The notes under the pieces were generated by a model. The model searched no databases and was not told the origin of the DNA. It worked only from the letters and a program-made list of their open reading frames with translations. A program made the translations under genes and the position numbers. From assembly GCA_963742415.1 (NCBI GenBank), contig CAVULX010000003.1, positions 704,001 through 768,000 of the forward strand: a stretch of DNA of 64,000 nucleotides, written 5' to 3'. This DNA comes from an uncultured Parachlamydiaceae bacterium. Its GTDB lineage: Bacteria; Chlamydiota; Chlamydiia; Chlamydiales; Parachlamydiaceae. Below, one piece after another: positions 1-64,000 of the stretch (within the stretch, counting starts at the first letter, position 1; each line of letters starts with the position of its first letter).

Positions 1-296
1 GGGTCAAGCGGAATTTTTTTTATTTCTTCAGCCATTTCAGGGGTCACGATTTCATCGCTGTCGATTGATAAGATCCAATCGTTTTTCGCCAGGGACGAGA
101 CTATATTGTGCGTGGGTCCGAATCCTTTGAACTTCCCCTTTTTAACAGTCACGTAAGGGAATCTCATAGCAATTTCGATAGTTGCATCGGAAGAGCCATT
201 ATCGTAAATAATCACTTCATCAAAGGATGAAAGGGACTCCAAAACTTCGCGAAGATATTTTTGACTATTTCTTGTCAAAATAGTGACGCTGATCAT
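1..296 (-). CDS. Glycosyltransferase family 2 (WaaE/KdtX-like LPS beta-glucosyltransferase), 3' end outside window
   Basis: Manual translation from ATG at 296: MISVTILTRNSQKYLREVLESLSSFDEVIIYDNGSSDATIEIA...GFGPTHN...NDWILSIDSDEIVT, a GT2 N-terminus with a DxD motif. Not in the ORF track because it is truncated. Confidence 0.85.
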   Translation of the reverse strand, partial: MISVTILTRNSQKYLREVLESLSSFDEVIIYDNGSSDATIEIAMRFPYVTVKKGKFKGFGPTHNIVSSLAKNDWILSIDSDEIVTPEMAEEIKKIPLD

Positions 297-299
297 AGT

Positions 300-776
300 T
301 CACTTGATATATCTTTGAATAGCCGCTAACACTCTCTCAAAATGACCTTCAACATTCACAGGCCGTTCAATCCATTGGATGATTCCGTCCCTGTCGATAA
401 GAAAAGTTGTTCGTTCTACGCCAATCTGGGGTTTTCCGTGAACTTGGCTTTGTTGTATCACTCCAAATTTCTTGCACAGTTCTTTATCATCATCAGCCAA
501 GAGTGTGAAATTGAGTTGATGTTTATCGATAAATTTTTGATGCGACGCTTCCCCATCAGGACTGACGCCGATCACGGAAACGTCGTAATCTGTTAGTTTG
601 TCCATGTTATCGCGGAAAGTGCATGCTTCCTTCGTGCAGGTGGGAGTATCATCTTTTGGATAAAAATAAAGGACAACGGGTGTTCCAATAAAATCCTCTG
701 AGTCTAAATCGTTCCCTTCTTGATCCTTAGCAGTAAACTCAGGAATGGCATCTCCAACTTGAATTTGATGGTTCAT
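300..776 (-). CDS. bcp: Thiol peroxidase BCP/PrxQ (peroxiredoxin)
   Basis: VVLYFYPKDDTPTCTKEACTFRD (PxxxTxxC with CxxxxC), GVSPD and ERTTFLID motifs. Confidence 0.92.
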   Translation of the reverse strand: MNHQIQVGDAIPEFTAKDQEGNDLDSEDFIGTPVVLYFYPKDDTPTCTKEACTFRDNMDKLTDYDVSVIGVSPDGEASHQKFIDKHQLNFTLLADDDKELCKKFGVIQQSQVHGKPQIGVERTTFLIDRDGIIQWIERPVNVEGHFERVLAAIQRYIK

Positions 777-829
777 GATGGGCTCCTCATATAAAATACT
801 TGGAATATCCTCATCGTATCATAAGAGGT

Positions 830-1987
830 CTAATGGAAACGAGCCCTTTTTTTCTGAAGAAAAGGGGATATGGCCTCTAGGATTACTTTCACTCTATGGT
901 CCCAGGTATGGTTTTTCATCACAATTTGCTTCCCTTTCTTCACTTCAGCTGATCGCACCGCCTCGTGGGTCAAGTAAGTGTTGATTGTATGATCCAGGGA
1001 TTTAACCCTCGCTGGATCAAAAAAAACGATCCCTTGGCGATCGGAAAAACTTTCCCGCAGATATTGGCTTTCATTCGTAATCACCAGAGTTTCGCAGGCT
1101 AAGCCCGAGAATATCCTTTCATGAGCCCCTTCTTTATTTTTCAAAGAGGGATTTAAGATCACCTTAGATCTTTTGATGATTTCTAAAGCTTGCTGATAAT
1201 CAACTGGGTTGTGCACGTAAATATTGGGGTGTTTTTTTCCTAGATAAGATTTCCAATTAGAGCGGTCAACGGTTCCTCCAAAAATATGAAGAGTGCTGCT
1301 AGGCACTGTTTTTGCTAATTCGGCTCGGTTTCTACCTTTGATGTAAAGTTCTAAGTCTTGAAAAATTTCGGTTAATTGTTTTGATTCAAAACGTGAAGAT
1401 GTTTGTTTATGGGCTTCATCAAATGCTGTAATAAAAGATGTTTTTGGCTCATCAAAGGTTTTTTCTACTATTTGTTCCATCAGGCGGCGAACAGAAGCAG
1501 GATATTTTTGTTTCCATTCTTTCCACCGATTTTCGTAATCGATAAATGTGGCTAGCATCACTACATCGAGGTCTTTTTTTTGATTTTTATGGCAACACAA
1601 CTCCGGTTCAACGGCATGAGGCAAAAAGAAAGTGTTTTCAAACTGTAAATTATTTAAAAAGGTGCATCCAGTCTTGTCATCGCAGCCAATCATTGTGTAA
1701 GAGCTTTCAATTAAGTATAAAAAACTATAAGGGGGGTCGACAAGCAAAGAGACGTGGGGGATTTGAAATTTCTCGCAGTAAAGGAGATGGTCTGGATCTC
1801 TTGGGCCCCCATTAAAGCCTATAGTAAAATCGGGAGGAGAAGTGGAAATGGCTTCGAGAAAGCTGTCCCCGTTTAACAAACGGCATGCATGGCCTAAGCG
1901 TACAAAAGCTTCGTAAAGCTTCAGGGTAAAATGGGGAAGAACTTCATACTGGCTTGTTTTGCCCAGAAGAACATCGATTTTTGCCAT
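830..1987 (-). CDS. GT-B glycosyltransferase, CgeB-like (Glyco_trans_1_2 C-terminal domain)
   Basis: FFLPHAV, SKVILN, HERIFSGLACETLVIT and NHTWDHRV motifs. ATG at 1987 preferred over the TTG at 2011. Paralog of the adjacent gene. Confidence 0.75.
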   Translation of the reverse strand: MAKIDVLLGKTSQYEVLPHFTLKLYEAFVRLGHACRLLNGDSFLEAISTSPPDFTIGFNGGPRDPDHLLYCEKFQIPHVSLLVDPPYSFLYLIESSYTMIGCDDKTGCTFLNNLQFENTFFLPHAVEPELCCHKNQKKDLDVVMLATFIDYENRWKEWKQKYPASVRRLMEQIVEKTFDEPKTSFITAFDEAHKQTSSRFESKQLTEIFQDLELYIKGRNRAELAKTVPSSTLHIFGGTVDRSNWKSYLGKKHPNIYVHNPVDYQQALEIIKRSKVILNPSLKNKEGAHERIFSGLACETLVITNESQYLRESFSDRQGIVFFDPARVKSLDHTINTYLTHEAVRSAEVKKGKQIVMKNHTWDHRVKVILEAISPFLQKKRARFH

Positions 1988-2018
1988 TTTTTGAGACCGC
2001 CTATCTTGCAACTGAGGT

Positions 2019-3203
2019 TTAAAGGTCAGCTGTGAGATTGTTCAATACAGGATCCAATTCCTTCAACAAGGTTGTGGCGCGAAAATCCCAGGAATGGTGA
2101 TGGATGGCTTGTTCCCGGCCGGCTGCAGCGATTTGTTTTCTTGCGGCATCATCAGTTAGGTAAAAATTAATCATTGAGTTGACTTTATCCAAGTCGTTGT
2201 ATTGGTAAAAAAGGATATTTTTTTCGTTGGTAAAATGATCTTTCATAAAGTCGTTCCCTTCTGTCAAAACTAAAGCTTCACTGGCTAAACCCGATAAGGT
2301 CCTTTCATGGGTCCCCTGTTTGATCCAGGCACAGCTATTCAGGATGATTTTACTTTTTTGCATGATTTCGAGGGCTTGATCAAAGGGCACGGCTGGATGA
2401 ATAACCACATTGCTTTGCTCCTTGCCTAGCTGTTTTTTCCAATCCGTTGCGGGTGAAGGGGATCCGAAAATGTCGACACGCGCATCTGTAATTGATTTCA
2501 CAAGCTCTACTCGGGCTCTCCCTCGAACGTACATTTCAAGTTCATCAAGGAGTTCTATCAAATTAATCTTTTGGGGGTCGATTTTACCTTCCATAACAAA
2601 CTTTTCCATGACATTGGCACAAGCGTGGATGTAAGAAGTTTTGGGGTCATACAAAGCGATCTCAGCTGATTGTTCAAGGATTTTTCTCAAGGGGGCGGGC
2701 AATTTTGTCCAGTCTGTCCGAATTTTTTCATAATCGATGCATGAAGCTAAAAAGGTGACATCATAGGGGCGTTCATCTTTGGGGTGAAGATGGAGGTTTT
2801 TTTCAATGCCATGAGGGAGAAAAAAGACATTTTTGCAATGGATCCCCTTAAAAAATTCGCAAGCTCCTTGGTCGACCGAAGCAATAATGGTCAGGGGGCT
2901 TCGTGACAAAGAAACGTACCCATTGGGGGAGTCTACAATGTAGGCGATGTGGGGGATCCGGATTAAATCGCAAAAAAACCTTCCCTCCTCATCGGGCAAC
3001 AGCCCATTAAAAGAGAGGGTGCAATCGGGCGGATCTTTAAATAATTCAGTTAGAAAGGGTTTTGGATTGTCATATTGAGCTTCCAAAATACGGCTCACTA
3101 CACCTAACCTCAAAAGAGCTTCATGGAATTTGATTGTAAAATGGTGCAGTACTCCGTACTGGCTGACATTGGGGGGCATAAAAAGATCGATTCGCTTGAT
3201 CAT
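2019..3203 (-). CDS. GT-B glycosyltransferase, CgeB-like; tandem paralog of 830..1987
   Basis: SQYGVLHHFT, FFLPHG, SKIILN, HERTLSGLASEALVLT and HHSWDFRA align with the neighbour. Start chosen at ATG 3203 (MIKRIDLF), preceded by a GGAG-like RBS. Confidence 0.75.
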   Translation of the reverse strand: MIKRIDLFMPPNVSQYGVLHHFTIKFHEALLRLGVVSRILEAQYDNPKPFLTELFKDPPDCTLSFNGLLPDEEGRFFCDLIRIPHIAYIVDSPNGYVSLSRSPLTIIASVDQGACEFFKGIHCKNVFFLPHGIEKNLHLHPKDERPYDVTFLASCIDYEKIRTDWTKLPAPLRKILEQSAEIALYDPKTSYIHACANVMEKFVMEGKIDPQKINLIELLDELEMYVRGRARVELVKSITDARVDIFGSPSPATDWKKQLGKEQSNVVIHPAVPFDQALEIMQKSKIILNSCAWIKQGTHERTLSGLASEALVLTEGNDFMKDHFTNEKNILFYQYNDLDKVNSMINFYLTDDAARKQIAAAGREQAIHHHSWDFRATTLLKELDPVLNNLTADL

Positions 3204-3232
3204 AATTCTCCTGTATGAGGCTTCTTTTATAC

Positions 3233-3679
3233 TTAGTGGATAGGGATCCACTTTTTACGAGCACCGAGTGTTTTCCCTTTCCGTTCACTTGAAAGATTTT
3301 CTCTGGTGTGTTGCTTTGGTTTTAATTCCATCCCTAAGGCTGTCCATACTTTTTCCCCTAACATTTCTTTGCTTTTTGCCATTTTTTCCCAATCAGCAGG
3401 GGAAAAATTTTTAGGGTTTTCCATGAAGGCTTTAATATCTTCGTCACTCAGACCTGTTCTTTGTTTGACATCCTCCATTTTATTTTGCAAGTCTTGCTGC
3501 ATTGTATCAATTTTTTGCAGCATTTCGTTTATCTCAGGATCTCGGTGTTTAAGGGGGGTACCAAAGGGGGACTTGGTTGCAGCTTGGGCTGTAGGAGGAG
3601 CGGGAGTTTCTCCGGAAATTTTTTTTTTGCTTTTTCGGCCTAATTTTTTTGCGGCCGCTTCAAATATATTTTTTTCCAT
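3233..3679 (-). CDS. Hypothetical basic/coiled-coil protein, first gene of the leftward operon
   Basis: 148-aa ATG ORF co-oriented with the GT genes. Helical composition with a basic C-terminal motif (GKTLGARKKWIPIH). Confidence 0.65.
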   Translation of the reverse strand: MEKNIFEAAAKKLGRKSKKKISGETPAPPTAQAATKSPFGTPLKHRDPEINEMLQKIDTMQQDLQNKMEDVKQRTGLSDEDIKAFMENPKNFSPADWEKMAKSKEMLGEKVWTALGMELKPKQHTRENLSSERKGKTLGARKKWIPIH

Positions 3680-3761
3680 GGATACCAGTTTACAGAGGGG
3701 CTTTATTTTATTTTAACACATAAAAATAAAATTTTCATAATCCTATTCGATAATCTTTAAA

Positions 3762-3791
3762 TTGATAATAAATAAATCAGAGGGCTATACT
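3762..3791 (+). promoter_or_regulatory. Putative sigma70/sigma66 promoter for greA operon
   Basis: TTGATA (3762-3767), 18-nt spacer, TATACT (3786-3791), about 120 nt upstream of the greA ATG. Confidence 0.45.
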
Positions 3792-3908
3792 TTTTTCCAC
3801 GGAGATGTGCACATATAATGAAACTTATAAGGGGGCCCCATGTAGCCTGTTACATGGGTCGCCATAACAATCTTTGGGCAAAACTTCCGACAAAAAAGGA
3901 ATTTTAGG

Positions 3909-6084
3909 ATGGGTTATCTTGAGGATCTTCAACAACAAATTAATAATCGTGATTTTAATAAATTCTGGCAACTATGGGAGGAATATTGCACTAGCGACAC
4001 CGTCGACATCGAAGAGTATGTAAATATTTTAAAAGCTATTAAAGCTTCCGATTTCGCTAAGCAATTCGGGCAGCTCATTGAAACAGCTATTCCCCTCTGG
4101 GAAACAATAAAAGATCCTAAAGGAAGCTATGAAATTCTCTCACTGCTAATCGATTTGCAAACGACGAATAGCCCTAAATTGGCCGATTTAGCTTACCAAG
4201 CTTTAAAAGAGAAACATGGTAACCAGGACCAATTTAACGAAAGACTACGGCTCGTAGGGCTGCGGACCCGTGATAATTTTCAAGGGGCTCTATCTTATTA
4301 CGATCTGCTTTTCCATATGGACAAAGGGAAGTTTGTTTTTCATACCGGAGGGTGGGGAACAGGGGAAATTGTCGATCTTTCTCCCATCCGGGAGCAAGTT
4401 TCTGTTGAATTTGAACATATTTCGGGAAGGAAACACTTCACTTTTGCCAATGCTTATAAAAACCTGATACCCCTTGCCGATGATAATTTTCTAGTCCGCC
4501 GCTTCGCCGATGCTGATGTTTTAGAAAAAGAAGCTAAAGAGGACCCTATAGCTGTCATCAAAATGCTTTTACGTGACATGGGGCCAAAGACAGCTATAGA
4601 AATCAAAGATGAACTCTGTGAAAGGGTCATTCCCGAGCAGGATTGGACAAAATGGTGGCAAAGCGCTCGAAGCAAGATCAAGAAAGATACCCTGATCGAG
4701 GCTCCCGAAGCATCGAAAGAGCCCTTTAAGCTGCACAAAGCTGAAGTGACCCATGAAGAGCGTTTACATAAAGCCATCACTAAAAAGAGCTCCATCGACG
4801 AACTCATTCAAGTCTCCTATGCTTTCGTACGTGATAATCCCGCCATGTTAAAAAAAGAAGAGGTGAGAAATTCGATCCAAAAAAAATTAACCGATGCTCT
4901 CCAAGCTCCTGATGTTTCCGAAGCTCAAAAGCTCCAAATCCACATTTTTCGGGAAACCCTCTTTGGTTACAAAGAAGAAGGGAAAGGGGTTAAGCATTTA
5001 ATCCAACACATAGATAACTTTGAAGAACTTATCGAAGCCATCGATGTGATTGCTTTTAAAAAACGGCTTCTAACTTTTATCCGGGAGTACCGTAAAGATT
5101 GGAGTAAGATTTTTCTCGAATTGTTATTTACCCAGCAACAAAGTACTGTGCGGGAATATCTCTTGAAAGAATTAAGCCATGAAGAGGAAAAAAAGCTCTT
5201 AGAAGCTAAGTTAAAAGATCTTTCATTACATCCTTTCAAAGCCCCCGAATTTTTAGTCTGGTACTTCCAAAAGCTCGTCAGTAAAGACAAAGATGAATTT
5301 TTGTTCAGTGATAAAGAAGGACAATGCCGTTTCTTTGAATCCTTCCTTATCCTATTTAGCCTTCTCGATTCAAAAGCGGAATATAAAGACTTAGCAAAAA
5401 AAATGTATCTCTTTATCACAGGCAAAAGGTACGCCATCGTCAGAAATATCCTTCATGATGCTTCTGTTGATTTTATTAAAGAATTTCTTCTGCTTGCGGC
5501 CAAGTGCCACGCTTTCACCGATCACGATCAAAAAATTCTTCGCTCCCTTGCTGAAGTGGCTGACCCTTCCATCGGCTCAGAAAAATCGCGGAAAGATCAT
5601 CCTCACTTTGATCATCAGACTTTATGGACGCACAGAGCAGGGATATCAACGCACAAAAGAGCGGATGCATAAAATCAGCACGACGGAAATGGTTGATAAC
5701 GCGAAGGAAATCGAAGCAGCGCGTGCTCTAGGGGACCTCCGTGAAAATTCCGAGTACAAGTTCGCCCTTGAGCGACGCTCAAGGTTGCAATCTGAGTTGC
5801 GCCATCTATCAGAACAAATCAGTCGTGCGCGTATTATTACGAAAGATGATATCCTCCCCGAAGAGGTCAGTATCGGCAGTATCGTTGAGGTGGTCAACTC
5901 TCAAGGAAAAACAATGACATATACAATTTTAGGGCCTTGGGACGCCGATCCGGAAAAAGGAGTTGTATCGGCCCAATCAAAATTTGCCCAAGCGATGGCA
6001 GGCCTTAAGAAAGGGGATTCATTTCAATTCAAGGAGGAAGAATATCAAATTGTGGACTTAAAAAACTTTATGGACGATGAGTAA
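3909..6084 (+). CDS. greA: Chlamydial-type long transcription elongation factor GreA; one extra base near 5631 splits it into two ORFs
   Basis: The C-terminal ORF has EIEAARALGDLRENSEYKFA and TILGPWDADPEKGVVS. Removing one base in TGG ACG C ACA GAG CAG GGA TAT restores LWTTEQGYQR and gives a ~724-aa protein. Confidence 0.9.
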
Positions 6085-6700
6085 AGATATGGAAATCGTA
6101 ATTGCTAGCATGAATTTACATAAAATTCGTGAACTTAGGGAAATGTTTAAACCGTTCCCGATTTGGGATATCCTTTCTCTTCATAATTTTCCCGACTACG
6201 CCTCCCCGGAAGAGCATGGAAAAACATTCAAAAGCAATGCTCTGATCAAAGCCAAACAAGGGGCAGAAGTTTTGCAAAAGTGGGTTTTAGCCGACGATTC
6301 GGGGCTGGTCGTTCCTAGCTTAGGAGGAGCCCCGGGCGTTAATTCCCGCCGTTATGCGGGGGAAGATGCCACCGATGCGGAAAATAGGCAGAAGCTGCTC
6401 CAAGAGATGAAAGATAAAAAGGACCACGAACGTGCCGCTTATTTCGAATGCTGCCTTGCCATCGGGAGTCCCGATGGTCTTGTTAAGTCATTCACAGGGA
6501 TTTGCGAAGGGATTATTTTGACTGAGGAAAGGGGGCGCAACGGATTTGGATATGATTCCCTTTTTGTAAAACACGATTACGATAAGAGCTTCGCAGAAAT
6601 AGATGATACGACCAAAAATCGGGTCTCCCACCGGCGGAAAGCTTTTGAAAAGCTGATTGTTTTTCTAGAATCTTTTGCTGCTAAGGCACAACAACATTAG
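6077..6700 (+). CDS. rdgB: Non-canonical purine NTP pyrophosphatase (HAM1/RdgB)
   Basis: ASMNLHKIRE, LADDSGL, GAPGVNSRRYAG, GFGYDSLF and KNRVSHRRKA motifs. Confidence 0.95.
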   Translation: MSKDMEIVIASMNLHKIRELREMFKPFPIWDILSLHNFPDYASPEEHGKTFKSNALIKAKQGAEVLQKWVLADDSGLVVPSLGGAPGVNSRRYAGEDATDAENRQKLLQEMKDKKDHERAAYFECCLAIGSPDGLVKSFTGICEGIILTEERGRNGFGYDSLFVKHDYDKSFAEIDDTTKNRVSHRRKAFEKLIVFLESFAAKAQQH

Positions 6701-6721
6701 AAGCTTATGCATTAGGAGGTT

Positions 6722-7399
6722 ATGCATTATCTCATTGACGGATACAACTGGATTTTTCGAATTTTACGTGCCGGCAATGATTTGATCGAACAACGGACCA
6801 AAATGGTCCGGGAGCTCAATGAAAAAGCTCAATATCTCGACCTCAACATGACGATTGTTTTTGATGCCCATCATCAAGGTGGTGAGTTGCATAAATCCCA
6901 TTTTAAACATGTGGAGATTGTTTTTACTGCGGCAGGGGAAACGGCTGATGATTATATTCTTCACTATTTGAAGCACTGCCGCCTCCCAGATGAATGTACA
7001 GTGGTCACTTCGGACAAAAAGTTGGCTTGGCAGGCAAGGCGCCGTAGTGCAAAAACAGAGGAGATCAGCCCCTTCTTACAGTGGCTTGATAAAAGGTATG
7101 TAAACAAAAAGCGGCGTATAAAAAAGCCTTCGCCGGCACCTCATGTTCCCAAGGCTTTGCCTCCAAAAAAGGAGGCCCAAAAGGGACCTGGGATTGATGT
7201 GATGCCTGAAGATTGCTTTGATTACTATCTACAGGAGTTTGAAAAGAGTCTTCAAGCAGTCGAATCAAAGGAAAAAATAAAAAAGCCCTCCACACCCAAG
7301 TATAAATCACGCAAGAAAAAATTCAAACCCAAAGAGCAGCCAGAATTAAGTTCCGCCGAAGATGACTTTAATCGTTGGCTGACAGCTTTTACTGAATAA
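6722..7399 (+). CDS. NYN-domain (YacP-like) RNA-binding protein/nuclease
   Basis: YLIDGYN, IVFDA, ETADDYI and VVTSDKKL motifs. GGAGG RBS upstream. Confidence 0.85.
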   Translation: MHYLIDGYNWIFRILRAGNDLIEQRTKMVRELNEKAQYLDLNMTIVFDAHHQGGELHKSHFKHVEIVFTAAGETADDYILHYLKHCRLPDECTVVTSDKKLAWQARRRSAKTEEISPFLQWLDKRYVNKKRRIKKPSPAPHVPKALPPKKEAQKGPGIDVMPEDCFDYYLQEFEKSLQAVESKEKIKKPSTPKYKSRKKKFKPKEQPELSSAEDDFNRWLTAFTE

Positions 7400-7428
7400 A
7401 ATAAAAAAATAGGATTCATTTAAAATAA

Positions 7429-8454
7429 ATGGCCACTCTTATTGAAATCCAACAAGTATCGAAAGGATATGGAAGTGCAAAGCAACGTGTCAACGCATTG
7501 CACAATGTTTCCCTATCCATCGAAGAAAAAGATGTTTTTGGAATTGTCGGCTTAAGTGGTGCGGGTAAATCTACTCTGATCCGTTCTCTGGCTGCTTTGG
7601 TCACCCCCTCTTCAGGGAGAATTCTATTTTCCGGGAGCGATATCGCTCATATGAGGGAAGAAGGATTGCGGAATTTCCGAAAAAATATTGGGATGATCTT
7701 TCAACATTTTAATTTGCTATCCTCACGCACCGTTGCAGGCAATATAGCCTATCCTTTGGAAATCATCAATACCCCCAAAGAGGAGCAACAAAAGCGTGTC
7801 GATGAGTTGCTTGGGCTTGTTGAGCTCGAAGCAAAAAAAGATGCTTATCCTTCCCAGCTGAGCGGTGGAGAAAAGCAACGTGTTGGCATTGCCCGCGCCT
7901 TGGCGACACATCCTGCCGTTATGTTATGTGATGAAGCCACCTCTGCTTTAGATCCCAAAACAACCCGAGAGATTTTAAGCTTATTGCAAAATATCAATAA
8001 AAAACTCGGGGTTACCATCGTTTTAATTACCCATGAAATGGAAGTGATTAAACAGATCTGCAATAAAGTAGCTGTGATCGATAAAGGCTCCATTGTCGAA
8101 ACAGGCTTGGTGACTGAAATTTTCGCCGATCCTCAACACTCCATAACGAAACACTTTTTAGAAAAATCTTCCCACGAACTCCCTTCCGAATTCTATAAAG
8201 AGGTTTCCCCGAACAGAAAACTTTTAAGATTAAAATTCAAAGGAAATGTCGCAAGCGAGCCTGTCATTTCAGAAATTGTTAAAAGGTTTAATGTGGATGC
8301 CAACATTTTATTAGGATGGATCGATCGTCTCCAATCGTTGACGATCGGGACTTTAATCATCGAACTCATGGGGGCTCCGGAAGGGATTCAAAACGCCATA
8401 CATTATCTCGATCAGAAATCGGTTAAATATGAGGTGATTGAAAATGAGCCCTGA
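7429..8454 (+). CDS. metN: Methionine ABC transporter ATP-binding protein
   Basis: GLSGAGKSTL, MIFQHFNLLSSRTV, LSGGEKQRVGIARAL and CDEATSALDP motifs, plus a C-terminal NIL domain. Confidence 0.95.
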   Translation: MATLIEIQQVSKGYGSAKQRVNALHNVSLSIEEKDVFGIVGLSGAGKSTLIRSLAALVTPSSGRILFSGSDIAHMREEGLRNFRKNIGMIFQHFNLLSSRTVAGNIAYPLEIINTPKEEQQKRVDELLGLVELEAKKDAYPSQLSGGEKQRVGIARALATHPAVMLCDEATSALDPKTTREILSLLQNINKKLGVTIVLITHEMEVIKQICNKVAVIDKGSIVETGLVTEIFADPQHSITKHFLEKSSHELPSEFYKEVSPNRKLLRLKFKGNVASEPVISEIVKRFNVDANILLGWIDRLQSLTIGTLIIELMGAPEGIQNAIHYLDQKSVKYEVIENEP

Positions 8455-9130
8455 AAATATTCAACTTGCCTTGCACCTATTGCCTCTGCAATTGTGGAAC
8501 ACGATTTACATGGTTGTAATATCCACCTTTTTCGCAGTCCTTATCGGATTGCCCATTGGGGTCATTTTGGCAATTACAGACAAAGGGCATATCAAAGAAA
8601 ACGTCAAGTTTTATAAAATTTTAGAAACCATCGTCAACATTGGCCGCTCTTTTCCTTTTGCAATTCTTATGGTTGCTCTTATCCCCGTCACAAGGTGGAT
8701 TGTAGGGACTAGTTTGGGAACGACTGCTTCGATCGTCCCTCTGACGATCGCCGCAGCGCCCTTTGTCGCAAGGCTGATTGAAACAAGCCTCAAAGAGGTT
8801 GACCACGCGATTCTCGAAGCTGTCATTGTCATGGGATCCAACACATGGCAAATCATCACGAAAGTATTGCTACCCGAAGCTTTGCCTTCCATCGTATCAG
8901 GAATCACGCTCACGATCATTAATGTAATAGGATATAGTGCCATGGCAGGCATTGTGGGGGGCGGCGGATTGGGACAGGTGGCTATTCAGTACGGCTACAA
9001 CCGTTTTAATACTTTTATCATGGTTGTCACTGTGATCCTTCTCATCCTTTTGGTCCAGTGTGTGCAATGGCTTGGCGGTTATATCGTCAAATCAATTTAT
9101 AAAAAACGGGGAAAACTATCTCATGAATAA
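8444..9130 (+). CDS. metI: Methionine ABC transporter permease
   Basis: NIGRSFPFAILMV, PFVARLIE, LLPEALP and GYSAMAGIVGGGGLG motifs. Confidence 0.95.
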   Translation: MSPENIQLALHLLPLQLWNTIYMVVISTFFAVLIGLPIGVILAITDKGHIKENVKFYKILETIVNIGRSFPFAILMVALIPVTRWIVGTSLGTTASIVPLTIAAAPFVARLIETSLKEVDHAILEAVIVMGSNTWQIITKVLLPEALPSIVSGITLTIINVIGYSAMAGIVGGGGLGQVAIQYGYNRFNTFIMVVTVILLILLVQCVQWLGGYIVKSIYKKRGKLSHE

Positions 9131-9914
9131 ATATTATTTTTATATCGTATGCGCACTGCCGCTTTTTTTCTCAGTTAGCTGTTCTTCTGAATCCAAAAAA
9201 GGGCTTAAAATTGCGGCTACACCTGTTCCTCACGCCCAAATTTTGGAATTTGCCAAGTCCGACCTTAAAGCCCAAGGGATCGATCTCGACATCATTGTTA
9301 CCGACGATTACAATATGCCTAATCGTGCTTTAGCCAATCACGAAGTCGATGCGAATTTCTTCCAACACCTCCCTTTCCTGCAGGAACAGATCAAGCAATT
9401 TCATTATCCGATTAAAAGCCTTGCGGCCATCGAATTGGAGCCGATGGGAGTTTATTCAAAAAAAATCAAGTCCCTGTCCGAGTTGAAAGAAAATGGAAAA
9501 ATAGCTGTCCCTAATGATCCTACAAATGAAGGAAGGGCCCTGCTTTTACTGCAAAGAGAGGGGGTAATCAAACTGGATCATTCCCAAAATTTGCAAGCCA
9601 CGGTTTTGAATATCGCCGATAACCCAAAGCACCTTAAGTTTATTGAAGTGGATGCAGCTATGCTTCCGCGGGCATTGGAAGATGTTGACGCAGCCGTTAT
9701 CAACACCAATTTTGCTTTGGGAGCTCATTTATCTCCTTTGAAGGACGCGTTAGCCATCGAAGATAAAGATTCCCCCTATGCAAATATTGTGGCCATTCGG
9801 ATAGAAGATGAAAATCGTCCGGACATTCAAGCTTTGAAAAAAGCTTTGACCACAGACAAAATGAAGCAATACATTTTGGAGCAATACAAAGGGGCCATTT
9901 TGCCTGCGTTTTAA
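9123..9914 (+). CDS. metQ: Methionine ABC transporter substrate-binding lipoprotein (MetQ/NlpA)
   Basis: Lipobox-like SVSC, ATPVPHAQIL, DANFFQHLPFL and IAVPNDPTNEGRAL motifs. ATG 9123 overlaps the metI stop. Confidence 0.93.
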   Translation: MNKYYFYIVCALPLFFSVSCSSESKKGLKIAATPVPHAQILEFAKSDLKAQGIDLDIIVTDDYNMPNRALANHEVDANFFQHLPFLQEQIKQFHYPIKSLAAIELEPMGVYSKKIKSLSELKENGKIAVPNDPTNEGRALLLLQREGVIKLDHSQNLQATVLNIADNPKHLKFIEVDAAMLPRALEDVDAAVINTNFALGAHLSPLKDALAIEDKDSPYANIVAIRIEDENRPDIQALKKALTTDKMKQYILEQYKGAILPAF

Positions 9915-10585
9915 TTACCAGAATGCGTGAGAGAAATTTCTAGAATTTCTATCGGTACTTGATATCCCTCGGTATAAAGATTCGATAAGGTTTCCTCAAA
10001 AAATGATGCGCAGTGTTCGTATTCTTCTGCAGCGCAGGAAAAATCAAGCATGCAGAGGCGTTGATCAATAATTGTAATGTACATAGTCGATATGTAGGGT
10101 AATGACTGATCAGGGATATCGAGGCTATTGTGTTCAATGATGACAGTAGTATCAGCAACAACCTTAATCCATTCAATACCTTTCACATTGATTCTGCTCA
10201 AATCCACAATGCGATTTTTTGGCATAGGTGTGTCGCCGTCCTCTTCTTCATTCTGTTCCAATAAGTCAAAGGCAGGAATTGTGTCAATTTGGCCTAGATT
10301 ATATTGGGATAATTGAATGTCCAAGAGATCCAAGGTGACATCGGATGGAAGTTTTGTTTTAGGAGAAGAAATCGAAAACTCGACGTCGCCCCTCATTTGA
10401 TCACTGCCGTGGTCACGGTATTCAAAATCCATGTTCTCTGCGCCTTCATCACCATATAAAATCCAACCTGGATTCAGATTGATATGGTTTAAAGGGGAGG
10501 GAAAGGAAGTATCGATGTCAGTAGAGTTGGCAAACGATTGGATTGCTAGGCAAATCCCAAAAATCAAATAAGATAATTTATTCAT
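9911..10585 (-). CDS. Hypothetical secreted acidic protein
   Basis: Start re-called to ATG 10585 (MNKLSYLIFGICLAIQSFA, a signal peptide) with an AGGAG RBS. The longer ORF-track extension looks non-coding. Confidence 0.65.
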   Translation of the reverse strand: MNKLSYLIFGICLAIQSFANSTDIDTSFPSPLNHINLNPGWILYGDEGAENMDFEYRDHGSDQMRGDVEFSISSPKTKLPSDVTLDLLDIQLSQYNLGQIDTIPAFDLLEQNEEEDGDTPMPKNRIVDLSRINVKGIEWIKVVADTTVIIEHNSLDIPDQSLPYISTMYITIIDQRLCMLDFSCAAEEYEHCASFFEETLSNLYTEGYQVPIEILEISLTHSGN

Positions 10586-10694
10586 AATAAAATAACTCCT
10601 ACAAAAATTTAAGAAGATTGTAACAAAAATTTCAATTAAATAAAAGAAAAATTTATTTAAGAGGGGATGAAAATTGATTTTTATTTTCAAAAAG

Positions 10695-11276
10695 ATGTTA
10701 GTGGCATATTTTGAAGGTATAGTAAGAGCAGCAGTTTGCTCTGGGCGAAAAAGGAAGTTTATGCAGCCGGCAAGGGTAGATGGTTCTTTAACCCTTTTGT
10801 ACACAAGCGGAGAAGGGGAAATCGCAATAGTTTTGTATGACGTGGAAAAAAAAGCTGGAAGTGCAGCACCTTGGCACAAAACAACAGACAAAGTCAATCA
10901 ACTGGCTAGTCAATGCGATTCGACCGTAGGAGTCCATAAGGACTCGGTAACTCATAAGTTCGACTTTATCAATGAATTTACTGATTATTTTTTTAAAACA
11001 GAAACAGCATCAAAACCCAAAGAAAAAAAGGAAAAAATTGTTGGAAATATCACCCGCTGTTCTACATGTGGGATAATCATTCTTAATATTAATTTAAATG
11101 ATGTGGCCAAAATGGAAAATGATCTCGATAAAACTTCATTTATTGATCCATATAAAGTTGGTCATTGCATCGTAAAAGATGGTATTTATCAGGTAGGTGA
11201 CGTTGGCTTAGGGAGATATGTGGTGACCCTGATTGGTAAACATGACCACACAGCCCACCATAAATGGCAAGGATAA
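10695..11276 (+). CDS. Hypothetical protein (start uncertain; ATG 10695 or 10761)
   Basis: ORF with globular composition and no recognised motif. Confidence 0.5.
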   Translation: MLVAYFEGIVRAAVCSGRKRKFMQPARVDGSLTLLYTSGEGEIAIVLYDVEKKAGSAAPWHKTTDKVNQLASQCDSTVGVHKDSVTHKFDFINEFTDYFFKTETASKPKEKKEKIVGNITRCSTCGIIILNINLNDVAKMENDLDKTSFIDPYKVGHCIVKDGIYQVGDVGLGRYVVTLIGKHDHTAHHKWQG

Positions 11277-11382
11277 GTTGCCGTTCTTTTCTTCTATGAA
11301 TTTACTTTTCAAAAATACCCTAGAGTCATATCCTAATGCCCGTAAGAGCGGATTGCTCAAAAAAAATCAAAAAGGGGTCGAT

Positions 11383-11748
11383 ATGAAAAAAATATTACTA
11401 ATGCTCAGTTTAGCCGTTTGTAATTTAGAAGCCACCCATTTTCAAAGTTCAATGTCAGTGACCCCTATCAACGGTCAAGAAACAATAGAATATTTGGTCG
11501 AAATGCAAATTGAAAAAGTGGTTGATGGTTTTTCTTCACCCCAGCTCATCGCTTCACCGAAAATGATTTGCAGCCAAGGGGAACCCGCTCAAATTTTATT
11601 CGAATCAGAAGATAAAGCCGAACTCCTTTCCATTCAAGTAGTATGCGACGAAAGCGCTCTTCAAAAAGGGATTCACGCCTCAGTTTTGATGAAAGAAAAA
11701 GGGGAAGTTGTCCTCTCTTTTGAGAATAACATCAAAGTCCCCCTTTAG
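11383..11748 (+). CDS. Hypothetical secreted protein
   Basis: MKKILLMLSLAVCNLEA signal peptide after an AGGGG RBS. Confidence 0.65.
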   Translation: MKKILLMLSLAVCNLEATHFQSSMSVTPINGQETIEYLVEMQIEKVVDGFSSPQLIASPKMICSQGEPAQILFESEDKAELLSIQVVCDESALQKGIHASVLMKEKGEVVLSFENNIKVPL

Positions 11749-11764
11749 ACTCAAATAATTTTAA

Positions 11765-12148
11765 ATGAGTAAAGGAGATCTCATGAGTTTAGATGGAATA
11801 GGAAGCTATTTTTGGGGCTTTCGCGCAGGTTATTTTTGGGGTTATGCAAATCAAGATTGTTTAATGGAAAAAAGATCCTCAAAGGGCGATGAAACTTCGG
11901 AAAAGAATTCTGTCGAAAATAAACAGTTACCTGCGGACTCTGAATGGGTAAACATAGATTTAGAGGATCTTGATCTGGATCCCTCAACGTTTAATTCGAA
12001 GTATGGCGGATTTGACAATCGCGGAGAGCCAGCATCGGTCAGTGCGGACTTGAAAGAAAAGTTCCACACCAAACGTCAACAAAAAAAACGTTCACCAGAA
12101 AAAAAGCAAGTAATTCAGGAGCTTGCTGGACAGATCATTCAAAAGTAG
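11765..12148 (+). CDS. Hypothetical protein
   Basis: 127-aa ORF with an internal AGGAG before ATG 11783 (alternative start) and a short repeated GYFWG-like motif. Confidence 0.5.
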   Translation: MSKGDLMSLDGIGSYFWGFRAGYFWGYANQDCLMEKRSSKGDETSEKNSVENKQLPADSEWVNIDLEDLDLDPSTFNSKYGGFDNRGEPASVSADLKEKFHTKRQQKKRSPEKKQVIQELAGQIIQK

Positions 12149-12324
12149 ATAACTGGCAGAAGTGGACAAAGCGGACAGCACGAATGGGCATGTACACCTT
12201 GTCCACCCCTTTCCATAAAAAAATTATTTAATTTTAATAAAATTGATTTTGTCTGATGATAAAAACAATTGAGTAAAAATATTGAAGCTATCCAAGTCAT
12301 TTTTTAGCGAAATTATGAAATTTC

Positions 12325-12367
12325 GGAGTATACTCCTATTTTATCAAACAAAAATGGACTATACTCC
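12325..12367. promoter_or_regulatory. Paired palindromic operator-like site (copy 1)
   Basis: GGAGTATACTCC (12325-12336) and GGACTATACTCC (12356-12367). The same arrangement occurs at 18215-18258. Confidence 0.65.
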
Positions 12368-12391
12368 ATTAAAATTTAAAAAAAATTTGCA

Positions 12392-12592
12392 TTTTTAATA
12401 AAATCTGATATGGTTGATGCAAGCAATATTAGTTCTTTCCGTAAAATCACAAAAGATATTTCTGGATGTGAGGCAATCGTTCTTAGTCAAGATCGTTTTA
12501 TGAAAAAATTTGATCACGTCACTTGTTATCCATGGAAACAAGGTATAGAGGAATATTTTCCCGAAGTGATTAGTGCTCCTAAAAACACTTAA
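12392..12592 (+). pseudogene. Probable 3' remnant of an AAA_14/DUF4143-type ATPase gene
   Basis: (IKS)DMVDASNISSFRKITKDISGCEAIVLSQDRFMKKFDHVTCYPWKQGIEEYF resembles, from recall, the C-terminal tail of this family. It sits behind the same operator pair as the intact ATPase at 18261. Confidence 0.45.
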
Positions 12593-12656
12593 AACTTGTA
12601 CAAACGTGTTCATCTACAAATACTTTTTTATACTAATTTCAAGATCGACTCTCTAC

Positions 12657-14825
12657 TTAGTCCAAGAGCGCGGTGGATTCTCTTTGATCGCTGATTAAAT
12701 CAAAGAGGGTCATGCCGGTATAGCCAATAGCTCCGACATCTCTCAACCATGCAGACATCCCTTCTCCAAAACGATCCCTTTCACTATGGGTATAGAAGAT
12801 ATCTAGAGGCATCGAAAAGCTCACACCTTTGTCGTGATAAGTTTTACCATTGATATGATCTTGTGCATTTGTCCATGTATACCAAATGTTCAACCGTAGG
12901 CCGCTAGGAAAATAACGGCTAACTTCAAAGCGGAAGCCCCAATCATTGGCCAAGAATTTTCCTGCTTTGACGCGGAAGTCGAGTTCGCAGGAGCACAAAT
13001 TATAATAAAAATTTAGAAAATATTGTTTTCCAATGAACTTTTTATAGGTCGATTCGAAGCCATGAAGCTTCCGGACCCGATCGGAAAAAGTCACACCTGT
13101 GTAGTTCCGTTTGCGCAGATAGGCTGTTTCTGCTCCAAAAGCCCAGCAAGATCTGACAGGATAATAAAGGAACTCAGTGGCGACACCTCCATAAGCTTCC
13201 TCAAAAAGGCCGGCAGAAACCCTTGAATACCATCCTCTCCCCATATTCCAGCTTTTTTGCACATAGGCTTCATCGAGAGAGATCCCTTTATGCTTGCTAT
13301 ACTCAATCGTGTCGGTTCTGACATTGATAAGCTGTGAAGGATTGAGCCGGTCGATCCCTGTGAGCCCTCGCATATTATTGAAGATGTTGATCCCGATTAA
13401 AGTGGAATAATAGACATCTTGGTACAAAAAGCCATTCAAGCCTAGATGAAGGCCTATGGCATATTTAAATTTACCTTTAGAGCTCCCAAAGAGGGTTTGC
13501 ACTTTGGGAAACAATTCGACATTCCAAAAATTGCGCCGATTTTTAAAGAGCAAAGCTGAATTGCAAGGGGAGGGATAGGTAACTTCTTGTAAGGGAGTCA
13601 AAAGATTCAGTTCATGTACTCCCATCTCTTCGATATTGTACAGATGGATATAATCCATGTTGTACCGATATTCTTGGATGGGGAACCCTTCGCTTTCGAT
13701 CACGATCACCACTTCGTCGACATCTTCTGGAATTAACGCTGAAACAAGGTGGTTTAAACGATCGCGAACCTCAGCCTCTTGACGGCAATTGTTGTTGATG
13801 ATCCGCAGCCTTAAGATCCTTCGAAGGCATTCGTCATAAGAAAGCCACACTTGCAATAAATCGAAACCCTGCTCTTCAAAGGGGTAAATCAAATCTTGCA
13901 CAAGAACGTCTTCAGGCCGGAGAATTCCCAAGGGTTCCGTGTTTGTAGGTGCAAGATAAGGCATCGGGTCATCTATTTTGGGAAGGATGCCTGTGGTATA
14001 GCCAAAATTATAAAAAGTGGAAAAAGCAAATGCAAGTTTTTGCCCTCGAACGTAGCTGAGGGTGAAGTCAAAATAGTCCCAAAGGCGATACTTTAGCCCA
14101 AAATTGAATGGGGTTTTTGTATTTCTCCCTTTGGGGTGATGTTCAATGTTATGTTTTCTATAGGGGGTAGCATCATATTCGGTCACAAGGCTCAAAGGCC
14201 GTAAATAGCACCAAGGGCATTTTCTGAAGGGAAACCAGGCCATGCCGCCGAACCACCGGTGGATCCGATGGTCTCCATAACCCAGGCTGACCTCCATGTC
14301 GTAATCTAAAAGAACCTGGGTCATCACGATGTAATAGGCATTGAAATTTTTTGTTCCGATAAAGTCTTCATAACCAATAGCGATACCTGGCAGGGTGTAG
14401 CCGCTATCTTCGGGAGAAAATATAGAAAACTTAACGTTAGCCCCTTTATCGGAAAGATCTCCGAAGCCCAATGGGGAAAGGACAGGATCTTCCACCCCCT
14501 TAAAAATCCGATAATCGCCGGAAATCTCAAGGCGGCGGGTCAGCTGAACTCGTAAGTTGTAATTGATATACGGCGGAACCCAGGAATAACCGAGTCCAAT
14601 TTCCCCATCATTGCCCATTCTGGCAGATGGCATGTTGAGATATCCGCCTTGTAAGAGGTGATCAAAGGTGACAGGAAGCCGATCATTGATTCTGCAATTC
14701 CAATAATTCACAATGGTGAGGTCTTTCATTAAATCGGCTTGGGTATCCCTAACTAGGGGTAAGTCCTGCGCGAGACAAAAATAGGGGAACGATAAAAGCA
14801 AAAACAAGCGATAAAAAAAAGACAT
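12657..14825 (-). CDS. YjbH/GfcD-family outer-membrane beta-barrel (exopolysaccharide-associated) protein
   Basis: Signal peptide, GYLNMPSARM, DKGANVK, GLFEEAYGGVATEFLY, GKFLANDWG and DKGVSFSMPLD motifs typical of the YjbH family. Confidence 0.8.
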   Translation of the reverse strand: MSFFYRLFLLLSFPYFCLAQDLPLVRDTQADLMKDLTIVNYWNCRINDRLPVTFDHLLQGGYLNMPSARMGNDGEIGLGYSWVPPYINYNLRVQLTRRLEISGDYRIFKGVEDPVLSPLGFGDLSDKGANVKFSIFSPEDSGYTLPGIAIGYEDFIGTKNFNAYYIVMTQVLLDYDMEVSLGYGDHRIHRWFGGMAWFPFRKCPWCYLRPLSLVTEYDATPYRKHNIEHHPKGRNTKTPFNFGLKYRLWDYFDFTLSYVRGQKLAFAFSTFYNFGYTTGILPKIDDPMPYLAPTNTEPLGILRPEDVLVQDLIYPFEEQGFDLLQVWLSYDECLRRILRLRIINNNCRQEAEVRDRLNHLVSALIPEDVDEVVIVIESEGFPIQEYRYNMDYIHLYNIEEMGVHELNLLTPLQEVTYPSPCNSALLFKNRRNFWNVELFPKVQTLFGSSKGKFKYAIGLHLGLNGFLYQDVYYSTLIGINIFNNMRGLTGIDRLNPSQLINVRTDTIEYSKHKGISLDEAYVQKSWNMGRGWYSRVSAGLFEEAYGGVATEFLYYPVRSCWAFGAETAYLRKRNYTGVTFSDRVRKLHGFESTYKKFIGKQYFLNFYYNLCSCELDFRVKAGKFLANDWGFRFEVSRYFPSGLRLNIWYTWTNAQDHINGKTYHDKGVSFSMPLDIFYTHSERDRFGEGMSAWLRDVGAIGYTGMTLFDLISDQRESTALLD

Positions 14826-14980
14826 GCGACTATTCAGATAAAATGAATATTAAATCATCTTAGAGAGTAAAAGGCAAGGAGTTCTCGACTTTAAAACTTA
14901 AGCCGGCCCGTTGGGCCTTGGAAAATCCTATGAACCCTTAATAGGGGGTTTTGGCATTTATTTTGCTTCTATAACCCTAA

Positions 14981-15022
14981 TTGAAACCAAATAATTATTA
15001 AAGGTATAATAATCAGGAGGAG
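14981..15022 (+). promoter_or_regulatory. Sigma70/sigma66 promoter and RBS of 15029..16588
   Basis: TTGAAA (14981-14986), 18-nt spacer, TATAAT (15005-15010), then AGGAGGAG. Confidence 0.55.
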
Positions 15023-15028
15023 TATTTT

Positions 15029-16588
15029 ATGGGCAAGGATGATGAAATCACAAAAGAGCCACAAGGTCAACCATCCAATCTTCCCCCTCAGGCAAATTCG
15101 TCAGAAAATGCACAACATCCTAAATTTAAAGCGGTTATAAAAACTGGGACCAAAAAAGAAGGGGTTGCTGCCTCCGAAGCTAAGGTTGCCGGTTTGGCCG
15201 ATCTGCAAAAATTCAAGAAGGAAGAGGAGAAAATACACACCCGCTGGAAAAAGGTGATCGGTGAATTTGGAAAGACGCCTGAGACGGCCCTCTTACTTCA
15301 ATCTCTCGGACAACAAATGCAAAGGAGTGAAATAAGTTTAGCGGCTCATAAAGGGAAAATCATTTCAGTCGGGGATGAAAACAAGCGGATCTTTAAATTA
15401 GTCCAAGCGCATTTTGAGACAATTTCTAAGAAAACCATCGACGAAATAGAGCATTTATATCCCCACACCCTTCGACGGTTGTTCAATACTGCTTTAAGAG
15501 TCACAGAAGGGGATTGCGGCGAAAAAATTGAACATAAATTTGTTTTACACACTCAAGAATCCTCTTCATGGAAAACTGTATTTCCCCTTTTGTTGCTGGA
15601 AGCTTGTAGAAATTCTGCAAAAGGGCTTCCTTACCCGGAAATTTTTAACAAGCTCGTCAACAACCACCCTCAATGGAATAGGGTGATGGCTGGGCTCCAA
15701 TCCTTGTCCATACCTGAAATTGAGCATTTATTGTTGGAAGATACAGGGAATTTGAACCCCCAAACGGCTAAATGGAAACATCAAATTGAAGATCTAGGGA
15801 AACATGTCGATTGTGATCCTAAAACTCTTAAAGCGATCTCTTGGACATTTGAGCGTTATATCAGCCACTTATCCCACCCTTCGAGCCATCTAGTGCTCTT
15901 ATTTTTGAACATGAAATTCTACCATCGGGCTCTTGCTACGGCTGCAAACATGAAAAACCCAGCAGAAAAAACAAAAAGCCTTTTATTAGCTCTGGACGTC
16001 TTTCTAGAAAAAAAAGATATCACCCGGGCATTAGAATGCTGGGGCTTGCTTACTTCCAAAGGAGAGTGGATAAAAGCCTCTAGAAAAATAGAAAAGATGG
16101 TGGAAATTCTCATAGAAAATTCCCAAGTGGATCAAATCATGTCCTTAGCTAATATGGCTCATGATGATGCAGAGAGGGATATTGCGCTAAAAGAAGTGTC
16201 TCAATGTCTGATTAAATACCGATTTTATGATCAGGGATTGAAAGCAGCTAATTTGATTCGTGACGAAGATATCAGGGACCAAACCTTGAGCAACCTAGTC
16301 CATGTATTAGCTGGGCAAAAACAATTTAAAAAAGCTAAAGAATTGCTCCCCTCCATTCACGATGCAGGTTTCAGAGAAGATGGTGTCATGTACATTGTTA
16401 AAGCGTACTTGGCTTTAAGATATGTGGATGAAGCTGTCCATTTTATTGAAGCGATGCCTATTAAACAAGAAAAAGCAAAGCCTGCACGGCTTATTGAAAG
16501 TGCCTTGAAAGCCTTTCATATGGATGAAAAAGTCCGCAAATTGCGTCAAACGCTCCTCTTCCAAATGCCTCAACGCTTCGTGGCTTGA
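15029..16588 (+). CDS. Hypothetical protein with disordered N-terminus and C-terminal alpha-helical (TPR-like) repeats
   Basis: Strong RBS. Gln/Pro/Ser-rich N-terminus, then ~35-aa repeats of the type A..I.D...RD..L. Confidence 0.7.
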   Translation: MGKDDEITKEPQGQPSNLPPQANSSENAQHPKFKAVIKTGTKKEGVAASEAKVAGLADLQKFKKEEEKIHTRWKKVIGEFGKTPETALLLQSLGQQMQRSEISLAAHKGKIISVGDENKRIFKLVQAHFETISKKTIDEIEHLYPHTLRRLFNTALRVTEGDCGEKIEHKFVLHTQESSSWKTVFPLLLLEACRNSAKGLPYPEIFNKLVNNHPQWNRVMAGLQSLSIPEIEHLLLEDTGNLNPQTAKWKHQIEDLGKHVDCDPKTLKAISWTFERYISHLSHPSSHLVLLFLNMKFYHRALATAANMKNPAEKTKSLLLALDVFLEKKDITRALECWGLLTSKGEWIKASRKIEKMVEILIENSQVDQIMSLANMAHDDAERDIALKEVSQCLIKYRFYDQGLKAANLIRDEDIRDQTLSNLVHVLAGQKQFKKAKELLPSIHDAGFREDGVMYIVKAYLALRYVDEAVHFIEAMPIKQEKAKPARLIESALKAFHMDEKVRKLRQTLLFQMPQRFVA

Positions 16589-16599
16589 TGGTTTTGTTT

Positions 16600-17991
16600 C
16601 TATCCGAGAACTTCTTTGGCATACTGTTTGAGCCCTTTTTTCATGATTTCTGTCATTTCTATTTTAGAAGGGCAGACAAAGGTAGGCAGGGCAAAATCTT
16701 CACTATCAACTTCGAGCAAGCCATAAGTATCGGCAAGCTCGAAATCTTCAGCCATCACCGCTTTGACCAAGAGCATTGTAGGAACATCCAAGGGCATCAC
16801 CTTATCGCACAAGGTGCTGTCGATAAAGGCGCGATGTTCCCCGTGCAAACTCGTTGTAAAGTCATACTCCCTCGTCCGATTGTCAAAATGCCCTGTCATA
16901 TAAGCACGGCTAAAAGAATAGGTATCGAGGCCTAATCTGAAAAAATGTAAAAATTCGCGGCTGGTGCTATCAGGTATCACACAAAAGACATAATCATGAA
17001 ATCCCAAAAAGTCGTCGGTAGAAACTTGATGGCCCATTAAAGGATCGCCAGAAACAAAGCGCAATTTCCCTTTTTGTATTCTACCGGCAATGGGAGCTTC
17101 TATAGGGTATCCATGGCGCACTTTAAAATATCCGACTCTGTCTTCCAAGATTCCTGGACCAGCTATACTGATCACCCGGTCGATCAAGTATTTCCCGTTG
17201 AGGAGCAGGTGGCCGATCCCTGCAACAGTATGGGCGTTAACTGTCCAGACTAAACTATCGGGTTTGGAGATCCTATCGATAAACTGAATGTGCAAGGATT
17301 GGTTTGCGATGGGATGGGGCCCTTCTGCGGTGTGTTTTTGAACATGCTTTGCTTCTGTCAATGCTTTGCTTGAGGTCTCTTTGTTATAAACGAGATGGAC
17401 CTTCCCCGTAGTCAATTTACTAAGAGCTGTCAACCCTGCTTGGAATTCTTTTTCATGACCGAGGAGCTGCAGTTCGGCAGGGGGGGTAAAAGGGGCAGAT
17501 TCTAATCCTTTGACAAAGATGCTTCGGGGTTGTTGTTCGGGATTTGCTAAAAGATTGAAAGGCCTTGAGCGGATCGAAGCAAACATTCCCCCTTCTTTTA
17601 ACCTTTCGATGATTTGCTCTCGAGTGGCTTTTTCGGGATCCATCGGAGGAAATGTAAGCCATTCTTCTTGCTTGGCCACTTGGATGACGATATCTCTTAA
17701 TGCTCTTTTCAGTCCTCTCCGGATCTCTTTGACAACCCCGGCGGCTGGGGACACAAACATTCGGCCCGGAAAAGATTTATCTTCAGCTAGAGGTTGTCCG
17801 ACTTTAACCACATCGTCCTCTTTGACGAGCAAGCGAAATTTGACATCTTCAAAAGGAGATAGATTAAGGGAGACAAAAGGGGGAGCTGGGAGGGAAGATG
17901 ATTCCCCGCTTAAGATAAGAGGTTTTAACCCTCCGGTAGGCTTCCCTTTGATGGGAATATCTAACCCTTTTTTAATTTTGATATGGACCAT
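16600..17991 (-). CDS. nqrA: Na(+)-translocating NADH-quinone reductase subunit A
   Basis: IKIKKGLDIPIKG, FVSPAAGVVKEIRRG, GPHP, KVMPLD and LLEVDSEDFALPTFVCPSK motifs. Stands alone without nqrB-F, as in chlamydiae. Confidence 0.95.
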   Translation of the reverse strand: MVHIKIKKGLDIPIKGKPTGGLKPLILSGESSSLPAPPFVSLNLSPFEDVKFRLLVKEDDVVKVGQPLAEDKSFPGRMFVSPAAGVVKEIRRGLKRALRDIVIQVAKQEEWLTFPPMDPEKATREQIIERLKEGGMFASIRSRPFNLLANPEQQPRSIFVKGLESAPFTPPAELQLLGHEKEFQAGLTALSKLTTGKVHLVYNKETSSKALTEAKHVQKHTAEGPHPIANQSLHIQFIDRISKPDSLVWTVNAHTVAGIGHLLLNGKYLIDRVISIAGPGILEDRVGYFKVRHGYPIEAPIAGRIQKGKLRFVSGDPLMGHQVSTDDFLGFHDYVFCVIPDSTSREFLHFFRLGLDTYSFSRAYMTGHFDNRTREYDFTTSLHGEHRAFIDSTLCDKVMPLDVPTMLLVKAVMAEDFELADTYGLLEVDSEDFALPTFVCPSKIEMTEIMKKGLKQYAKEVLG

Positions 17992-18214
17992 ACGACTCCA
18001 TTAAGATATAGCTACCGAACGCAGCTCCAAATTCCAATTTTGAATTACGTTCGGTATAGACGAAAGTTACTAAAAATGAACCATTACGGGCAATATCTTT
18101 CAAAATCGTATACAGCAGAGGGCATAGAACTTTGTTTTTTCTTTGCCTAAAAATTGAGTTGCCCTCAGTAAAATGTTCGAAATAATGAAATTAGATTGCT
18201 TTTGCATGAAATTT

Positions 18215-18258
18215 GGAGTATACTCCCAATTAAGACACAAAAAATTGGAGTGTATTCC
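18215..18258. promoter_or_regulatory. Paired palindromic operator-like site (copy 2)
   Basis: GGAGTATACTCC (18215-18226) and GGAGTGTATTCC (18247-18258), ending 2 nt before the ATPase start codon. Confidence 0.65.
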
Positions 18259-18260
18259 AA

Positions 18261-19472
18261 GTGTTCCGTTTTACTACTGAAACGTTTCACCGCCTTATTG
18301 AGAATCTAGATTTATCTCAAAGACGATACCTTTATCCTTCCTTTAATCTACGTAATAGATTGACAGGGCTCATTGGACCTCGCGGGGTGGGTAAAACAAC
18401 TTTATTACTCCAATACATTAAAAATGAGTTGTTTAAGGAAGGCAAATGCTTTTATTTTTCAGCCGATCTTATCTATTTTCAACAAACTACTCTACTGGAT
18501 TTCGTTAGCAATCTTCATTTAGTTGAAGGATATCGAATTATTTTTATTGATGAAATTCACAAATACCAGGGATGGAATCAAGAATTAAAAAACCTTTATG
18601 ATGCCTTTCCTTCACTTAAAATCGTGTTTTCAGGCAGTTCTATGCTTGATCTCGTAGAAGGTAGTCATGATTTGTCCCGTCGAGCCAAATTGTATCGTTT
18701 ACATGGACTATCTTTTAGAGAATATCTTAACTTTGCTTTGAATCTCGATTTAAAGACAGTTTCTTTCCAAGAAATTCTCGAAGATGCAGCAGCCTCTATA
18801 AGTCAGTTGAAAGGGGTTGATAGAATATTGCCCCATTTTGAAGATTATTTAAAAAACGGATACTATCCTTTTATGTTCGAAGATCCTCATTCTTATTATG
18901 AAAAGATATCTAGGGTCATTGACAAAACCGTTTTTGAAGACATAGCTAATTATTATAATCTGAAAACACCCAATCTCCAATATTTTAAGAGGCTATTAAC
19001 CTATCCTGCCTCAATGCCTCCTGGAGATCTCAATATGAACAATTTAGCAAAGAATTTAGGGATCGATCACAAAACTGTTGAACATTATATAACAATCTTA
19101 GCTTCGGTTGGATTGATTAGAGAAATGCGTCCTTATGAAGGAGGAAGTTCTGGCTTGCGAAAGCCTTTAAAAATTCTTCTAAACAATACTAATTTAATTC
19201 ATACGATGCAACAATATCTAGGCCAACAGCCTTCAAAAGGGATGGAAAGAGAATTATTTTTTATTCAATCTTTGCAAAATGCGGGTATTGAAATTTTTTA
19301 CTCTAAGCAAGCAGATTATAGAACCCGTCAAGTTGTATTTGAGATTGGTGGAAAGAATAAAACGAGGAATCAGTTAAGTACGATAAAAGAGCCTTCTTAT
19401 TTGGTTAAAGACAATATTCTTCATCCCCTTAAAAGAGAAATTCCGCTTTTCCTTTTTGGGTTTCTCTATTAA
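18261..19472 (+). CDS. AAA_14/DUF4143-family ATPase
   Basis: Walker A GPRGVGKTT, Walker B IFIDEIHKY, SGSS, DLSRRA, GLSFREYL, an HTH-like segment (NNLAKNLGIDHKTVEHYI) and a C-terminal FEIGGKNK. Confidence 0.88.
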   Translation: MFRFTTETFHRLIENLDLSQRRYLYPSFNLRNRLTGLIGPRGVGKTTLLLQYIKNELFKEGKCFYFSADLIYFQQTTLLDFVSNLHLVEGYRIIFIDEIHKYQGWNQELKNLYDAFPSLKIVFSGSSMLDLVEGSHDLSRRAKLYRLHGLSFREYLNFALNLDLKTVSFQEILEDAAASISQLKGVDRILPHFEDYLKNGYYPFMFEDPHSYYEKISRVIDKTVFEDIANYYNLKTPNLQYFKRLLTYPASMPPGDLNMNNLAKNLGIDHKTVEHYITILASVGLIREMRPYEGGSSGLRKPLKILLNNTNLIHTMQQYLGQQPSKGMERELFFIQSLQNAGIEIFYSKQADYRTRQVVFEIGGKNKTRNQLSTIKEPSYLVKDNILHPLKREIPLFLFGFLY

Positions 19473-19537
19473 CCTGAACTTTGGGTTTTTTTGCCCTTTG
19501 ACGCAGCCCAAAGGGCAGAAAAATCCAAAGTTCAGGT
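19472..19537. mobile_element. 66-bp palindromic MITE-like element flanked by TATTA direct repeats (may also act as terminator)
   Basis: ACCTGAACTTTGG...TGCCCTTTG-loop-CAAAGGGCA...CCAAAGTTCAGGT, with TATTA at 19467-19471 and 19538-19542. A half copy occurs at 21798. Confidence 0.65.
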
Positions 19538-19654
19538 TATTAATTGCTGGTGAACAGATGCGATTTTGCTTTTTTTGACCAAATACGCAACGACATGAGG
19601 CAGTTTCTGCAGGAAAACGATATTGACGCCAACTAGCAAGAAGCTTTTGAAGGA

Positions 19655-20122
19655 TCAACCTTTTATTGGTAGGTAAATTTTGGTTGCTTTCACTTCAGCA
19701 GAGTCATCTAAAAAATTAGTATACTCACAAAAAAGTGGAACTGTAGAAAGGGTGCAGCCAGAAGTAGGAAGCCATTCATGAAAAATTTTATTACAGGTTA
19801 CGCTTAATTCAGAATATGGGCCATTAATAGCAAATACGGCAAAACGTCCTCCTTCGAGCTCTTTTTTCTGGGTGTATTCATCCAGCTCGATTTCATCTTG
19901 TGGTCTTATCTTCGCACATGCATCAAAGCGGCACGCCTTGCTTTCTGTCTCATTAGGATTATCTAAACCCATCCCATAAATATTTTTGATTTCTTGAACT
20001 TTTCTTCCTTGAAGAAAACTAATAAGTTTCTTAAAAGCAATCTCTGGAGTCTCTTTATAATCTCCAGTTTCCCGAACATATAATACTATTTCTGTTTGTC
20101 GTTCTATAATCTCTGGCTGCAT
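19655..20122 (-). CDS. GyrI-like small-molecule-binding (AraC effector-binding) domain protein
   Basis: GMGLDNPNETESKACRFDAC, LEGGRFAVF..GPYSEL and IFHEWLPTSG motifs. Start re-called at ATG 20122 behind AGGAG. Confidence 0.85.
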   Translation of the reverse strand: MQPEIIERQTEIVLYVRETGDYKETPEIAFKKLISFLQGRKVQEIKNIYGMGLDNPNETESKACRFDACAKIRPQDEIELDEYTQKKELEGGRFAVFAINGPYSELSVTCNKIFHEWLPTSGCTLSTVPLFCEYTNFLDDSAEVKATKIYLPIKG

Positions 20123-20288
20123 AAAACTGTGCTCCTGTTTTTTATGATTATTACAAACATTTTGAAATTTGATCAAAAAAAAAGTCAACTTCTTACTCCT
20201 TCACGGCTGAAAAAACAAAAGCTTGCCAACAGTGGCAATTATACCCGCAAGATGGTTTAGCGCTTTTTTGCGGAAAGCAGAAGAAAAA

Positions 20289-20479
20289 TATATGCATTTG
20301 GCAGATCTTAAATCCTATCTTGACGCTGATAAAAAGTTGTTTGAACTATATTCCAAACCCAACGAATGGGCTCATAAAGCTATTCTCAATGTGGCTGCTT
20401 CTGAAAATTTTCGAGTGATCGTACTATTGCTGAGTATGCATCGGATATCTGGAATGCCAAGCCATGCCCCGTTGTTTAA
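20289..20479 (+). pseudogene. glgP: 3' remnant of glycogen/starch phosphorylase
   Basis: YMHLADLKSYLDADKKLFELYSKPNEWAHKAILNVAAS, then after a 1-nt loss near 20403, KFSSDRTIAEYASDIWNAKPCPVV*. This is the hallmark FSSDRTI terminus. Confidence 0.85.
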
Positions 20480-20561
20480 ATTGTTTTTTTGGTGAAGTGT
20501 TGACACTAAAATGAAAACTATCATATCTATCGTTTGTATGATCTGATCAGGGGGGGGATTT

Positions 20562-21455
20562 ATGTTTAAAAATCTGATTATAGCTATTTTATGTTTTCAG
20601 GGTTTGCTTGGATCTCTTTCGGCTATTGACAATGGAAGCGACAAAGAAAAAGTGCTTCAACGGCTTCAGGATTTAACGGCAGCCATTAATAGAGATAATG
20701 AGGATGTTCTTCCATCTTTTTTGACAGAGGATGTGGAATTTTCAAACCGCCTTACCGGAGAAGTTCTTGAAGGAAAAGAGAAAATCGCTAAATTTATTCA
20801 AGAGAGAGCGAAAGAAATTAACAAGAGGCAATTAACTTTCTCCTTTAAAGCGGAAAAAGTAGATTTTCCAGATCCGGATGTAGCTATTGTTGAGGGACTT
20901 TCAGAAATATCTGACAAAAAAGCCTTGCTGCAGCGAAATGCGCGTAAGATAGAGTTAGTCAAAGAGAATGGTCAGTGGTTCATAGACACTATTAGAGAAA
21001 TTGAAGTTGCTCCCCCGCCCCCCATATATAAATATTTGAAGGGATTAGAATGGCTGATTGGGAAATGGAAAGACCAGGATGATGATGTCTCAATCACATT
21101 TGCGACGAAGTGGGATAAATTTAAAAATTTCATTGTCCAACGATTTAAAATGGAAGTTTATGACACATTAGAAATGGAAGGGATTCAAATAATCGGGTGG
21201 GATCCCATTGAACAAAAAATTCGCTCATGGGTTTATGATTCGGACGGAGGTTTTGGAAGCGGGGTCTGGTCAAAGAGTGGGAACAATTGGAATGCAGTGT
21301 TGAATTATGTTTTAAGCGATGGAAAAAAAGCATCTGCCACATATTCCTACACGGAAATTAATGATAAAAGCTACAGCTTCACTGCCACCAACCGAACAAT
21401 TAATGGCAAAGAGCTTCCGAACATTGAGCCTGTAACTGTTGTAAAGGAGGAGTAA
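20562..21455 (+). CDS. Secreted NTF2-like (SgcJ/EcaC, DUF4440-like) two-domain protein
   Basis: Signal peptide, a SnoaL-like first domain (LTEDVEF...LEGKEKI...VAIVEG...VKENGQWFI) and a second domain LEWLIGKW...IIGWDP..QKIRSWVYDSDGGFG. Confidence 0.75.
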   Translation: MFKNLIIAILCFQGLLGSLSAIDNGSDKEKVLQRLQDLTAAINRDNEDVLPSFLTEDVEFSNRLTGEVLEGKEKIAKFIQERAKEINKRQLTFSFKAEKVDFPDPDVAIVEGLSEISDKKALLQRNARKIELVKENGQWFIDTIREIEVAPPPPIYKYLKGLEWLIGKWKDQDDDVSITFATKWDKFKNFIVQRFKMEVYDTLEMEGIQIIGWDPIEQKIRSWVYDSDGGFGSGVWSKSGNNWNAVLNYVLSDGKKASATYSYTEINDKSYSFTATNRTINGKELPNIEPVTVVKEE

Positions 21456-21456
21456 T

Positions 21457-21798
21457 ATGTGCAAGTATTTAACCATTTTCTTAACAACATTGACTGTTTT
21501 ATTGTCTTTACTGAACCTCGATGGAAGTGACGCTATAATTGCAAGAGGCGGTGGAAGAGGCGGTGGCGGTGGAAGAGGCGGTGGGGGTGCAAGAGGTGTT
21601 GGGGGTGGTGTAGGAAGAGCTCCGGTCGCCAGGGGGGCAATTCAAAGAACTCCTACCATGAGTAGAGCCGGGGCTGCTGTTGCCGGAGCTGCCGTTGCAA
21701 GATCTCGCACATCCGATTACTATCCGACAACGCCTTATTATAATACCTCATTGCCAGATTACACTCTCTATCCTCAAACGGGATATCCACCGTATTAA
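21457..21798 (+). CDS. Small secreted Gly/Arg-rich (RGG) protein with Tyr/Pro tail
   Basis: Signal peptide, ARGGGRGGGGGRGGGG and RTPTMSR. Starts 1 nt after the upstream stop, with an AGGAGG RBS. Confidence 0.65.
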   Translation: MCKYLTIFLTTLTVLLSLLNLDGSDAIIARGGGRGGGGGRGGGGARGVGGGVGRAPVARGAIQRTPTMSRAGAAVAGAAVARSRTSDYYPTTPYYNTSLPDYTLYPQTGYPPY

Positions 21799-21826
21799 CC
21801 TGAACTTTGGTTTTTTTTGCCCTTTG
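21798..21826. mobile_element. Left half of the same MITE-like element as 19472..19537
   Basis: TATTA|ACCTGAACTTTGGTTTTTTTTGCCCTTTG, near-identical to 19467-19500. Confidence 0.6.
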
Positions 21827-21838
21827 GCGAGGATTTTA

Positions 21839-22045
21839 TCAAATCCGCGCAGATTCGCTTTCCATGACGATGTCATATTAGCCTAGGACAGCCGCGCTGT
21901 CGCACTTGGCCCGATGATAAAATGCCTGCTGACCTGCTTTGAAGTTTTCCTCCTTGCCGTACCAAGCTTTTAGCGCTTCGTCTTGCAACGCCCGCCCGTA
22001 CGTACGAAAAACTGAGCTTCCAAGGCTTTGTTCCCTCATTCTGTT
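21839..22045 (-). pseudogene. 3' remnant of class I fructose-bisphosphate aldolase
   Basis: [54 protein letters not shown]. A GTAC duplication breaks the SYGRALQ motif, and there is an internal TAA. Confidence 0.8.
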
Positions 22046-22097
22046 TTTTGGCTCGCTCGCCAAAGCGATGGAAGCAGAAGAAAAATCATTGAGTGTT

Positions 22098-25000
22098 TTA
22101 TAGATCGCAAAAGAAGAATTGTGCCGGAACTTCCCAACAGGGCAGCAGAATAGGTACACACCAATGCACATCTTCTAAGAAGTCTGTCAGGAAGTAGTAA
22201 TCACTAGCCAGATTAAATTGTGAATCATAGACGCCAATGACCGCAAACACATGGGTCCCTTTTAATGGTTTAGGTGGCGGCGGCGGTGGTGGAGGAGGCG
22301 GAGGAGGAGGGGGCGGCGGAGGAGGTGGCGGGGGTGGAGGCGCTCCACAATCCTTGATCTTAACTCCATTGAAAAAAATCACGCATGGGGGATTCGGTGC
22401 ATAGGCATGGACAGTATTATCTATCGACGTACCGTTAAAGTCTGCTAAATCTACACCTCCCGCTATAATTTGTTGGGGTGTATTGACAAGGATCGGGCTG
22501 GAAAGACTTCCTACATTCCCATCGAGAGCGTTAAAGAAGGCAGTATTGGCAGAAACAACGTCGACAGGCCCACCCGCATTGAGGATTGAAGTTTGTGAAG
22601 TAAAGGAAGGGTTGACTAGATTCATCGGTCCGTTCAGTACAACGGACCCTGCGTTTACAGTAACCGTATTGATAGTGCCAACATTTGATAAAGTTCCCAA
22701 AAAGGCAAGACCTGATCCCGTATTAATTGTTATGTTTTCAAAGTTAGTGCCTTGTATCGTGTTGAATGAAAATTCCCCATTATTAGTCTCCACTAACAGG
22801 TCGGATCCACTATTAAGGTGTGTCACTGGGCTCGCAAAGGCGATAGATCCCCCATTAGTAAGAAGAGTCGTAAGTCCAGGATTGACGAAATCGGTGTCGG
22901 CTCCAGATGAATAAGTTTGCGTATGCGCAGCATAGATGGTATTCAAAAGAGAAATTGTATTGCTCGCCGTAAGACTAAGAGTTCCACTCATGATTACATT
23001 TGGAGATCCTATGCCATTTAAAGAAATATCGTGAGCTGAGGCGACTGTAAAATTCTGCAAAGGGATCGATGTCGAAAATGCAGTTGGGACATTAACATCG
23101 CCCATTCCCGCTGTGATAGAAATAGAATGGGTCCCTTCTAAGTCAGTTCCTAAAATGATATTTCCATTGCCTGAATTGAGGGTGAGATCCCCTGTCAGAG
23201 TAATCGGCCCTGAGAAACTAATATCATTTCCGCTAGTAGACAGATTACCGCCGATATTTGTAGTGCCAAGCCCCGTTTGAGTGAAAGGTCCGCTGAGTGC
23301 AAGCGTCAGATTGGGAAGGATAGTTAAGGAAGCCGAGTTCGTAATCGCGAATTTACCGCCGCCCGATGTTGTCACGTTGTCGTTGAGGGAAAATGAGGCA
23401 CCGCTGAGGGTGATGCCGGAAGCCCCTGTGGTGTTTAGAGCTCCATGGAAAGTTACGAGACCGGAAACACTTTCGATGTCGATCACGGAGGCGTTGATGG
23501 CATTGGATGTGAAAGCAGTGCATTCAAGGACTTGGAAAGTAGCAAGCGGGGTTGTTCCTCCCACATCACCTGTCAGAAGGATCGATCCTGAACCGGCATC
23601 GAGTACAAGATTATTCAATCCGTTGACCGTATTTGAAAGGATAATAGAGCTGCCTAAACCGTTGAGGTCAAAGAGAGAAGATCCAGTTAAAATGATAGGC
23701 CCGGTAAATAAAATTTGATTGCCTTGCACTTGAATAGTTGTATCAAGAGAAGTAGCCCCTTGGCCATTCTGACTAAAGTTTCCTGCTAAATTAATGGGAG
23801 CAGAGCTTAGAAGAGACAATGCGCCTGAGTTGTTTATCGAAAGAGAGCCGATACCTGTAGTTGTGACTAGGGCATCGAAGGTAAAGTCTGTGCCTGTGAG
23901 GTTTATGCCGCTTGGAAGAGTTGTCGTTAACGCTCCGTTGAAGGTTGTCATTCCATCGCCCGAATTTTGGATGATGAACCCAGCTGAGATAGCTTGAGTC
24001 GAAACATTGTTTGCTGTCGTAATAGTCAGTGATGATATCGGGGTCGTGCCTCCGATATTTGCCGCAAGGGTTAAATTTCCTGTACCGGCAGTATAAACTA
24101 GATCAAAGGGCCCATCAATTGTGTTAGAGATGAGAATATCACCTCCACCGTCACTATTCAGAGTTGTTGCACCCGTCAGGGTAATCGGATTGGCAAAAGA
24201 GATGTTCGCGTTGTTTGCGTGAATTGTGCCCGCAAGGTTGACTGTGCCGCCCGTTCCACTTTCTGTGAAAGGGCCTGCGATAAGAGTCGAGGTTCCTGCA
24301 TTTAACGATAATAATCCAGTATGAGTGATTGCACAGGGACCGCTATTTGTGGAAACAAGAGAACCTGTAAGGGCAAAGTTGGTACCGTTCATGTTGATGC
24401 CGGAAGAACCATTCGTATCGATATTCCCTAAAATCGTTGTGGTTCCGGAACCCACGTTCTGTGTGATAGAGGCTGCGGTAATATCAGAAGTTGCGATGTT
24501 GCTTGCTTGGGAAAAAGTGATAGCGCCAAGACGAGATGAGCCTCCAACCATGCCTTGAATACTAATAGAACCTGAGCCTGCATTGAATGTAATGTTTCCG
24601 GGTCCATCGAGAGTGCTTTCAAGGGTGATTGGGCTGGCAGCTGAAGTAAGTGATGCTGTTCCAGAAGCACTGACAGGCCCCGAAAGACTAATCGAGCTTG
24701 ATGAATTAAGCGAGCTGCTAAGAATAGAAGCTCCGGCTCCGTTCTGAGTAAATGCGCCGGAGGAGCTACAAGCATTGGAAAGGGTGAAAAGGCCCGAATT
24801 GGAGATCGCTATAGGGCCTGAAGCTATCGTCGTTACAGGTCCAGTAAATTCGAAATTGTTTCCCGCCAATGAAATGCCGCTTAAGGTACTGCTGTTGACC
24901 ATTCCGGCCAAAATCGTTGTACCTGATCCTCCGACTTGGGTGATTGAAGCCGCATTGATTGCAGCTAAAGTTGCATTATTCGTTTGTGTGATGGTCAAAG

Positions 25001-28000
25001 CATTTAAAGGAGCAAGAGATCCAATCGAAGCTGCAGTGGTAATATTGCCTGTACCGCTATTTAATGTGAGGTTTTGGGTGCCATCGACTAAACCATTGAA
25101 GGTGATATTTCCTGCACCGGATCCGCTATTCAATGTAGTTGCAGCTGCAAGAGTGATAGGGCCTGTGAACCCAATGGCTGCATTGCTTGTCAGCGCACTT
25201 CCCCCGATAGACACAGGGCCTATGCCTGTCTGATTAAACGGCCCTGCCGATTGAATTACTCCTGGAGCAATGGAAGTGAAAGTTCCGGTGTTGGCCACAG
25301 TAATGCCGCCAGTACCAGCCGCCGTCCATGCAGCATCTCGAATTATATCAGTTCCTGTAAGATTGATACCTAAAGAGCCGTTGGTCGTAATTGCACCGTT
25401 AAAAGTCGACGTATTAGAGCCGCTAATTTGGGTGACCGAAGAAGCGGTAATTGCTTGGGCCATGACATTTGCAGCTGAATTTATGGTGATATCTCCTAAA
25501 GGAGTCGTGCTTCCGAGAGGTGAACTCAGAATAATATCGCCAGTTCCGGCAGTGAAGTTAAGAGAGGAGCCTCCATTAACCGTCCCGGATAAAATGATAT
25601 CTCCGCTTCCGGCTCCTGTATCGAATCCTCCCCCGGCAAGGAGAGTAATGGGGCTTGTGAAGGAGATGTTGTGGTCATTGGTGGTGATCGTTCCGGCGAA
25701 AAAGACAGGACCTGTTCCATTTTGCGTATAGCTGCCGTCAATGGAAGTTGTGTTGATGGAAGTACCAGTAATGAACCCCGAATTGGTCACAGTAAAATTG
25801 CCTCCGCCCGTCGTGATTAAAGAGCCGCTTCGAATAAAGTTTACCCCTATCAGAGTAATCCCTGCAGAACCGCTTGAACTGAGATTTCCAACAATCTGCA
25901 TGGTTCCTGTGGCTGTTGCATTCAGGGAGTTGCAAGCAAAGTTCTGGATCGAAATATTTCCTGCGCTAGCCACTGTCGTTGAACCGAGCGGCGTAATTCC
26001 CCCCGCATTCGCTAAGAGAGTGATATTCCCGTTACCTGCTCTTAACGTCCAATTGCCCGCTCCATTTAAGGTGTTAGAAAAGGTGATCGCTTGATTGTTA
26101 CTCGAGGTGTCCATTAAACATGTGCCCGATAACACAACGGGACCTGCAAAGGAGATCCCCCCTTGGTTCGGTGTGACAGAACCTGAAAAATTCGTAGAAC
26201 CTGCGCCATTTTGAATAAACGATCCATCTGGGTTTGCAGTCCCGGCAAAAGTAAATAGGCCGCTATTGTGGACGGTAATGGAAGAACCCGTCGTTGTTTG
26301 AATCGAACCGCTATTTTGAACATTTAGGTTCGTTCCTGTGAACTGAAATCCGATATTATTCACAATAGATACAGCACCTGAAATTGTGGTTGTCCCAGAA
26401 CCTGCTGATTGAATTAACCCATTGACAGCCATATTCCCGATAGAAACATTTCTTGCACTCGAGATGGTTAAAAGGTTTGGACGCACCAGAAAATTACTTC
26501 CGACAGATCCCGAGAAGGTAATATCGCCCGTGCCTGCAGCAAGAGTGAGGTTTTGTGTGTCGGGCGAGGAGCCGTTAACGGTACTAGAAAACGTGATATT
26601 TCCTCCGGCACCCGTTGAAATGACAGAATTGGTGTTGAGCACAACAGATGAAGGGAATGTAAGAGGATTATTGATGGTGGCAATATTACCGCCCACATTG
26701 AGTGTCGAAGAGGGAGCTAGCGAAATCGAATTTGCAATTAGAGCGCCTCCTAGTGTTAAATTTGCACCTGACAAAGAAGCTGAGGCAAATTCTCTATCTG
26801 CAGCAAGACCAATGGCCCCCACTTGGATATTGCCGGATCCGCTAGAAAGGACCAGGTTCCGGCCGCTATTTTGGCCGGCTCGGATCGAAAGAGTAGTTAA
26901 AATGCCGCCAGCTGTATTGAGTGTTAAGTCTGTTCCTGTTCCGAGATTGACAGTTCCATTTTGGAAAGAGAGGTCAGCGCCATTTGAAGAGATCGTCGTC
27001 AAAGCGCCGCTATTCATATTAAATTGTGTGGGAGCATTATAAGTTTGAGCACCGGCATTGTAAGTGGTGCCATTGAATTGAATGGCGCCGCTGGCTGTTA
27101 TTAATGTATCTCCGGTGATACCCTGAGAGGCTCCGCCCATATTGGAAAGTGCAATCTGATTTCCAGTGATTGTCAAAGAAGAAAGGGGAGTGGAATTACC
27201 GATCGGTTGTGTGATCGAGACATTCCCCCCACCTGCCGTAATCGTGAAGGCGTGAGCTCCGTCGACAGTATTTGCGATTGATACGCCTCCTGTACCACCG
27301 CTGGAATCCAGGGCCACATCTCCTACTAACGTAAAGGGGCTAATGATCGTAAAGCCGCCGTTCGCAGAGATTACTCCTCCCAGGTTAACTGTACCTGTAC
27401 TACCGGGGAGCTGCTTCCACTGCCCATCAATATTAGATGTATTGCTCTGAGTTCCGGTTATAGCACCTGAATTGAGGAAAACTAGACTTCCTCCGTTTGT
27501 CGTTACCAAAGAACCCTGTCTAAAGAATTTGTTTCCTGTGAGACTAATACCTTCAGGACCATTTGTATCGAATGTACCGATCAATGAGAATTGGTTGGTC
27601 AAAACCTGTTGGGTGAAGGAACTAGCTTTCACAGTGGCAAAATTTGCATCATGAGCGCTAACGATTAAAACATCTCCTAGACGAATATTTGCTCCGATAT
27701 CTCCGGTAACATTAATGTCACCAGCGCCTGCTATCACGGTAAACGGAAATGCCCCATCAACGGTATTGGAAAGGGCTATATTTCCAGATCCAGCGCCGCT
27801 GTTCAAGGCTGCAGCTGCAGTGAGCGTAATAGGCCCTGTAAAAGAGAGATCTTGATTTGCTGTTTCAACCGTTCCGGCTAAAGATACAGCGCCGCTTCCA
27901 GTTTGACTAAAGGCACCCGTTGAAGAGAGAGTTTGACCTGAGAGTGTAAGGGTTCCTGTGTTGGCAATCGAAAGTGGGCCTGCCGATGTGGCGCTCCCAA

Positions 28001-31000
28001 TAAGAGTAAAGGCAGTTCCTGTCAGGTTAATGCCGCTGAGACCATTGGCGGTAAGATTGCCATTGAATGTGCTAAGGCTGGAACCCAAGGTTTGCGTAAT
28101 GGAGCCAGCTTTAATGTCTTTAGTAGAAACAGCTCCTGCGCTATTGATGGTGAATGCTGTCAGGCTTGTGCCAACCCCAATATCAGATGAAAAGGTGAGG
28201 TTTCCTGTTCCAAGTGTGCAGGTGAGAGAACCAGGACCGTCGACAGTATTCAAAAACTGGATGGAACTGTTATTGGAAGATGAATCTATTGTCGCTATTC
28301 CTGAAGCAACGACGGAAATAGGCCCCTGGAAAGAAACCGAGTTCCCGGTTGCAAGTGAACCCTGGAGGGATACAGCGCCTGCTCCATTTTGGATAAAAGC
28401 GCCGGCAATATGAAGATTTGCAGATGGACCAAAGGCTAATGTGCCTGAGTTCGTAACATTCATCCCTGCTCCGGTACTCATAGAAGTCGTTGTCACCGAG
28501 CCGTTGACTACAAAACTGATGCCAGTCAAACTGATACCGGCGACACCATTGGTATTGATGTTACCAGCAAAGGTCGTTGAGTCGCTCCCTAATTGAGAGA
28601 TCGCTGCGGCGGTAACATCTCCAGTAGTGACATTTTCAGCAGAGTTGATCGTCAGCGTCCCAATTCGAGTTCCTCCTCCGACGGCGCTGCCGAATGTAAT
28701 GTTTCCTTCACCTGTAGTAAGGTTCAAATCATTTGCACCATCAACAGTGCCTGTGAAACTGATACTTCCTGAGCCACTACCTGTATTCAACGTTGTAGCT
28801 CCCGTCAAGGTGATAGCACCGCCAAAAGAAATATCATCATTCGATGTTGAGATCGATCCGCTTAAAGAGGCTGCTCCACCACTTTGGATAAAGCTTCCAT
28901 CAGCTTGTATCGATGCTCCTTGAGTCCAAGTGCCGGCATTTGCAATGGCAATTGGCCCTTCACTCGAAGTGGTGAGGGAGCCATTTTGCACTATCGTTGT
29001 CCCCGTCAATGAGATGCCGTTGGAACCGGAGGCGTTCATAGGTCCCGAAATGAGAGTCGTGCCAGAACTTTCCTGTTGTTCGATAGAAGCAGCAGAGACA
29101 CCTTGATAGGTAATGTTTGCTGCATTTTGCACGGTAAATGAATTTAAGGAATCTTGGTCGCCCACGTTGTCTAAAAATAAAAGATCTCCTGTTCCCGCAA
29201 TCAAGTTGAGGTTGTGAACTCCATTGATCTCGCCGTTAAACGTGAGGTTACCGGCTCCCGAGCTATTTGATATCACTGTTGTCCCCGCTAAATCCACAGG
29301 GCTAGCAATCGAGATCGCTCCCCCTGTCGTGAGAAGAGTGCCCGAAAGAGCCACGCTGCCGCTGCCGCTTTGGGTAAATGATCCAGAAATCGAGGAGCTT
29401 GGTCCACCTGTAAGGGTCAGTTGGCCGCCATTAGAAATCGAGACCGCTCCCCCCGACGTAGTAACAAGATTTCCGTTGATCGAGAATGTGATGCCTGTAA
29501 GAGAAATGCCCCCTGCAAGGCTCGTATTTAGAGAACCGAGAGCCGTGGTTCCTGAACCTGCTGACTGTGTAATCGTTGCTGCTGTGATGTTTTGAATCGT
29601 CACATTCTGGGCATTATCAATCGTGAAGTCGCCTATTTCAGTAATTCCCCCAATATTTCCAGCTATGAGTAGATCTCCAACTGTGCCTAAATTGAGTTCC
29701 AAAGAGCTTGAGCCATCGATTGTGCTGGAGAAAGTGATATTCGTCGAGTTAGCGGAAGTATCAAGAACTGCCAGATTGGCGAGGGTTGCCGCCCCAGCAA
29801 AAGAGATATTCCCATTTGCTGTGATGCTACCACCCAGCGTTACCGCCCCATTGCCCGACTGACTGAATGCACCATCCACGGAAAGTGAAGCTGCACCTCC
29901 TAATGCTAATGTTCCAGTATTGGTGATTGCAATAGGACCTGATGCAGTTGTTACCATGCTATTGTTCACTGCAAACGCATTGCCTGTAAGTTTAATTCCG
30001 CTCACAGAATTAACATCAATCGCACCATCAAAGGTCGTCGTGCCAGTTCCGGCAACTTGTGTCAAGGAAGCAGCACTAACAGCCCCTGTGGCGACATCAC
30101 CCGCACTTTCTATGGTGATATTACCGACCCTTGCCACGCCTCCAATGCTACCTGAGAAAGTAACATCTCCAATTCCGGCGGTTAAATCGAGATCGTAAGG
30201 TTGATCCAGTGTATTCAAAAATGTTATATCTGCTCCTGTTAAGCTCACAGTGTTGATCGCTAAGTCACTACTCAAATCAACAGCTCCAGCAAAAGAAACA
30301 ACATCATCGGTCGTTTGAATATTTCCGCCAATCGACACACTTCCTGCGCCAGTTTGCTGGAAGGCTCCATCAAGATTGAAGACTGCCCCGTTTCCCGTAA
30401 AAGTGCCGGAATTATTGAAAATGGCTGGAGCTTCATTTGTGGTGAGTGTAGATCCCGCGACCGAAATATTGTTTGTCTCGATATTGATTCCTCCCGCAAT
30501 GGCTTCGATTCCAGCAGAGATTGTCGTCGTGCCAGCACCATTCGTTTGTGACAAAGAACCCACAGTCATTTCCTGGCTGATGATTACATCTTGACCCGTC
30601 CCGATAGAAAGTGAAGTCAGAGGAACAGAATTACCAACCAACCCATTAAATGTTAATGAGTTTCCAGTCCCTGGATTGATTGTTACATTGCGGCTTCCTA
30701 CTCCGTCTCCATTGACAATGTTGTTGAATATAAAGCTTCCTCCTGAAAAGACAATATTATCTGCGGTGATCACAACAGGAGAGTTGTAAGTTAGGGGGCC
30801 AAGCTGATCTGTGCTTATAAAAGTAATCGTTGGAGACTGAAAGACAGGGGCTGTTGTTGAAAAAATGGGATCTGGGTGGTTGATGGTGCCGCCGGTGATC
30901 GTCACACTATTAACATCATTCCCCGAGGTTCCGATCTGAGCCACCGTCACAGTTCCCAAAATAGCGTCGAGAGTGATATTCTGCCCGGGCCCTGTAAGAT

Positions 31001-34000
31001 TTGTCAAAGTAATATTACCATTATTGCTATCGACCGTAAAATCAGTACCCGTGCTCAAAGCAATTGTCCCTGTGTTAAATGCAATCGCACCGCCACCCGA
31101 TGTAATAGTAGTCGGAGCTCCTGATGTGTAATTGAAGTTGAAGCCTGCCGTATAGTTTTGGGCGCCTCCTGTATAAGTAGTTCCTGTAAAATTAATAGCA
31201 TCGGTCGCACTGATTGTAAGATTTCCAGTAGAAGCGGAAGGGGAGGTACCGAAATTAGCAAGCGTCACGTCTTGGCCGCTGATCGAAAAAGTTGTCAAAG
31301 GGATAATTCCTCCGATCGTACCACCTAAAGTCACACTTCCCGACCCGGCTGACAGAGTCAGATTTCTTCCTGAAATATCCCCATTAATTGTTCCTGTGAT
31401 GGAAATATCCCCGCTACCGCTCCCGCTGCTCAAAGTGATATTGTTCGTCGTTGTTCTGGTGACATTACCTGTGATCGTGATATCGCTATTAGTCGTTGTA
31501 ATGTTTCCGCCCAGGTTCACTGCACCTGTCAAAGCAACTGCAGAAGAGGTTGTAATTGCCGCCGGTTGGATGATAGAGCTGGCTGTAGCCGAGAGGCAGT
31601 TAAGGGGGGTGGTACCTCCGAGCTGATTCAAAAATTGAATGGTTCCTGTCCCTGCAGTTAAAGTTAAGCAATAGGGGCCATCAACTGTATTGGAGAAGAG
31701 GATGTTACCAATACTTGCTCCAGTATCCATCACTACGTCGTGGGTCAGTGTAATAGGATCTGCCCAGCTTACATTGTCATTTGTCGTGGTGACATCTGCA
31801 CCTAATGAAACGAGGCCACCTCCAGATTCTGTGAATGGGCCATCGATTGAAATTGCTGAACCAAAAGGAACCGTTAGAGTACCTGAGTGAACAATCGAAA
31901 GCGGCCCGCTGTTCGTTGTCGTCACAGTAGAGTCAAATGCAACTTGATTAGCAGAAATTGAAATCCCTGTTCCTCCCGTCGTAGATAAAGCCCCGCCAAA
32001 TATCGCAAGGCCGCTCATATTCGATCCCGCAATCGAGGCAGCGCTGATTGCCCCAGTCGTGACGTTATTTGCACTGGTGATTGAAACGATGTTAAGAGGA
32101 GTCGAATTACCTAGATTGCCATTAAACTGAATGTTTCCTCCTCCTGCATTGAGATTAAGGTTCTGGGCACCATCCACCGTACTGGATAAAACGATGTTGC
32201 CATTAGCTTGACTGCTATCCAAAGTTGCGGCTCCAATAAGATTAAGAGGCGTATTAAACGTTATCCCTCCAGCTGTAGCAGTTACAGTCCCTTGGAAATT
32301 TAATATCCCCACACCCAAATTAGTCACATTGACAGAGCCCGCGGTTAAAGGGCCTCCTGGAGAGCCTACTGTGACATTGCCTGTGAATGCAGCATTGAAT
32401 GGACCCCCATTAGTTGCGTTGATCGTCCCTGACCTAAAAACGTTATTAACGGTTAATGTTATCCCAGCAGGCGCATTCGTATCGAGATTGCCATTGAATG
32501 AGACTGTTCCCCCGTTTCGGTGATATTAACCGATGCTGCAGTGAGAGACTGCACCGACATGTCCGTGCAACTGTTAATCGTAAAGGCCCCAACCCTCGTC
32601 GCTCCACCAATAGCCGATGAAGCTGTAATACTTCCCGTCCCCGCAGTGAAAGTTAATGTTTGATTACCAGCTGTAGTTGCATCGACAGTATTAGAGAAGG
32701 CAATATTTCCATTGCCTGAATTCAAGCTAAGGTTGCCGCTCAATGTGATCGGACCTGCAAAAGAGATTCCAGTGGCCGCTATGGAATTGCCTATGCTTAT
32801 AGGAGCCACACCTGTTTGGGTGAAAGCACCAGACAGAGAAAATGTAGTGCCATTTGCGACGGTTAAAGGATTAGCACCTGTCATGGCAATCGTTAAAGGA
32901 CCGCCCCCGGTTGTGGTCACATTAGAGTTCATTGTAACTTCATTGGCGGAAATGGAGATCCCAGATCCTCCGGATGTATTTAAAATACCGCCAAAGGTCG
33001 CTTGGCCAATAATTCCTGACGCGGAAAACGAGGCAGAGCTGATCGCACTAGTTGTGAGGTTATTTGCGCCTGTAACAGAAATGTTATTAAGAGGAGTTGT
33101 ATTGCCCAGGCTTGCGTTAAAGCCAATATTTCCTGCCCCTGCATTAAGGTTAAGATTCTGATTGCCATCAATCGTACCATTAAAAACAATATTGCCTCCT
33201 GACTGACTACTATCAATAATAGCAGTTCCAAGCAAATTAAGATTTGCATTGAAAGTAACCCCTCCTGAAGTAGCTATGACAGTGCCTCCCGCATTCAACG
33301 GCCCGCTACTCGTTAATGTTACAGACCCTGCAATAATGGGACTTGGGCTTCCTCCTGAAATGGTTCCTGTAAAAATTCCTATTAAGGGGCTTCCATTCGA
33401 TGCAGTGATTCCTCCTCCCCGGATGAAATTATTGGCATTGATAATAATTCCTGCGGATCCATTGGTGTTGAGATCTCCAACCAGATGAACCGTTCCCCCT
33501 GTTTCAGTTATATTGACAGATGCGGCTGTGAGGGCCTGCACCGTCATATTGGTGCAGCTATTGATTGTAAACGCTCCGATTCTCGTGATTCCTCCAATGG
33601 CTGCAGATGCTGTGATGCTTCCTGTGCCAGCTGTCAGGGTCAAATTTTGAGCCCCAGCTGAAGTGGCATCCACTGTGTTGGAGAAAACAATATTCCCATT
33701 GCCCGAGTTTAAGTTTAGATTTGCACTCATTGTGATTGGACCTGCAAAAGAGATGCCATTGCCAGTTATGACACCACCGATATTTACAGGACCTGTGCCC
33801 GTTTGGCTATAGGAACCACTAATCGTCGCGCCCAGAGTCGAAGCAGTCAAGAAACCGCTGTTGTCCACTACAAGTGGTCCGCCGTTTGTAGTGACGACCG
33901 ATCCATTGCGAACAAAATTCGTCCCGGTTTTATTAATGCCGCCTGCAGCATTTGTGTTTAAATTTCCATTGAATGTGGAGGTGCCGCTGCCGGCTGTTTG

Positions 34001-37000
34001 GGTAATGGTTGCTGCAGTGATAGCTTGAGCCGTTAGATTACTTACGCTATTTATGGAAAAATTACCCAGCCGTGTTGCCCCCCGACTGCTCCGCTGAGTG
34101 TGATTGACCCAGTTCCCGCGGCCAGTGTCAAATCCCCACCTCCATCAATTGTGGAACCGAACGAGAGGTTTTGGTTGTTGGCAGCTGTCGAGACGCTGGC
34201 GCTACCCGTTATGGTCACGGGGCTTAAGAACTGAGCAGCGCCGCCAATGATCATTGCATTAGACAATACGGCTGAGCCGTTTTGGGAAAAGGCTCCGGCA
34301 ATATTTGAAGTAGAGGAGGACGAATAAGTTGAGGTTCCCGAACTCAAGACACTTAAGGGGCCTGCTGCAGTTGTAGAAATCGCGCCATCAAAAGCGAAGG
34401 TGGTGCCTGTGAGCGAAATACCTCCTGCCGTATTGGTGTTCAATGCACCAAAAGTGCTTGTTCCGGACCCTTGCGATTGGGTTATTGTCGAGGCAAAGAT
34501 CGATTGTGTTGTAATGTTATCTTGTGCTTATAAACGTCAAATTCCCGATGTAAGACCCTGCCGATCCAATATCTCCATTAAGGGTAATGCTTCCGGCATT
34601 GCCATCCAACGTCAAGTTATAAGGACCCTGTACACTTTGACTTAGCGTAATGCTGTCCGTTCCTATCCCAGTATCGAGTAACAAGTCTCCCGCCATTGTG
34701 ATTGGACTTGCAAAGGAAAGATTACCCCCATTGGCAACCACTGAACCGCCGATTGTTACATTCCCTGAACCCGTCTGAGCGAATGCGCCCCCCAACGTAA
34801 TATTCCCTGGTGCTGTACTTGTGAAAAGGCCGCTATTGTTTATCGTCAAACTGCCTGTATTTGAAGTAGTAATTGCAGCATTTCTAACCACAGCACTGGT
34901 AGAAATAGCTATTCCAGCTGTGCCTGTAGTTGTCACTGCCCCTTGAAATGTGGTTGTCCCCGTTCCACCTGTTTGTGTGAACGAGGCTGCGTGAATATCC
35001 TGAGTTGTTACAATATTGGCATTGACAATCGTGATTGCGCCGAGAGCTGTTGCAGCGCCAGCACTTTGGTTGAAAAATACATTTCCACCATTCGAGTTGA
35101 ATGTGACAGCAAAAGGACCATCAATGGTCCCGTTCAGTGTCACCGTACCCCCGCTAAGGGTATTTGCCGTAATAGGAGCTACAAGAGAGATGTTATGGGC
35201 CGTGCTGATATTGCCCGTATGACTTGTAAAAGACCCGCCTAAAAATCCGATCCCTGTGCTCGATTGGGTGATCGATCCCCAAACGTTGGTCGGACCTATC
35301 GGAGAACCGGAGGATGTACCTGTCGTTGATATGTTATAAGGCCCATCACCAGGCGATGATCCTGTTGTTGTGACCGAGCCATTGTTCACAAGATTCGCAC
35401 CGGTGAGTGTGATTCCTAATGGCCCGTTCGTATTGAGAGCCCCATTAAATGTAAAAGTACCAACGGTCCAATTAAAATTGAGCGATCCAGCATTGATGGC
35501 TTGCGTCGTAATGTTGGTAGCCGAATTAATTACAAAATCTCCAAGCCGTGTCGTTCCACCCACAGCTGCAGAGAGGGTAATATTTCCTATTCCTGCAGAG
35601 AGCGTTAAATCATTTCCTCCGTCAATAGTGCCGGAGAAAATAATCGGATCTCCTGCTGCTGCCGTTGAAATCGACGTATCCCCGGCCAAATTCACTGGAC
35701 TTGCAAAGGAAATGGTATTACCCGCGGTGATGCTATTGCTCAGGCTGACTGTTCCGCTCCCTGATTGAGTCAAAGCGTCGCTTAAAGAGAACGTTGCTCC
35801 TGATCCCATTGTAACTAGGCCGCTATTAGCTAAAACAAAGGACCCCGAATTCGCTGTAGTGACATTACTATTAAAGGTAAAAGCTGTTCCAGTGAGGTTG
35901 ATTCCCAAAACACTAGACGTTGCAAGAGGTCCATTGAAGGTTGTCGTCCCCGTCCCTGCTGATTGGACTAAACTCGCAACGTTTATCGCAGCGGATGCTG
36001 TGACATTATTTACATTTGAGATTGTCAGAATATTGAGTGGATGGGTCGATCCAACGGCACCTGAAAAAGTAAGATTGCCAGAGCCTGACGCCAATGTGAG
36101 GTTTCTTATATTGTCCAGATCACCGTCGAGAGTACTGTTAAACGTAATTGCTCCTCCCGCGGTTGCCAAGATCGATCCGGATGCTCCATTCCTCACAACG
36201 GCGACAGGGAACACCAAATCATTGTTTGCCACTGTAATGTTGGCACCGAGAAATATCGTCCCGGTCGAGGTGAAGCTCACTGCATTCGACACGATATTGT
36301 TAGGGATAGAAATATCACCTGCAGTAAGGGACAAAGAGGCAAACTCGCCGCTGCTAACTGTGCCGATAGAAGAAAGAGTAAGGGGGCCTGTGCCTGCATT
36401 GATAGTTACATTGCGCAAATTCCCTGTGAGGGCATCGAGTGGAGAGAGGATAATCGCACCTCCTCCTGAATTAATCGTAAGATCAGTACCCGCACTCAGA
36501 GATATCGCAGATGTGGAAAAAGTGATAGGAGTGGCCGTACTGGTCAGAGTTGTCAGCCCCCCTGCGCTGAAATTTACTGCAGGAGCAATATAGCTTTGCG
36601 TATTGTAATTATAAGTCGTTCCTATCAAGTTAATAGAAGAGGTTGAGGTCAAATTAGCTGAACCAGTAATGCCAATAGAAGACCCTCCGATATTGTCAAG
36701 GGTTATTGTGCTTGCAGTAGCGTTTAAGGAATTCAGCGCGGTAGTTCCTCCAAGAGTCCCACCGAAAGTGATGCTGCCAGTGCCCGAATTTACGTTAAAC
36801 GTGTGAGCTCCGTCAATTGTACCATTAACAGAGATATTGCCTCCCGACTGACTGCTGTCAACAGTCGCATTGGCAAGCAAATGAAGATTAGCGTTATAGG
36901 TAATTCCTCCTGTAGTTGCAATGACTGTGCCGCCGGCATTAAGCGTACCAGAGCTTGTCAAGGTAATAGACCCGGCCGTAATGGGGTTAGGACTCCCTCC

Positions 37001-40000
37001 AGAAATTGTTCCCGTGAAATTCCCTATTAGAGGGCCGCCATTAGACGCGGTAATTCCTCCTGCCCGGACAAAGTTGTTGGCATTGATGGTGATCCCTGCA
37101 ATGCCATTGGTACTGACATCTCCAGCGAATGTAACTGTTCCCCCTATTTCGGTGATATTAACGGACGATGCGGTGAGAGCCTGTATTGTCATGTTGGCGC
37201 AGCTGTTGACAGTCAAAGCCCCGATGTTGGTCGTCCCTCCAATTGCTGCTGAGGCAGTGATATTTCCAGTGCCAGCCGTAAGGGTTAAATTTTGCGTTCC
37301 AGCTGTTGTAGCATCGACGGTATTGGCAAAACTGATATTTCCATTATTTGAATTCAGCGATAAATTTCCGTTCAAAGTTAGTGGGCCAGCAAAAGAGATG
37401 CCTGCCGCTGTCAATGCACCGCTAGTATACACAGGGCCTGCACCTATTTGACTATAAGAGCCACTTACTGTACCTCCAGAGGTTGATGAGACAATAAGGC
37501 TACCGCTGTTGTTCACGACAAGTGGACCACCATTTGTCGTGTTCAGCGTTCCATTTCTTACAAAATTCGTTCCCGTTAAACTAATGCCTCCTATAGCATT
37601 GGTGTCCAAATTCTGGAATGTTGAAATGCCGCTGCCAGCTGTTTGGGTGATGGTTGCCGCAGTGATATTTGCAGCTGTTAAATTACCAACGCTGCTAATG
37701 GTTACATTGCCAAGCCTTGTCGTGCCTCCTAAAGGGTTCGTAAACGTGATATTTCCCGACCCTGCCACAACAGTTAAATCGTTACCCCCATTAATTGGAT
37801 AGTTAAAGACTATATTGCCATTAGCAGCACTTGAATCAAAAATCGATGGGCCAATTAGATTCAATACGGAATCATATGTAATGCCTCCTGTATCAGTAAG
37901 CAGAGTGCCCTGGAAATTCAAAACTCCAGTACCCAAATTTGTCGTGTGTAAAGACCCTACCGCAATTGGAAGTGAGCTTCCCCCAGTGATCGTGCCTGTA
38001 AAGGTTGTAATTAAAGGACCTCCATTGGTCGCTGTAATGGCGCCGCCGCGGAAGAAATTTGTGATGTTGAGTAAGATACCTGCTGAGTTATTCGTATTAA
38101 TGTTGCCACTGGACGTTACTGTTCCTCCTGTTTCTGTAATGGAGATAGAACCGGCAGTAATGTCGGCCGTGGTCATATTGGTGCAACTATTGACCGTCAA
38201 TGCGCCGATCCTGGTTATCCCCCCGATGGCTGCAGAAGTCGTGATATTTCCCATTCCTGCCGTGAAAGTTAGCGCTTGGGCTCCCGCTGAAGTTGCATCT
38301 ACAGTGTTGGCAATATTGATATTTCCATTTTCTGAATTCAAGTTAAGGTCTGAGCTCATTGTGACAGGGCCTGCAAACGAAATGCCCGCAGCCGTTATTG
38401 TTCCTCCGATATTTACTGTACCCAGCCCTGTTTGACTAAAGGGGCCGCTAATTGTAGTGCCTGCACCTGAAACAACAGTCAAAGTACCGCTGTTGTTCAC
38501 TGTAAGCGGCCCGCCATTTGTCGCAACAGCGGATCCATTGCGAACGAAATTCGTTCCAGTTGTATTGATGCCTCCTATGGCATTTGTATTTAGATTCTGA
38601 AATGTAGATGTTCCACTCCCGGCTGTTTGGGTAATTGTCGCTGCAGTGATGTTTCCAGCATTTAAATTGGCAACGTTTTGGATTGTCAAATTCCCCAAAC
38701 GAGTGACACCTCCGACAGCTCCTGTAATGATAATATTACCTGTCCCTGCATTCAAACTAAGACCACCAGGCCCATCTACAGTGCTTGAGAATAAAATGTT
38801 TCCGGTGCCGCTCCCGCTATTAAGTACTGTATTATTGATTGCAACAAATACACCGCCAAATTGAATTTGATTGTTTGCTGTTGTAATCGATCCCGAAGAT
38901 TGAGTCATCCCGATACCAGATTGAGTAAAAGGTCCCCCAAGGGACAATGCACCACTGGCACCTATCCGGAAAGTTCCTGCTACCGAAATCGTCGCAGGAC
39001 CGCTGAGAGCGGTTGATAGAGTGTTGTTTACTGTCAGATTATTCCCCGTGAAGAGAAATCCCGAAGCAGCGGATAATGCTACTGCACCATTTAAGGTGGT
39101 CGTCCCGATTCCAGCTGTTTGGTTAAACGAAAGAGCTGAGATACCTGCAGCAGTGACATTATTGGCATTGGAGATTGTCAAGGCTCCGATAGGAGTTATC
39201 TGACCGATATTTCCCGAACAGACTATATTGGACAACCCCGAAGACAAGGTTAAGTTCTGGGCTCCGTTAATTAAGTTGGAGAAGGTGATGTTTCCACCGG
39301 CGGGGGTTCCTCCACCATTAGTTGAGTCGGCAATAACCGCTGCAGTCAAAGAAACTGGACCTGTCATTTGAATAGCCCCGCCGCTTGTCGTCAAATTGCC
39401 GCCGAGATTAATTGCTGATGTTCCTGTGTAATTGATTGCGCCCACTGTGGTCGCAGTTGAACCCTGGACAACTGTAGCGCCACTCGCAGTTAGCGACGAA
39501 AGCGTTACAGTTCCTCCTACAGCAGCTGTTAATGTAATGGTTCCGTTGTTTCCACCCGTTAACGTAAGGGTGTTTGCTCCATTCAGCGTGCTGGAAGCTG
39601 TTATGTTCGCACCAGCAGGAGTGCCTCCACCGTTAGTCGTATCGGCAACTATGTTATTCATTAAAGTGACGGGACCTGTCCAGTTGATGGCTCCTCCACT
39701 TGTCGTCAAATTACCGCCCAAACTCACTGCTGTTCCATTATAACTAATCCCTCCCGTCGTCTGAACGGAAGAGTTTTGTACAATCGTATTGCCAATACAG
39801 CTAAGTGCTGTAAGCGGCGCCGTTCCGCCAACAGCTCCTGATAAAGTCACTGCACCAGTGCCTGTCAAAGTGAGTGCATTGGCACCATTCACTGTGCTCG
39901 AAAAAGAAAGGTTGGAGCCTGTTGCAACCACGCTCCCCGTCAGAGATACTGGACCTGTCATCGAAATTGGGCTTCCACTCGTCGTTAAGGCACCGCCTAA

Positions 40001-43000
40001 GCTAATCCCGCTCGTGCCAGTGTAACTAATTGCACCCGTCGTATTCACTGTAGAACCTTGTGTCACAGTAGAGCCGCTAGCAGTGATCGATGTAAGTGGT
40101 GTTGTCCCCCCAACCGCACCCGCCAATGTGACACTGCTTCCCGTAAGATTTAAAGCTTGAGCCCCATTCACACTATTCGAAAAGACGATAGGAGCTCCGG
40201 TTGTTGAAACGGTATTGATGATAAAATCACTAGTCAAAGAAACAGGACCTGCAAAAGAAACTAAGGCATCGGTCGTAAGGATGTTCCCTCCGATAAGCGA
40301 AACGGCGCCCGAACCTGTTTGTTGGAAAGGTCCGCTTAAAGTATAGCCTGTTCCAGTCGAAGTAAAAGTGCCTGAATTATTGATAACAAGAGCTCCGCCC
40401 CCTCCCGTCGAAATATTACCTGCCATGCTGACACTACCATCAGTGATGTTGATACCTCCAGATCCTGTAGTCGAAAATCCACCAGCAACGGTTGTTGTTC
40501 CAGACCCGCCGGTTTGTGTGAAAGAGCCTAAATTCACCCCGCTATTAAACGTCACATTTTGCGCCGTTCCAATAGTCAGAGAGGTCAACGCAGCTGAATT
40601 GCCAACCAATCCAATAAAGCTAGCTGAATTGCCAGCTCCCGGATTTATCGTAAGATTGCGGCTGTTGCTTGTTGCATCTGAGTTAAGAGTGCTATCAAAG
40701 GTAAATGACCCCCCGGAAAAAACGAGGTTATCGGCACCGATGATGACCGGAGAACCATAGACAATAGGTCCGATTTGATTGGTGGTGATTGTGAGGATCG
40801 TGGGGGAATTGAATACCGGTGGTGTGTTAGAAAAAATGGGATCTGGGTGGTTGATTACATTTCCAGTTGCTGTAATGCTCTGCACGTTATTACCTAAAGT
40901 ACCGATCTGGGCCAAATTTACGGTTCCAGTAGATGCATTTAGAGTGATGTTCCGATTCACACCAGTCAAATTGGTCAGTGTGATATTCCCCCCGTTGCTA
41001 TTTACAGTAAAGTCTGTGCCTGAACTTAGAGAAATAGTTCCTGTGACAAAAGTAATTGGAAGGCCTCCTGACGTCATCGTCATAGGAGCGCCAGCAGTGA
41101 AATTAAAATTTGTACCTGCTGTATATGTTTGGTTTCCGTCTGAAATCACTGTCCCTGTAAAGTTGATAGCTCCAGTCGAGGTAACGGATGTGATCCCAGT
41201 GGAAAAGGCAGCTCCCGTGCCCCGGTTGGCTAAATTGATCGTAGCGCCGCTGGCGGTAAAATTATTAAATGGAACGACCCCTCCCATCGTCCCTGCCAAA
41301 GTCACTGTTCCAGTTCCGGAGGTGAGTGTGAGGTTTCTTCCCGAAACATCTCCGTCAATCGTTCCGGTAATCAAAATATTCCCCGCACCAGACCCAGTTG
41401 AGAGAGCCGCATTATTCGTATTTGTCTGAGTGGCGTTGCCATTTAACGTAATATTTTTGCCGACGGTCGTAATATTGCCGCCAAGAGAGATCGGACCAGT
41501 AAGAGAGACTGCATTGGTAGTAGAAATCGAGCCTAGTTGAACAATAGAAATTCCTGATGCTGTCAATGAACTCAAGGGGGTCGTACCGCCAATTGCTCCG
41601 GCCAGAGTTACTATTCCGCTGCCTGTCAGAGTTAATGCATGGCCTCCATCAATACTGTTAGAGAAGGTGAGATTCGAACCCGTCTCCACCACATCACCTG
41701 TTAGAACAACAGGTCCAGTCAATCCAATCGTACTGCTTGCCGTCGTTAGATTGCCGCCCAAATTGATCGAGGTGGGTGCATTATAACTTATTGCGGCGGT
41801 TGTGGTAACTGCTGCACTCTGCGTCATCGATGCACCTGTTGCACTCAATGATGTAAGCGGTGTCGTTCCCCCAACAATTCCTGACAATGTTATAGCGCCG
41901 TTTGTGCCGCCGATTAAGGTTAGCGCTTGAGCGCCGTTAACAGTGGATGAGAAATTAATGTTTGCTCCTGTAGTTGTTGCACCTCCATTAGTGGCATCAA
42001 CAGTCAGATTCGTTCCCAAAGTGACAGGTCCGGTCATCCCGATGGCACCACCACTCGTTGTCAAATTGCCCCCTAAGTTAATGGCACCGGTATAATTAAT
42101 TGCCCCCGAGGTTTGAACAGCTGTATTTTGCGCAATCGTAGCGCCAGAAGCGGTCAATGAATTGAGAGGCGTTGTGCCTCCCACCGCCCCCGACAAGGTC
42201 ACAATGCCGCTGCCATTAAGTATCAACGCTTGTGCTCCGTTCACCGTATTTGAAAGAGAGATGTTCGATCCTGTTGCAACAACACCCCCTATTAACGAAA
42301 CTGGTCCCGTCAAGCCAATCGCACTGCCGCTGGTGGTTAAATTTCCCCCCAAGTTGATTGCCGTCGGAGCTGTATAGCTTATGGCTCCTGACGTAGCTGC
42401 ACTCGAGTTCTGTGTAATGATTGCGCCAGTTGTGGTCAGAGTGGTTAAAGGAGTTCCGCTTCCAATAGCTCCAAACATGGTCACTGTCCCTGCCGTGCCC
42501 CCGTTCAAAATTAACGCTTGCCCATTATCAATCGTACCGGAGAAGGTGATGTTTGATCCGGAAGAGAATCCGCCACCATTTGTTGTATCTACTGTCACCC
42601 CCGCAGTAAGAGACACAGGACCGGTCATTCCAATCGTTCCGCCGCTCGTCGTCACGTTACCGCCTAACCCTACCGCGCCTGTATAACTGATAGCTCCTGT
42701 TGTTTGGGACGGTAGATGTCTGTGTTATGGCAGATCCGCTGGCCGTGAAGCTTGCAAGCGGACTTACCCCCCCGATCGCTCCCGTAAATGTGATTATGCC
42801 ACCGGTACCCCCATTCAAGATAAGTCCTTGAGCGCCATCGATCGTATTCGAAAAAGAAATGCTCGCTCCTCCAGGTGCCGAGTGTGTTGTATCTGCCGTT
42901 ATCCCGTTTGTCAACAGCACAGGGCCGGTCATTCCGATCGTTCCGCCACTCGTCGTCAAATTACCATTCAAACTAATCGAAGTTCCGTTATAGCTAATTG

Positions 43001-46000
43001 CTCCAGTTGTTGCTGCTGTCGATCCCTGAGTAATCGCAGTGCCTGCCACATTTAAGGTGGATAGAGGAGTTGCTCCACCAACAGCTCCTGTCAATGTCAC
43101 GGCACCAGTGCCATTCAACGTTAGAGCTTGCGCACCATCAACTGTATTTGAAAACGAAAGGGTCGAACCGGTTGCCGCCACAGGGCCTGTCAAAAACACG
43201 GGACCTATCAGCGATATAGGACTGCTTGTTGTAGTAAGAGCACCACCAAGATTGATAATGTTTGGCGCTGTGTATCCTATTGCCCCTGTCGTCACGACGC
43301 TCGACCCCTGCGCAATCGTGAAACCTGTGGCCGTAAGGGAGCTCAAGGGCAATACCCCACCCACAGTTCCATTGAGAGTCACAGTCCCACTTGTTCCTCC
43401 TATTAAATTCAGCGAATTGGAGCCGCTGCCATTGATCACGCCTGAAAATGAGATGGAGGCACCAGCAGGTATGGTGTTGCTATTAGTTGTATCGAAAACT
43501 GTATTTGTATTTAGCGTGATAGGGCCTGTCATTCCAATGGAGCCGCCATTAGTCGTCAAGTTTCCATTCAAATTGATAGTCGTACCGTTATAACTTATGG
43601 CTCCTATTGCATTAGCTGTTGATCCTTGAGTAATTGTCGTGCCGTTGACGGTCAGTGAGCTCAAAGGGGTCGACGATCCAACTGCCCCTGTCATCGTGAC
43701 TGTACCACTGCCTGCTAAAGTCAGAGCATTACCACCATCAATCGTACTGGAAAATAAAAGGCTCGAACCACTTGCTATCACACTCCCTGTCACAGCGACA
43801 GGGCCTGTCATTCCAATACTCCCTCCCGCGGTCGTTGTCAATGAGCCACCTAAACTAATCCCTGTTCCGGTGTAATTGATCGCACCACTCGTTGTTGCAG
43901 CTGAACTCTGTGTTATCGTAGCACCGGTTGCAGTTAGTGAGCTTAAAGGTGAAATGCCGCCTATATTTCCCGTCAGTGTTACGGTTCCACCAGACCCTCC
44001 CATCAATATCAGAGATTGAGGATTATCAATTGTGTTCGAGAAGATAATATTTGCCCCTGAGGGTATTCCACCGCTATTTGTCGTATCGACTGTCACAGCC
44101 GATCCCAAAGTAACAGGGCCAGTCATTCCGACGGCCGCACCAGTTGTCGTTAAGTTGCCGGCTAAACTAATTCCGGTAGATCCCGCGTAGTTGATAGCCC
44201 CTGTTGTGGCTACAGCTGCACCTTGGGTGATCGAAAGTCCACTCGCAGTCAAAGAGGTCAGCGGCACGGCTCCTCCAACAACGCCCGATAGTGTCACGGC
44301 TCCACCGGAACCACCGGTTATAGTGAGTGTTTGAGGCCCATTGATAGTGCCCAAAAAATTGATATTTGCACCGGCAGCTGAAGCGCCTCCATTTGTACTA
44401 TCCATCGTCAAATTGGTACCTAAAGCCGCTGGACCAGTCATCCCAATTGCGCCGCCGTTAGTCGTCACATTGCCATTCAGATTAATTGCTGTGCCGTTAT
44501 AGTTAATCGCGCCTGTGGATTTGGCCGTCGAACTTTGTGTAATCGTAGTTCCACTGACAGTGAGCGAAGTTAGCGCCGTCGTCCCTCCAATTGCCCCTGT
44601 CATTGTCACCGTACCGCTGCCTGTCAAAGCTAACGGATGGGCCCCATTAACCGTGCTGGAAAGTAATAAATTAGAACCTGCCTGTACAACAGCCCCAGTC
44701 AAAGTGATGGGACCGGTCATTGATATTGGACTAGCAGTCGTCGTCTGATTGCCTGCAAGTTTAATTGAAGAGCCGGTATAACTAATTGCACCGGTAGTTG
44801 TCACAGAAGCACTTTGTGTGATCGTCGTGTTATTTGTAACTAACAGTGAGCTTAGAGGCGTCGTGCCTCCTACAACCCCTGTCAATGTTACTGTTCCCCC
44901 AGTACCTCCCTTGAGAACTAAAGGAGAACTACCATCGACGCTGCTTGAGAAAGTGATATTCGCACCCGATGCAGAAATACCGCCATTTGTCGTATCTGCT
45001 GTTACAGCGCCAGAGAGTATGACAGGGCCTGTCATCCCCATCGTTGCGCCGCTCGTCGTCAGGTTGTTCCCCAGATTGATTGTTGTACCATTATAACTAA
45101 TAGCTCCCGAGGTAATAACTGGGGAGCTTTGCGTGATCGCCCCGCCAGTTACAGTAAGGGAAGTGACTGGTGTTAAACTACCTATTGCCCCCGACATTGT
45201 CACAGGGCCACTTGTTCCACCTGTCAATGTCAGTGTTTTGCCACCATCGATCGTACTCGAAAAAGAGATTCCAGCACCGGCAGGTGTAGCTCCTCCGTTG
45301 GTCGCATCAGCTGTTATGTTCGCACCTAGCGTGATAGGGCCGGTCATACCAATGGTGCCGCCACTCGTTGTCAGTTTTCCGTTTAAACTAATGGCCGTTC
45401 CATTATAACTAATTGCACCGGTTGTCTTCACAGTTGAACTTTGTGTGATAGAAGTACCACTCACATTCAATGATGACAAAGCAGTCGTTGCACCAACAGC
45501 CCCTGACAAAGACACTGCTCCACTGCCATTTAGAGTAAGTGCTTGTGCACCGTTCACTGTACTCGAAAACGACAGAGTCGATCCAGTTGCCACTACAGGA
45601 GCTGTCAAAGATACAGCGCCCGACATCGATATCGGATTCGCTGTCGTTGTAAGGGCCCCACCCAAATTAATCAGAGTTTTCGGGGTATAATTGATCCCCC
45701 CTGTCGCAACTGCGGAGGAGCTTTGCGTAATCGTCGCTCCCGTTACAGTGAGAGAACTCAATGGGGTTATGCCGCCAACGGCACCTGACATTGTCACGTT
45801 GCCGCCCGTACCGCCTGTTAGTGTCAAAGCCTGTCCACCATCTAGTGTACTCGAAAAACCTATCGAAGCACCTGCGACAGAACCTCCAGCATTGGTGGAG
45901 TCCACGACCACTCCACCAGAAAGAGCTGTTGGCCCTGTAATTGTAATGGCAGCGCCGCTCGTCGTTATATTTCCACCGAGGTTGATCGCTGTCGATCCGG

Positions 46001-49000
46001 TATAACTCAAAGTCCCCTTTATTTTAGTCGCTGAACTCTGCGTAATTGTGGCCGCGGTGACCCCCAATGAATTCAAAAGTGTCGTTCCCCCAACAATACC
46101 AGTAAATGTGGTCATTCCAGATCCACCTGCTATGGTGAGGGCTTGTGCACCATTCAATGTACTGCCAAAGCCAATATTCCCATTATTCGATGTGATGATG
46201 CTTCCCCCTGTTAAACTAACAGGGCTCGGAAAATTCAATGGGTTCGCCCCAGTAACTGTAATGTTATTACCTATCTGAATCAGGCCAGCACTTCCAAAGG
46301 AAAGATTGGTAAGGGGATTGCTTCCGCCCGCAGCTCCTGCAAAGGAAACACTCCCGCCAGTCCCAGCGTTTACTGCTAAGGCTGTTCCTCCAGCGGTACT
46401 ATTAAGAGTGCTCGAAAAAGCGATGTTCGCCCCGGCGGGAGCTCCGTTTGTTACATCCATGGTTAGAGAATTAGTAACCGCAGTAGGCCCGGTCATGGTG
46501 ACCGAATTACCGCTGGTGGTTATGTTCCCATTCAAATTGATCGCTGACGTTGCAGTATAGCTCAAAGTCCCCGTTGTTTGCGCAGACGAGTTTTGCGTAA
46601 TCGTCGCGGCGGTAACACTCAATTGACTCAAAGGGGTCGCTCCACCAACAGCACCAGTAAATGTCGTCGTTCCAGTACCTCCCGCTATAGTCAATGCCTG
46701 AGCTCCATCAAGGGTACTGCTAAAACCAATATTTGCATTGGTAGAGGTAATCGTGCTTGCTCCGGTTAAGCTTACTGGGCTCGGAAAAGTAAGCGGATTG
46801 GCCCCTGAAACCTTGACATTGCTTCCAATCTGTATGAGTGAAGGGCTAGTAAACGCTAGATTGGTCAGTGCAGTAGTAGTGCCAATAGCACCCGAAAGAG
46901 TCACTGTTCCGCTGCCAGCCAATGTCAATGCTTGCGCACCGTTTACCGTACTTGAAAAAGAGATGTTCGAACCGGTCGCGATCACACCGCCACTCAGTGT
47001 AGCGGGGCCCGTCATCGTTATAGGGTTGGCTGATGTCGTTAAATTACTACCCAAATTGATCGCCGTACCTGTATAGCTGATCGCACCAGTAGTTGTCACG
47101 GATGCACTTTGTGTAACCGTGGCAGCATTTGACACTGTCAATGCACTTAAAGGTGTTGCCCCTCCCACAATCCCCGACATTGCGACAGTTCCACCGGTAC
47201 CGCCTTTTAAAACTAATGCCGATCCACCGTTGATTGTATTTGAGAAGGTGATATTTGCACCTGCCGGGGCAGAACTTGTCGTGTCTGCCGTAACAGCACC
47301 TGTCAGGGTAACGGGGCCTGTCATCCCAATTGCCCCGCTGGTGGTCGTCAAATTGCCACCTAAGCTGAGAGCCGACCCATTATAACTGATGGCTCCCGTT
47401 GTTGTGGCAGAAAGAGTTTGTGTGATTGTACTGCCTGTGGCCGTAAGCGAAGTCAAAGGGGTCGCACCACCAATCACACCAGATAACGAGACGGCACCAC
47501 TCGTACCGCCTGTTAATGTCAACGTTTTGCCCCCATTAATGCTGCTTGAAAAAGAGATCCCAGCTCCGGCCGGCACGGTTCCTCCATTAGTCGCATCTGC
47601 TGCTACATTAGCGGACAAGGTCACGGGGCCTACCATTCCAATGGTTCCACCGCTAGTTGTCACATTGCCGCCTAAGCTAATTCCACTGGACCCATTATAG
47701 CTGATCGCCCCAGTCGCTTTTGCAGTCGAGCTCTGCGTCATACTAGAACCGGTAACCGATAACGAGCTCAGCGCGGATGTCTGTCCAACTGCTCCGCCAA
47801 TCGACACTGCCCCGGTTCCTGCCGTCAAAGTCAAAGACTGCGCTCCATTAATGGTGCTGGTACAGGAAATATTACCCCCGCCGCCTGCACTTGTATTCAT
47901 CGTCACAGGACCATTTAAAGTTACTGGACCCGTGATCGAAATCGCACCATTGGCAGTAGTCGTAATATTGTTGCTAATGGCGATGGGCTGCGTGCTGCTA
48001 TAAGTGACGTTTCCGCTAGAAGTGGTCACCGTACTACTTTGAATAATCGTTGCAGTGCCCGTTACAGTGGCGCTCAAGGAAGTGAGCGGTGTCATTGATC
48101 CTAAAGCACCTCCGAGAGAAATACTAGTCCCGCTCGTCAAGGTCAATGCCTGACTCCCATCGACCGTACTAGTGCTCCCCACAAAGGAAATAATTCCCCC
48201 GGTGCTTGCTGTACTCATCGTGATGGGTCCACCCAAAGTCACTGGACCTGTGATCGAAATCGCACCACTGGCAGCAGTCGTCGTGATATTGTTGTTGATG
48301 GCGATAGGTGCCGTACTGCTATATGTGACATTTCCGGTAGTTTTCACGGTACTACTTTGAGTAATCGCACCCGATCCCGATACAGTAGCGTTCAAAGATG
48401 TGAGCGATGTCGTCCCCCCTACAGCGGCTCCAAGAGAAACGCTTCCCGAGCCAGCTGCAAGGGTCAATGTCTGCCCCCCATTGATTGTACTGTTAAAACC
48501 AATGTTGGCGTTATTCGAGGTGATGGTGGTCGCACCAGTTAAACTTACGGCACTGGGGAAAGTTAAAGGATTGACACCCGTGATAGTAATATTGCTTCCT
48601 ACCTGAATCAAATTCGCACTTGTAAAGGACAGATTAGCAAGAGGAGTTGTCCCACCGATAGCTCCAGTAAAACTGACGGTTCCACCGGTACCTCCTGTTA
48701 AAGATACCGTTCCACCTCCGTTTATTGTACTAGAAAAGGAAATATTAGCCCCAGCAGCGGACCCTCCGCCGTTCGTCGTATCGATAAAGGCGGCACCGGT
48801 CAATGTCGTAGCTCCTATGCCCACAGTTCCACCAGGGGTTATTAAAGATGATGATCCGGCGGAAAAGGTCGTCGCTCCGAAACTCATTAGAGCTGCTGCG
48901 GTTGCTGTCTTTACTGTACCAAGAATTGTTGTCGCTCCGGCTGTATGGGTCACATTATTGGTAAACTGTAGGCTTGCAGAAGTTCCACTATTCAGTGTGA

Positions 49001-51212
49001 CTCCACCCGTATTCAGAAATGTTGTCGTCGGCGTGATGGTGCCCCCATTGCTAAACACTACACCATATGTCTTCGCTGCTGTCGCAAGCGACGTTGCGAT
49101 CGTCACCGCTCCATTAAAAGTAATGTTCCCTGTCGTATTAGTCAGGGTCACTGTAGGAACAGTCGTCGTACCGGTAATGGTGGTCGATCCACTATTTGTG
49201 ACCGTGAATGCATTTGCTGTAAGATTTCCTCCGAACGAAACTGTTCCAGTACCGGAGTTTACCGTAAGTGACTGTGTTGTCGATTGTGATACGTTTCCCC
49301 CGAAAGAAATTGCACCATTATTCGTGCTTGTATTAATCGTACTCGTACCTGTAAGCGTAGTGGGCACGTTATTTGTTACTGTAAACGAATTCGCTGTAAC
49401 ACTTCCGCCAAGGCTAACGCTGCTAGTCCCCGCTGCCGATGAAATTACGAATGCCCCAAGTCTTGTTGTTCCACCGATAGCTCCAGGCAAGGTGACCGCG
49501 CCGGTAGAACCTGCGTTCAAAGTAAGAGCATTGGATCCCGCGGTGCTTCCATTAATCGTACTTGAGAAAGCAATATTTGCCCCTGCAGGAGATCCTCCTG
49601 CGTTGGTTGTGTCCAAGGTGACGTTTGCACCAACGGTTACAGCGCCTGTAAGGGAAAGCGGTTGCCCTTGAGTAGTAATGCCCGCATTGAGCGTAATCGG
49701 TCCGGCATTGGCGGAACCAGCCGTCATCGACAACGACACACCAGCCGGCATCGTAAATGCATTACTCACAGTAATTGAACTACTTGCACCATTGGTTGCA
49801 CAAAGAGCCACGTTACTAGAAGCTGCTTGTAGCGTAGACACAAGAAGATTAACAGTTCCTGTAGTAGCACAGTTGGGAGACGACGCGCTTGCGATGGTAC
49901 CTGCGGTACCAGTACTCGCGATCGTAATCGAGGCTGGATCGAGCAGCCAATCACCATAATTTCCATTTGAAGCCGATGTGTCAACATGACCCGAACCGAC
50001 AACCAGGGTTTCCTTGCCCGATGTTTCGACAAATCCCCCATTCCCTTCGAATTTTCCACCGCGCGCATAAATCTTCCCATCAAAAAGCGTTGTATCATCC
50101 GCCCAAACGATGACTTCTCCCCCATCCCCAGCGGCATATGCATCCGCCCAAACAACAGAAGACTCATCCATCTGCGTCCATTTTGCATTTCGCTGCGACC
50201 CCTTACCCTGATAATCGCCGCCGATCAACACTGTACCGCCACCCTTATCGCCCGACGCATCGATCTCAGCACCCAAAAGCTCAACCCGATCTCCCAGAAT
50301 CTCAACCCTTCCTCCGGTTTGCCCCTCCTCCTTGCTCGAAGCACGGATCTTCCCTCCGACGCAAACCCTATGACCTTCAACCTGTACATTTCTGGCTACA
50401 ATTTCACTCGCGCCTACCAGTCGAATGACACCGTTTGATTCCTCAATGCCAGCTGCAACATCAATTCCATCAGTATTTATAACACTCCGGATTGCCTTAC
50501 GGGCTGCATTTGAAGAAATCTGAACCCCGCCGTTGGCCGCTTCAATCTTTCCGTAATTTTCTATCAATGCGTTCTCTAACTCACCATCAACGCGAAATTG
50601 GATTAAGCCATCCCCCATCACGTCGAGAAATACTTTTTCCGCCGCTCCAACGAACACTTTTCCCACGCGGGCATAGATACTGCCTCGGTTCTCTACAGTC
50701 GGAGCAAAGAGAGCGACAAACCCATCCGCCTGGATCCTTCCTTCATTGACGATCGAACCTGTCACCCCTTTTTCCAGGTAAAACTCAAATGAGTCATTGA
50801 GGAAGTTCTCATCGCGAATGGAGAGTGAAGTCGCTAAAAATGACCCTGCATTCACTGTTGAATTCGGTCCAAAATACACCCCTTCAGGATTCACGAGAAA
50901 AATGCGTCCGTTTCCTTGCAGGTGGCCCAAGATTTCGCTACAATTGCCACCCTTTACTCGATTCAATACACAAGAACTAGTGGATGGTTGAACAAATTCA
51001 ACAGTCTCGCCATTTCCAATGTTAAATTGCTGATATTCAATGATTGTCTTATCGGAAGTAGTGATAGAAAGCTTGTTTGCATCAGAACAAAATGCTGCCT
51101 CTCCCGCTTTTACCTTGCCTTTAGAAGGAAGTGCCAAAAGAGAACTGGAAACTGAAAGACTTATAACGATTAAAATCGTTTTTAATCTACGGCCGCAAAA
51201 TGACATTGTCAT
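22098..51212 (-). CDS. Giant two-partner secretion TpsA exoprotein (filamentous haemagglutinin/HMW1-like), ~9,700 aa when four 1-nt indels are repaired
   Basis: Signal peptide, TPS domain (FNIG..ETVEFVQP..VLNRV..SEILGHLQGNGRIFLVNPEG), GGFVETSG and WLLDP, then G/T/S/N-rich beta-helix repeats. Frames join at ~42707, ~34522, ~34080 and ~32511; the first and last ORFs share one frame. Confidence 0.88.
22272..22340 (-). repeat. Poly-proline tract (23 CCN codons) near TpsA C-terminus
   Basis: Run of NGG triplets on the + strand with mixed synonymous codons. Confidence 0.95.
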
Positions 51213-51358
51213 TATTATTAGACACTTACATTAAAAGATAAACCTTGGCAAAAAAAGGAACAACTACTCTATGTATATATAATTAATTTTTTAAATTTTA
51301 AATAAGAAAAGGCGCTCTGGCAGGAAAATGAATTTAACGTCTATCTCCAATAGGACGA

Positions 51359-51647
51359 TCTATCGCCGCTACCGCGGCTTTATATTTATTTGGCGATTAC
51401 CCCACGTTCCAGCCTGCGCTTCGCGCATGGCTTTCACGCGGGGCTCCCCACTCACCTCCCTTCCGGGAGGTTTTGACATTTACCGTAGAGTTATAAAAAT
51501 ATTCTTATTTGAATTGGATAAAGAACCTGCTGGAACCTCCCGGAAGGGAGGTGAGTGGGGAGCCCCGCGTGAAAGCCATGCGCGAAGCGCAGGCTGGAAC
51601 GTGGGGTAATCGCCAAATAAATACAAAGCCGCGGCAGCGGCGATAGA
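51359..51647. repeat. Long inverted repeat: two 114-bp arms (112/114 identical) around a 61-bp AT-rich spacer
   Basis: 51359-51472 is the reverse complement of 51534-51647, with mismatches only at 51371 and 51382. Confidence 0.95.
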
Positions 51648-51704
51648 AAGATCAATTTGGAAATGTCCAAACTCGGGCCCTAATTCAAACATCAGGTTAG
51701 AGAT

Positions 51705-53393
51705 TTAGAACGGCTCGGCAGTGACTTTAATGTAACAGAATGCCCCGCTGGACAAATCATGACGAGTGAGAGGGAATCCCACATCAAAGCTGAAGGAGAT
51801 GGTGTAAGGTCCCAAAATCCTCACTCCGACGCCAACCCCTGCAATGAATGCACGGGAGCCTCTATTATAGATAGTACCGCCGGTATCAAGGAAGCCAACC
51901 ATTTGCACCGCCTCTTGCCAGGTTTTACCCGTCCAGAAAAACCTCTTCTCCGCAAAAAAAGGTAAGGGAAAGCGTGCTTCTAAATTAGTATAATAACCGC
52001 TATCGCCTAAAGCTACCGACATAGGATACCCCCGCACTGTGTTTGAACCGCCGATATAAATCTGTTGCGGCAAAGTCAATTTACTTGGACTCCACTGTGC
52101 TGAAGCGTGAAAATAAAGCATCAAATCATTATAGATCCTTTGAAGTCGGTCATAATCAAGGTTGAATTGCACGAATCTCCCGCCGCCTCCTCTTCTCGAA
52201 GAATTTCTGCTTACTGCACTCATTCCCCCCAGAAAATCGGGCAAACCTGCGGCGATCCGAACATTGAGATAATCTCTACCTTGAAATGAATTATAACGAT
52301 CAATCAACGCCCCGCCCGTAACAACTCTTAGCCGGTCGAATGATGTCCTGTGTCCGAGTACGAAGTTTTGGATCTGTTTATAATCAAAGTACCCAAACAG
52401 ATCGATTGCAAGAGACTTCGTCCGCTTTATAGCCTGGATTACTTTGATTGTTCCAATCAGAGATTCCCCTTTCAAATGAAATGACTCGTCTTCCTGAATT
52501 TTAAACTTTGAATAGAGATAGGCAATCTCCATAAATGTCCCTTTTGCATTCAAGGGAGCAGTGTAAATTGCGTCAGTAAAATATAGAGCATCAATGGGGA
52601 ATCCAACGACTTCAACAATCGAAAGCACATCTCCCTGGCAAAGAAAATTACCATAATCAAATCTACCGCCAAATTGTGAACTTGTTGTCAAGTCACGTCC
52701 ATAATTGTTTTCATTTAAATACAGGTGCATGGGTCGCTGATCTTCAACTCGTATTGTCAAATCAGCAGTGCCTACCTCTTGCCCTTTTTCAAATAAAACA
52801 CTCGCGAACAAATCCTCGTTTTCATTCAAAAGCAATAAGGCCTCTAAAAATTGGTCATAATGTAACGGTAGATAACAAAAGTGTGCGAAATATCTTTGGA
52901 TGAAATCTGCGCTATAATACCGATTCCCTTCAACTCTAACTGTCCCTATTCTCCCTTCCAATATTTTAATGACAAGAACCCCATCTCGGATTTCCTGTGG
53001 GGGGGGATAAGAGCGCGCTAGAAAGTAGCCCTTTGCCGCATAATTCTGATCAATTGTTTTGCAAATCTCATAAATATCTGCAAGGGTCAGCTGCTGATCC
53101 AAAAATCCTTGGATCCAGTTTTGGATTTCTCTGTTCGATATGACCGAATTCTCTTCAATTTCAACATGCTGGATAAAAACCGTAGCGTTAGACTCGATTG
53201 AAAGCCTTTCTTCCGGGATATCAACTTCTACGCATGGCATGTCATCCTTCAATTCGAACGGCTTACTTTCATACTCATATTCGATTTCCCGTTCTACAAC
53301 ACCCGCTGAAGGAACTGGAGGAGGAATTGCCGATAGCAAAGCCGGCACCACAAGAATCATTAGAAAGAGTAGTCTCATTAATAATGGAAACAT
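51705..53393 (-). CDS. TpsB (ShlB/FhaC/HecB family) outer-membrane transporter
   Basis: Signal peptide, POTRA motif (YAAKGYFLARSYPPPQEIRDGVLVIKILEGRIG), the conserved GGSNTVRGY motif and a C-terminal Phe. Start at ATG 53393 or 53378. Confidence 0.92.
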   Translation of the reverse strand: MFPLLMRLLFLMILVVPALLSAIPPPVPSAGVVEREIEYEYESKPFELKDDMPCVEVDIPEERLSIESNATVFIQHVEIEENSVISNREIQNWIQGFLDQQLTLADIYEICKTIDQNYAAKGYFLARSYPPPQEIRDGVLVIKILEGRIGTVRVEGNRYYSADFIQRYFAHFCYLPLHYDQFLEALLLLNENEDLFASVLFEKGQEVGTADLTIRVEDQRPMHLYLNENNYGRDLTTSSQFGGRFDYGNFLCQGDVLSIVEVVGFPIDALYFTDAIYTAPLNAKGTFMEIAYLYSKFKIQEDESFHLKGESLIGTIKVIQAIKRTKSLAIDLFGYFDYKQIQNFVLGHRTSFDRLRVVTGGALIDRYNSFQGRDYLNVRIAAGLPDFLGGMSAVSRNSSRRGGGGRFVQFNLDYDRLQRIYNDLMLYFHASAQWSPSKLTLPQQIYIGGSNTVRGYPMSVALGDSGYYTNLEARFPLPFFAEKRFFWTGKTWQEAVQMVGFLDTGGTIYNRGSRAFIAGVGVGVRILGPYTISFSFDVGFPLTRHDLSSGAFCYIKVTAEPF

Positions 53394-53609
53394 CTTTAAA
53401 AAATGCAAATTCAATCCCCTCACCGATACCTTCTAATAGTGAATAATCTTGTCTTTGACAAAATTGAAATGAAACCTTCAGAGTTCGAAACAAGCATTCT
53501 TTATTAAATTTAAAATATTTGCTAGCAGAAAAGCATTTGAATGGAATATTGGTAAAAAGGCAAACGTAAAGACACTATATCGAACGTAAGTAAAACGTAG
53601 ATAAAAAAA

Positions 53610-54821
53610 ATGCAAAAAATCTCAGTAGCAGAATCAAATGCTTTTGTAGAATTGTTCGATCTTGAACCTTATAAAGAAGGGGAGTTGAGCAATCTAAATT
53701 TCGCAGTCAAAGATTGTATTGATATTAAGGGAAGAAAGACAGGTTGTGGAAATCCAACATGGATTAAAACACACCCTCCAGCCCAAGTCAATGCACTCTG
53801 CGTGGATCTTCTTTTATCTCATGGAGCCATTTGCCGAGGCAAAACCATTACCGATGAAATTACTTTTAGTTTGGACGGAGAGAATGTCCATTATGGCACT
53901 CCTTTGAATCCTAAAGCACCAGACAGAGTTCCTGGAGGGTCTTCCAGCGGATCGGCTTCTGCCGTTGCCTGTGGATTGGTCGATTTTGCCTTGGGAACAG
54001 ACTGTGGGGGATCAATCCGCGTCCCTGCCAGCAATTGCGGAATCTTTGGTTTGCGCCCTTCCTACGGTGCGATCTCCACAGCGGGCGTCATGCCATTTGG
54101 CCCTTCATTTGATACCGTAGGAATCCTTGCCAGAACTTTTGAAATCTTAGAAAAAGTCGCCTCTCAGCTTCTCTGCATAGAAATCCTTTTTGATCCGCAG
54201 GTTGGAAATATCTATCTTGTGAAGGAAGCTTTTGCACTTTCTGATAAAGAAGTGTGTCAAGCCTTGGAACAAAGCATTTCCCAATTGCATGATACTTTTC
54301 CAGGAAAGGTTAAAGAAATTTCCCTGCATATGCTTGTCGAAGAATTTGGTCCTATCCCTCTTCAAAATTGGCTGCAAACTTTCACCACTCAACAAACTGC
54401 TGAGATTTGGTCGACACATGGGCCTTGGGTAGAAGAATGCAAACCGGATTTCGGACCTAGAATTAAAGGAAATTTTGAACATAGTAAACAGATAGACCGA
54501 ACGAAAGTCGGCTACGCAATGGCTCAACGGGAATGGTACTTTAACTTAATGTCCGATTTCCTCAAGCCCAATGACCTTTTGTGCTTTCCGACAACACCAA
54601 AAATTGCGCCTTTAAAAAACACCATAGGAAAGAACCGTTACGAAGATGATTACTATTCTAAAACGGCTTCAATTTGTTCCATTGCTGGAATATGCCGTTT
54701 GCCGCAAATCTCCATGCCTTTGGCGAATGTAGATTCAGTGCCTATCGGCCTTTCATTAGCTGGAGCGCACCGATGTGATGCATTTCTCTTATCAGCTGCC
54801 GGAACAATAGCTGCTTTATGA
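53610..54821 (+). CDS. Amidase-signature family amidase
   Basis: [27 protein letters not shown] and [17 protein letters not shown] (Ser-cisSer-Lys triad). Confidence 0.92.
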
Positions 54822-54967
54822 AAAATCATGGTGTGTTGTCATGTTCACAAACGTATTGCTTTTGCTCTGTGAGCAACGCCTTCAAAGTCTTGATGCAATT
54901 AAATTATTTAATAACTATATTCAATAGCAAATGCTCCCGTAAAGAGAAACAAAAATGGAGATAAAAG

Positions 54968-56623
54968 ATGAGCTATAATCATTCTAGAGTAGGGGAAGGA
55001 TACAACGCAAATAAACATAATCATTGGCAACCACACAATAAGATAGAGCATGCTCCTGCTGCGCAAGGAAGGTATCGTACTTATCATCCTCATCGCCGTT
55101 CAAAGAATGTAGGATCAAACATAGATTGGGCTAAGATCTTTATCACTACAGGGGTGGGATTTTTACTTTTTCAACAACTAGCTGATGCTTTTTCTATAAA
55201 GCAGCAAGATGAGCTTCCACCTATCCATTCAAAAGGTCCAAGGAAAATAGATGTGATAAAAAATTCAAATTTTACCCGTAATCGCATCCCTCAAAAGATA
55301 TCTCCAAAAATAATTTATACACAGGAGACTCCTAAAAAGCCTAACCCGCCTCTTCTGCCAATTCAACCAAAGCAATTTTGCAAATCCAAGGGTACAGGGA
55401 CGTATACTACTTCTAAATGTGTACAAAACGCCGTTCAAGTAAAAAGCAAATGGATCAAAGAGGAAAAACAATTACCTGAAGATGAAGATCTCATCGTCGA
55501 CTTTGCATGCGGAGTTCCTCAGCATAATTTAAATCTGGAGAAGCTGCCTTCGCCGAAATGGGAGGAGCTGAAAACCCAATTTGGAGAAAAGTATCCAGAT
55601 TTAATTTACAAGCTGCTTAGTTTATGCGATCCAAAAACAGAACAATTAGTCTTGTCGAACATGGAAGCAGCGATAAAGTATGCCTCAGGAGGAGAAACTT
55701 GTTTCCCTATCAAACTATCAATGGAAGACCCTTGTTATCCTAAACCAAAATGTGAAAAAGATGAAGCTTTTCCTGATTGCATAGATAGAGTTGTATTAGA
55801 AAATGCTGAACGTTGGCTCAACTCTTCTGATATTGATAACCAGCTCAACCAAACATTGCATTCTTTAGATGTATTGCATTCTTATATCAATGTGTGGACA
55901 TCAAGAGAAATAGTGCAAAATCAAGTTAAGTTATATAACGCCATGCCGGAATTTTGTTTGGCAAATTTCTGGAGGCTTTGGGATATGCAAGAATGGCCGG
56001 ATGTTTTGGTTGGATACGATGAGTTATATGCTCAGATCAAAGATAATCTAATTAACAATCATATTGAATCTATTACTCATCAAGATATCGACCGTTTTTT
56101 TAACCTTGAATCCCTATCTACCGAATGGAGAAAAGCCACAATTAAATTTATAACATCATATCCAAAAACTATCATCAAGTCATTTACTCTTATTGATCAG
56201 AATCAAAAGCTATATTTTCCTACAGCACAGTCCTTGTTAACCCACCTCGCTATTTTTTATTCGGTCCCTACAACTCACTATATGGATACCGTCACGGAAG
56301 ATTGGTCTTGCAAGCTTTCCCCTTCAAAACCTCAGAGAGATAGTAACTGTACAACTGACAGCATAGTCACCGCTGTCTGGGAATTAATTGATGAAAAAGG
56401 ATTTCGTCATCAGAGTGGTATCAGTGATCAAGGATTTATTGACCACCTAGAAGATCTGAACATGTATGTTAAAACGTTTGACGATGAGGAGATGCTTACT
56501 TTGAGATCATATAAAAACCAAGTGTATTGGTCTGCAGCTTCAAAGGGAAAAGGGATGGAATGGACCGATGTCATAAGGTTTTTTATGTCGATTTATCAAG
56601 GTCATTTCACATCAAAAACATAG
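54968..56623 (+). CDS. Hypothetical protein with N-terminal basic/His-rich segment and one hydrophobic segment
   Basis: 551-aa ORF with a GGAG RBS and hydrophobic WAKIFITTGVGFLLF. No recognised domain. Confidence 0.7.
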   Translation: MSYNHSRVGEGYNANKHNHWQPHNKIEHAPAAQGRYRTYHPHRRSKNVGSNIDWAKIFITTGVGFLLFQQLADAFSIKQQDELPPIHSKGPRKIDVIKNSNFTRNRIPQKISPKIIYTQETPKKPNPPLLPIQPKQFCKSKGTGTYTTSKCVQNAVQVKSKWIKEEKQLPEDEDLIVDFACGVPQHNLNLEKLPSPKWEELKTQFGEKYPDLIYKLLSLCDPKTEQLVLSNMEAAIKYASGGETCFPIKLSMEDPCYPKPKCEKDEAFPDCIDRVVLENAERWLNSSDIDNQLNQTLHSLDVLHSYINVWTSREIVQNQVKLYNAMPEFCLANFWRLWDMQEWPDVLVGYDELYAQIKDNLINNHIESITHQDIDRFFNLESLSTEWRKATIKFITSYPKTIIKSFTLIDQNQKLYFPTAQSLLTHLAIFYSVPTTHYMDTVTEDWSCKLSPSKPQRDSNCTTDSIVTAVWELIDEKGFRHQSGISDQGFIDHLEDLNMYVKTFDDEEMLTLRSYKNQVYWSAASKGKGMEWTDVIRFFMSIYQGHFTSKT

Positions 56624-57041
56624 TAATTTCTTCTTAAAATGATCTATACATGCATTTTTGTAGTCCATGAGATGTAATTCAGCAGGGCCAAAGTGAGCCC
56701 CAAAACCTAGGCTCATATGTGCCAAATTCATGAAGCATTCTTCACACAAGGCGACATTGCGAATACGCAAGATTGCATTCAAAACACAAATACACCTTGA
56801 CTTTCCTAGACGATGAAAATCACTCGCATTAATATTATAAAAAAAAATTGAAATTATATATTTTGTGGGTTATAGGTCTGAATTACTGTCTCTTGTTATT
56901 GCCATAACTGCTAATGGTAGTGAGTATGGTAAAAGCATTTAAAAATGACTGATTTGTAAAGAGTTAAGATTTGCATCTACATGAAGATACGTGTGTTTCT
57001 TTGCGAAGATAAAGAACAGAAATTTAATTAAAGGGGGAACC

Positions 57042-58130
57042 ATGAACATAAATAAGTTCGTTTTCAGCCACGTCCGCAAATGGATTGTAGCCTTAGCCTC
57101 GATCCTTGTTTTGACGACCACGTTCGTGAAGGGCGATCAGTGCGACGTCTGTAATGACCGATGCTGCATTGGCTATCTGGCTGACTTTAGTGGTAATGTC
57201 TTAGTTATCGATTTAAATGCAGGCTTAGTCCTTCAAACTATTCCTACCGGATCTGGGACGACTGGCATTGCCTATGCACCTACCGAACACAAAATGTTTG
57301 TGGCCAACGAACTTGCTGGTACGGTCACAGTGATCGACACCGATACCAACGTTGCGCACGATATCTTCAATGATCCAGGCAGCAAGCCAAATGGCGTTAC
57401 TCTTGCACCTGATCGCCGTCATATGTGGGTCACTTTAAGTAGTAAGAACCTTAGCGGCCCCAATGGCGACTCCGCGTTCGGTGCTCTAGCAAAATTCGAC
57501 ATACACACCGAAGCGTTGTTACAGTTGATTTCTCTCGACGAGCCCTATGGGTTCCCACTCGACATTCAATTTTCGCGCAATCGCATTTATGTGGTCGAAC
57601 ACTTCGAAGAAAATCCCACGTTGGGTGGCGATATCGCAGTATTAGACGGAGTCACAGGGGCTATCTTAAATCATTTCCCAGTTGGTAATGGTACCTTACC
57701 GGCAAGTATCGCGCCAACACCAGATGGCAGGACCCTTTATATTTCTGGAGAGGGGGCATCGCGGGTACTTGCTTTAGATGCCGATACGGGTGCCTCTTTC
57801 GCAATTCCGACTGATTTCGGCCCGATCAAGCTCTGCATAACCAGAAATGGAAAGTATGTCTGGAGTACAAATTTTGGGGGCAGCAGCGTTTCGAAGATCG
57901 ACACCGACACAAACGCTGTTGTAGCCGATATCGCTGTGCCCGGATCTCCGTTCCTTGGTACACTTAGTCCCGACGAGAACACTTTTTACTGCGGAAACTT
58001 TTTCGATGCCACCATTGCTGTAATCGATACAAATGTAAATATGATACAGAGAATTTTCAGCATTGGCACTCCGGGTGTTACCCTTCCTGTCGAATTGGCT
58101 ATTGTACAGCGACAACCTGTTCAGCCATAA
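57042..58130 (+). CDS. Secreted YVTN/YncE-family beta-propeller protein
   Basis: Signal peptide and repeats FVANELAGTVTVIDTDTN, WSTNFGGSSVSKIDTDTNAVV, TIAVIDTN. Start at ATG 57042 behind AGGGGG. Confidence 0.85.
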   Translation: MNINKFVFSHVRKWIVALASILVLTTTFVKGDQCDVCNDRCCIGYLADFSGNVLVIDLNAGLVLQTIPTGSGTTGIAYAPTEHKMFVANELAGTVTVIDTDTNVAHDIFNDPGSKPNGVTLAPDRRHMWVTLSSKNLSGPNGDSAFGALAKFDIHTEALLQLISLDEPYGFPLDIQFSRNRIYVVEHFEENPTLGGDIAVLDGVTGAILNHFPVGNGTLPASIAPTPDGRTLYISGEGASRVLALDADTGASFAIPTDFGPIKLCITRNGKYVWSTNFGGSSVSKIDTDTNAVVADIAVPGSPFLGTLSPDENTFYCGNFFDATIAVIDTNVNMIQRIFSIGTPGVTLPVELAIVQRQPVQP

Positions 58131-58152
58131 TTTAGAATAGTTTTGCCTGAGC

Positions 58153-58189
58153 GGCGCAGCTTTTCTTCAATAGAAAAGCTGTGCCTTTT
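58153..58189 (+). terminator. Intrinsic terminator after YVTN gene
   Basis: GGCGCAGCTTTTCT-TCAAT-AGAAAAGCTGTGCC followed by TTTT. Confidence 0.7.
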
Positions 58190-58284
58190 CTAAGTAAAGC
58201 AAGCTTAGAGCCTTAACCGATACAGCCGACAGGTAACCCTATCTGATTGGCTGTTTTGCAATTACAATCCCTTCACCATTTGAT

Positions 58285-60942
58285 GTGAGAGGACGGGAGC
58301 TGTTAAGCTCTCTCTTGCGTGATCTGCCTGGGAATTTCCTACCCTCTTTTTATGCTAATAAACATTTTAATAAGCATTGTTTGCACGGCAATCTCACCGG
58401 AGCTAATCCAGCCCCTTTGATCATCGATGATGGCTCTTCGCTCGACCGCAACAATCTCGCCGATGTGACCGAACAACACATCAAACGGATCCAAAACCGT
58501 CAAGATTTTCCTTTAGGGCTCCCCGAAGTAATCGAAGAAAAATATGTAGACATAGTGACAGGGGAAGAGCATCTGTTGAAGAAGAAAGTCAATAGTTACG
58601 ACCGCAAGGGAAGGCTTTCGCAGCAAAGGGTGTATGATCGTGATCATGTTCTAGCATATAAGCTCGAATGGCAATACAACGAACGAGGACAAGTCACCAA
58701 AGAGGTCAATGCCTTGGGACAAACCACCCAAAGGAAGTATGATGAGAATGGCAACAAGATCTATGAACAAGGTCCAAATCGTGAGGTCCATCACGAATAT
58801 CATTACGACTACTTGTCCCGCCCGATCAAGGAGGAGGTCTATTCACCTGAAGGGATTCTTCTTCAATGCATCACACGCCATTACAATGCTTTTCATTTGA
58901 TGCAAGAATCCGACGCGGCCGGTCATCACACCTCTTATAGCTACGATGGCGCAGGGCGTTTGATAAGAATAGAAAAAGGGAACAGCAAAACAGAATATCT
59001 CTACGATTCATTAGGCCGCCGCAACGAAAAACGGGAGTACCTGACTTCTAATCAATATATAGCTACCCACTACATCTTTGATTTACTCGACAGGATCATT
59101 GAAGAAACCGTCCAGGATGCCACGGGGGCAGTCTATAATAAAAAAACCTACGCCTATGATGAGGCTGGCAACCGCTATCAATTCATCACCTACAACCTAG
59201 CTGGAACATCGATTTCGAAGATGCGTTATAATCCCCATGGCGATCTTATTGAATCCACCGACGCATTAGGACATCACACTCGCTACAGATACTATTATCC
59301 TGCTGCCAACTGCACAGAGATGATTGACCCCTTAGGACATGTCACGTTGACAACCAAAGATGCCATGCAGCGGATTGTTCACATCGAAGTGAAAAATCCT
59401 TTTGGACAGTTGATCAAAAAAAGTGAATTCCGCTACGACCCACTCGGAAACCGTACAAGCCAAATCGATACAGTATTGACTCCTGAAGCCTCCCTACACA
59501 CAATCACAACATTATGGTCTTACGATCCGATGCAGCAGATAACACGCTTGGTTGAAGCAGCCGGAACTCCAGACCAAAAATGTACCCGCTATGAGTTTAA
59601 GCAGGGACAATTAGCTGCTAAAATTAAACCTGACGGCACAAAATTGTGTTATCGTTATGACGCTTTGGAACGGATACAAGAAGTTTCAGCATCTGACGGC
59701 TCGATTCACTATACCTATGAATATGACTTAAATGGCAACCCCCTTCATATTCATGACTTGAAAGAGGGGACCATTACTCATCGTGAATATGATCATTTGG
59801 ATCATCTCGTTAAAGAAACCCTTGGGAATGGTTTCGAATTATGGTATGAACATGATCCATTTCATAGACGCCTTTCAAAGGTTTCCTATGAATGGGATGG
59901 AGATTGGAAACCCACTCAAACTGTCCGTTATCTGTATCAAGGCAATAAAGAGATAGGAGCTTGTGATGAGCAAGGGAAGGTAACAGAGCTAAGGGTGCTG
60001 GGACAAGGCTTGACAGGTTCCGACATTGGTGCTGCGGTAGCAATTGAACTGCAAGGGAAGGTCTATGCGCCCCTTCATGATCATTTAGGAAATATTGTCA
60101 GCTTAATTAATGCCGACGATGGTTCGGTTTATGAAACCTATCGTTATTCTGCTTTTGGCGAAGAACAAATGTTTGATGCTAGCGGACAGCAACAAGCGGA
60201 ATCCCTCAACTCATGGAGATATTCAAGCAAGCGGAAGGATCCCGAAACAGGCTTTATTAACTTCGGCATGCGTTACTATGATCCGGCTATTAGCCGCTGG
60301 TTGACGCCCGATCCAGCGGGATTTGTTGACGGCATGAATCTTTATGCTTATATTCGTAATAACCCATTGCGCTATATCGATCCTGATGGGCGGTTTGCAT
60401 TTCTAGTTGCGGCGGCATTACCGCTGCTCACAATTGCATTTGGAACTGAAATTGCGATTTCGACTGTCACAATTGCAGCCATTACGGAAGCCGTCGTTTG
60501 TGCTGTTGCCATCTATGGCACAAATACATTTTTAGAAGATATTGACATGCGGTTGGATCGACGATACCATCATATGTCCATGAGCCAAGCGCAGAATGAA
60601 AGCACTCTAACCCCTTCAGAAGTAGAGGAAAAAAAGAGAAAAGAAGAAGAACTCGCACAGTCAGATGTAGATAAGGGGGAGCAGCTTTGCAAGAAAAAGC
60701 CTGGTAATAAAATTTCAAAGCTTGAAGACGAAATCAGTGAATGGCTAGGAGAAGATGCTAAAAAAGTCAAAAATAAAGCAGGGGACGTAGTCTTTCTTTC
60801 CGAAGATGGCAAAAAAAAAGTAAGATTTGACTTCAATCATCCAGCTCCTCATTGTAATCCTCATGGACATGTAGAAGAGTTTATTAACGGAAGGTGGAAC
60901 AAATCTGGACCAATTTATCCAGCTGACGTTCCTCATTATTAA
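58285..60942 (+). CDS. Rhs/YD-repeat polymorphic toxin (probably N-terminally truncated) with C-terminal His-rich toxin tip
   Basis: Many YD repeats and the Rhs core SKRKDPETGFINFGMRYYDPAISRWLTPDPAG...NLYAYIRNNPLRYIDPDG. Tip is VRFDFNHPAPHCNPHGHVE. The GTG start is weak. Confidence 0.88.
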   Translation: MRGRELLSSLLRDLPGNFLPSFYANKHFNKHCLHGNLTGANPAPLIIDDGSSLDRNNLADVTEQHIKRIQNRQDFPLGLPEVIEEKYVDIVTGEEHLLKKKVNSYDRKGRLSQQRVYDRDHVLAYKLEWQYNERGQVTKEVNALGQTTQRKYDENGNKIYEQGPNREVHHEYHYDYLSRPIKEEVYSPEGILLQCITRHYNAFHLMQESDAAGHHTSYSYDGAGRLIRIEKGNSKTEYLYDSLGRRNEKREYLTSNQYIATHYIFDLLDRIIEETVQDATGAVYNKKTYAYDEAGNRYQFITYNLAGTSISKMRYNPHGDLIESTDALGHHTRYRYYYPAANCTEMIDPLGHVTLTTKDAMQRIVHIEVKNPFGQLIKKSEFRYDPLGNRTSQIDTVLTPEASLHTITTLWSYDPMQQITRLVEAAGTPDQKCTRYEFKQGQLAAKIKPDGTKLCYRYDALERIQEVSASDGSIHYTYEYDLNGNPLHIHDLKEGTITHREYDHLDHLVKETLGNGFELWYEHDPFHRRLSKVSYEWDGDWKPTQTVRYLYQGNKEIGACDEQGKVTELRVLGQGLTGSDIGAAVAIELQGKVYAPLHDHLGNIVSLINADDGSVYETYRYSAFGEEQMFDASGQQQAESLNSWRYSSKRKDPETGFINFGMRYYDPAISRWLTPDPAGFVDGMNLYAYIRNNPLRYIDPDGRFAFLVAAALPLLTIAFGTEIAISTVTIAAITEAVVCAVAIYGTNTFLEDIDMRLDRRYHHMSMSQAQNESTLTPSEVEEKKRKEEELAQSDVDKGEQLCKKKPGNKISKLEDEISEWLGEDAKKVKNKAGDVVFLSEDGKKKVRFDFNHPAPHCNPHGHVEEFINGRWNKSGPIYPADVPHY

Positions 60943-60957
60943 CATCAAAAATAACTT

Positions 60958-61197
60958 ATGCGTATACTAGATGAAATTTCTGACAAATCTTTGGAAAATG
61001 TGATCTTATATTTAACTCAATTAGAAGCATTGGAGCTAAGGGATAGCCTAAATGATCTTTTAAAAAAACCTTTAAATAACCATAGTCATATATCTAGTGA
61101 TGATTTTCAAAAAGAAGTAACTGTTTGTATTTATGATGTAGAGAACTTAAATGGATTTAATGCAAGATCTATCGATCTAATTATAAATGACAAATAA
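60958..61197 (+). CDS. Probable cognate immunity protein of the Rhs tip
   Basis: 79-aa acidic, AT-rich ORF starting 15 nt after the Rhs stop. Called from position only. Confidence 0.65.
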   Translation: MRILDEISDKSLENVILYLTQLEALELRDSLNDLLKKPLNNHSHISSDDFQKEVTVCIYDVENLNGFNARSIDLIINDK

Positions 61198-61247
61198 ATA
61201 AAATTAAATAGCAAATAAAAATCGCATTTATTTTGAAATAAACCTAT

Positions 61248-61670
61248 ATGGAAAATGATCTGTTTTGCTCGTTACAAAATTGGTATCTTGCTCAGTGCGA
61301 TGGAGATTGGGAACATGAATATGGAATTAAAATTGAAACAGTCGACAATTCTGGGTGGTATATATCTATAAATTTAATAGGAACTGATTGCGACAATCAT
61401 CCTTTTTCACCCATCCAAATGGAAATAGATGAAATGAATTGGTACTTTTGTTTGGTGCGAAATAATAATTTTGAAGGATCATGTGGACCATGTAATCTTG
61501 CTGAAATTTTACAAATTTTTCGCAAATGGGCTGAAAGCTGCCAAAAAGAGGGGTGTCTTAAGAAAAGATTCGATTTGATAAGGGCGATCCAATGGAACAG
61601 GGACATGGTGCAAATGACCATTATCATAAATACAACCCAAATTCAACAGGAAAACATGATAAATATTTAG
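61248..61670 (+). CDS. Immunity protein Imm53 family (C-terminus reads into following fragment)
   Basis: LQNWYLAQCDGDWEHEYGIKIETVDNSGW...INL and FEGSCGPCNL..ILQIF match the Imm53 pattern. Confidence 0.8.
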   Translation: MENDLFCSLQNWYLAQCDGDWEHEYGIKIETVDNSGWYISINLIGTDCDNHPFSPIQMEIDEMNWYFCLVRNNNFEGSCGPCNLAEILQIFRKWAESCQKEGCLKKRFDLIRAIQWNRDMVQMTIIINTTQIQQENMINI

Positions 61671-61745
61671 ACCACAATGGAAACTCAACATCGGATAGCA
61701 GTGATGAGTCTCATCTTTATCCCCCTGAAGGGATTTTTTGGAGAG
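61562..61745 (+). pseudogene. Orphan polymorphic-toxin C-terminal tip fragment
   Basis: KIRFDKGDPMEQGHGANDHYHKYNPNSTGKHDKYLDHNGN...SHLYP, a His-containing nuclease-like tip with no Rhs body. The frame stays open to 61906. Confidence 0.55.
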
Positions 61746-61911
61746 GATCAATGGGTGCTTCTTTTAAAAAAGCTGTTTCCCTAGTTGAGACTTCCACAAC
61801 TGCAACAAATCCGTTTTTAACGGGTTCGATTGCGTATTCATACAAAGAATCAAAGAGAACAGGGAATTTAGAATTTACAGGTGAATTAGAACTTGCCATT
61901 CTATAAGTCTA

Positions 61912-62157
61912 TTATTCAATTTCAAAAAAAGGACTTTCTAGTTTAATCCAGGGACTGTGTGGATTTTTAAATATGACATGATTTCTTTCAGCCATCCAAA
62001 CAGAGCCTTTTTCGGTATCTAAAAGATAAATTTCTCTTTCAGTTGCGCTAATTTGATATTTACCAACCTTTGACCCATTTTCTGAAAGTTGACCTTCATA
62101 GGCAGACAAAAGGTTGAATGTTAAATAAAAAGTCATAATAAAAATCATCTTAAACAT
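61912..62157 (-). CDS. Small hypothetical secreted protein
   Basis: MFKMIFIMTFYLTFNLLSA signal peptide and GKYQIS...YLLDTEKGSVW motif. AAGGTG RBS. Confidence 0.6.
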   Translation of the reverse strand: MFKMIFIMTFYLTFNLLSAYEGQLSENGSKVGKYQISATEREIYLLDTEKGSVWMAERNHVIFKNPHSPWIKLESPFFEIE

Positions 62158-62321
62158 TATAAACACCTTGAGATAGTTTTTGTAATTAAGCCATTGTATT
62201 TTAATGTGCAAATTTGCGGCAAGAGATTAAAATCCGCAAAGACCCTTGGAGCTCTAATTTTTCCTAGAAAATATATCTTAAGGCGAATGAAACTTGAGTT
62301 AGAATATATCAATGAAGATTA

Positions 62322-63221
62322 TCAGAAAAATGGCTTTCCATGCACTGTTTCCATGCACTGTTTGGCAATGAGAGCCTCGTGCAAGGACTTAAATCCGGCA
62401 CTTATATAGGATTCATTCTCCCTATATTTGTGAAAGGGATTGACAAAAATCACCCTGTTTTTTCTAAAGTGTTTTGTAAATGCTCTCGCATAATTAGCAT
62501 AGGCTTGGTCTGATTTTGTATTTCCAGGATAGATAGTGTCTTTAAATTTCCTCTTTCCAAATTCACTGACTAAAGCGCTTAGAGGCATTGGGGTAAAACA
62601 TGCAAAAGTATCTTCAAAAACCTGTCCTTGAACCCTATGATATCGTTGAATTAATTTTCCTTCCATTTTTTGGAGATCATAGAGCTTCTTAGGAGCTAAA
62701 GGGCCTATAATTAAAGCTGCAATGCTTACAGCTGTCATCGCTAAGCCATAAACTGGGGTGCGTACAATGTCGGCTATTGAGTTTAACGAATTATTCAAGC
62801 ATAGTTTTGCAATCTGTTTATTATTTAATTTCTTTTCTGGTTTTTCTGTATTTTTATTATTTTTCAGAGCTTTCAAAATTGTTTTTGTTATAACTACACC
62901 GAGCGAAATTGGAAGGCAAGCTAAATAAATTGTTTTAATAACAGTTTCGATTGGTCTATAAACTGAATGACAAGCCATTTTCAAATATATTATTTTCTTT
63001 GAGGCATCAACATAAGTCTCACCATTTTCTTTATTTATCGTAGGGGCAAAAATATGAATTAATTGATCCGGACATTCCTTACCATTTTCGATAATACTTT
63101 TGTTTTCATTCCAAATGCAAATCAGTCTTCCCCATTTGCACTCTTCACCTTCTGTGTGAAGAATTTGACCGTTTTCAATAAGGTTATTAATAGTATATTT
63201 TATATTATGTGTATTAATCAT
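62322..63221 (-). CDS. Hypothetical membrane protein (two hydrophobic segments; Inc/effector-like)
   Basis: AT-rich 299-aa ORF with hydrophobic IYLACLPISLGVVIT and VYGLAMTAVSIAALIIGPL segments and no signal peptide. Confidence 0.6.
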   Translation of the reverse strand: MINTHNIKYTINNLIENGQILHTEGEECKWGRLICIWNENKSIIENGKECPDQLIHIFAPTINKENGETYVDASKKIIYLKMACHSVYRPIETVIKTIYLACLPISLGVVITKTILKALKNNKNTEKPEKKLNNKQIAKLCLNNSLNSIADIVRTPVYGLAMTAVSIAALIIGPLAPKKLYDLQKMEGKLIQRYHRVQGQVFEDTFACFTPMPLSALVSEFGKRKFKDTIYPGNTKSDQAYANYARAFTKHFRKNRVIFVNPFHKYRENESYISAGFKSLHEALIAKQCMETVHGKPFF

Positions 63222-63491
63222 TTTTACACCTATTTATTTGTTATATATAATAAGTATAAACAATTAAAAAAAAGATTATATAAAGATTAAATTAATTCTT
63301 ATTTATGACTATTCTAAGAAATCTCAATGTCTATTTGGCCACCTTTTTAATAGCCCGGTCGAATCAATCGATTTTAAAGGAGGTAAAATCTTAGACTTAA
63401 AAATTCAAGAAAAAGAAGTGAGCTTATTAGTAATTTGGTATAATTATTCAAGGAATAACCCAAGTTAAAATAAAATTGAGGAAATAAGAAT

Positions 63492-64000
63492 ATGAAAAGA
63501 TACCATTCCCTTTCAGACGAAGAAGATCGGATCATCAACAAAAAAGGCACAGAGTTACCCAATAGCGGTGAATATGATAACCATTCTGAATCGGGAATCT
63601 TCGTCTGCCGACGTTGCGATGCTCCTTTGTACTTATCTTCCGACAAATTTTCCTCCCATTGCGGATGGCCAAGCTTTGATGATGAAATTCCCAATGCCGT
63701 CAAAAAAGTGGCCGATAAAGATGGCAGACGAACCGAAATTCTTTGTCAAAAGTGCGGAGGACATTTAGGGCATGTTTTTGAAGGGGAAAGATTAACCCCT
63801 AAAAACCAGCGGCATTGCGTGAACTCCCTCTCCCTCTCCTTTATTCCTGCCTTTACTAAAGAAGGTTATCAGCGCGCGATTTTTGCCGGAGGTTGCTTTT
63901 GGGGGGTTGAATATCTTCTGAAAAATCAACCAGGAGTGATCCGTACGACCGTAGGATATACGGGGGGTCTAACTGTTAATCCTACATATCAAGAAGTTTG
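63492..64000 (+). CDS. msrAB: Bifunctional methionine sulfoxide reductase MsrB-MsrA fusion (partial, runs off window)
   Basis: Manual translation: KGTE...CRRCDAPLY...[11 protein letters not shown]...[17 protein letters not shown]...RHCVNS (MsrB), then [10 protein letters not shown]...VGYTGG..NPTY (MsrA). Confidence 0.93.

Follow-up and report, generated by a model that had tools for sequence, protein, structure and literature searches.

The window analysed here, a stretch of 64,000 nucleotides from a member of the Parachlamydiaceae, carries on its minus strand two neighbouring genes, tpsB and tpsA. The second gene is spread over five open frames, which overlap at four junctions (J1 to J4):

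22098..51212, minus strand: whole tpsA, 29,115 nt, that is 9,704 codons plus stop if the four frame changes are read through
42657-51212, minus strand: tpsA piece 1, stop-to-stop open frame with an ATG start, 2,851 aa
34517-42724, minus strand: tpsA piece 2, stop-to-stop open frame
34051-34527, minus strand: tpsA piece 3, stop-to-stop open frame
32459-34144, minus strand: tpsA piece 4, stop-to-stop open frame
22098-32525, minus strand: tpsA piece 5, stop-to-stop open frame
42657-42724, minus strand: J1, +1 frame change, without a homopolymer of at least 4
34517-34527, minus strand: J2, +1 frame change, an 11-nt window without homopolymer
34051-34144, minus strand: J3, -1 frame change, six-G run on the minus strand
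32459-32525, minus strand: J4, -1 frame change, five-G run on the minus strand
51213..51704, minus strand: tpsB-tpsA gap, 492 nt, with a pair of short, oppositely oriented GC hairpin motifs
51705-53423, minus strand: tpsB, 572 aa, with Pfam matches to POTRA_2 (E 1.3e-18) and to the ShlB/FhaC barrel (E 1.3e-20)

The frame path across the five pieces is 0>1>2>1>0 (+1, +1, -1, -1; net zero), and the overlaps between successive frames (68, 11, 94 and 67 nt) each bound one break. Our frame analysis agrees with the first-pass annotation, which had joined five frames through four frame changes into a gene of this same length. No in-frame stop is present inside the five pieces. A change of one base at each break is the most economical reading of the sequence and fits the collinearity with the closest relative (genome G330), in whose alignment merely 1-4 residues are unaligned at J2-J4; J1 lies inside a zone of ~100-aa repeats, where the alignment register is ambiguous. 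Pieces 2-5 start in the middle of repeats without plausible start codons, and a signal-peptide-like segment and the TPS domain are confined to piece 1. In GC3, tpsA (0.40-0.43) does not differ from the mean of the genome (0.417). Promoter-like and terminator-like matches in the 492-nt gap are not above those of shuffled sequence. SnoaL-like and GyrI-like genes are located downstream of tpsA, and NqrA and a long GreA are also encoded within the window. The genome measures 2.69 Mb (42% GC, 4 contigs) at a completeness of 84%, the listed genomes of the same family being 93-99% complete, and it holds four TLC nucleotide transporters. These transporters, the NqrA and long GreA of the window and the naming of relatives as Chlamydiales or Simkania support a chlamydial origin.

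tpsB is situated directly upstream of tpsA in the same orientation and gives the only ShlB match in the whole genome. Its product is 69% identical to the TpsB of G330 and 51-54% identical to those of three further genomes (G259, G319 and G202). The N-terminal region of TpsA contains the following features:

51129..51212, minus strand: putative signal-peptide-like segment of ~28 aa, basic residues followed by a hydrophobic run, read from the translation
50397..51089, minus strand: TPS domain PF05860, aa 42-272, E 2.3e-29, above the curated cut-off
49119..51137, minus strand: EtpA/HMW1-like region, aa 26-698, by PDB sequence search
49935-49949, minus strand: WLLDP motif, aa 422 of the first open frame

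The PF05860 match is likewise the only one in the genome. The first-pass annotation had named both a TPS domain and a co-oriented upstream TpsB and had advised HMM searches, which now bear it out; together with the frame path, the two proteins support its proposal of a type Vb (TpsB plus TpsA) two-partner secretion locus with a joined product of ~9,700 aa. A PDB sequence search with the N-terminus returned EtpA (8vba, E 5.5e-60; 8cpk, E 2.5e-56), HMW1 (2odl, E 3.7e-37 over aa 36-412) and HxuA (4i84, E 1.3e-26). The WLLDP motif is aligned with 'WLLDS' of EtpA, and 'NPEG' with its NPNG. Sequence similarity thus places the N-terminal 700 aa in an EtpA/HMW1-like subclass, in line with the HMW1-like WLLDP motif noted earlier.

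Most of the remaining chain is made up of two kinds of repeats:

40118..49925, minus strand: zone of ~100-aa-spaced repeats (approximate, aa ~430-3,700), spacing from a repeat HMM, about 30 units
23091..40117, minus strand: zone of 164-aa repeats (approximate, aa ~3,700-9,380), about 30 near-full copies
24573..26030, minus strand: three modelled 164-aa units, predicted right-handed beta-helix, AF2 pLDDT 97.1, pTM 0.90

Paralogous HSPs were found in each 300-aa chunk of TpsA from aa 301 onward, and the repeat paralogues have a median protein identity of 36% with a maximum of 74%. Neither unit matches a Pfam family. Like adhesins of this class, the passenger has few charged residues and much Thr, Gly, Ser, Ala and Asn. 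Our AF2 models cover one 486-aa repeat segment and the last 250 aa of TpsA. VIA-align of the repeat model returned Vag8 (Z 19.8), HMW1 (18.5), EtpA (18.4, and 16.5 for a second EtpA), HxuA (16.5), pertactin (16.4) and FHA (16.1), and a Foldseek search of it against the PDB gave no match at E<=0.001. The ~100-aa zone is assumed to be beta-helical as well, from partial HMM similarity and from the alignment with EtpA. Because the modelled 164-aa segment is predicted to be a beta-helix, a fibre length of ~160-220 nm is a fair inference, which accords with the roughly 200 nm proposed earlier for an all-beta-helix chain.

The end of the protein has a different organization:

22101..22850, minus strand: C-terminal module, last 250 aa, comprising the beta-helix end, a Cys pair, polyproline and an aromatic tail, AF2 pLDDT 83.9
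22347..22394, minus strand: NPPC-x11-DC motif, two conserved cysteines at the final predicted beta-helix turn
22272..22340, minus strand: run of 23 prolines, homologues being Pro-rich at the equivalent position
22101..22271, minus strand: 57-aa tail, predicted to be disordered when alone, with a conserved FNLASDYYF at 22191-22217

In an alignment of homologues of this module C168 is invariant and NPPC nearly so. The module is present in 191 representative proteins (E<=1e-3) and, across the phylum, in 52 of 401 genomes (E<=1e-5). No Pfam family corresponds to it, and a PDB sequence search with the last 499 aa gave no match. By its sequence, it is a conserved, unannotated and family-specific unit.

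All five pieces of tpsA are homologous to intact giants in other genomes, and the similarity extends as far as each junction. The TpsA of G330 (9,032 aa) is uninterrupted, 52-70% identical and collinear across J2-J4, and that of G202 (9,966 aa, uninterrupted) has the same pattern of repeat spacing. Two uninterrupted proteins belong to the same family as the window's genome, namely those of G259 (10,804 aa) and G319 (6,258 aa); the same-family copies are 35-43% identical to the window's tpsA, and the closest relative, G330, belongs to a different family. Two families other than the window's contain orthologues whose repeats are laid out in the same way. A TpsB gene lies directly upstream in G259, G319 and G202, and in G330 a TpsB-like frame beside the giant is cut at the locus edge. 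Flanking genes are not common to the window's locus and those of the relatives. Relatives named 'hypothetical protein' at NCBI include 6,213 aa in a Chlamydiales bacterium and 5,948 aa in a Simkania sp. Of 400 genomes sampled across the phylum, 179 have TPS domains, and five open frames of at least 9,000 aa are among the 150 matches listed, one of them (10,804 aa) from the same family, so that the rarity implied by the first-pass annotation is not supported. In two well-sampled families of the phylum, with 23 and 29 genomes, no copy of the fibre was found. The annotation had named many similar, already described loci as a finding that would refute it, and half of this holds: judged by sequence, giant TpsA is not unique and similar loci are many, yet our literature search found no published description of a giant chlamydial tpsA gene.

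The frame breaks were judged against a background rate, for which 753 open frames of G319 (at least 200 aa, from 1.2 Mb) were aligned to the genome; the test is home-made, and some of its events may stem from BLAST sum statistics. Over the 668 kb of conserved coding sequence that aligned, it counted 42 frame changes. The window's contig accounts for 29 in 421 kb, or ~1 per 15 kb (24 when both flanking HSPs are at least 60% identical); split genes of this assembly are therefore not to be read as pseudogenes. The long greA of the window is split in this way too. From this rate 1.7-2.0 breaks are expected in 29.1 kb and 4 are observed in tpsA (Poisson P 0.09-0.14). The reverse test on G319 as control genome gave 12 frame changes in 669 kb, just 4 of them with both flanks at least 60% identical; G319 is thus not break-free. 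By inspection, no clean mid-gene nonsense codon was seen genome-wide, the breaks seen being frame changes. Statistically, the four tpsA breaks are most likely indel errors of the assembly, and therefore the organism probably makes a ~9,700-aa protein. The earlier advice to polish the assembly is apt, because frame breaks are frequent genome-wide. Overall, we consider it likely that the locus holds one giant tpsA gene of the EtpA/HMW1 class, broken by consensus indels.

The frame changes might instead be real, leaving either a very recent pseudogene or a shortened, still secreted fibre limited to the first ~2,850 aa, which would consist of the TPS domain and ~100-aa repeats. The four breaks exceed the ~2 expected, J1 and J2 are without a homopolymer of at least 4 and so are not classic homopolymer errors, and TPS domains occur in only 2 of 45 other genomes of the family, suggesting that loss is common there. 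However, there are zero nonsense codons across 9,700 codons or, clean and mid-gene, on inspection of the genome, the shifts add up to zero, conserved genes such as the long greA are broken at comparable density, and the downstream pieces are as well conserved as the upstream one (pieces after J1 are 62-70% identical to G330 vs 52% before it). We therefore regard real breaks as unlikely. A genome in genuine decay would likewise show many frame breaks. A functional role of the breaks, through slippage at short G runs (phase variation) or programmed ribosomal frameshifting as an on/off switch of the fibre, would fit the coding-strand G6 run in J3 and G5 run in J4. Surface adhesins are often phase-variable, which speaks for such a role. 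But runs of 5-6 G are short for slippage, J1 and J2 have no run of at least 4, intact orthologues are uninterrupted at the corresponding places, and four independent switches would almost never be 'on' together, which makes this role very improbable. Hardly any weight can be given to five separate genes or to a misassembled (collapsed or chimeric) array. Assemblers can be misled by repeats, in which the passenger abounds, but these repeats are old and too divergent for collapse, and unit order and spacing agree unit by unit with G202 and G330; separate genes are opposed by pieces 2-5 beginning inside repeats and by the putative signal peptide and TPS domain occurring in the first piece only.

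Taking tpsA as one gene with assembly indels, we infer from the established two-partner secretion pathway that TpsA is secreted as a long fibre, a likely adhesin that may be held by its tail. Sec would carry the TpsA precursor into the periplasm, where the TPS domain would dock onto the POTRA domains of TpsB. The chain would then thread through the TpsB barrel and fold outside into a right-handed beta-helix, in which some 30 units of ~100 aa and another 30 or so of 164 aa would build the fibre. By analogy, the fibre probably serves to attach the bacterium to surfaces or to host cells. The C-terminal module may retain the fibre at the cell, with tail and proline rod in or under the pore, or through a disulfide link to the envelope. 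This guess parallels the C-terminal tethering of HMW1 and the proline-rich prodomain of FhaB.

More tentatively, and with the odds against it, the locus may represent a phylum-wide, as yet unnamed family of TPS fibres of environmental chlamydiae, whose shared end module is a new anchor and whose ~200-nm tether captures hosts. Members would measure between ~900 and ~10,800 aa and would all end in Cys pair, proline rod and aromatic tail; the module would fix the tether either inside the TpsB pore or to the chlamydial envelope, which is disulfide-linked, and the extracellular stage would catch protist or animal host cells from afar. Were this family reading true, attachment would depend in large part on the fibre. 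Studies of chlamydial adhesins have dealt mainly with Pmp autotransporters and OmpA/MOMP-like proteins. Host attachment of environmental chlamydiae is poorly understood, and the TpsA family provides a testable candidate for long-range capture. Many genomes of the phylum encode type Vb systems, and one subfamily, which has the C-terminal module, reaches 9,000-10,800 aa, well past textbook TpsA; such a fibre would be a sizeable fraction of the diameter of the infectious particle. The family offers a natural length series for studying how TpsB transports 10,000 residues without ATP. The role of the new module in anchoring or maturation is open to probing.

By sequence, the known system that the N-terminal 700 aa match best is EtpA/EtpB of enterotoxigenic E. 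coli (etpBAC; PDB 8vba, 8vbb, 8cpk). Both share an NPNG-type turn, a WLLD motif, a (here predicted) beta-helical repeat passenger and the order tpsB then tpsA. However, the solved EtpA chain has 1,564 aa compared with ~9,700 aa here, the units of ~100 and 164 aa are unlike those of EtpA, and EtpA has no match to the end module. No EtpC/HMW1C-type glycosyltransferase is present among the 25 flanking open frames scanned, and PF18071 and PF18254 have no match in the genome, which is 84% complete (no control genome gave a match either). HMW1/HMW1B of Haemophilus influenzae (PDB 2odl) has a homologous secretion domain and matches the repeat model (Z as above). HMW1 is a surface-tethered TpsA adhesin, held by its C-terminus; it is much smaller and requires HMW1C, and the conserved Cys pair here precedes the proline run. 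The cysteines of the extreme tail are not conserved among relatives, which leaves a terminal disulfide loop of the HMW1 type without support. HxuA/HxuB of H. influenzae also has a homologous secretion domain, but HxuA is a haem-hemopexin binding protein with a solved chain of 884 aa.

FhaB/FHA with FhaC of Bordetella pertussis (PDB 1rwr) resembles the locus in two-partner secretion of a long beta-helical fibre, in its secretion domain, which is the FHA match of the repeat model, and in a proline-rich stretch near the C-terminus, which in FhaB is a prodomain. The FhaB precursor has ~3,600 aa, and TpsA is ~2.7x as long. An FhaB-type haemagglutinin was rejected: the five pieces have no Fil_haemagg Pfam match at E<=0.01, and FhaB is absent from the PDB sequence matches. 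So was a CdiA-like or polymorphic TPS toxin: neither a VENN motif nor a Pfam toxin or PT-VENN domain was found, the protein ends in the module conserved among its relatives and not in a variable toxin, and the downstream genes are those given above. Within the phylum, a 'huxA/huxB-like' TPS operon of Rhabdochlamydia helvetica, noted in one sentence and a supplementary table (PMC6490308), is the sole mention of a chlamydial TPS operon that we found in print, and these passages mention neither a giant size nor a repeat architecture nor a C-terminal module. The other chlamydial giants share the TPS domain and the C-terminal module, and between these both types of repeat follow in the same order; their open frames are uninterrupted, whereas the window's copy has four frame changes.

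The giant TpsA gene (tpsA) lies on the reverse strand in five stop-to-stop frames, downstream of a co-oriented TpsB gene:

51705–53423 (-): TpsB ORF, 572 aa, with Pfam matches to POTRA_2 (E 1.3e-18) and ShlB (E 1.3e-20)
42657–51212 (-): tpsA piece 1, stop-to-stop frame with an ATG start, 2,851 aa
34517–42724 (-): tpsA piece 2, stop-to-stop frame
34051–34527 (-): tpsA piece 3, stop-to-stop frame
32459–34144 (-): tpsA piece 4, stop-to-stop frame
22098–32525 (-): tpsA piece 5, stop-to-stop frame

A three-frame map of the 29,115 nt reveals that the open frame shifts 0>1>2>1>0. There are two +1 shifts and two -1 shifts, and the length is a multiple of three, giving 9,704 codons plus stop. Neighbouring frames share 68, 11, 94 and 67 nt, which sets the limits of the four breaks (junctions J1 to J4). 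The TPS secretion domain is present in piece 1 (aa 42–272, E 2.3e-29, Pfam) and the WLLDP motif is located at aa 422. Frame map, Pfam domains and motif position therefore bear out the first-pass description of the locus (frames, length, TPS domain, TpsB and WLLDP) in every point that could be checked. Whole-genome profile search gives one match in this genome for each of the TPS and ShlB families. Scanning for promoters and terminators near the operon gave no more hits than shuffled sequence did. Two near-identical GC-rich hairpin motifs lie in opposite orientation in the 492 nt that separate tpsB from tpsA (51365–51378, plus strand, and 51628–51641, minus strand), each of the form GCCGC-N4-GCGGC followed by a T-rich tail; the scan overall was not above shuffles. 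The assembly is 2.69 Mb long in four contigs, with 42% GC and a completeness of 84.45%; it encodes four TLC nucleotide transporters, and NqrA and a long GreA are encoded within the window. These genes, and relatives of the protein from a Chlamydiales bacterium and a Simkania sp., indicate a chlamydial genome.

All five pieces of tpsA are homologous to uninterrupted giant TpsA proteins in four other chlamydial genomes.

Uninterrupted relatives of TpsA (one further entry, L023, overlaps G202 in coordinates, is apparently the same locus and is counted once)
G259: 10,804 aa; own family; TpsB gene directly upstream
G319: 6,258 aa; own family; TpsB gene directly upstream
G202: 9,966 aa; other family; TpsB gene directly upstream
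G330: 9,032 aa; another other family; a TpsB-like frame, truncated by the edge of the locus

Pieces 1 to 5 are 52, 69, 70, 62 and 64% identical to the G330 protein, and this alignment continues over J2, J3 and J4 with only 1–4 residues unaligned. J1 falls among repeats, which leaves the register ambiguous; homology follows the old frame up to 42681 and the new frame from 42712. Unit spacings obtained with a repeat HMM succeed one another alike in tpsA, G202 and G330, including irregular steps of ~390, ~230 and ~100 aa. The length itself is therefore conserved, and with the spacings in a common order the array cannot be a collapsed or chimeric assembly of repeats.

Whether the four breaks are errors or real was approached indirectly, through a home-made estimate of the break rate in the assembly. 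In this estimate, 1.2 Mb of the G319 genome, a single contig, supplied 753 ORFs (>=200 aa), which were searched by tblastn against our genome; two collinear HSPs of one query with a frame change within 150 nt were taken as one event.

Frame changes per aligned conserved coding DNA
C1: 5 in 24 kb
C2: 5 in 90 kb
C3 (contig of the window): 29 in 421 kb
C4: 3 in 132 kb
All contigs: about 42 in 668 kb

Both HSPs are at least 60% identical in 24 of the C3 events. The reverse test, with ORFs of our genome on the G319 stretch, gave 12 frame changes in 669 kb; once the 60% filter is applied, 4 are left. Contig C1 (71 kb) has the highest density of frame changes. The broken genes are well conserved, with flanks 60–100% identical, and some of them show four breaks. 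Among them is the long greA (3909–6084, plus strand), which is present as a 587-aa ORF lacking a Pfam match and an overlapping 209-aa ORF with GreA_N and GreA_C; its 753-aa G319 orthologue spans both, at 71–72% identity on each side of a frame change near 5632–5642. Because an essential gene is also broken, the view that frame breaks in this assembly are errors gains support. The completeness of 84% despite only four contigs, against 93–99% for the listed genomes of the same family, fits this view as well. Best HSPs contain 114 in-frame stops, 69 of them where the HSP is at least 60% identical. Inspected by eye with no formal filter, these 69 fell within non-coding flanks of stop-to-stop queries, within shadow ORFs on the antisense strand or within scrambled stretches beside frame changes, and no clean mid-gene nonsense codon was seen among them. 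There are no stops within the five tpsA pieces, and the pieces after J1 are more conserved relative to G330 than the piece before it.

Two observations, besides the indirectness of the test, count against errors in the consensus. At the C3 rate, 1.7–2.0 breaks are expected in 29.1 kb whereas four are observed (Poisson P 0.09–0.14), and no homopolymer of four or more is present at J1 and J2, although J3 has a G6 and J4 a G5. On balance, the comparison with related genomes makes it quite likely that the four tpsA breaks are consensus indel errors. With about 42 frame changes in 668 kb of conserved coding DNA, split genes and the low completeness of this genome are to be read accordingly.

The first-pass annotation knew of no characterised equivalent in the phylum. 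The gene is not unique, as the distribution of the TPS domain makes plain; it remains true that no such locus was found described in print.

TPS domain and C-terminal module in an even sample of the phylum (400 genomes scored for TPS, one further genome unscored; module counted at E<=1e-5)
f1 (own family, other genomes): TPS 2/45; module 3/45 (one weak)
f3: TPS 0/23; module 0/23
f4: TPS 0/29; module 0/30
f6: TPS 51/69; module 11/69
f8: TPS 23/35; module 2/35
f9: TPS 63/90; module 30/90
All sampled: TPS 179/400; module 52/401

The TPS match is over the curated cut-off in 177 of the 179 genomes. Among the 150 TPS matches listed (there are 314 further ones), at least 14 lie in frames of 5,000 aa or more and at least five in frames of 9,000 aa or more. 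Two further giants, L094/L095 in G365 and L092/L093 in G194, have open frames of 10,734 and 10,234 aa; their TPS start is related (35–44% identity over the first 500–700 aa) and their repeat units are different, and at its C-terminal end the G365 giant likewise has a polyproline/SP-rich stretch, its tail being different. Judged from these sequences, giant size appears to have evolved on more than one occasion among these bacteria.

Among the copies compared, the closest to both TpsB (69%) and TpsA (62–70% after J1) is that of G330, which belongs to another family, and the copies of the same family are 51–52% (TpsB) and 35–43% (TpsA) identical. No flanking genes are common to our locus and G319, G259, G330 or G202. 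This closeness to G330 without synteny suggests that the tpsB-tpsA operon moves between chlamydial lineages within the phylum, and a transfer between chlamydial families is possible from the same pattern. The raised GC of the region (0.47–0.51 versus 0.42) was rejected as a signal of recent horizontal transfer because GC3 of tpsA equals the genome mean and the excess is located at codon position 2. Just downstream of tpsA, GC dips to 0.354 (18001–20000) around an AAA_14/DUF4143 ATPase gene (18261–19472) and a GyrI-like gene, and this segment may be an insertion. Further along, a 722-aa YjbH-family protein is encoded at 12657–14825 (minus strand, E 9e-164), with neighbours at 9911–11748 that have no Pfam matches; this family has been tied elsewhere to exopolysaccharide export. 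On the other side of the operon, an 885-aa RHS-repeat/YD-shell protein (58285–60942, plus strand) is followed by Imm53 (61248–61670, plus strand, E 1.3e-32), which together look like a polymorphic toxin-immunity pair. Imm53 and RHS toxins are recorded in chlamydiae in a 2012 survey (PMC3482391).

The last 250 aa of TpsA form a module: out of 1.84 billion, 191 representative proteins match it at E<=1e-3, and 93 of them at <=1e-10. It invariably sits at the C-terminus of the matched protein. Its carriers reach 7,137 aa; one of them, of 901 aa, is a complete TpsA that has its own TPS domain. Alignment reveals four conserved elements, namely FNAL-G-VGS-SPI, NPPC-x11-DC with an invariant second Cys, a proline-rich stretch (23 consecutive prolines in tpsA) and FNLASDYYF-x-F-D-x-Y. 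No Pfam family was found in these 250 aa or in four long relatives, and when the last 499 aa were compared with PDB sequences, chance-level rows alone came back (E>=0.068). In the AF2 model the module is beta-helix up to the Cys pair at high confidence, and the last 55 residues have pLDDT <50. Three cysteines in the extreme tail had raised the idea of an HMW1-like terminal disulfide loop, which was dropped because they vary among relatives. Predicting TpsB together with the final 85 aa (proline run and tail) as a complex gave a score of 0.00 in two runs and carries no weight either way. By analogy, one might guess at a role of the module in anchoring or maturation.

Two NCBI relatives of TpsA (from a Chlamydiales bacterium and a Simkania sp.) are annotated as 'hypothetical protein'. 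The only printed mention of a chlamydial TPS operon that was found is one sentence on a huxA/huxB-like pair in Rhabdochlamydia helvetica (PMC6490308). No paper on a giant chlamydial TpsA was found in full-text searches of the literature outside subscription journals and supplements; all of six adhesin and TPS terms are absent from a pangenome paper on the phylum (PMC8242063), as is 'chlamyd' from PMC4104836.

Between the TPS domain and the end module, TpsA is repetitive. Every 300-aa chunk from aa 301 onwards has paralogous matches (median identity 36%, maximum 74%), with a unit spacing of ~100 aa until ~aa 3,700 and of 164 aa from there to ~aa 9,380, where 30 near-full copies are present. No Pfam family covers these units. 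When three consecutive 164-aa units were modelled from 60 aligned triplets, paralogous as well as orthologous, they gave an all-beta structure (pLDDT 97.1, pTM 0.90) with ~18 short strands, or about six or more turns, per unit. The rise per turn of a beta-helix is usually 0.48 nm. Extrapolated from this one modelled segment, the repeat region would very roughly span 160–220 nm, and the fibre of ~200 nm first proposed thus appears reasonable. Read through with X at the breaks, TpsA contains mainly Thr (16%), Gly (16%), Ser (12%), Ala (10%) and Asn (9%); charged residues make up ~4%, and there are 276 N-x-S/T sites and 27 Cys. Neither the locus nor the genome (84% complete, searched with no positive control) revealed a glycosyltransferase of the HMW1C/EtpC type, and Pfam and a motif check found no CdiA-type toxin end in TpsA.

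Foldseek with the repeat model returned nothing from the PDB at E<=0.001, the top row being HMW1 (2odl, E 0.14). VIA-align over all representatives ranks right-handed beta-helices top.

VIA-align Z scores to the repeat model
Vag8: 19.8
HMW1: 18.5
EtpA: 18.4
HxuA: 16.5
pertactin: 16.4
FHA: 16.1

EtpA leads the PDB sequence matches to the first 700 aa (8vba, E 5.5e-60 for aa 26–698; 8cpk, 2.5e-56), followed by HMW1 (2odl, 3.7e-37) and HxuA (4i84, 1.3e-26), and FhaB is absent from the matches. In the alignment with EtpA, the NPNG turn corresponds to NPEG in TpsA, and WLLDS to WLLDP. The mechanism of such a system is textbook and the gene has counterparts, but its scale, its broad distribution among chlamydiae, the novel module at its end and the absence of a description deserve the attention of specialists. 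The gene belongs to a widespread, undescribed chlamydial subfamily with repeat units and a C-terminal module of its own, and its product is probably a real and intact two-partner secretion fibre of ~9,700 aa of the EtpA/HMW1 class.

Follow-up and report, generated by a model that had tools for sequence, protein, structure and literature searches.

What is the function of a C-terminal tail that combines a cysteine pair, a long run of consecutive prolines and an end rich in cysteines and aromatics in a giant exoprotein (TpsA) of a two-partner secretion (TPS) system? The question is raised by an uncultured Parachlamydiaceae bacterium whose tpsA lies in a 64,000-nucleotide stretch of contig CAVULX010000003.1. 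This whole stretch is the window to which coordinates refer; tpsA, tpsB and all their parts lie on its minus strand. A preliminary description of the sequence had proposed that the tail is either a rigid periplasmic tether, with the cysteine pair as a disulfide anchor, or a tip that engages the host cytoskeleton.

A giant tpsA and its partner gene

The whole tpsA covers 29,115 nt (~9,700 codons; 22098..51212) in five frames (51212-42657, 42655-34517, 34443-34051, 33868-32459 and 32327-22098), each continuing the previous one; relatives carry frames that are open over 9,966 and 10,804 aa. The four frame changes, near 42,700, 34,520, 34,080 and 32,500, do not interrupt the repeats, which carry on across them. 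Given that the essential genes rpoB, rpoC and gyrB are likewise split into many frames (C4:459927-467899 and C4:940561-943034), the breaks in tpsA are probably assembly indels, and split genes elsewhere in this indel-rich assembly should probably also be treated as errors. The frame changes and the error-prone assembly could instead be taken as signs of a decaying pseudogene, its long proline run and Cys-rich end being drift or assembly noise, but we consider this very improbable: the equally broken essential genes point to assembly error, the conserved motif described below is in frame after the run, and runs of 22 and 15 prolines are found in other genomes (loci L043 and L013). Several other stop-free frames of 3,000–3,900 codons are present elsewhere in this genome.

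The first frame has a signal-peptide-like N-terminus followed by the TPS secretion domain PF05860 (50397..51089; residues 42-272 of the frame, E 2.3e-29). The five frames are preceded by tpsB (51705..53423), which encodes a POTRA_2 domain and a ShlB/FhaC barrel (PF08479, PF03865) and belongs to the TpsB clade found together with this tail. The TPS domain, the adjacent TpsB with POTRA and barrel, and the beta-helical fold of the last 240 aa identify the locus as a type Vb system. The genome holds one TPS domain and one such tail, and a search of it for a second paralogue found none. The last frame (3,409 aa; 22098..32327), with beta-helical repeats, cap, linker and motif, had been called a TpsA; it is the last part of a giant tpsA, but the ORF itself has no TPS domain, PF05860 being in the first frame only.

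Around these genes, a long inverted repeat separates tpsB from tpsA (51359-51647). The convergent neighbours (20562-21798, plus strand), a SnoaL/DUF4440 protein and a 113-aa Gly/Arg-rich, secreted-looking protein, are not common to related loci. Elsewhere in the window, an RHS-repeat protein with a distinct C-terminal tip (58285-60942) is followed by a small ORF (61248-61670), presumably resembling an immunity protein. A terminator scan below tpsA gave 2 sites against 1.0 expected, none convincing. Across 27 loci, no downstream gene was common to the loci beyond two pairs and one tpsB, and the next gene is mostly convergent. A CdiA-type contact-dependent toxin was rejected, the tail being a short motif and the 27 loci having no common downstream (immunity) gene.

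Reading the last frame confirmed the features reported at the outset, namely the Cys pair (ORF residues 3315 and 3327), the 23 prolines with mixed codons and the Cys/aromatic tail. The run consists of exactly 23 prolines (ORF residues 3330-3352; window 22340 to 22272) inside a linker that is 33 aa long in this copy (22346-22248), and 57 further residues follow it, including distal cysteines 3390, 3397 and 3407. Its codons are CCT (9), CCG (7), CCA (5) and CCC (2), so that CCC is under-used (2/23, against ~30% genome-wide). A six-frame scan of the 2.69-Mb genome detected three runs of at least seven prolines, and the studied one alone lies in a long frame. Since the other two, of 8 and 10 prolines, sit in frames of 54 and 51 aa, the 23-proline run is not a chance occurrence.

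The tail belongs to a chlamydial family

The 160 residues before the run match 30 of 400 genomes of the order, and when 1.84 billion cluster representatives were searched with a profile of 30 tails, 237 clusters passed E 0.001. All homologue counts given as fractions of 150 refer to the best 150 of these 237 clusters, which include P0121, a cyanobacterial CHAT protein matched by its repeats only. Homologues are chlamydial-type where titled: among 27 titled loci, those that name a group belong to chlamydial MAGs, except three labelled Verrucomicrobia, which would make the studied bacterium an environmental chlamydia. A TPS-like N-terminus is present in 72 of the 104 homologues of at least 600 aa.

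No Pfam family came near its cut-off on the 30 tails, a PDB sequence search with the tail profile returned 0 matches at E 1, and the best ESM Atlas score, 0.78, is a chance-level lead. The cluster look-up of 10 homologues yielded only 'hypothetical' or 'filamentous hemagglutinin family protein'. In the literature covered, which was largely open-access and judged from titles and the starts of abstracts, we found no description of chlamydial TpsA tails. At the level of sequence, the tail of these chlamydial TpsAs is a C-terminal module without annotation, and its most striking part, the proline run, is the least conserved.

Three elements recur in the family: a beta-helix cap, a variable linker and an aromatic motif. 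The cap has the consensus N-P-P-C-x-I-x-F-N-G-x-x-I-x-D-C (with tail residues numbered 1-240 starting at window 22820, P145 is kept in 137/150 and N151 in 140/150). The linker ranges from 2 to 62 residues, with a median of 17. The motif, F-[AY]-V-P-G-[FIV]-x-S-S-x-F-N-L-A-S-D-[FY]-[YF]-F, often followed by P-[LIM]-[YF]-[YW], corresponds here to F192-L215 (22176..22247); L204 is conserved in 132/150, F210 in 110/150 and G196 in 100/150, and the median number of motif aromatics is 7. L204 lies at most 60 residues from the C-terminus in 125/150, and many tails stop within ~30 residues (median 29), with no bulky periplasmic stopper. The motif is retained where cysteines and prolines are lost. The initial reading of a Cys/aromatic tail was correct in that such a tail is present, but it overlooked this family-conserved motif. 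The distal 25 residues with three cysteines (22098..22175) are not conserved, and these cysteines are private to this copy; as regards conservation, then, cap and motif are family features, while the proline run and the distal cysteines are not.

Several variants of this organization were observed. A mostly short, Cys-free subgroup, forming one clade of 23 rows, has an acidic linker and the variant motif S-L-x-P-D-L-F; its loci L023, L024, L026, L027 and L031 encode TpsAs of ~680-780 aa. Five homologues (P0020, P0061, P0072, P0089 and P0115) carry acidic or low-complexity extensions of 150-300 residues after the motif, which would be periplasmic if the motif plugs the TpsB pore. Genome G394 has 15 TpsB-like matches, on one contig of G227 several tpsA genes with such a tail stand in tandem, and G210 has a tpsA-tpsB-tpsA tandem.

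The TpsB clade was detected in 37/401 genomes and the cap/tail in 31/400, with 29 in common (the tail search gave 33 matches, two of them to repeat turns only, and one genome was unscored). The eight genomes with TpsB only are assemblies of 40-250 contigs. A second, phylum-level draw gave 26/251 in the tail/TpsB survey. Such co-occurrence is expected of any tpsAB pair.

The cysteine pair in the beta-helix cap

In the AlphaFold2 model of the last 240 aa, residues 1-160 form a beta-helix closed by a hairpin, with pLDDT >87 per block. The final beta-helix turns (residues 1-142; 22395..22820) reach 87-98 per block, and the cap hairpin N143-C158 (22347..22394) has its strands at 147-150 and 153-157 and its cysteines, Cys146 and Cys158, at 22385-22383 and 22349-22347. 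In the fold comparison, the FHA secretion domain 1rwr came first (Z 12.3, rmsd 2.6, 147 aligned), followed by EtpA (Z 10.3) and HMW1 (Z 10.0); a Foldseek search against the PDB gave no match at E 0.001. Structure prediction, proposed in the preliminary description, thus divides the C-terminus in two, with the cap folding on the beta-helix and the post-run tail adopting no firm fold: the 57 post-run residues have pLDDT 39-60 and the motif 48-60. In a short-linker homologue (81 aligned sequences), the motif reaches 66-73, within a range of 48-73 across that homologue's tail. These models suggest that the motif, which would have no firm fold alone even with a short linker, needs a partner.

Of the best 150 homologues, 89 combine a Cys158-like residue with Cys146 and 18 combine it with Cys139, so that 107/150 have a pair; in 5 it is alone, and 38 have neither it nor a partner. 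No homologue has both Cys139 and Cys146, and neither occurs without Cys158. All Cys139 forms fall into one clade of the cap tree. We accordingly discarded the idea that the Cys139/146 switch represents many independent events, and it counts once. A single compensatory swap of Cys139 and Cys146 with Cys158 kept is what a structural disulfide predicts, and the pair looks like such a disulfide, stapling the folded cap.

For HMW1, the tether is reported to be the pair Cys1518-Cys1528, within the last 20 residues (PMC3983070), and CdrA is described as held by a cysteine hook (PMC7616799, PMC13405001). A classical hook of this kind, whose disulfide loop would be too large to pass the pore and would leave the C-terminus in the periplasm and make the prolines a periplasmic tether, thus has precedent, and both the pair in 107/150 homologues and the three cysteines in the last 20 residues of this copy, two of them 10 apart, are in keeping with it. 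We nonetheless regard it as quite unlikely here. The conserved pair sits in a cap modelled with confidence, 82 residues short of the end; the swap within one clade is that expected of a three-dimensional staple; and the 38/150 homologues without the pair keep the cap and a related motif, while 135/150 have no cysteine in their first 40 distal residues. The chlamydial pair, which comes before the linker, next to the helix, and which a quarter of the family does without, is not the terminal Cys loop that characterizes HMW1 and CdrA. As the pair appears to act as a cap staple and is absent in 38/150, it is probably not the family's anchor, contrary to what had been proposed. The distal cysteines of this copy may form a private periplasmic loop. 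A frameshift as the source of the distal tail was also considered and rejected, the native reading scoring 49.3 bits and the best shifted one 49.4, with no gain.

A variable proline run

The longest linker proline run is 0-2 residues in 118 of the best 150 homologues and at least six in only 9, with a maximum of 11. The two genome loci with 22 and 15 prolines (L043 and L013) use mixed codons, with one CCC each; histidine-rich stretches directly follow the long runs in both. In the nearest relative, whose cap is 75% identical, proline runs are two residues long at most. A quick tree of the cap region, built from 137 rows after removal of those shorter than 120 residues, requires 8 changes to account for the 9 long-run rows; at least four of these changes are forced by well-supported branches, and the rows cluster no more than shuffled ones do (79/500). 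Since long runs are rare and arose repeatedly, and the nearest relative has a run of only two prolines, the run is, as judged from these sequences, a repeatedly lengthening spacer, tolerated or favoured, and not a conserved binding site. The mixed codons had been read as selection on the protein and not slippage; they do exclude expansion of a single pure triplet, and CCC is under-used, but with repeated independent expansions the length itself is not shown to be required. A scaling of run length with filament length was rejected as a subgroup effect, the correlation (rho 0.51 in 71 proteins) falling to -0.01 in 46 Cys-bearing ones.

BimA, Sca2, RickA and ActA are polyproline surface proteins of actin-based motility, and 23 prolines could bind profilin if exposed to the cytosol. 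These proteins resemble the studied one in having a long proline run on the surface of an intracellular bacterium, but here no WH2 or actin module was found, the run is not conserved, and it probably lies at the filament base. Pfam scans detected no actin-binding family, WH2 included, although short motifs can escape such scans, and the conserved long polyproline expected of an actin nucleator or profilin recruiter is not what the family has. More generally, the TPS end could remain at the pore, with the cap distal and the linker displaying the motif toward a host protein. The intracellular life of chlamydiae and the order of a proline-rich stretch before a conserved extreme C-terminus, as in the PRR-CT of FhaB, would fit such an arrangement, which is still unlikely given that the motif is modelled in TpsB, that the tail has no domain fold comparable to the compact ~100-aa CT, that one motif is common to at least seven families, and that runs of at least six prolines are confined to 9/150 and have several origins. 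Its profilin/actin form is far less probable still. The host-cytoskeleton-engaging tip first envisaged is thus not borne out, with long runs so rare, a run of only two prolines in the closest relative and no actin-binding family found.

A model of the motif in the TpsB lumen

We modelled the mature TpsB of the studied copy (window 53327-51708; 540 aa, 26 rows) with tail residues 178-240 (60 rows). The ipSAE of three runs was 0.76, 0.65 and 0.00 (median 0.65), against 0.00 for the best of 3 controls, which were whole unrelated proteins, with no scrambled motif and no non-cognate TpsB among them. The ipSAE mark is reached by 116/157 solved complexes and 2/215 mismatched pairs, counts that are only rough, our own alignments having been used. 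Agreement between runs covered only at least 4% of contacts, with partner pLDDT of 48, 46 and 26.

The confident interface comprises tail residues 192-215 of the 63 residues offered and coincides with the stretch already conserved in the alignment, making the motif a predicted TpsB-lumen plug. The TpsB contacts alternate along strands (236/238/240, 250/252/254, 269-277 and 313-319) and include loop 6, that is, they face the lumen. Residue numbers set against the usual TpsB topology suggest that 192-204 would lie at the outer mouth and 205-212 would descend toward the beta1/beta16 seam, a direction in which the linker and the filament would be outside the pore and the last residues on its inner side.

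In the TpsB clade, conservation is higher at contact positions than in the rest of the barrel (0.74 vs 0.59), and outgroup TpsBs, which align at ~25% identity and lack the clade's H1, show the same trend (0.69 vs 0.47). Ten contacts picked post hoc (V240, F250, L271, F275, I291, I319, 403, Y424, 436 and L440) are hydrophobic at 9-10/10 in all 26 clade TpsBs, compared with 0-4/10 in 20 distant chlamydial TpsBs. In CdiB and FhaC, the position of I291 is taken by T, S or Q, as read by eye. Among inward positions of strands 1-7, with the register set by eye, a polar-to-hydrophobic switch affects 6/24 contacts and 1/9 non-contacts, without clear enrichment. In place of DxxG, each of the 26 clade TpsBs has NxxG (mature residue 207 here), and the position of this Asn is in the modelled interface. 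The TpsBs of the Cys-free subgroup (L075, L076, L080 and L089) differ at predicted contacts 203, 205, 534 and 536, but they also differ widely elsewhere.

Helix H1 is reported to sit inside the lumen of TpsB, close to loop 6 and to the DxxG of beta1, and in solved CdiB it fills that lumen (PMC7644211). For this reason, and because the outgroup lacks this clade's H1, the hydrophobic patch may serve H1. The model score may likewise arise from likeness to H1 in the solved CdiB/FhaC lumen. Cys89 of POTRA1 is invariant in the 26 clade TpsBs and has no conserved partner cysteine, though this copy has Cys32 in the linker; a linker-POTRA1 disulfide is described for CdiB (PMC7644211).

The modelled contact and the conservation of the motif would equally fit a transient engagement, in which the motif pauses or terminates export for folding of the helix and the protein is then released. 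The low partner pLDDT, the weak agreement between runs and the many tails that end ~30 residues on (median 29), with no bulky periplasmic stopper, are compatible with such a pause. It is nevertheless unlikely in our view, given that a multi-aromatic motif would be expected to fit stably against a conserved hydrophobic patch and that no processing protease is found in the flanks examined.

A proposed pore-plug anchor and its relation to known systems

Considering gene anatomy and conservation together with the modelled cap fold and motif-TpsB contact, we slightly favour a C-terminal anchor comparable in role to those of HMW1 and CdrA, formed by a peptide plug and not by a cysteine hook, with the polyproline as an external spacer. 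The tail would then be the cell-anchoring module of chlamydial two-partner-secreted beta-helical filaments. TpsA would be exported N-terminus first and fold outside; the cap, often stapled by the putative disulfide, would end the beta-helix; and the motif would dock on the hydrophobic patch in the TpsB lumen, so that export stops, permanently on our reading, with the last 25 residues on the periplasmic side. In the topology we infer, the prolines would be a stiff external spacer, of freely varying length, between the pore and the filament base. Polyproline extends 3.1 A per residue, which gives ~7 nm for 23 prolines. Of the rigid periplasmic tether first suggested, the anchor thus survives, assigned to a motif modelled in the TpsB barrel, whereas the prolines are probably outside and not periplasmic.

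The closest parallels are HMW1/HMW1B and HxuA of Haemophilus influenzae and CdrA/CdrB of Pseudomonas aeruginosa, which are also type Vb pairs with a Cys pair near the C-terminus. In all of them, the C-terminus is proposed to lie in or under the TpsB pore with the N-terminus distal, an arrangement that here comes from the model. Their anchor is a disulfide loop, whereas what the chlamydial proteins conserve is an aromatic motif, placed in the lumen by the model. Bordetella FhaB shares the FHA-like beta-helix and, in order only, a proline-rich stretch before a conserved extreme C-terminus. The CT of FhaB, behind its proline-rich region, is reported to bind microtubules (PMC13232309, PMC4542190). 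FhaB has a C-terminal moiety of ~1,240 residues with a folded CT of ~100 residues; unlike it, the chlamydial tail has no compact domain, its helix reaches to ~100 residues from the end and its linker is short (median 17 aa). The H1 helix of FhaC and CdiB is similar in being a short segment in the TpsB lumen, but it belongs to TpsB and plugs the resting pore, while the chlamydial plug would come from the substrate. In the sources consulted, which for the comparison with HMW1, CdrA and FhaB also include PMC5422565 and PMC4694147, TpsA retention is documented as disulfide loops (HMW1, HxuA and CdrA) and as the FhaB/CdiA hairpin. A PDB search with the TpsB profile returned transporter chains only.

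It is conceivable, if somewhat short of an even chance, that environmental chlamydiae have a dedicated TPS subfamily, in which a hydrophobic TpsB lumen pocket locks the C-terminal motif of the substrate independently of cysteines, and this plug, together with a disulfide-stapled cap and a polyproline stand-off of variable length, holds beta-helical filaments of 600 to 10,800 residues, presumably adhesins, on the cell. By FHA geometry, a filament could extend up to roughly 250 nm. The polyproline itself would be of little importance. Several family members would rank among the largest surface proteins predicted for chlamydiae, and its short members (630-1,200 aa) make the proposal testable. If the motif does lock into the TpsB lumen, it would represent another mechanism of TpsA retention, and the plugged TpsB would be a natural stalled intermediate for determining the structure of a TpsB with its substrate in the pore.
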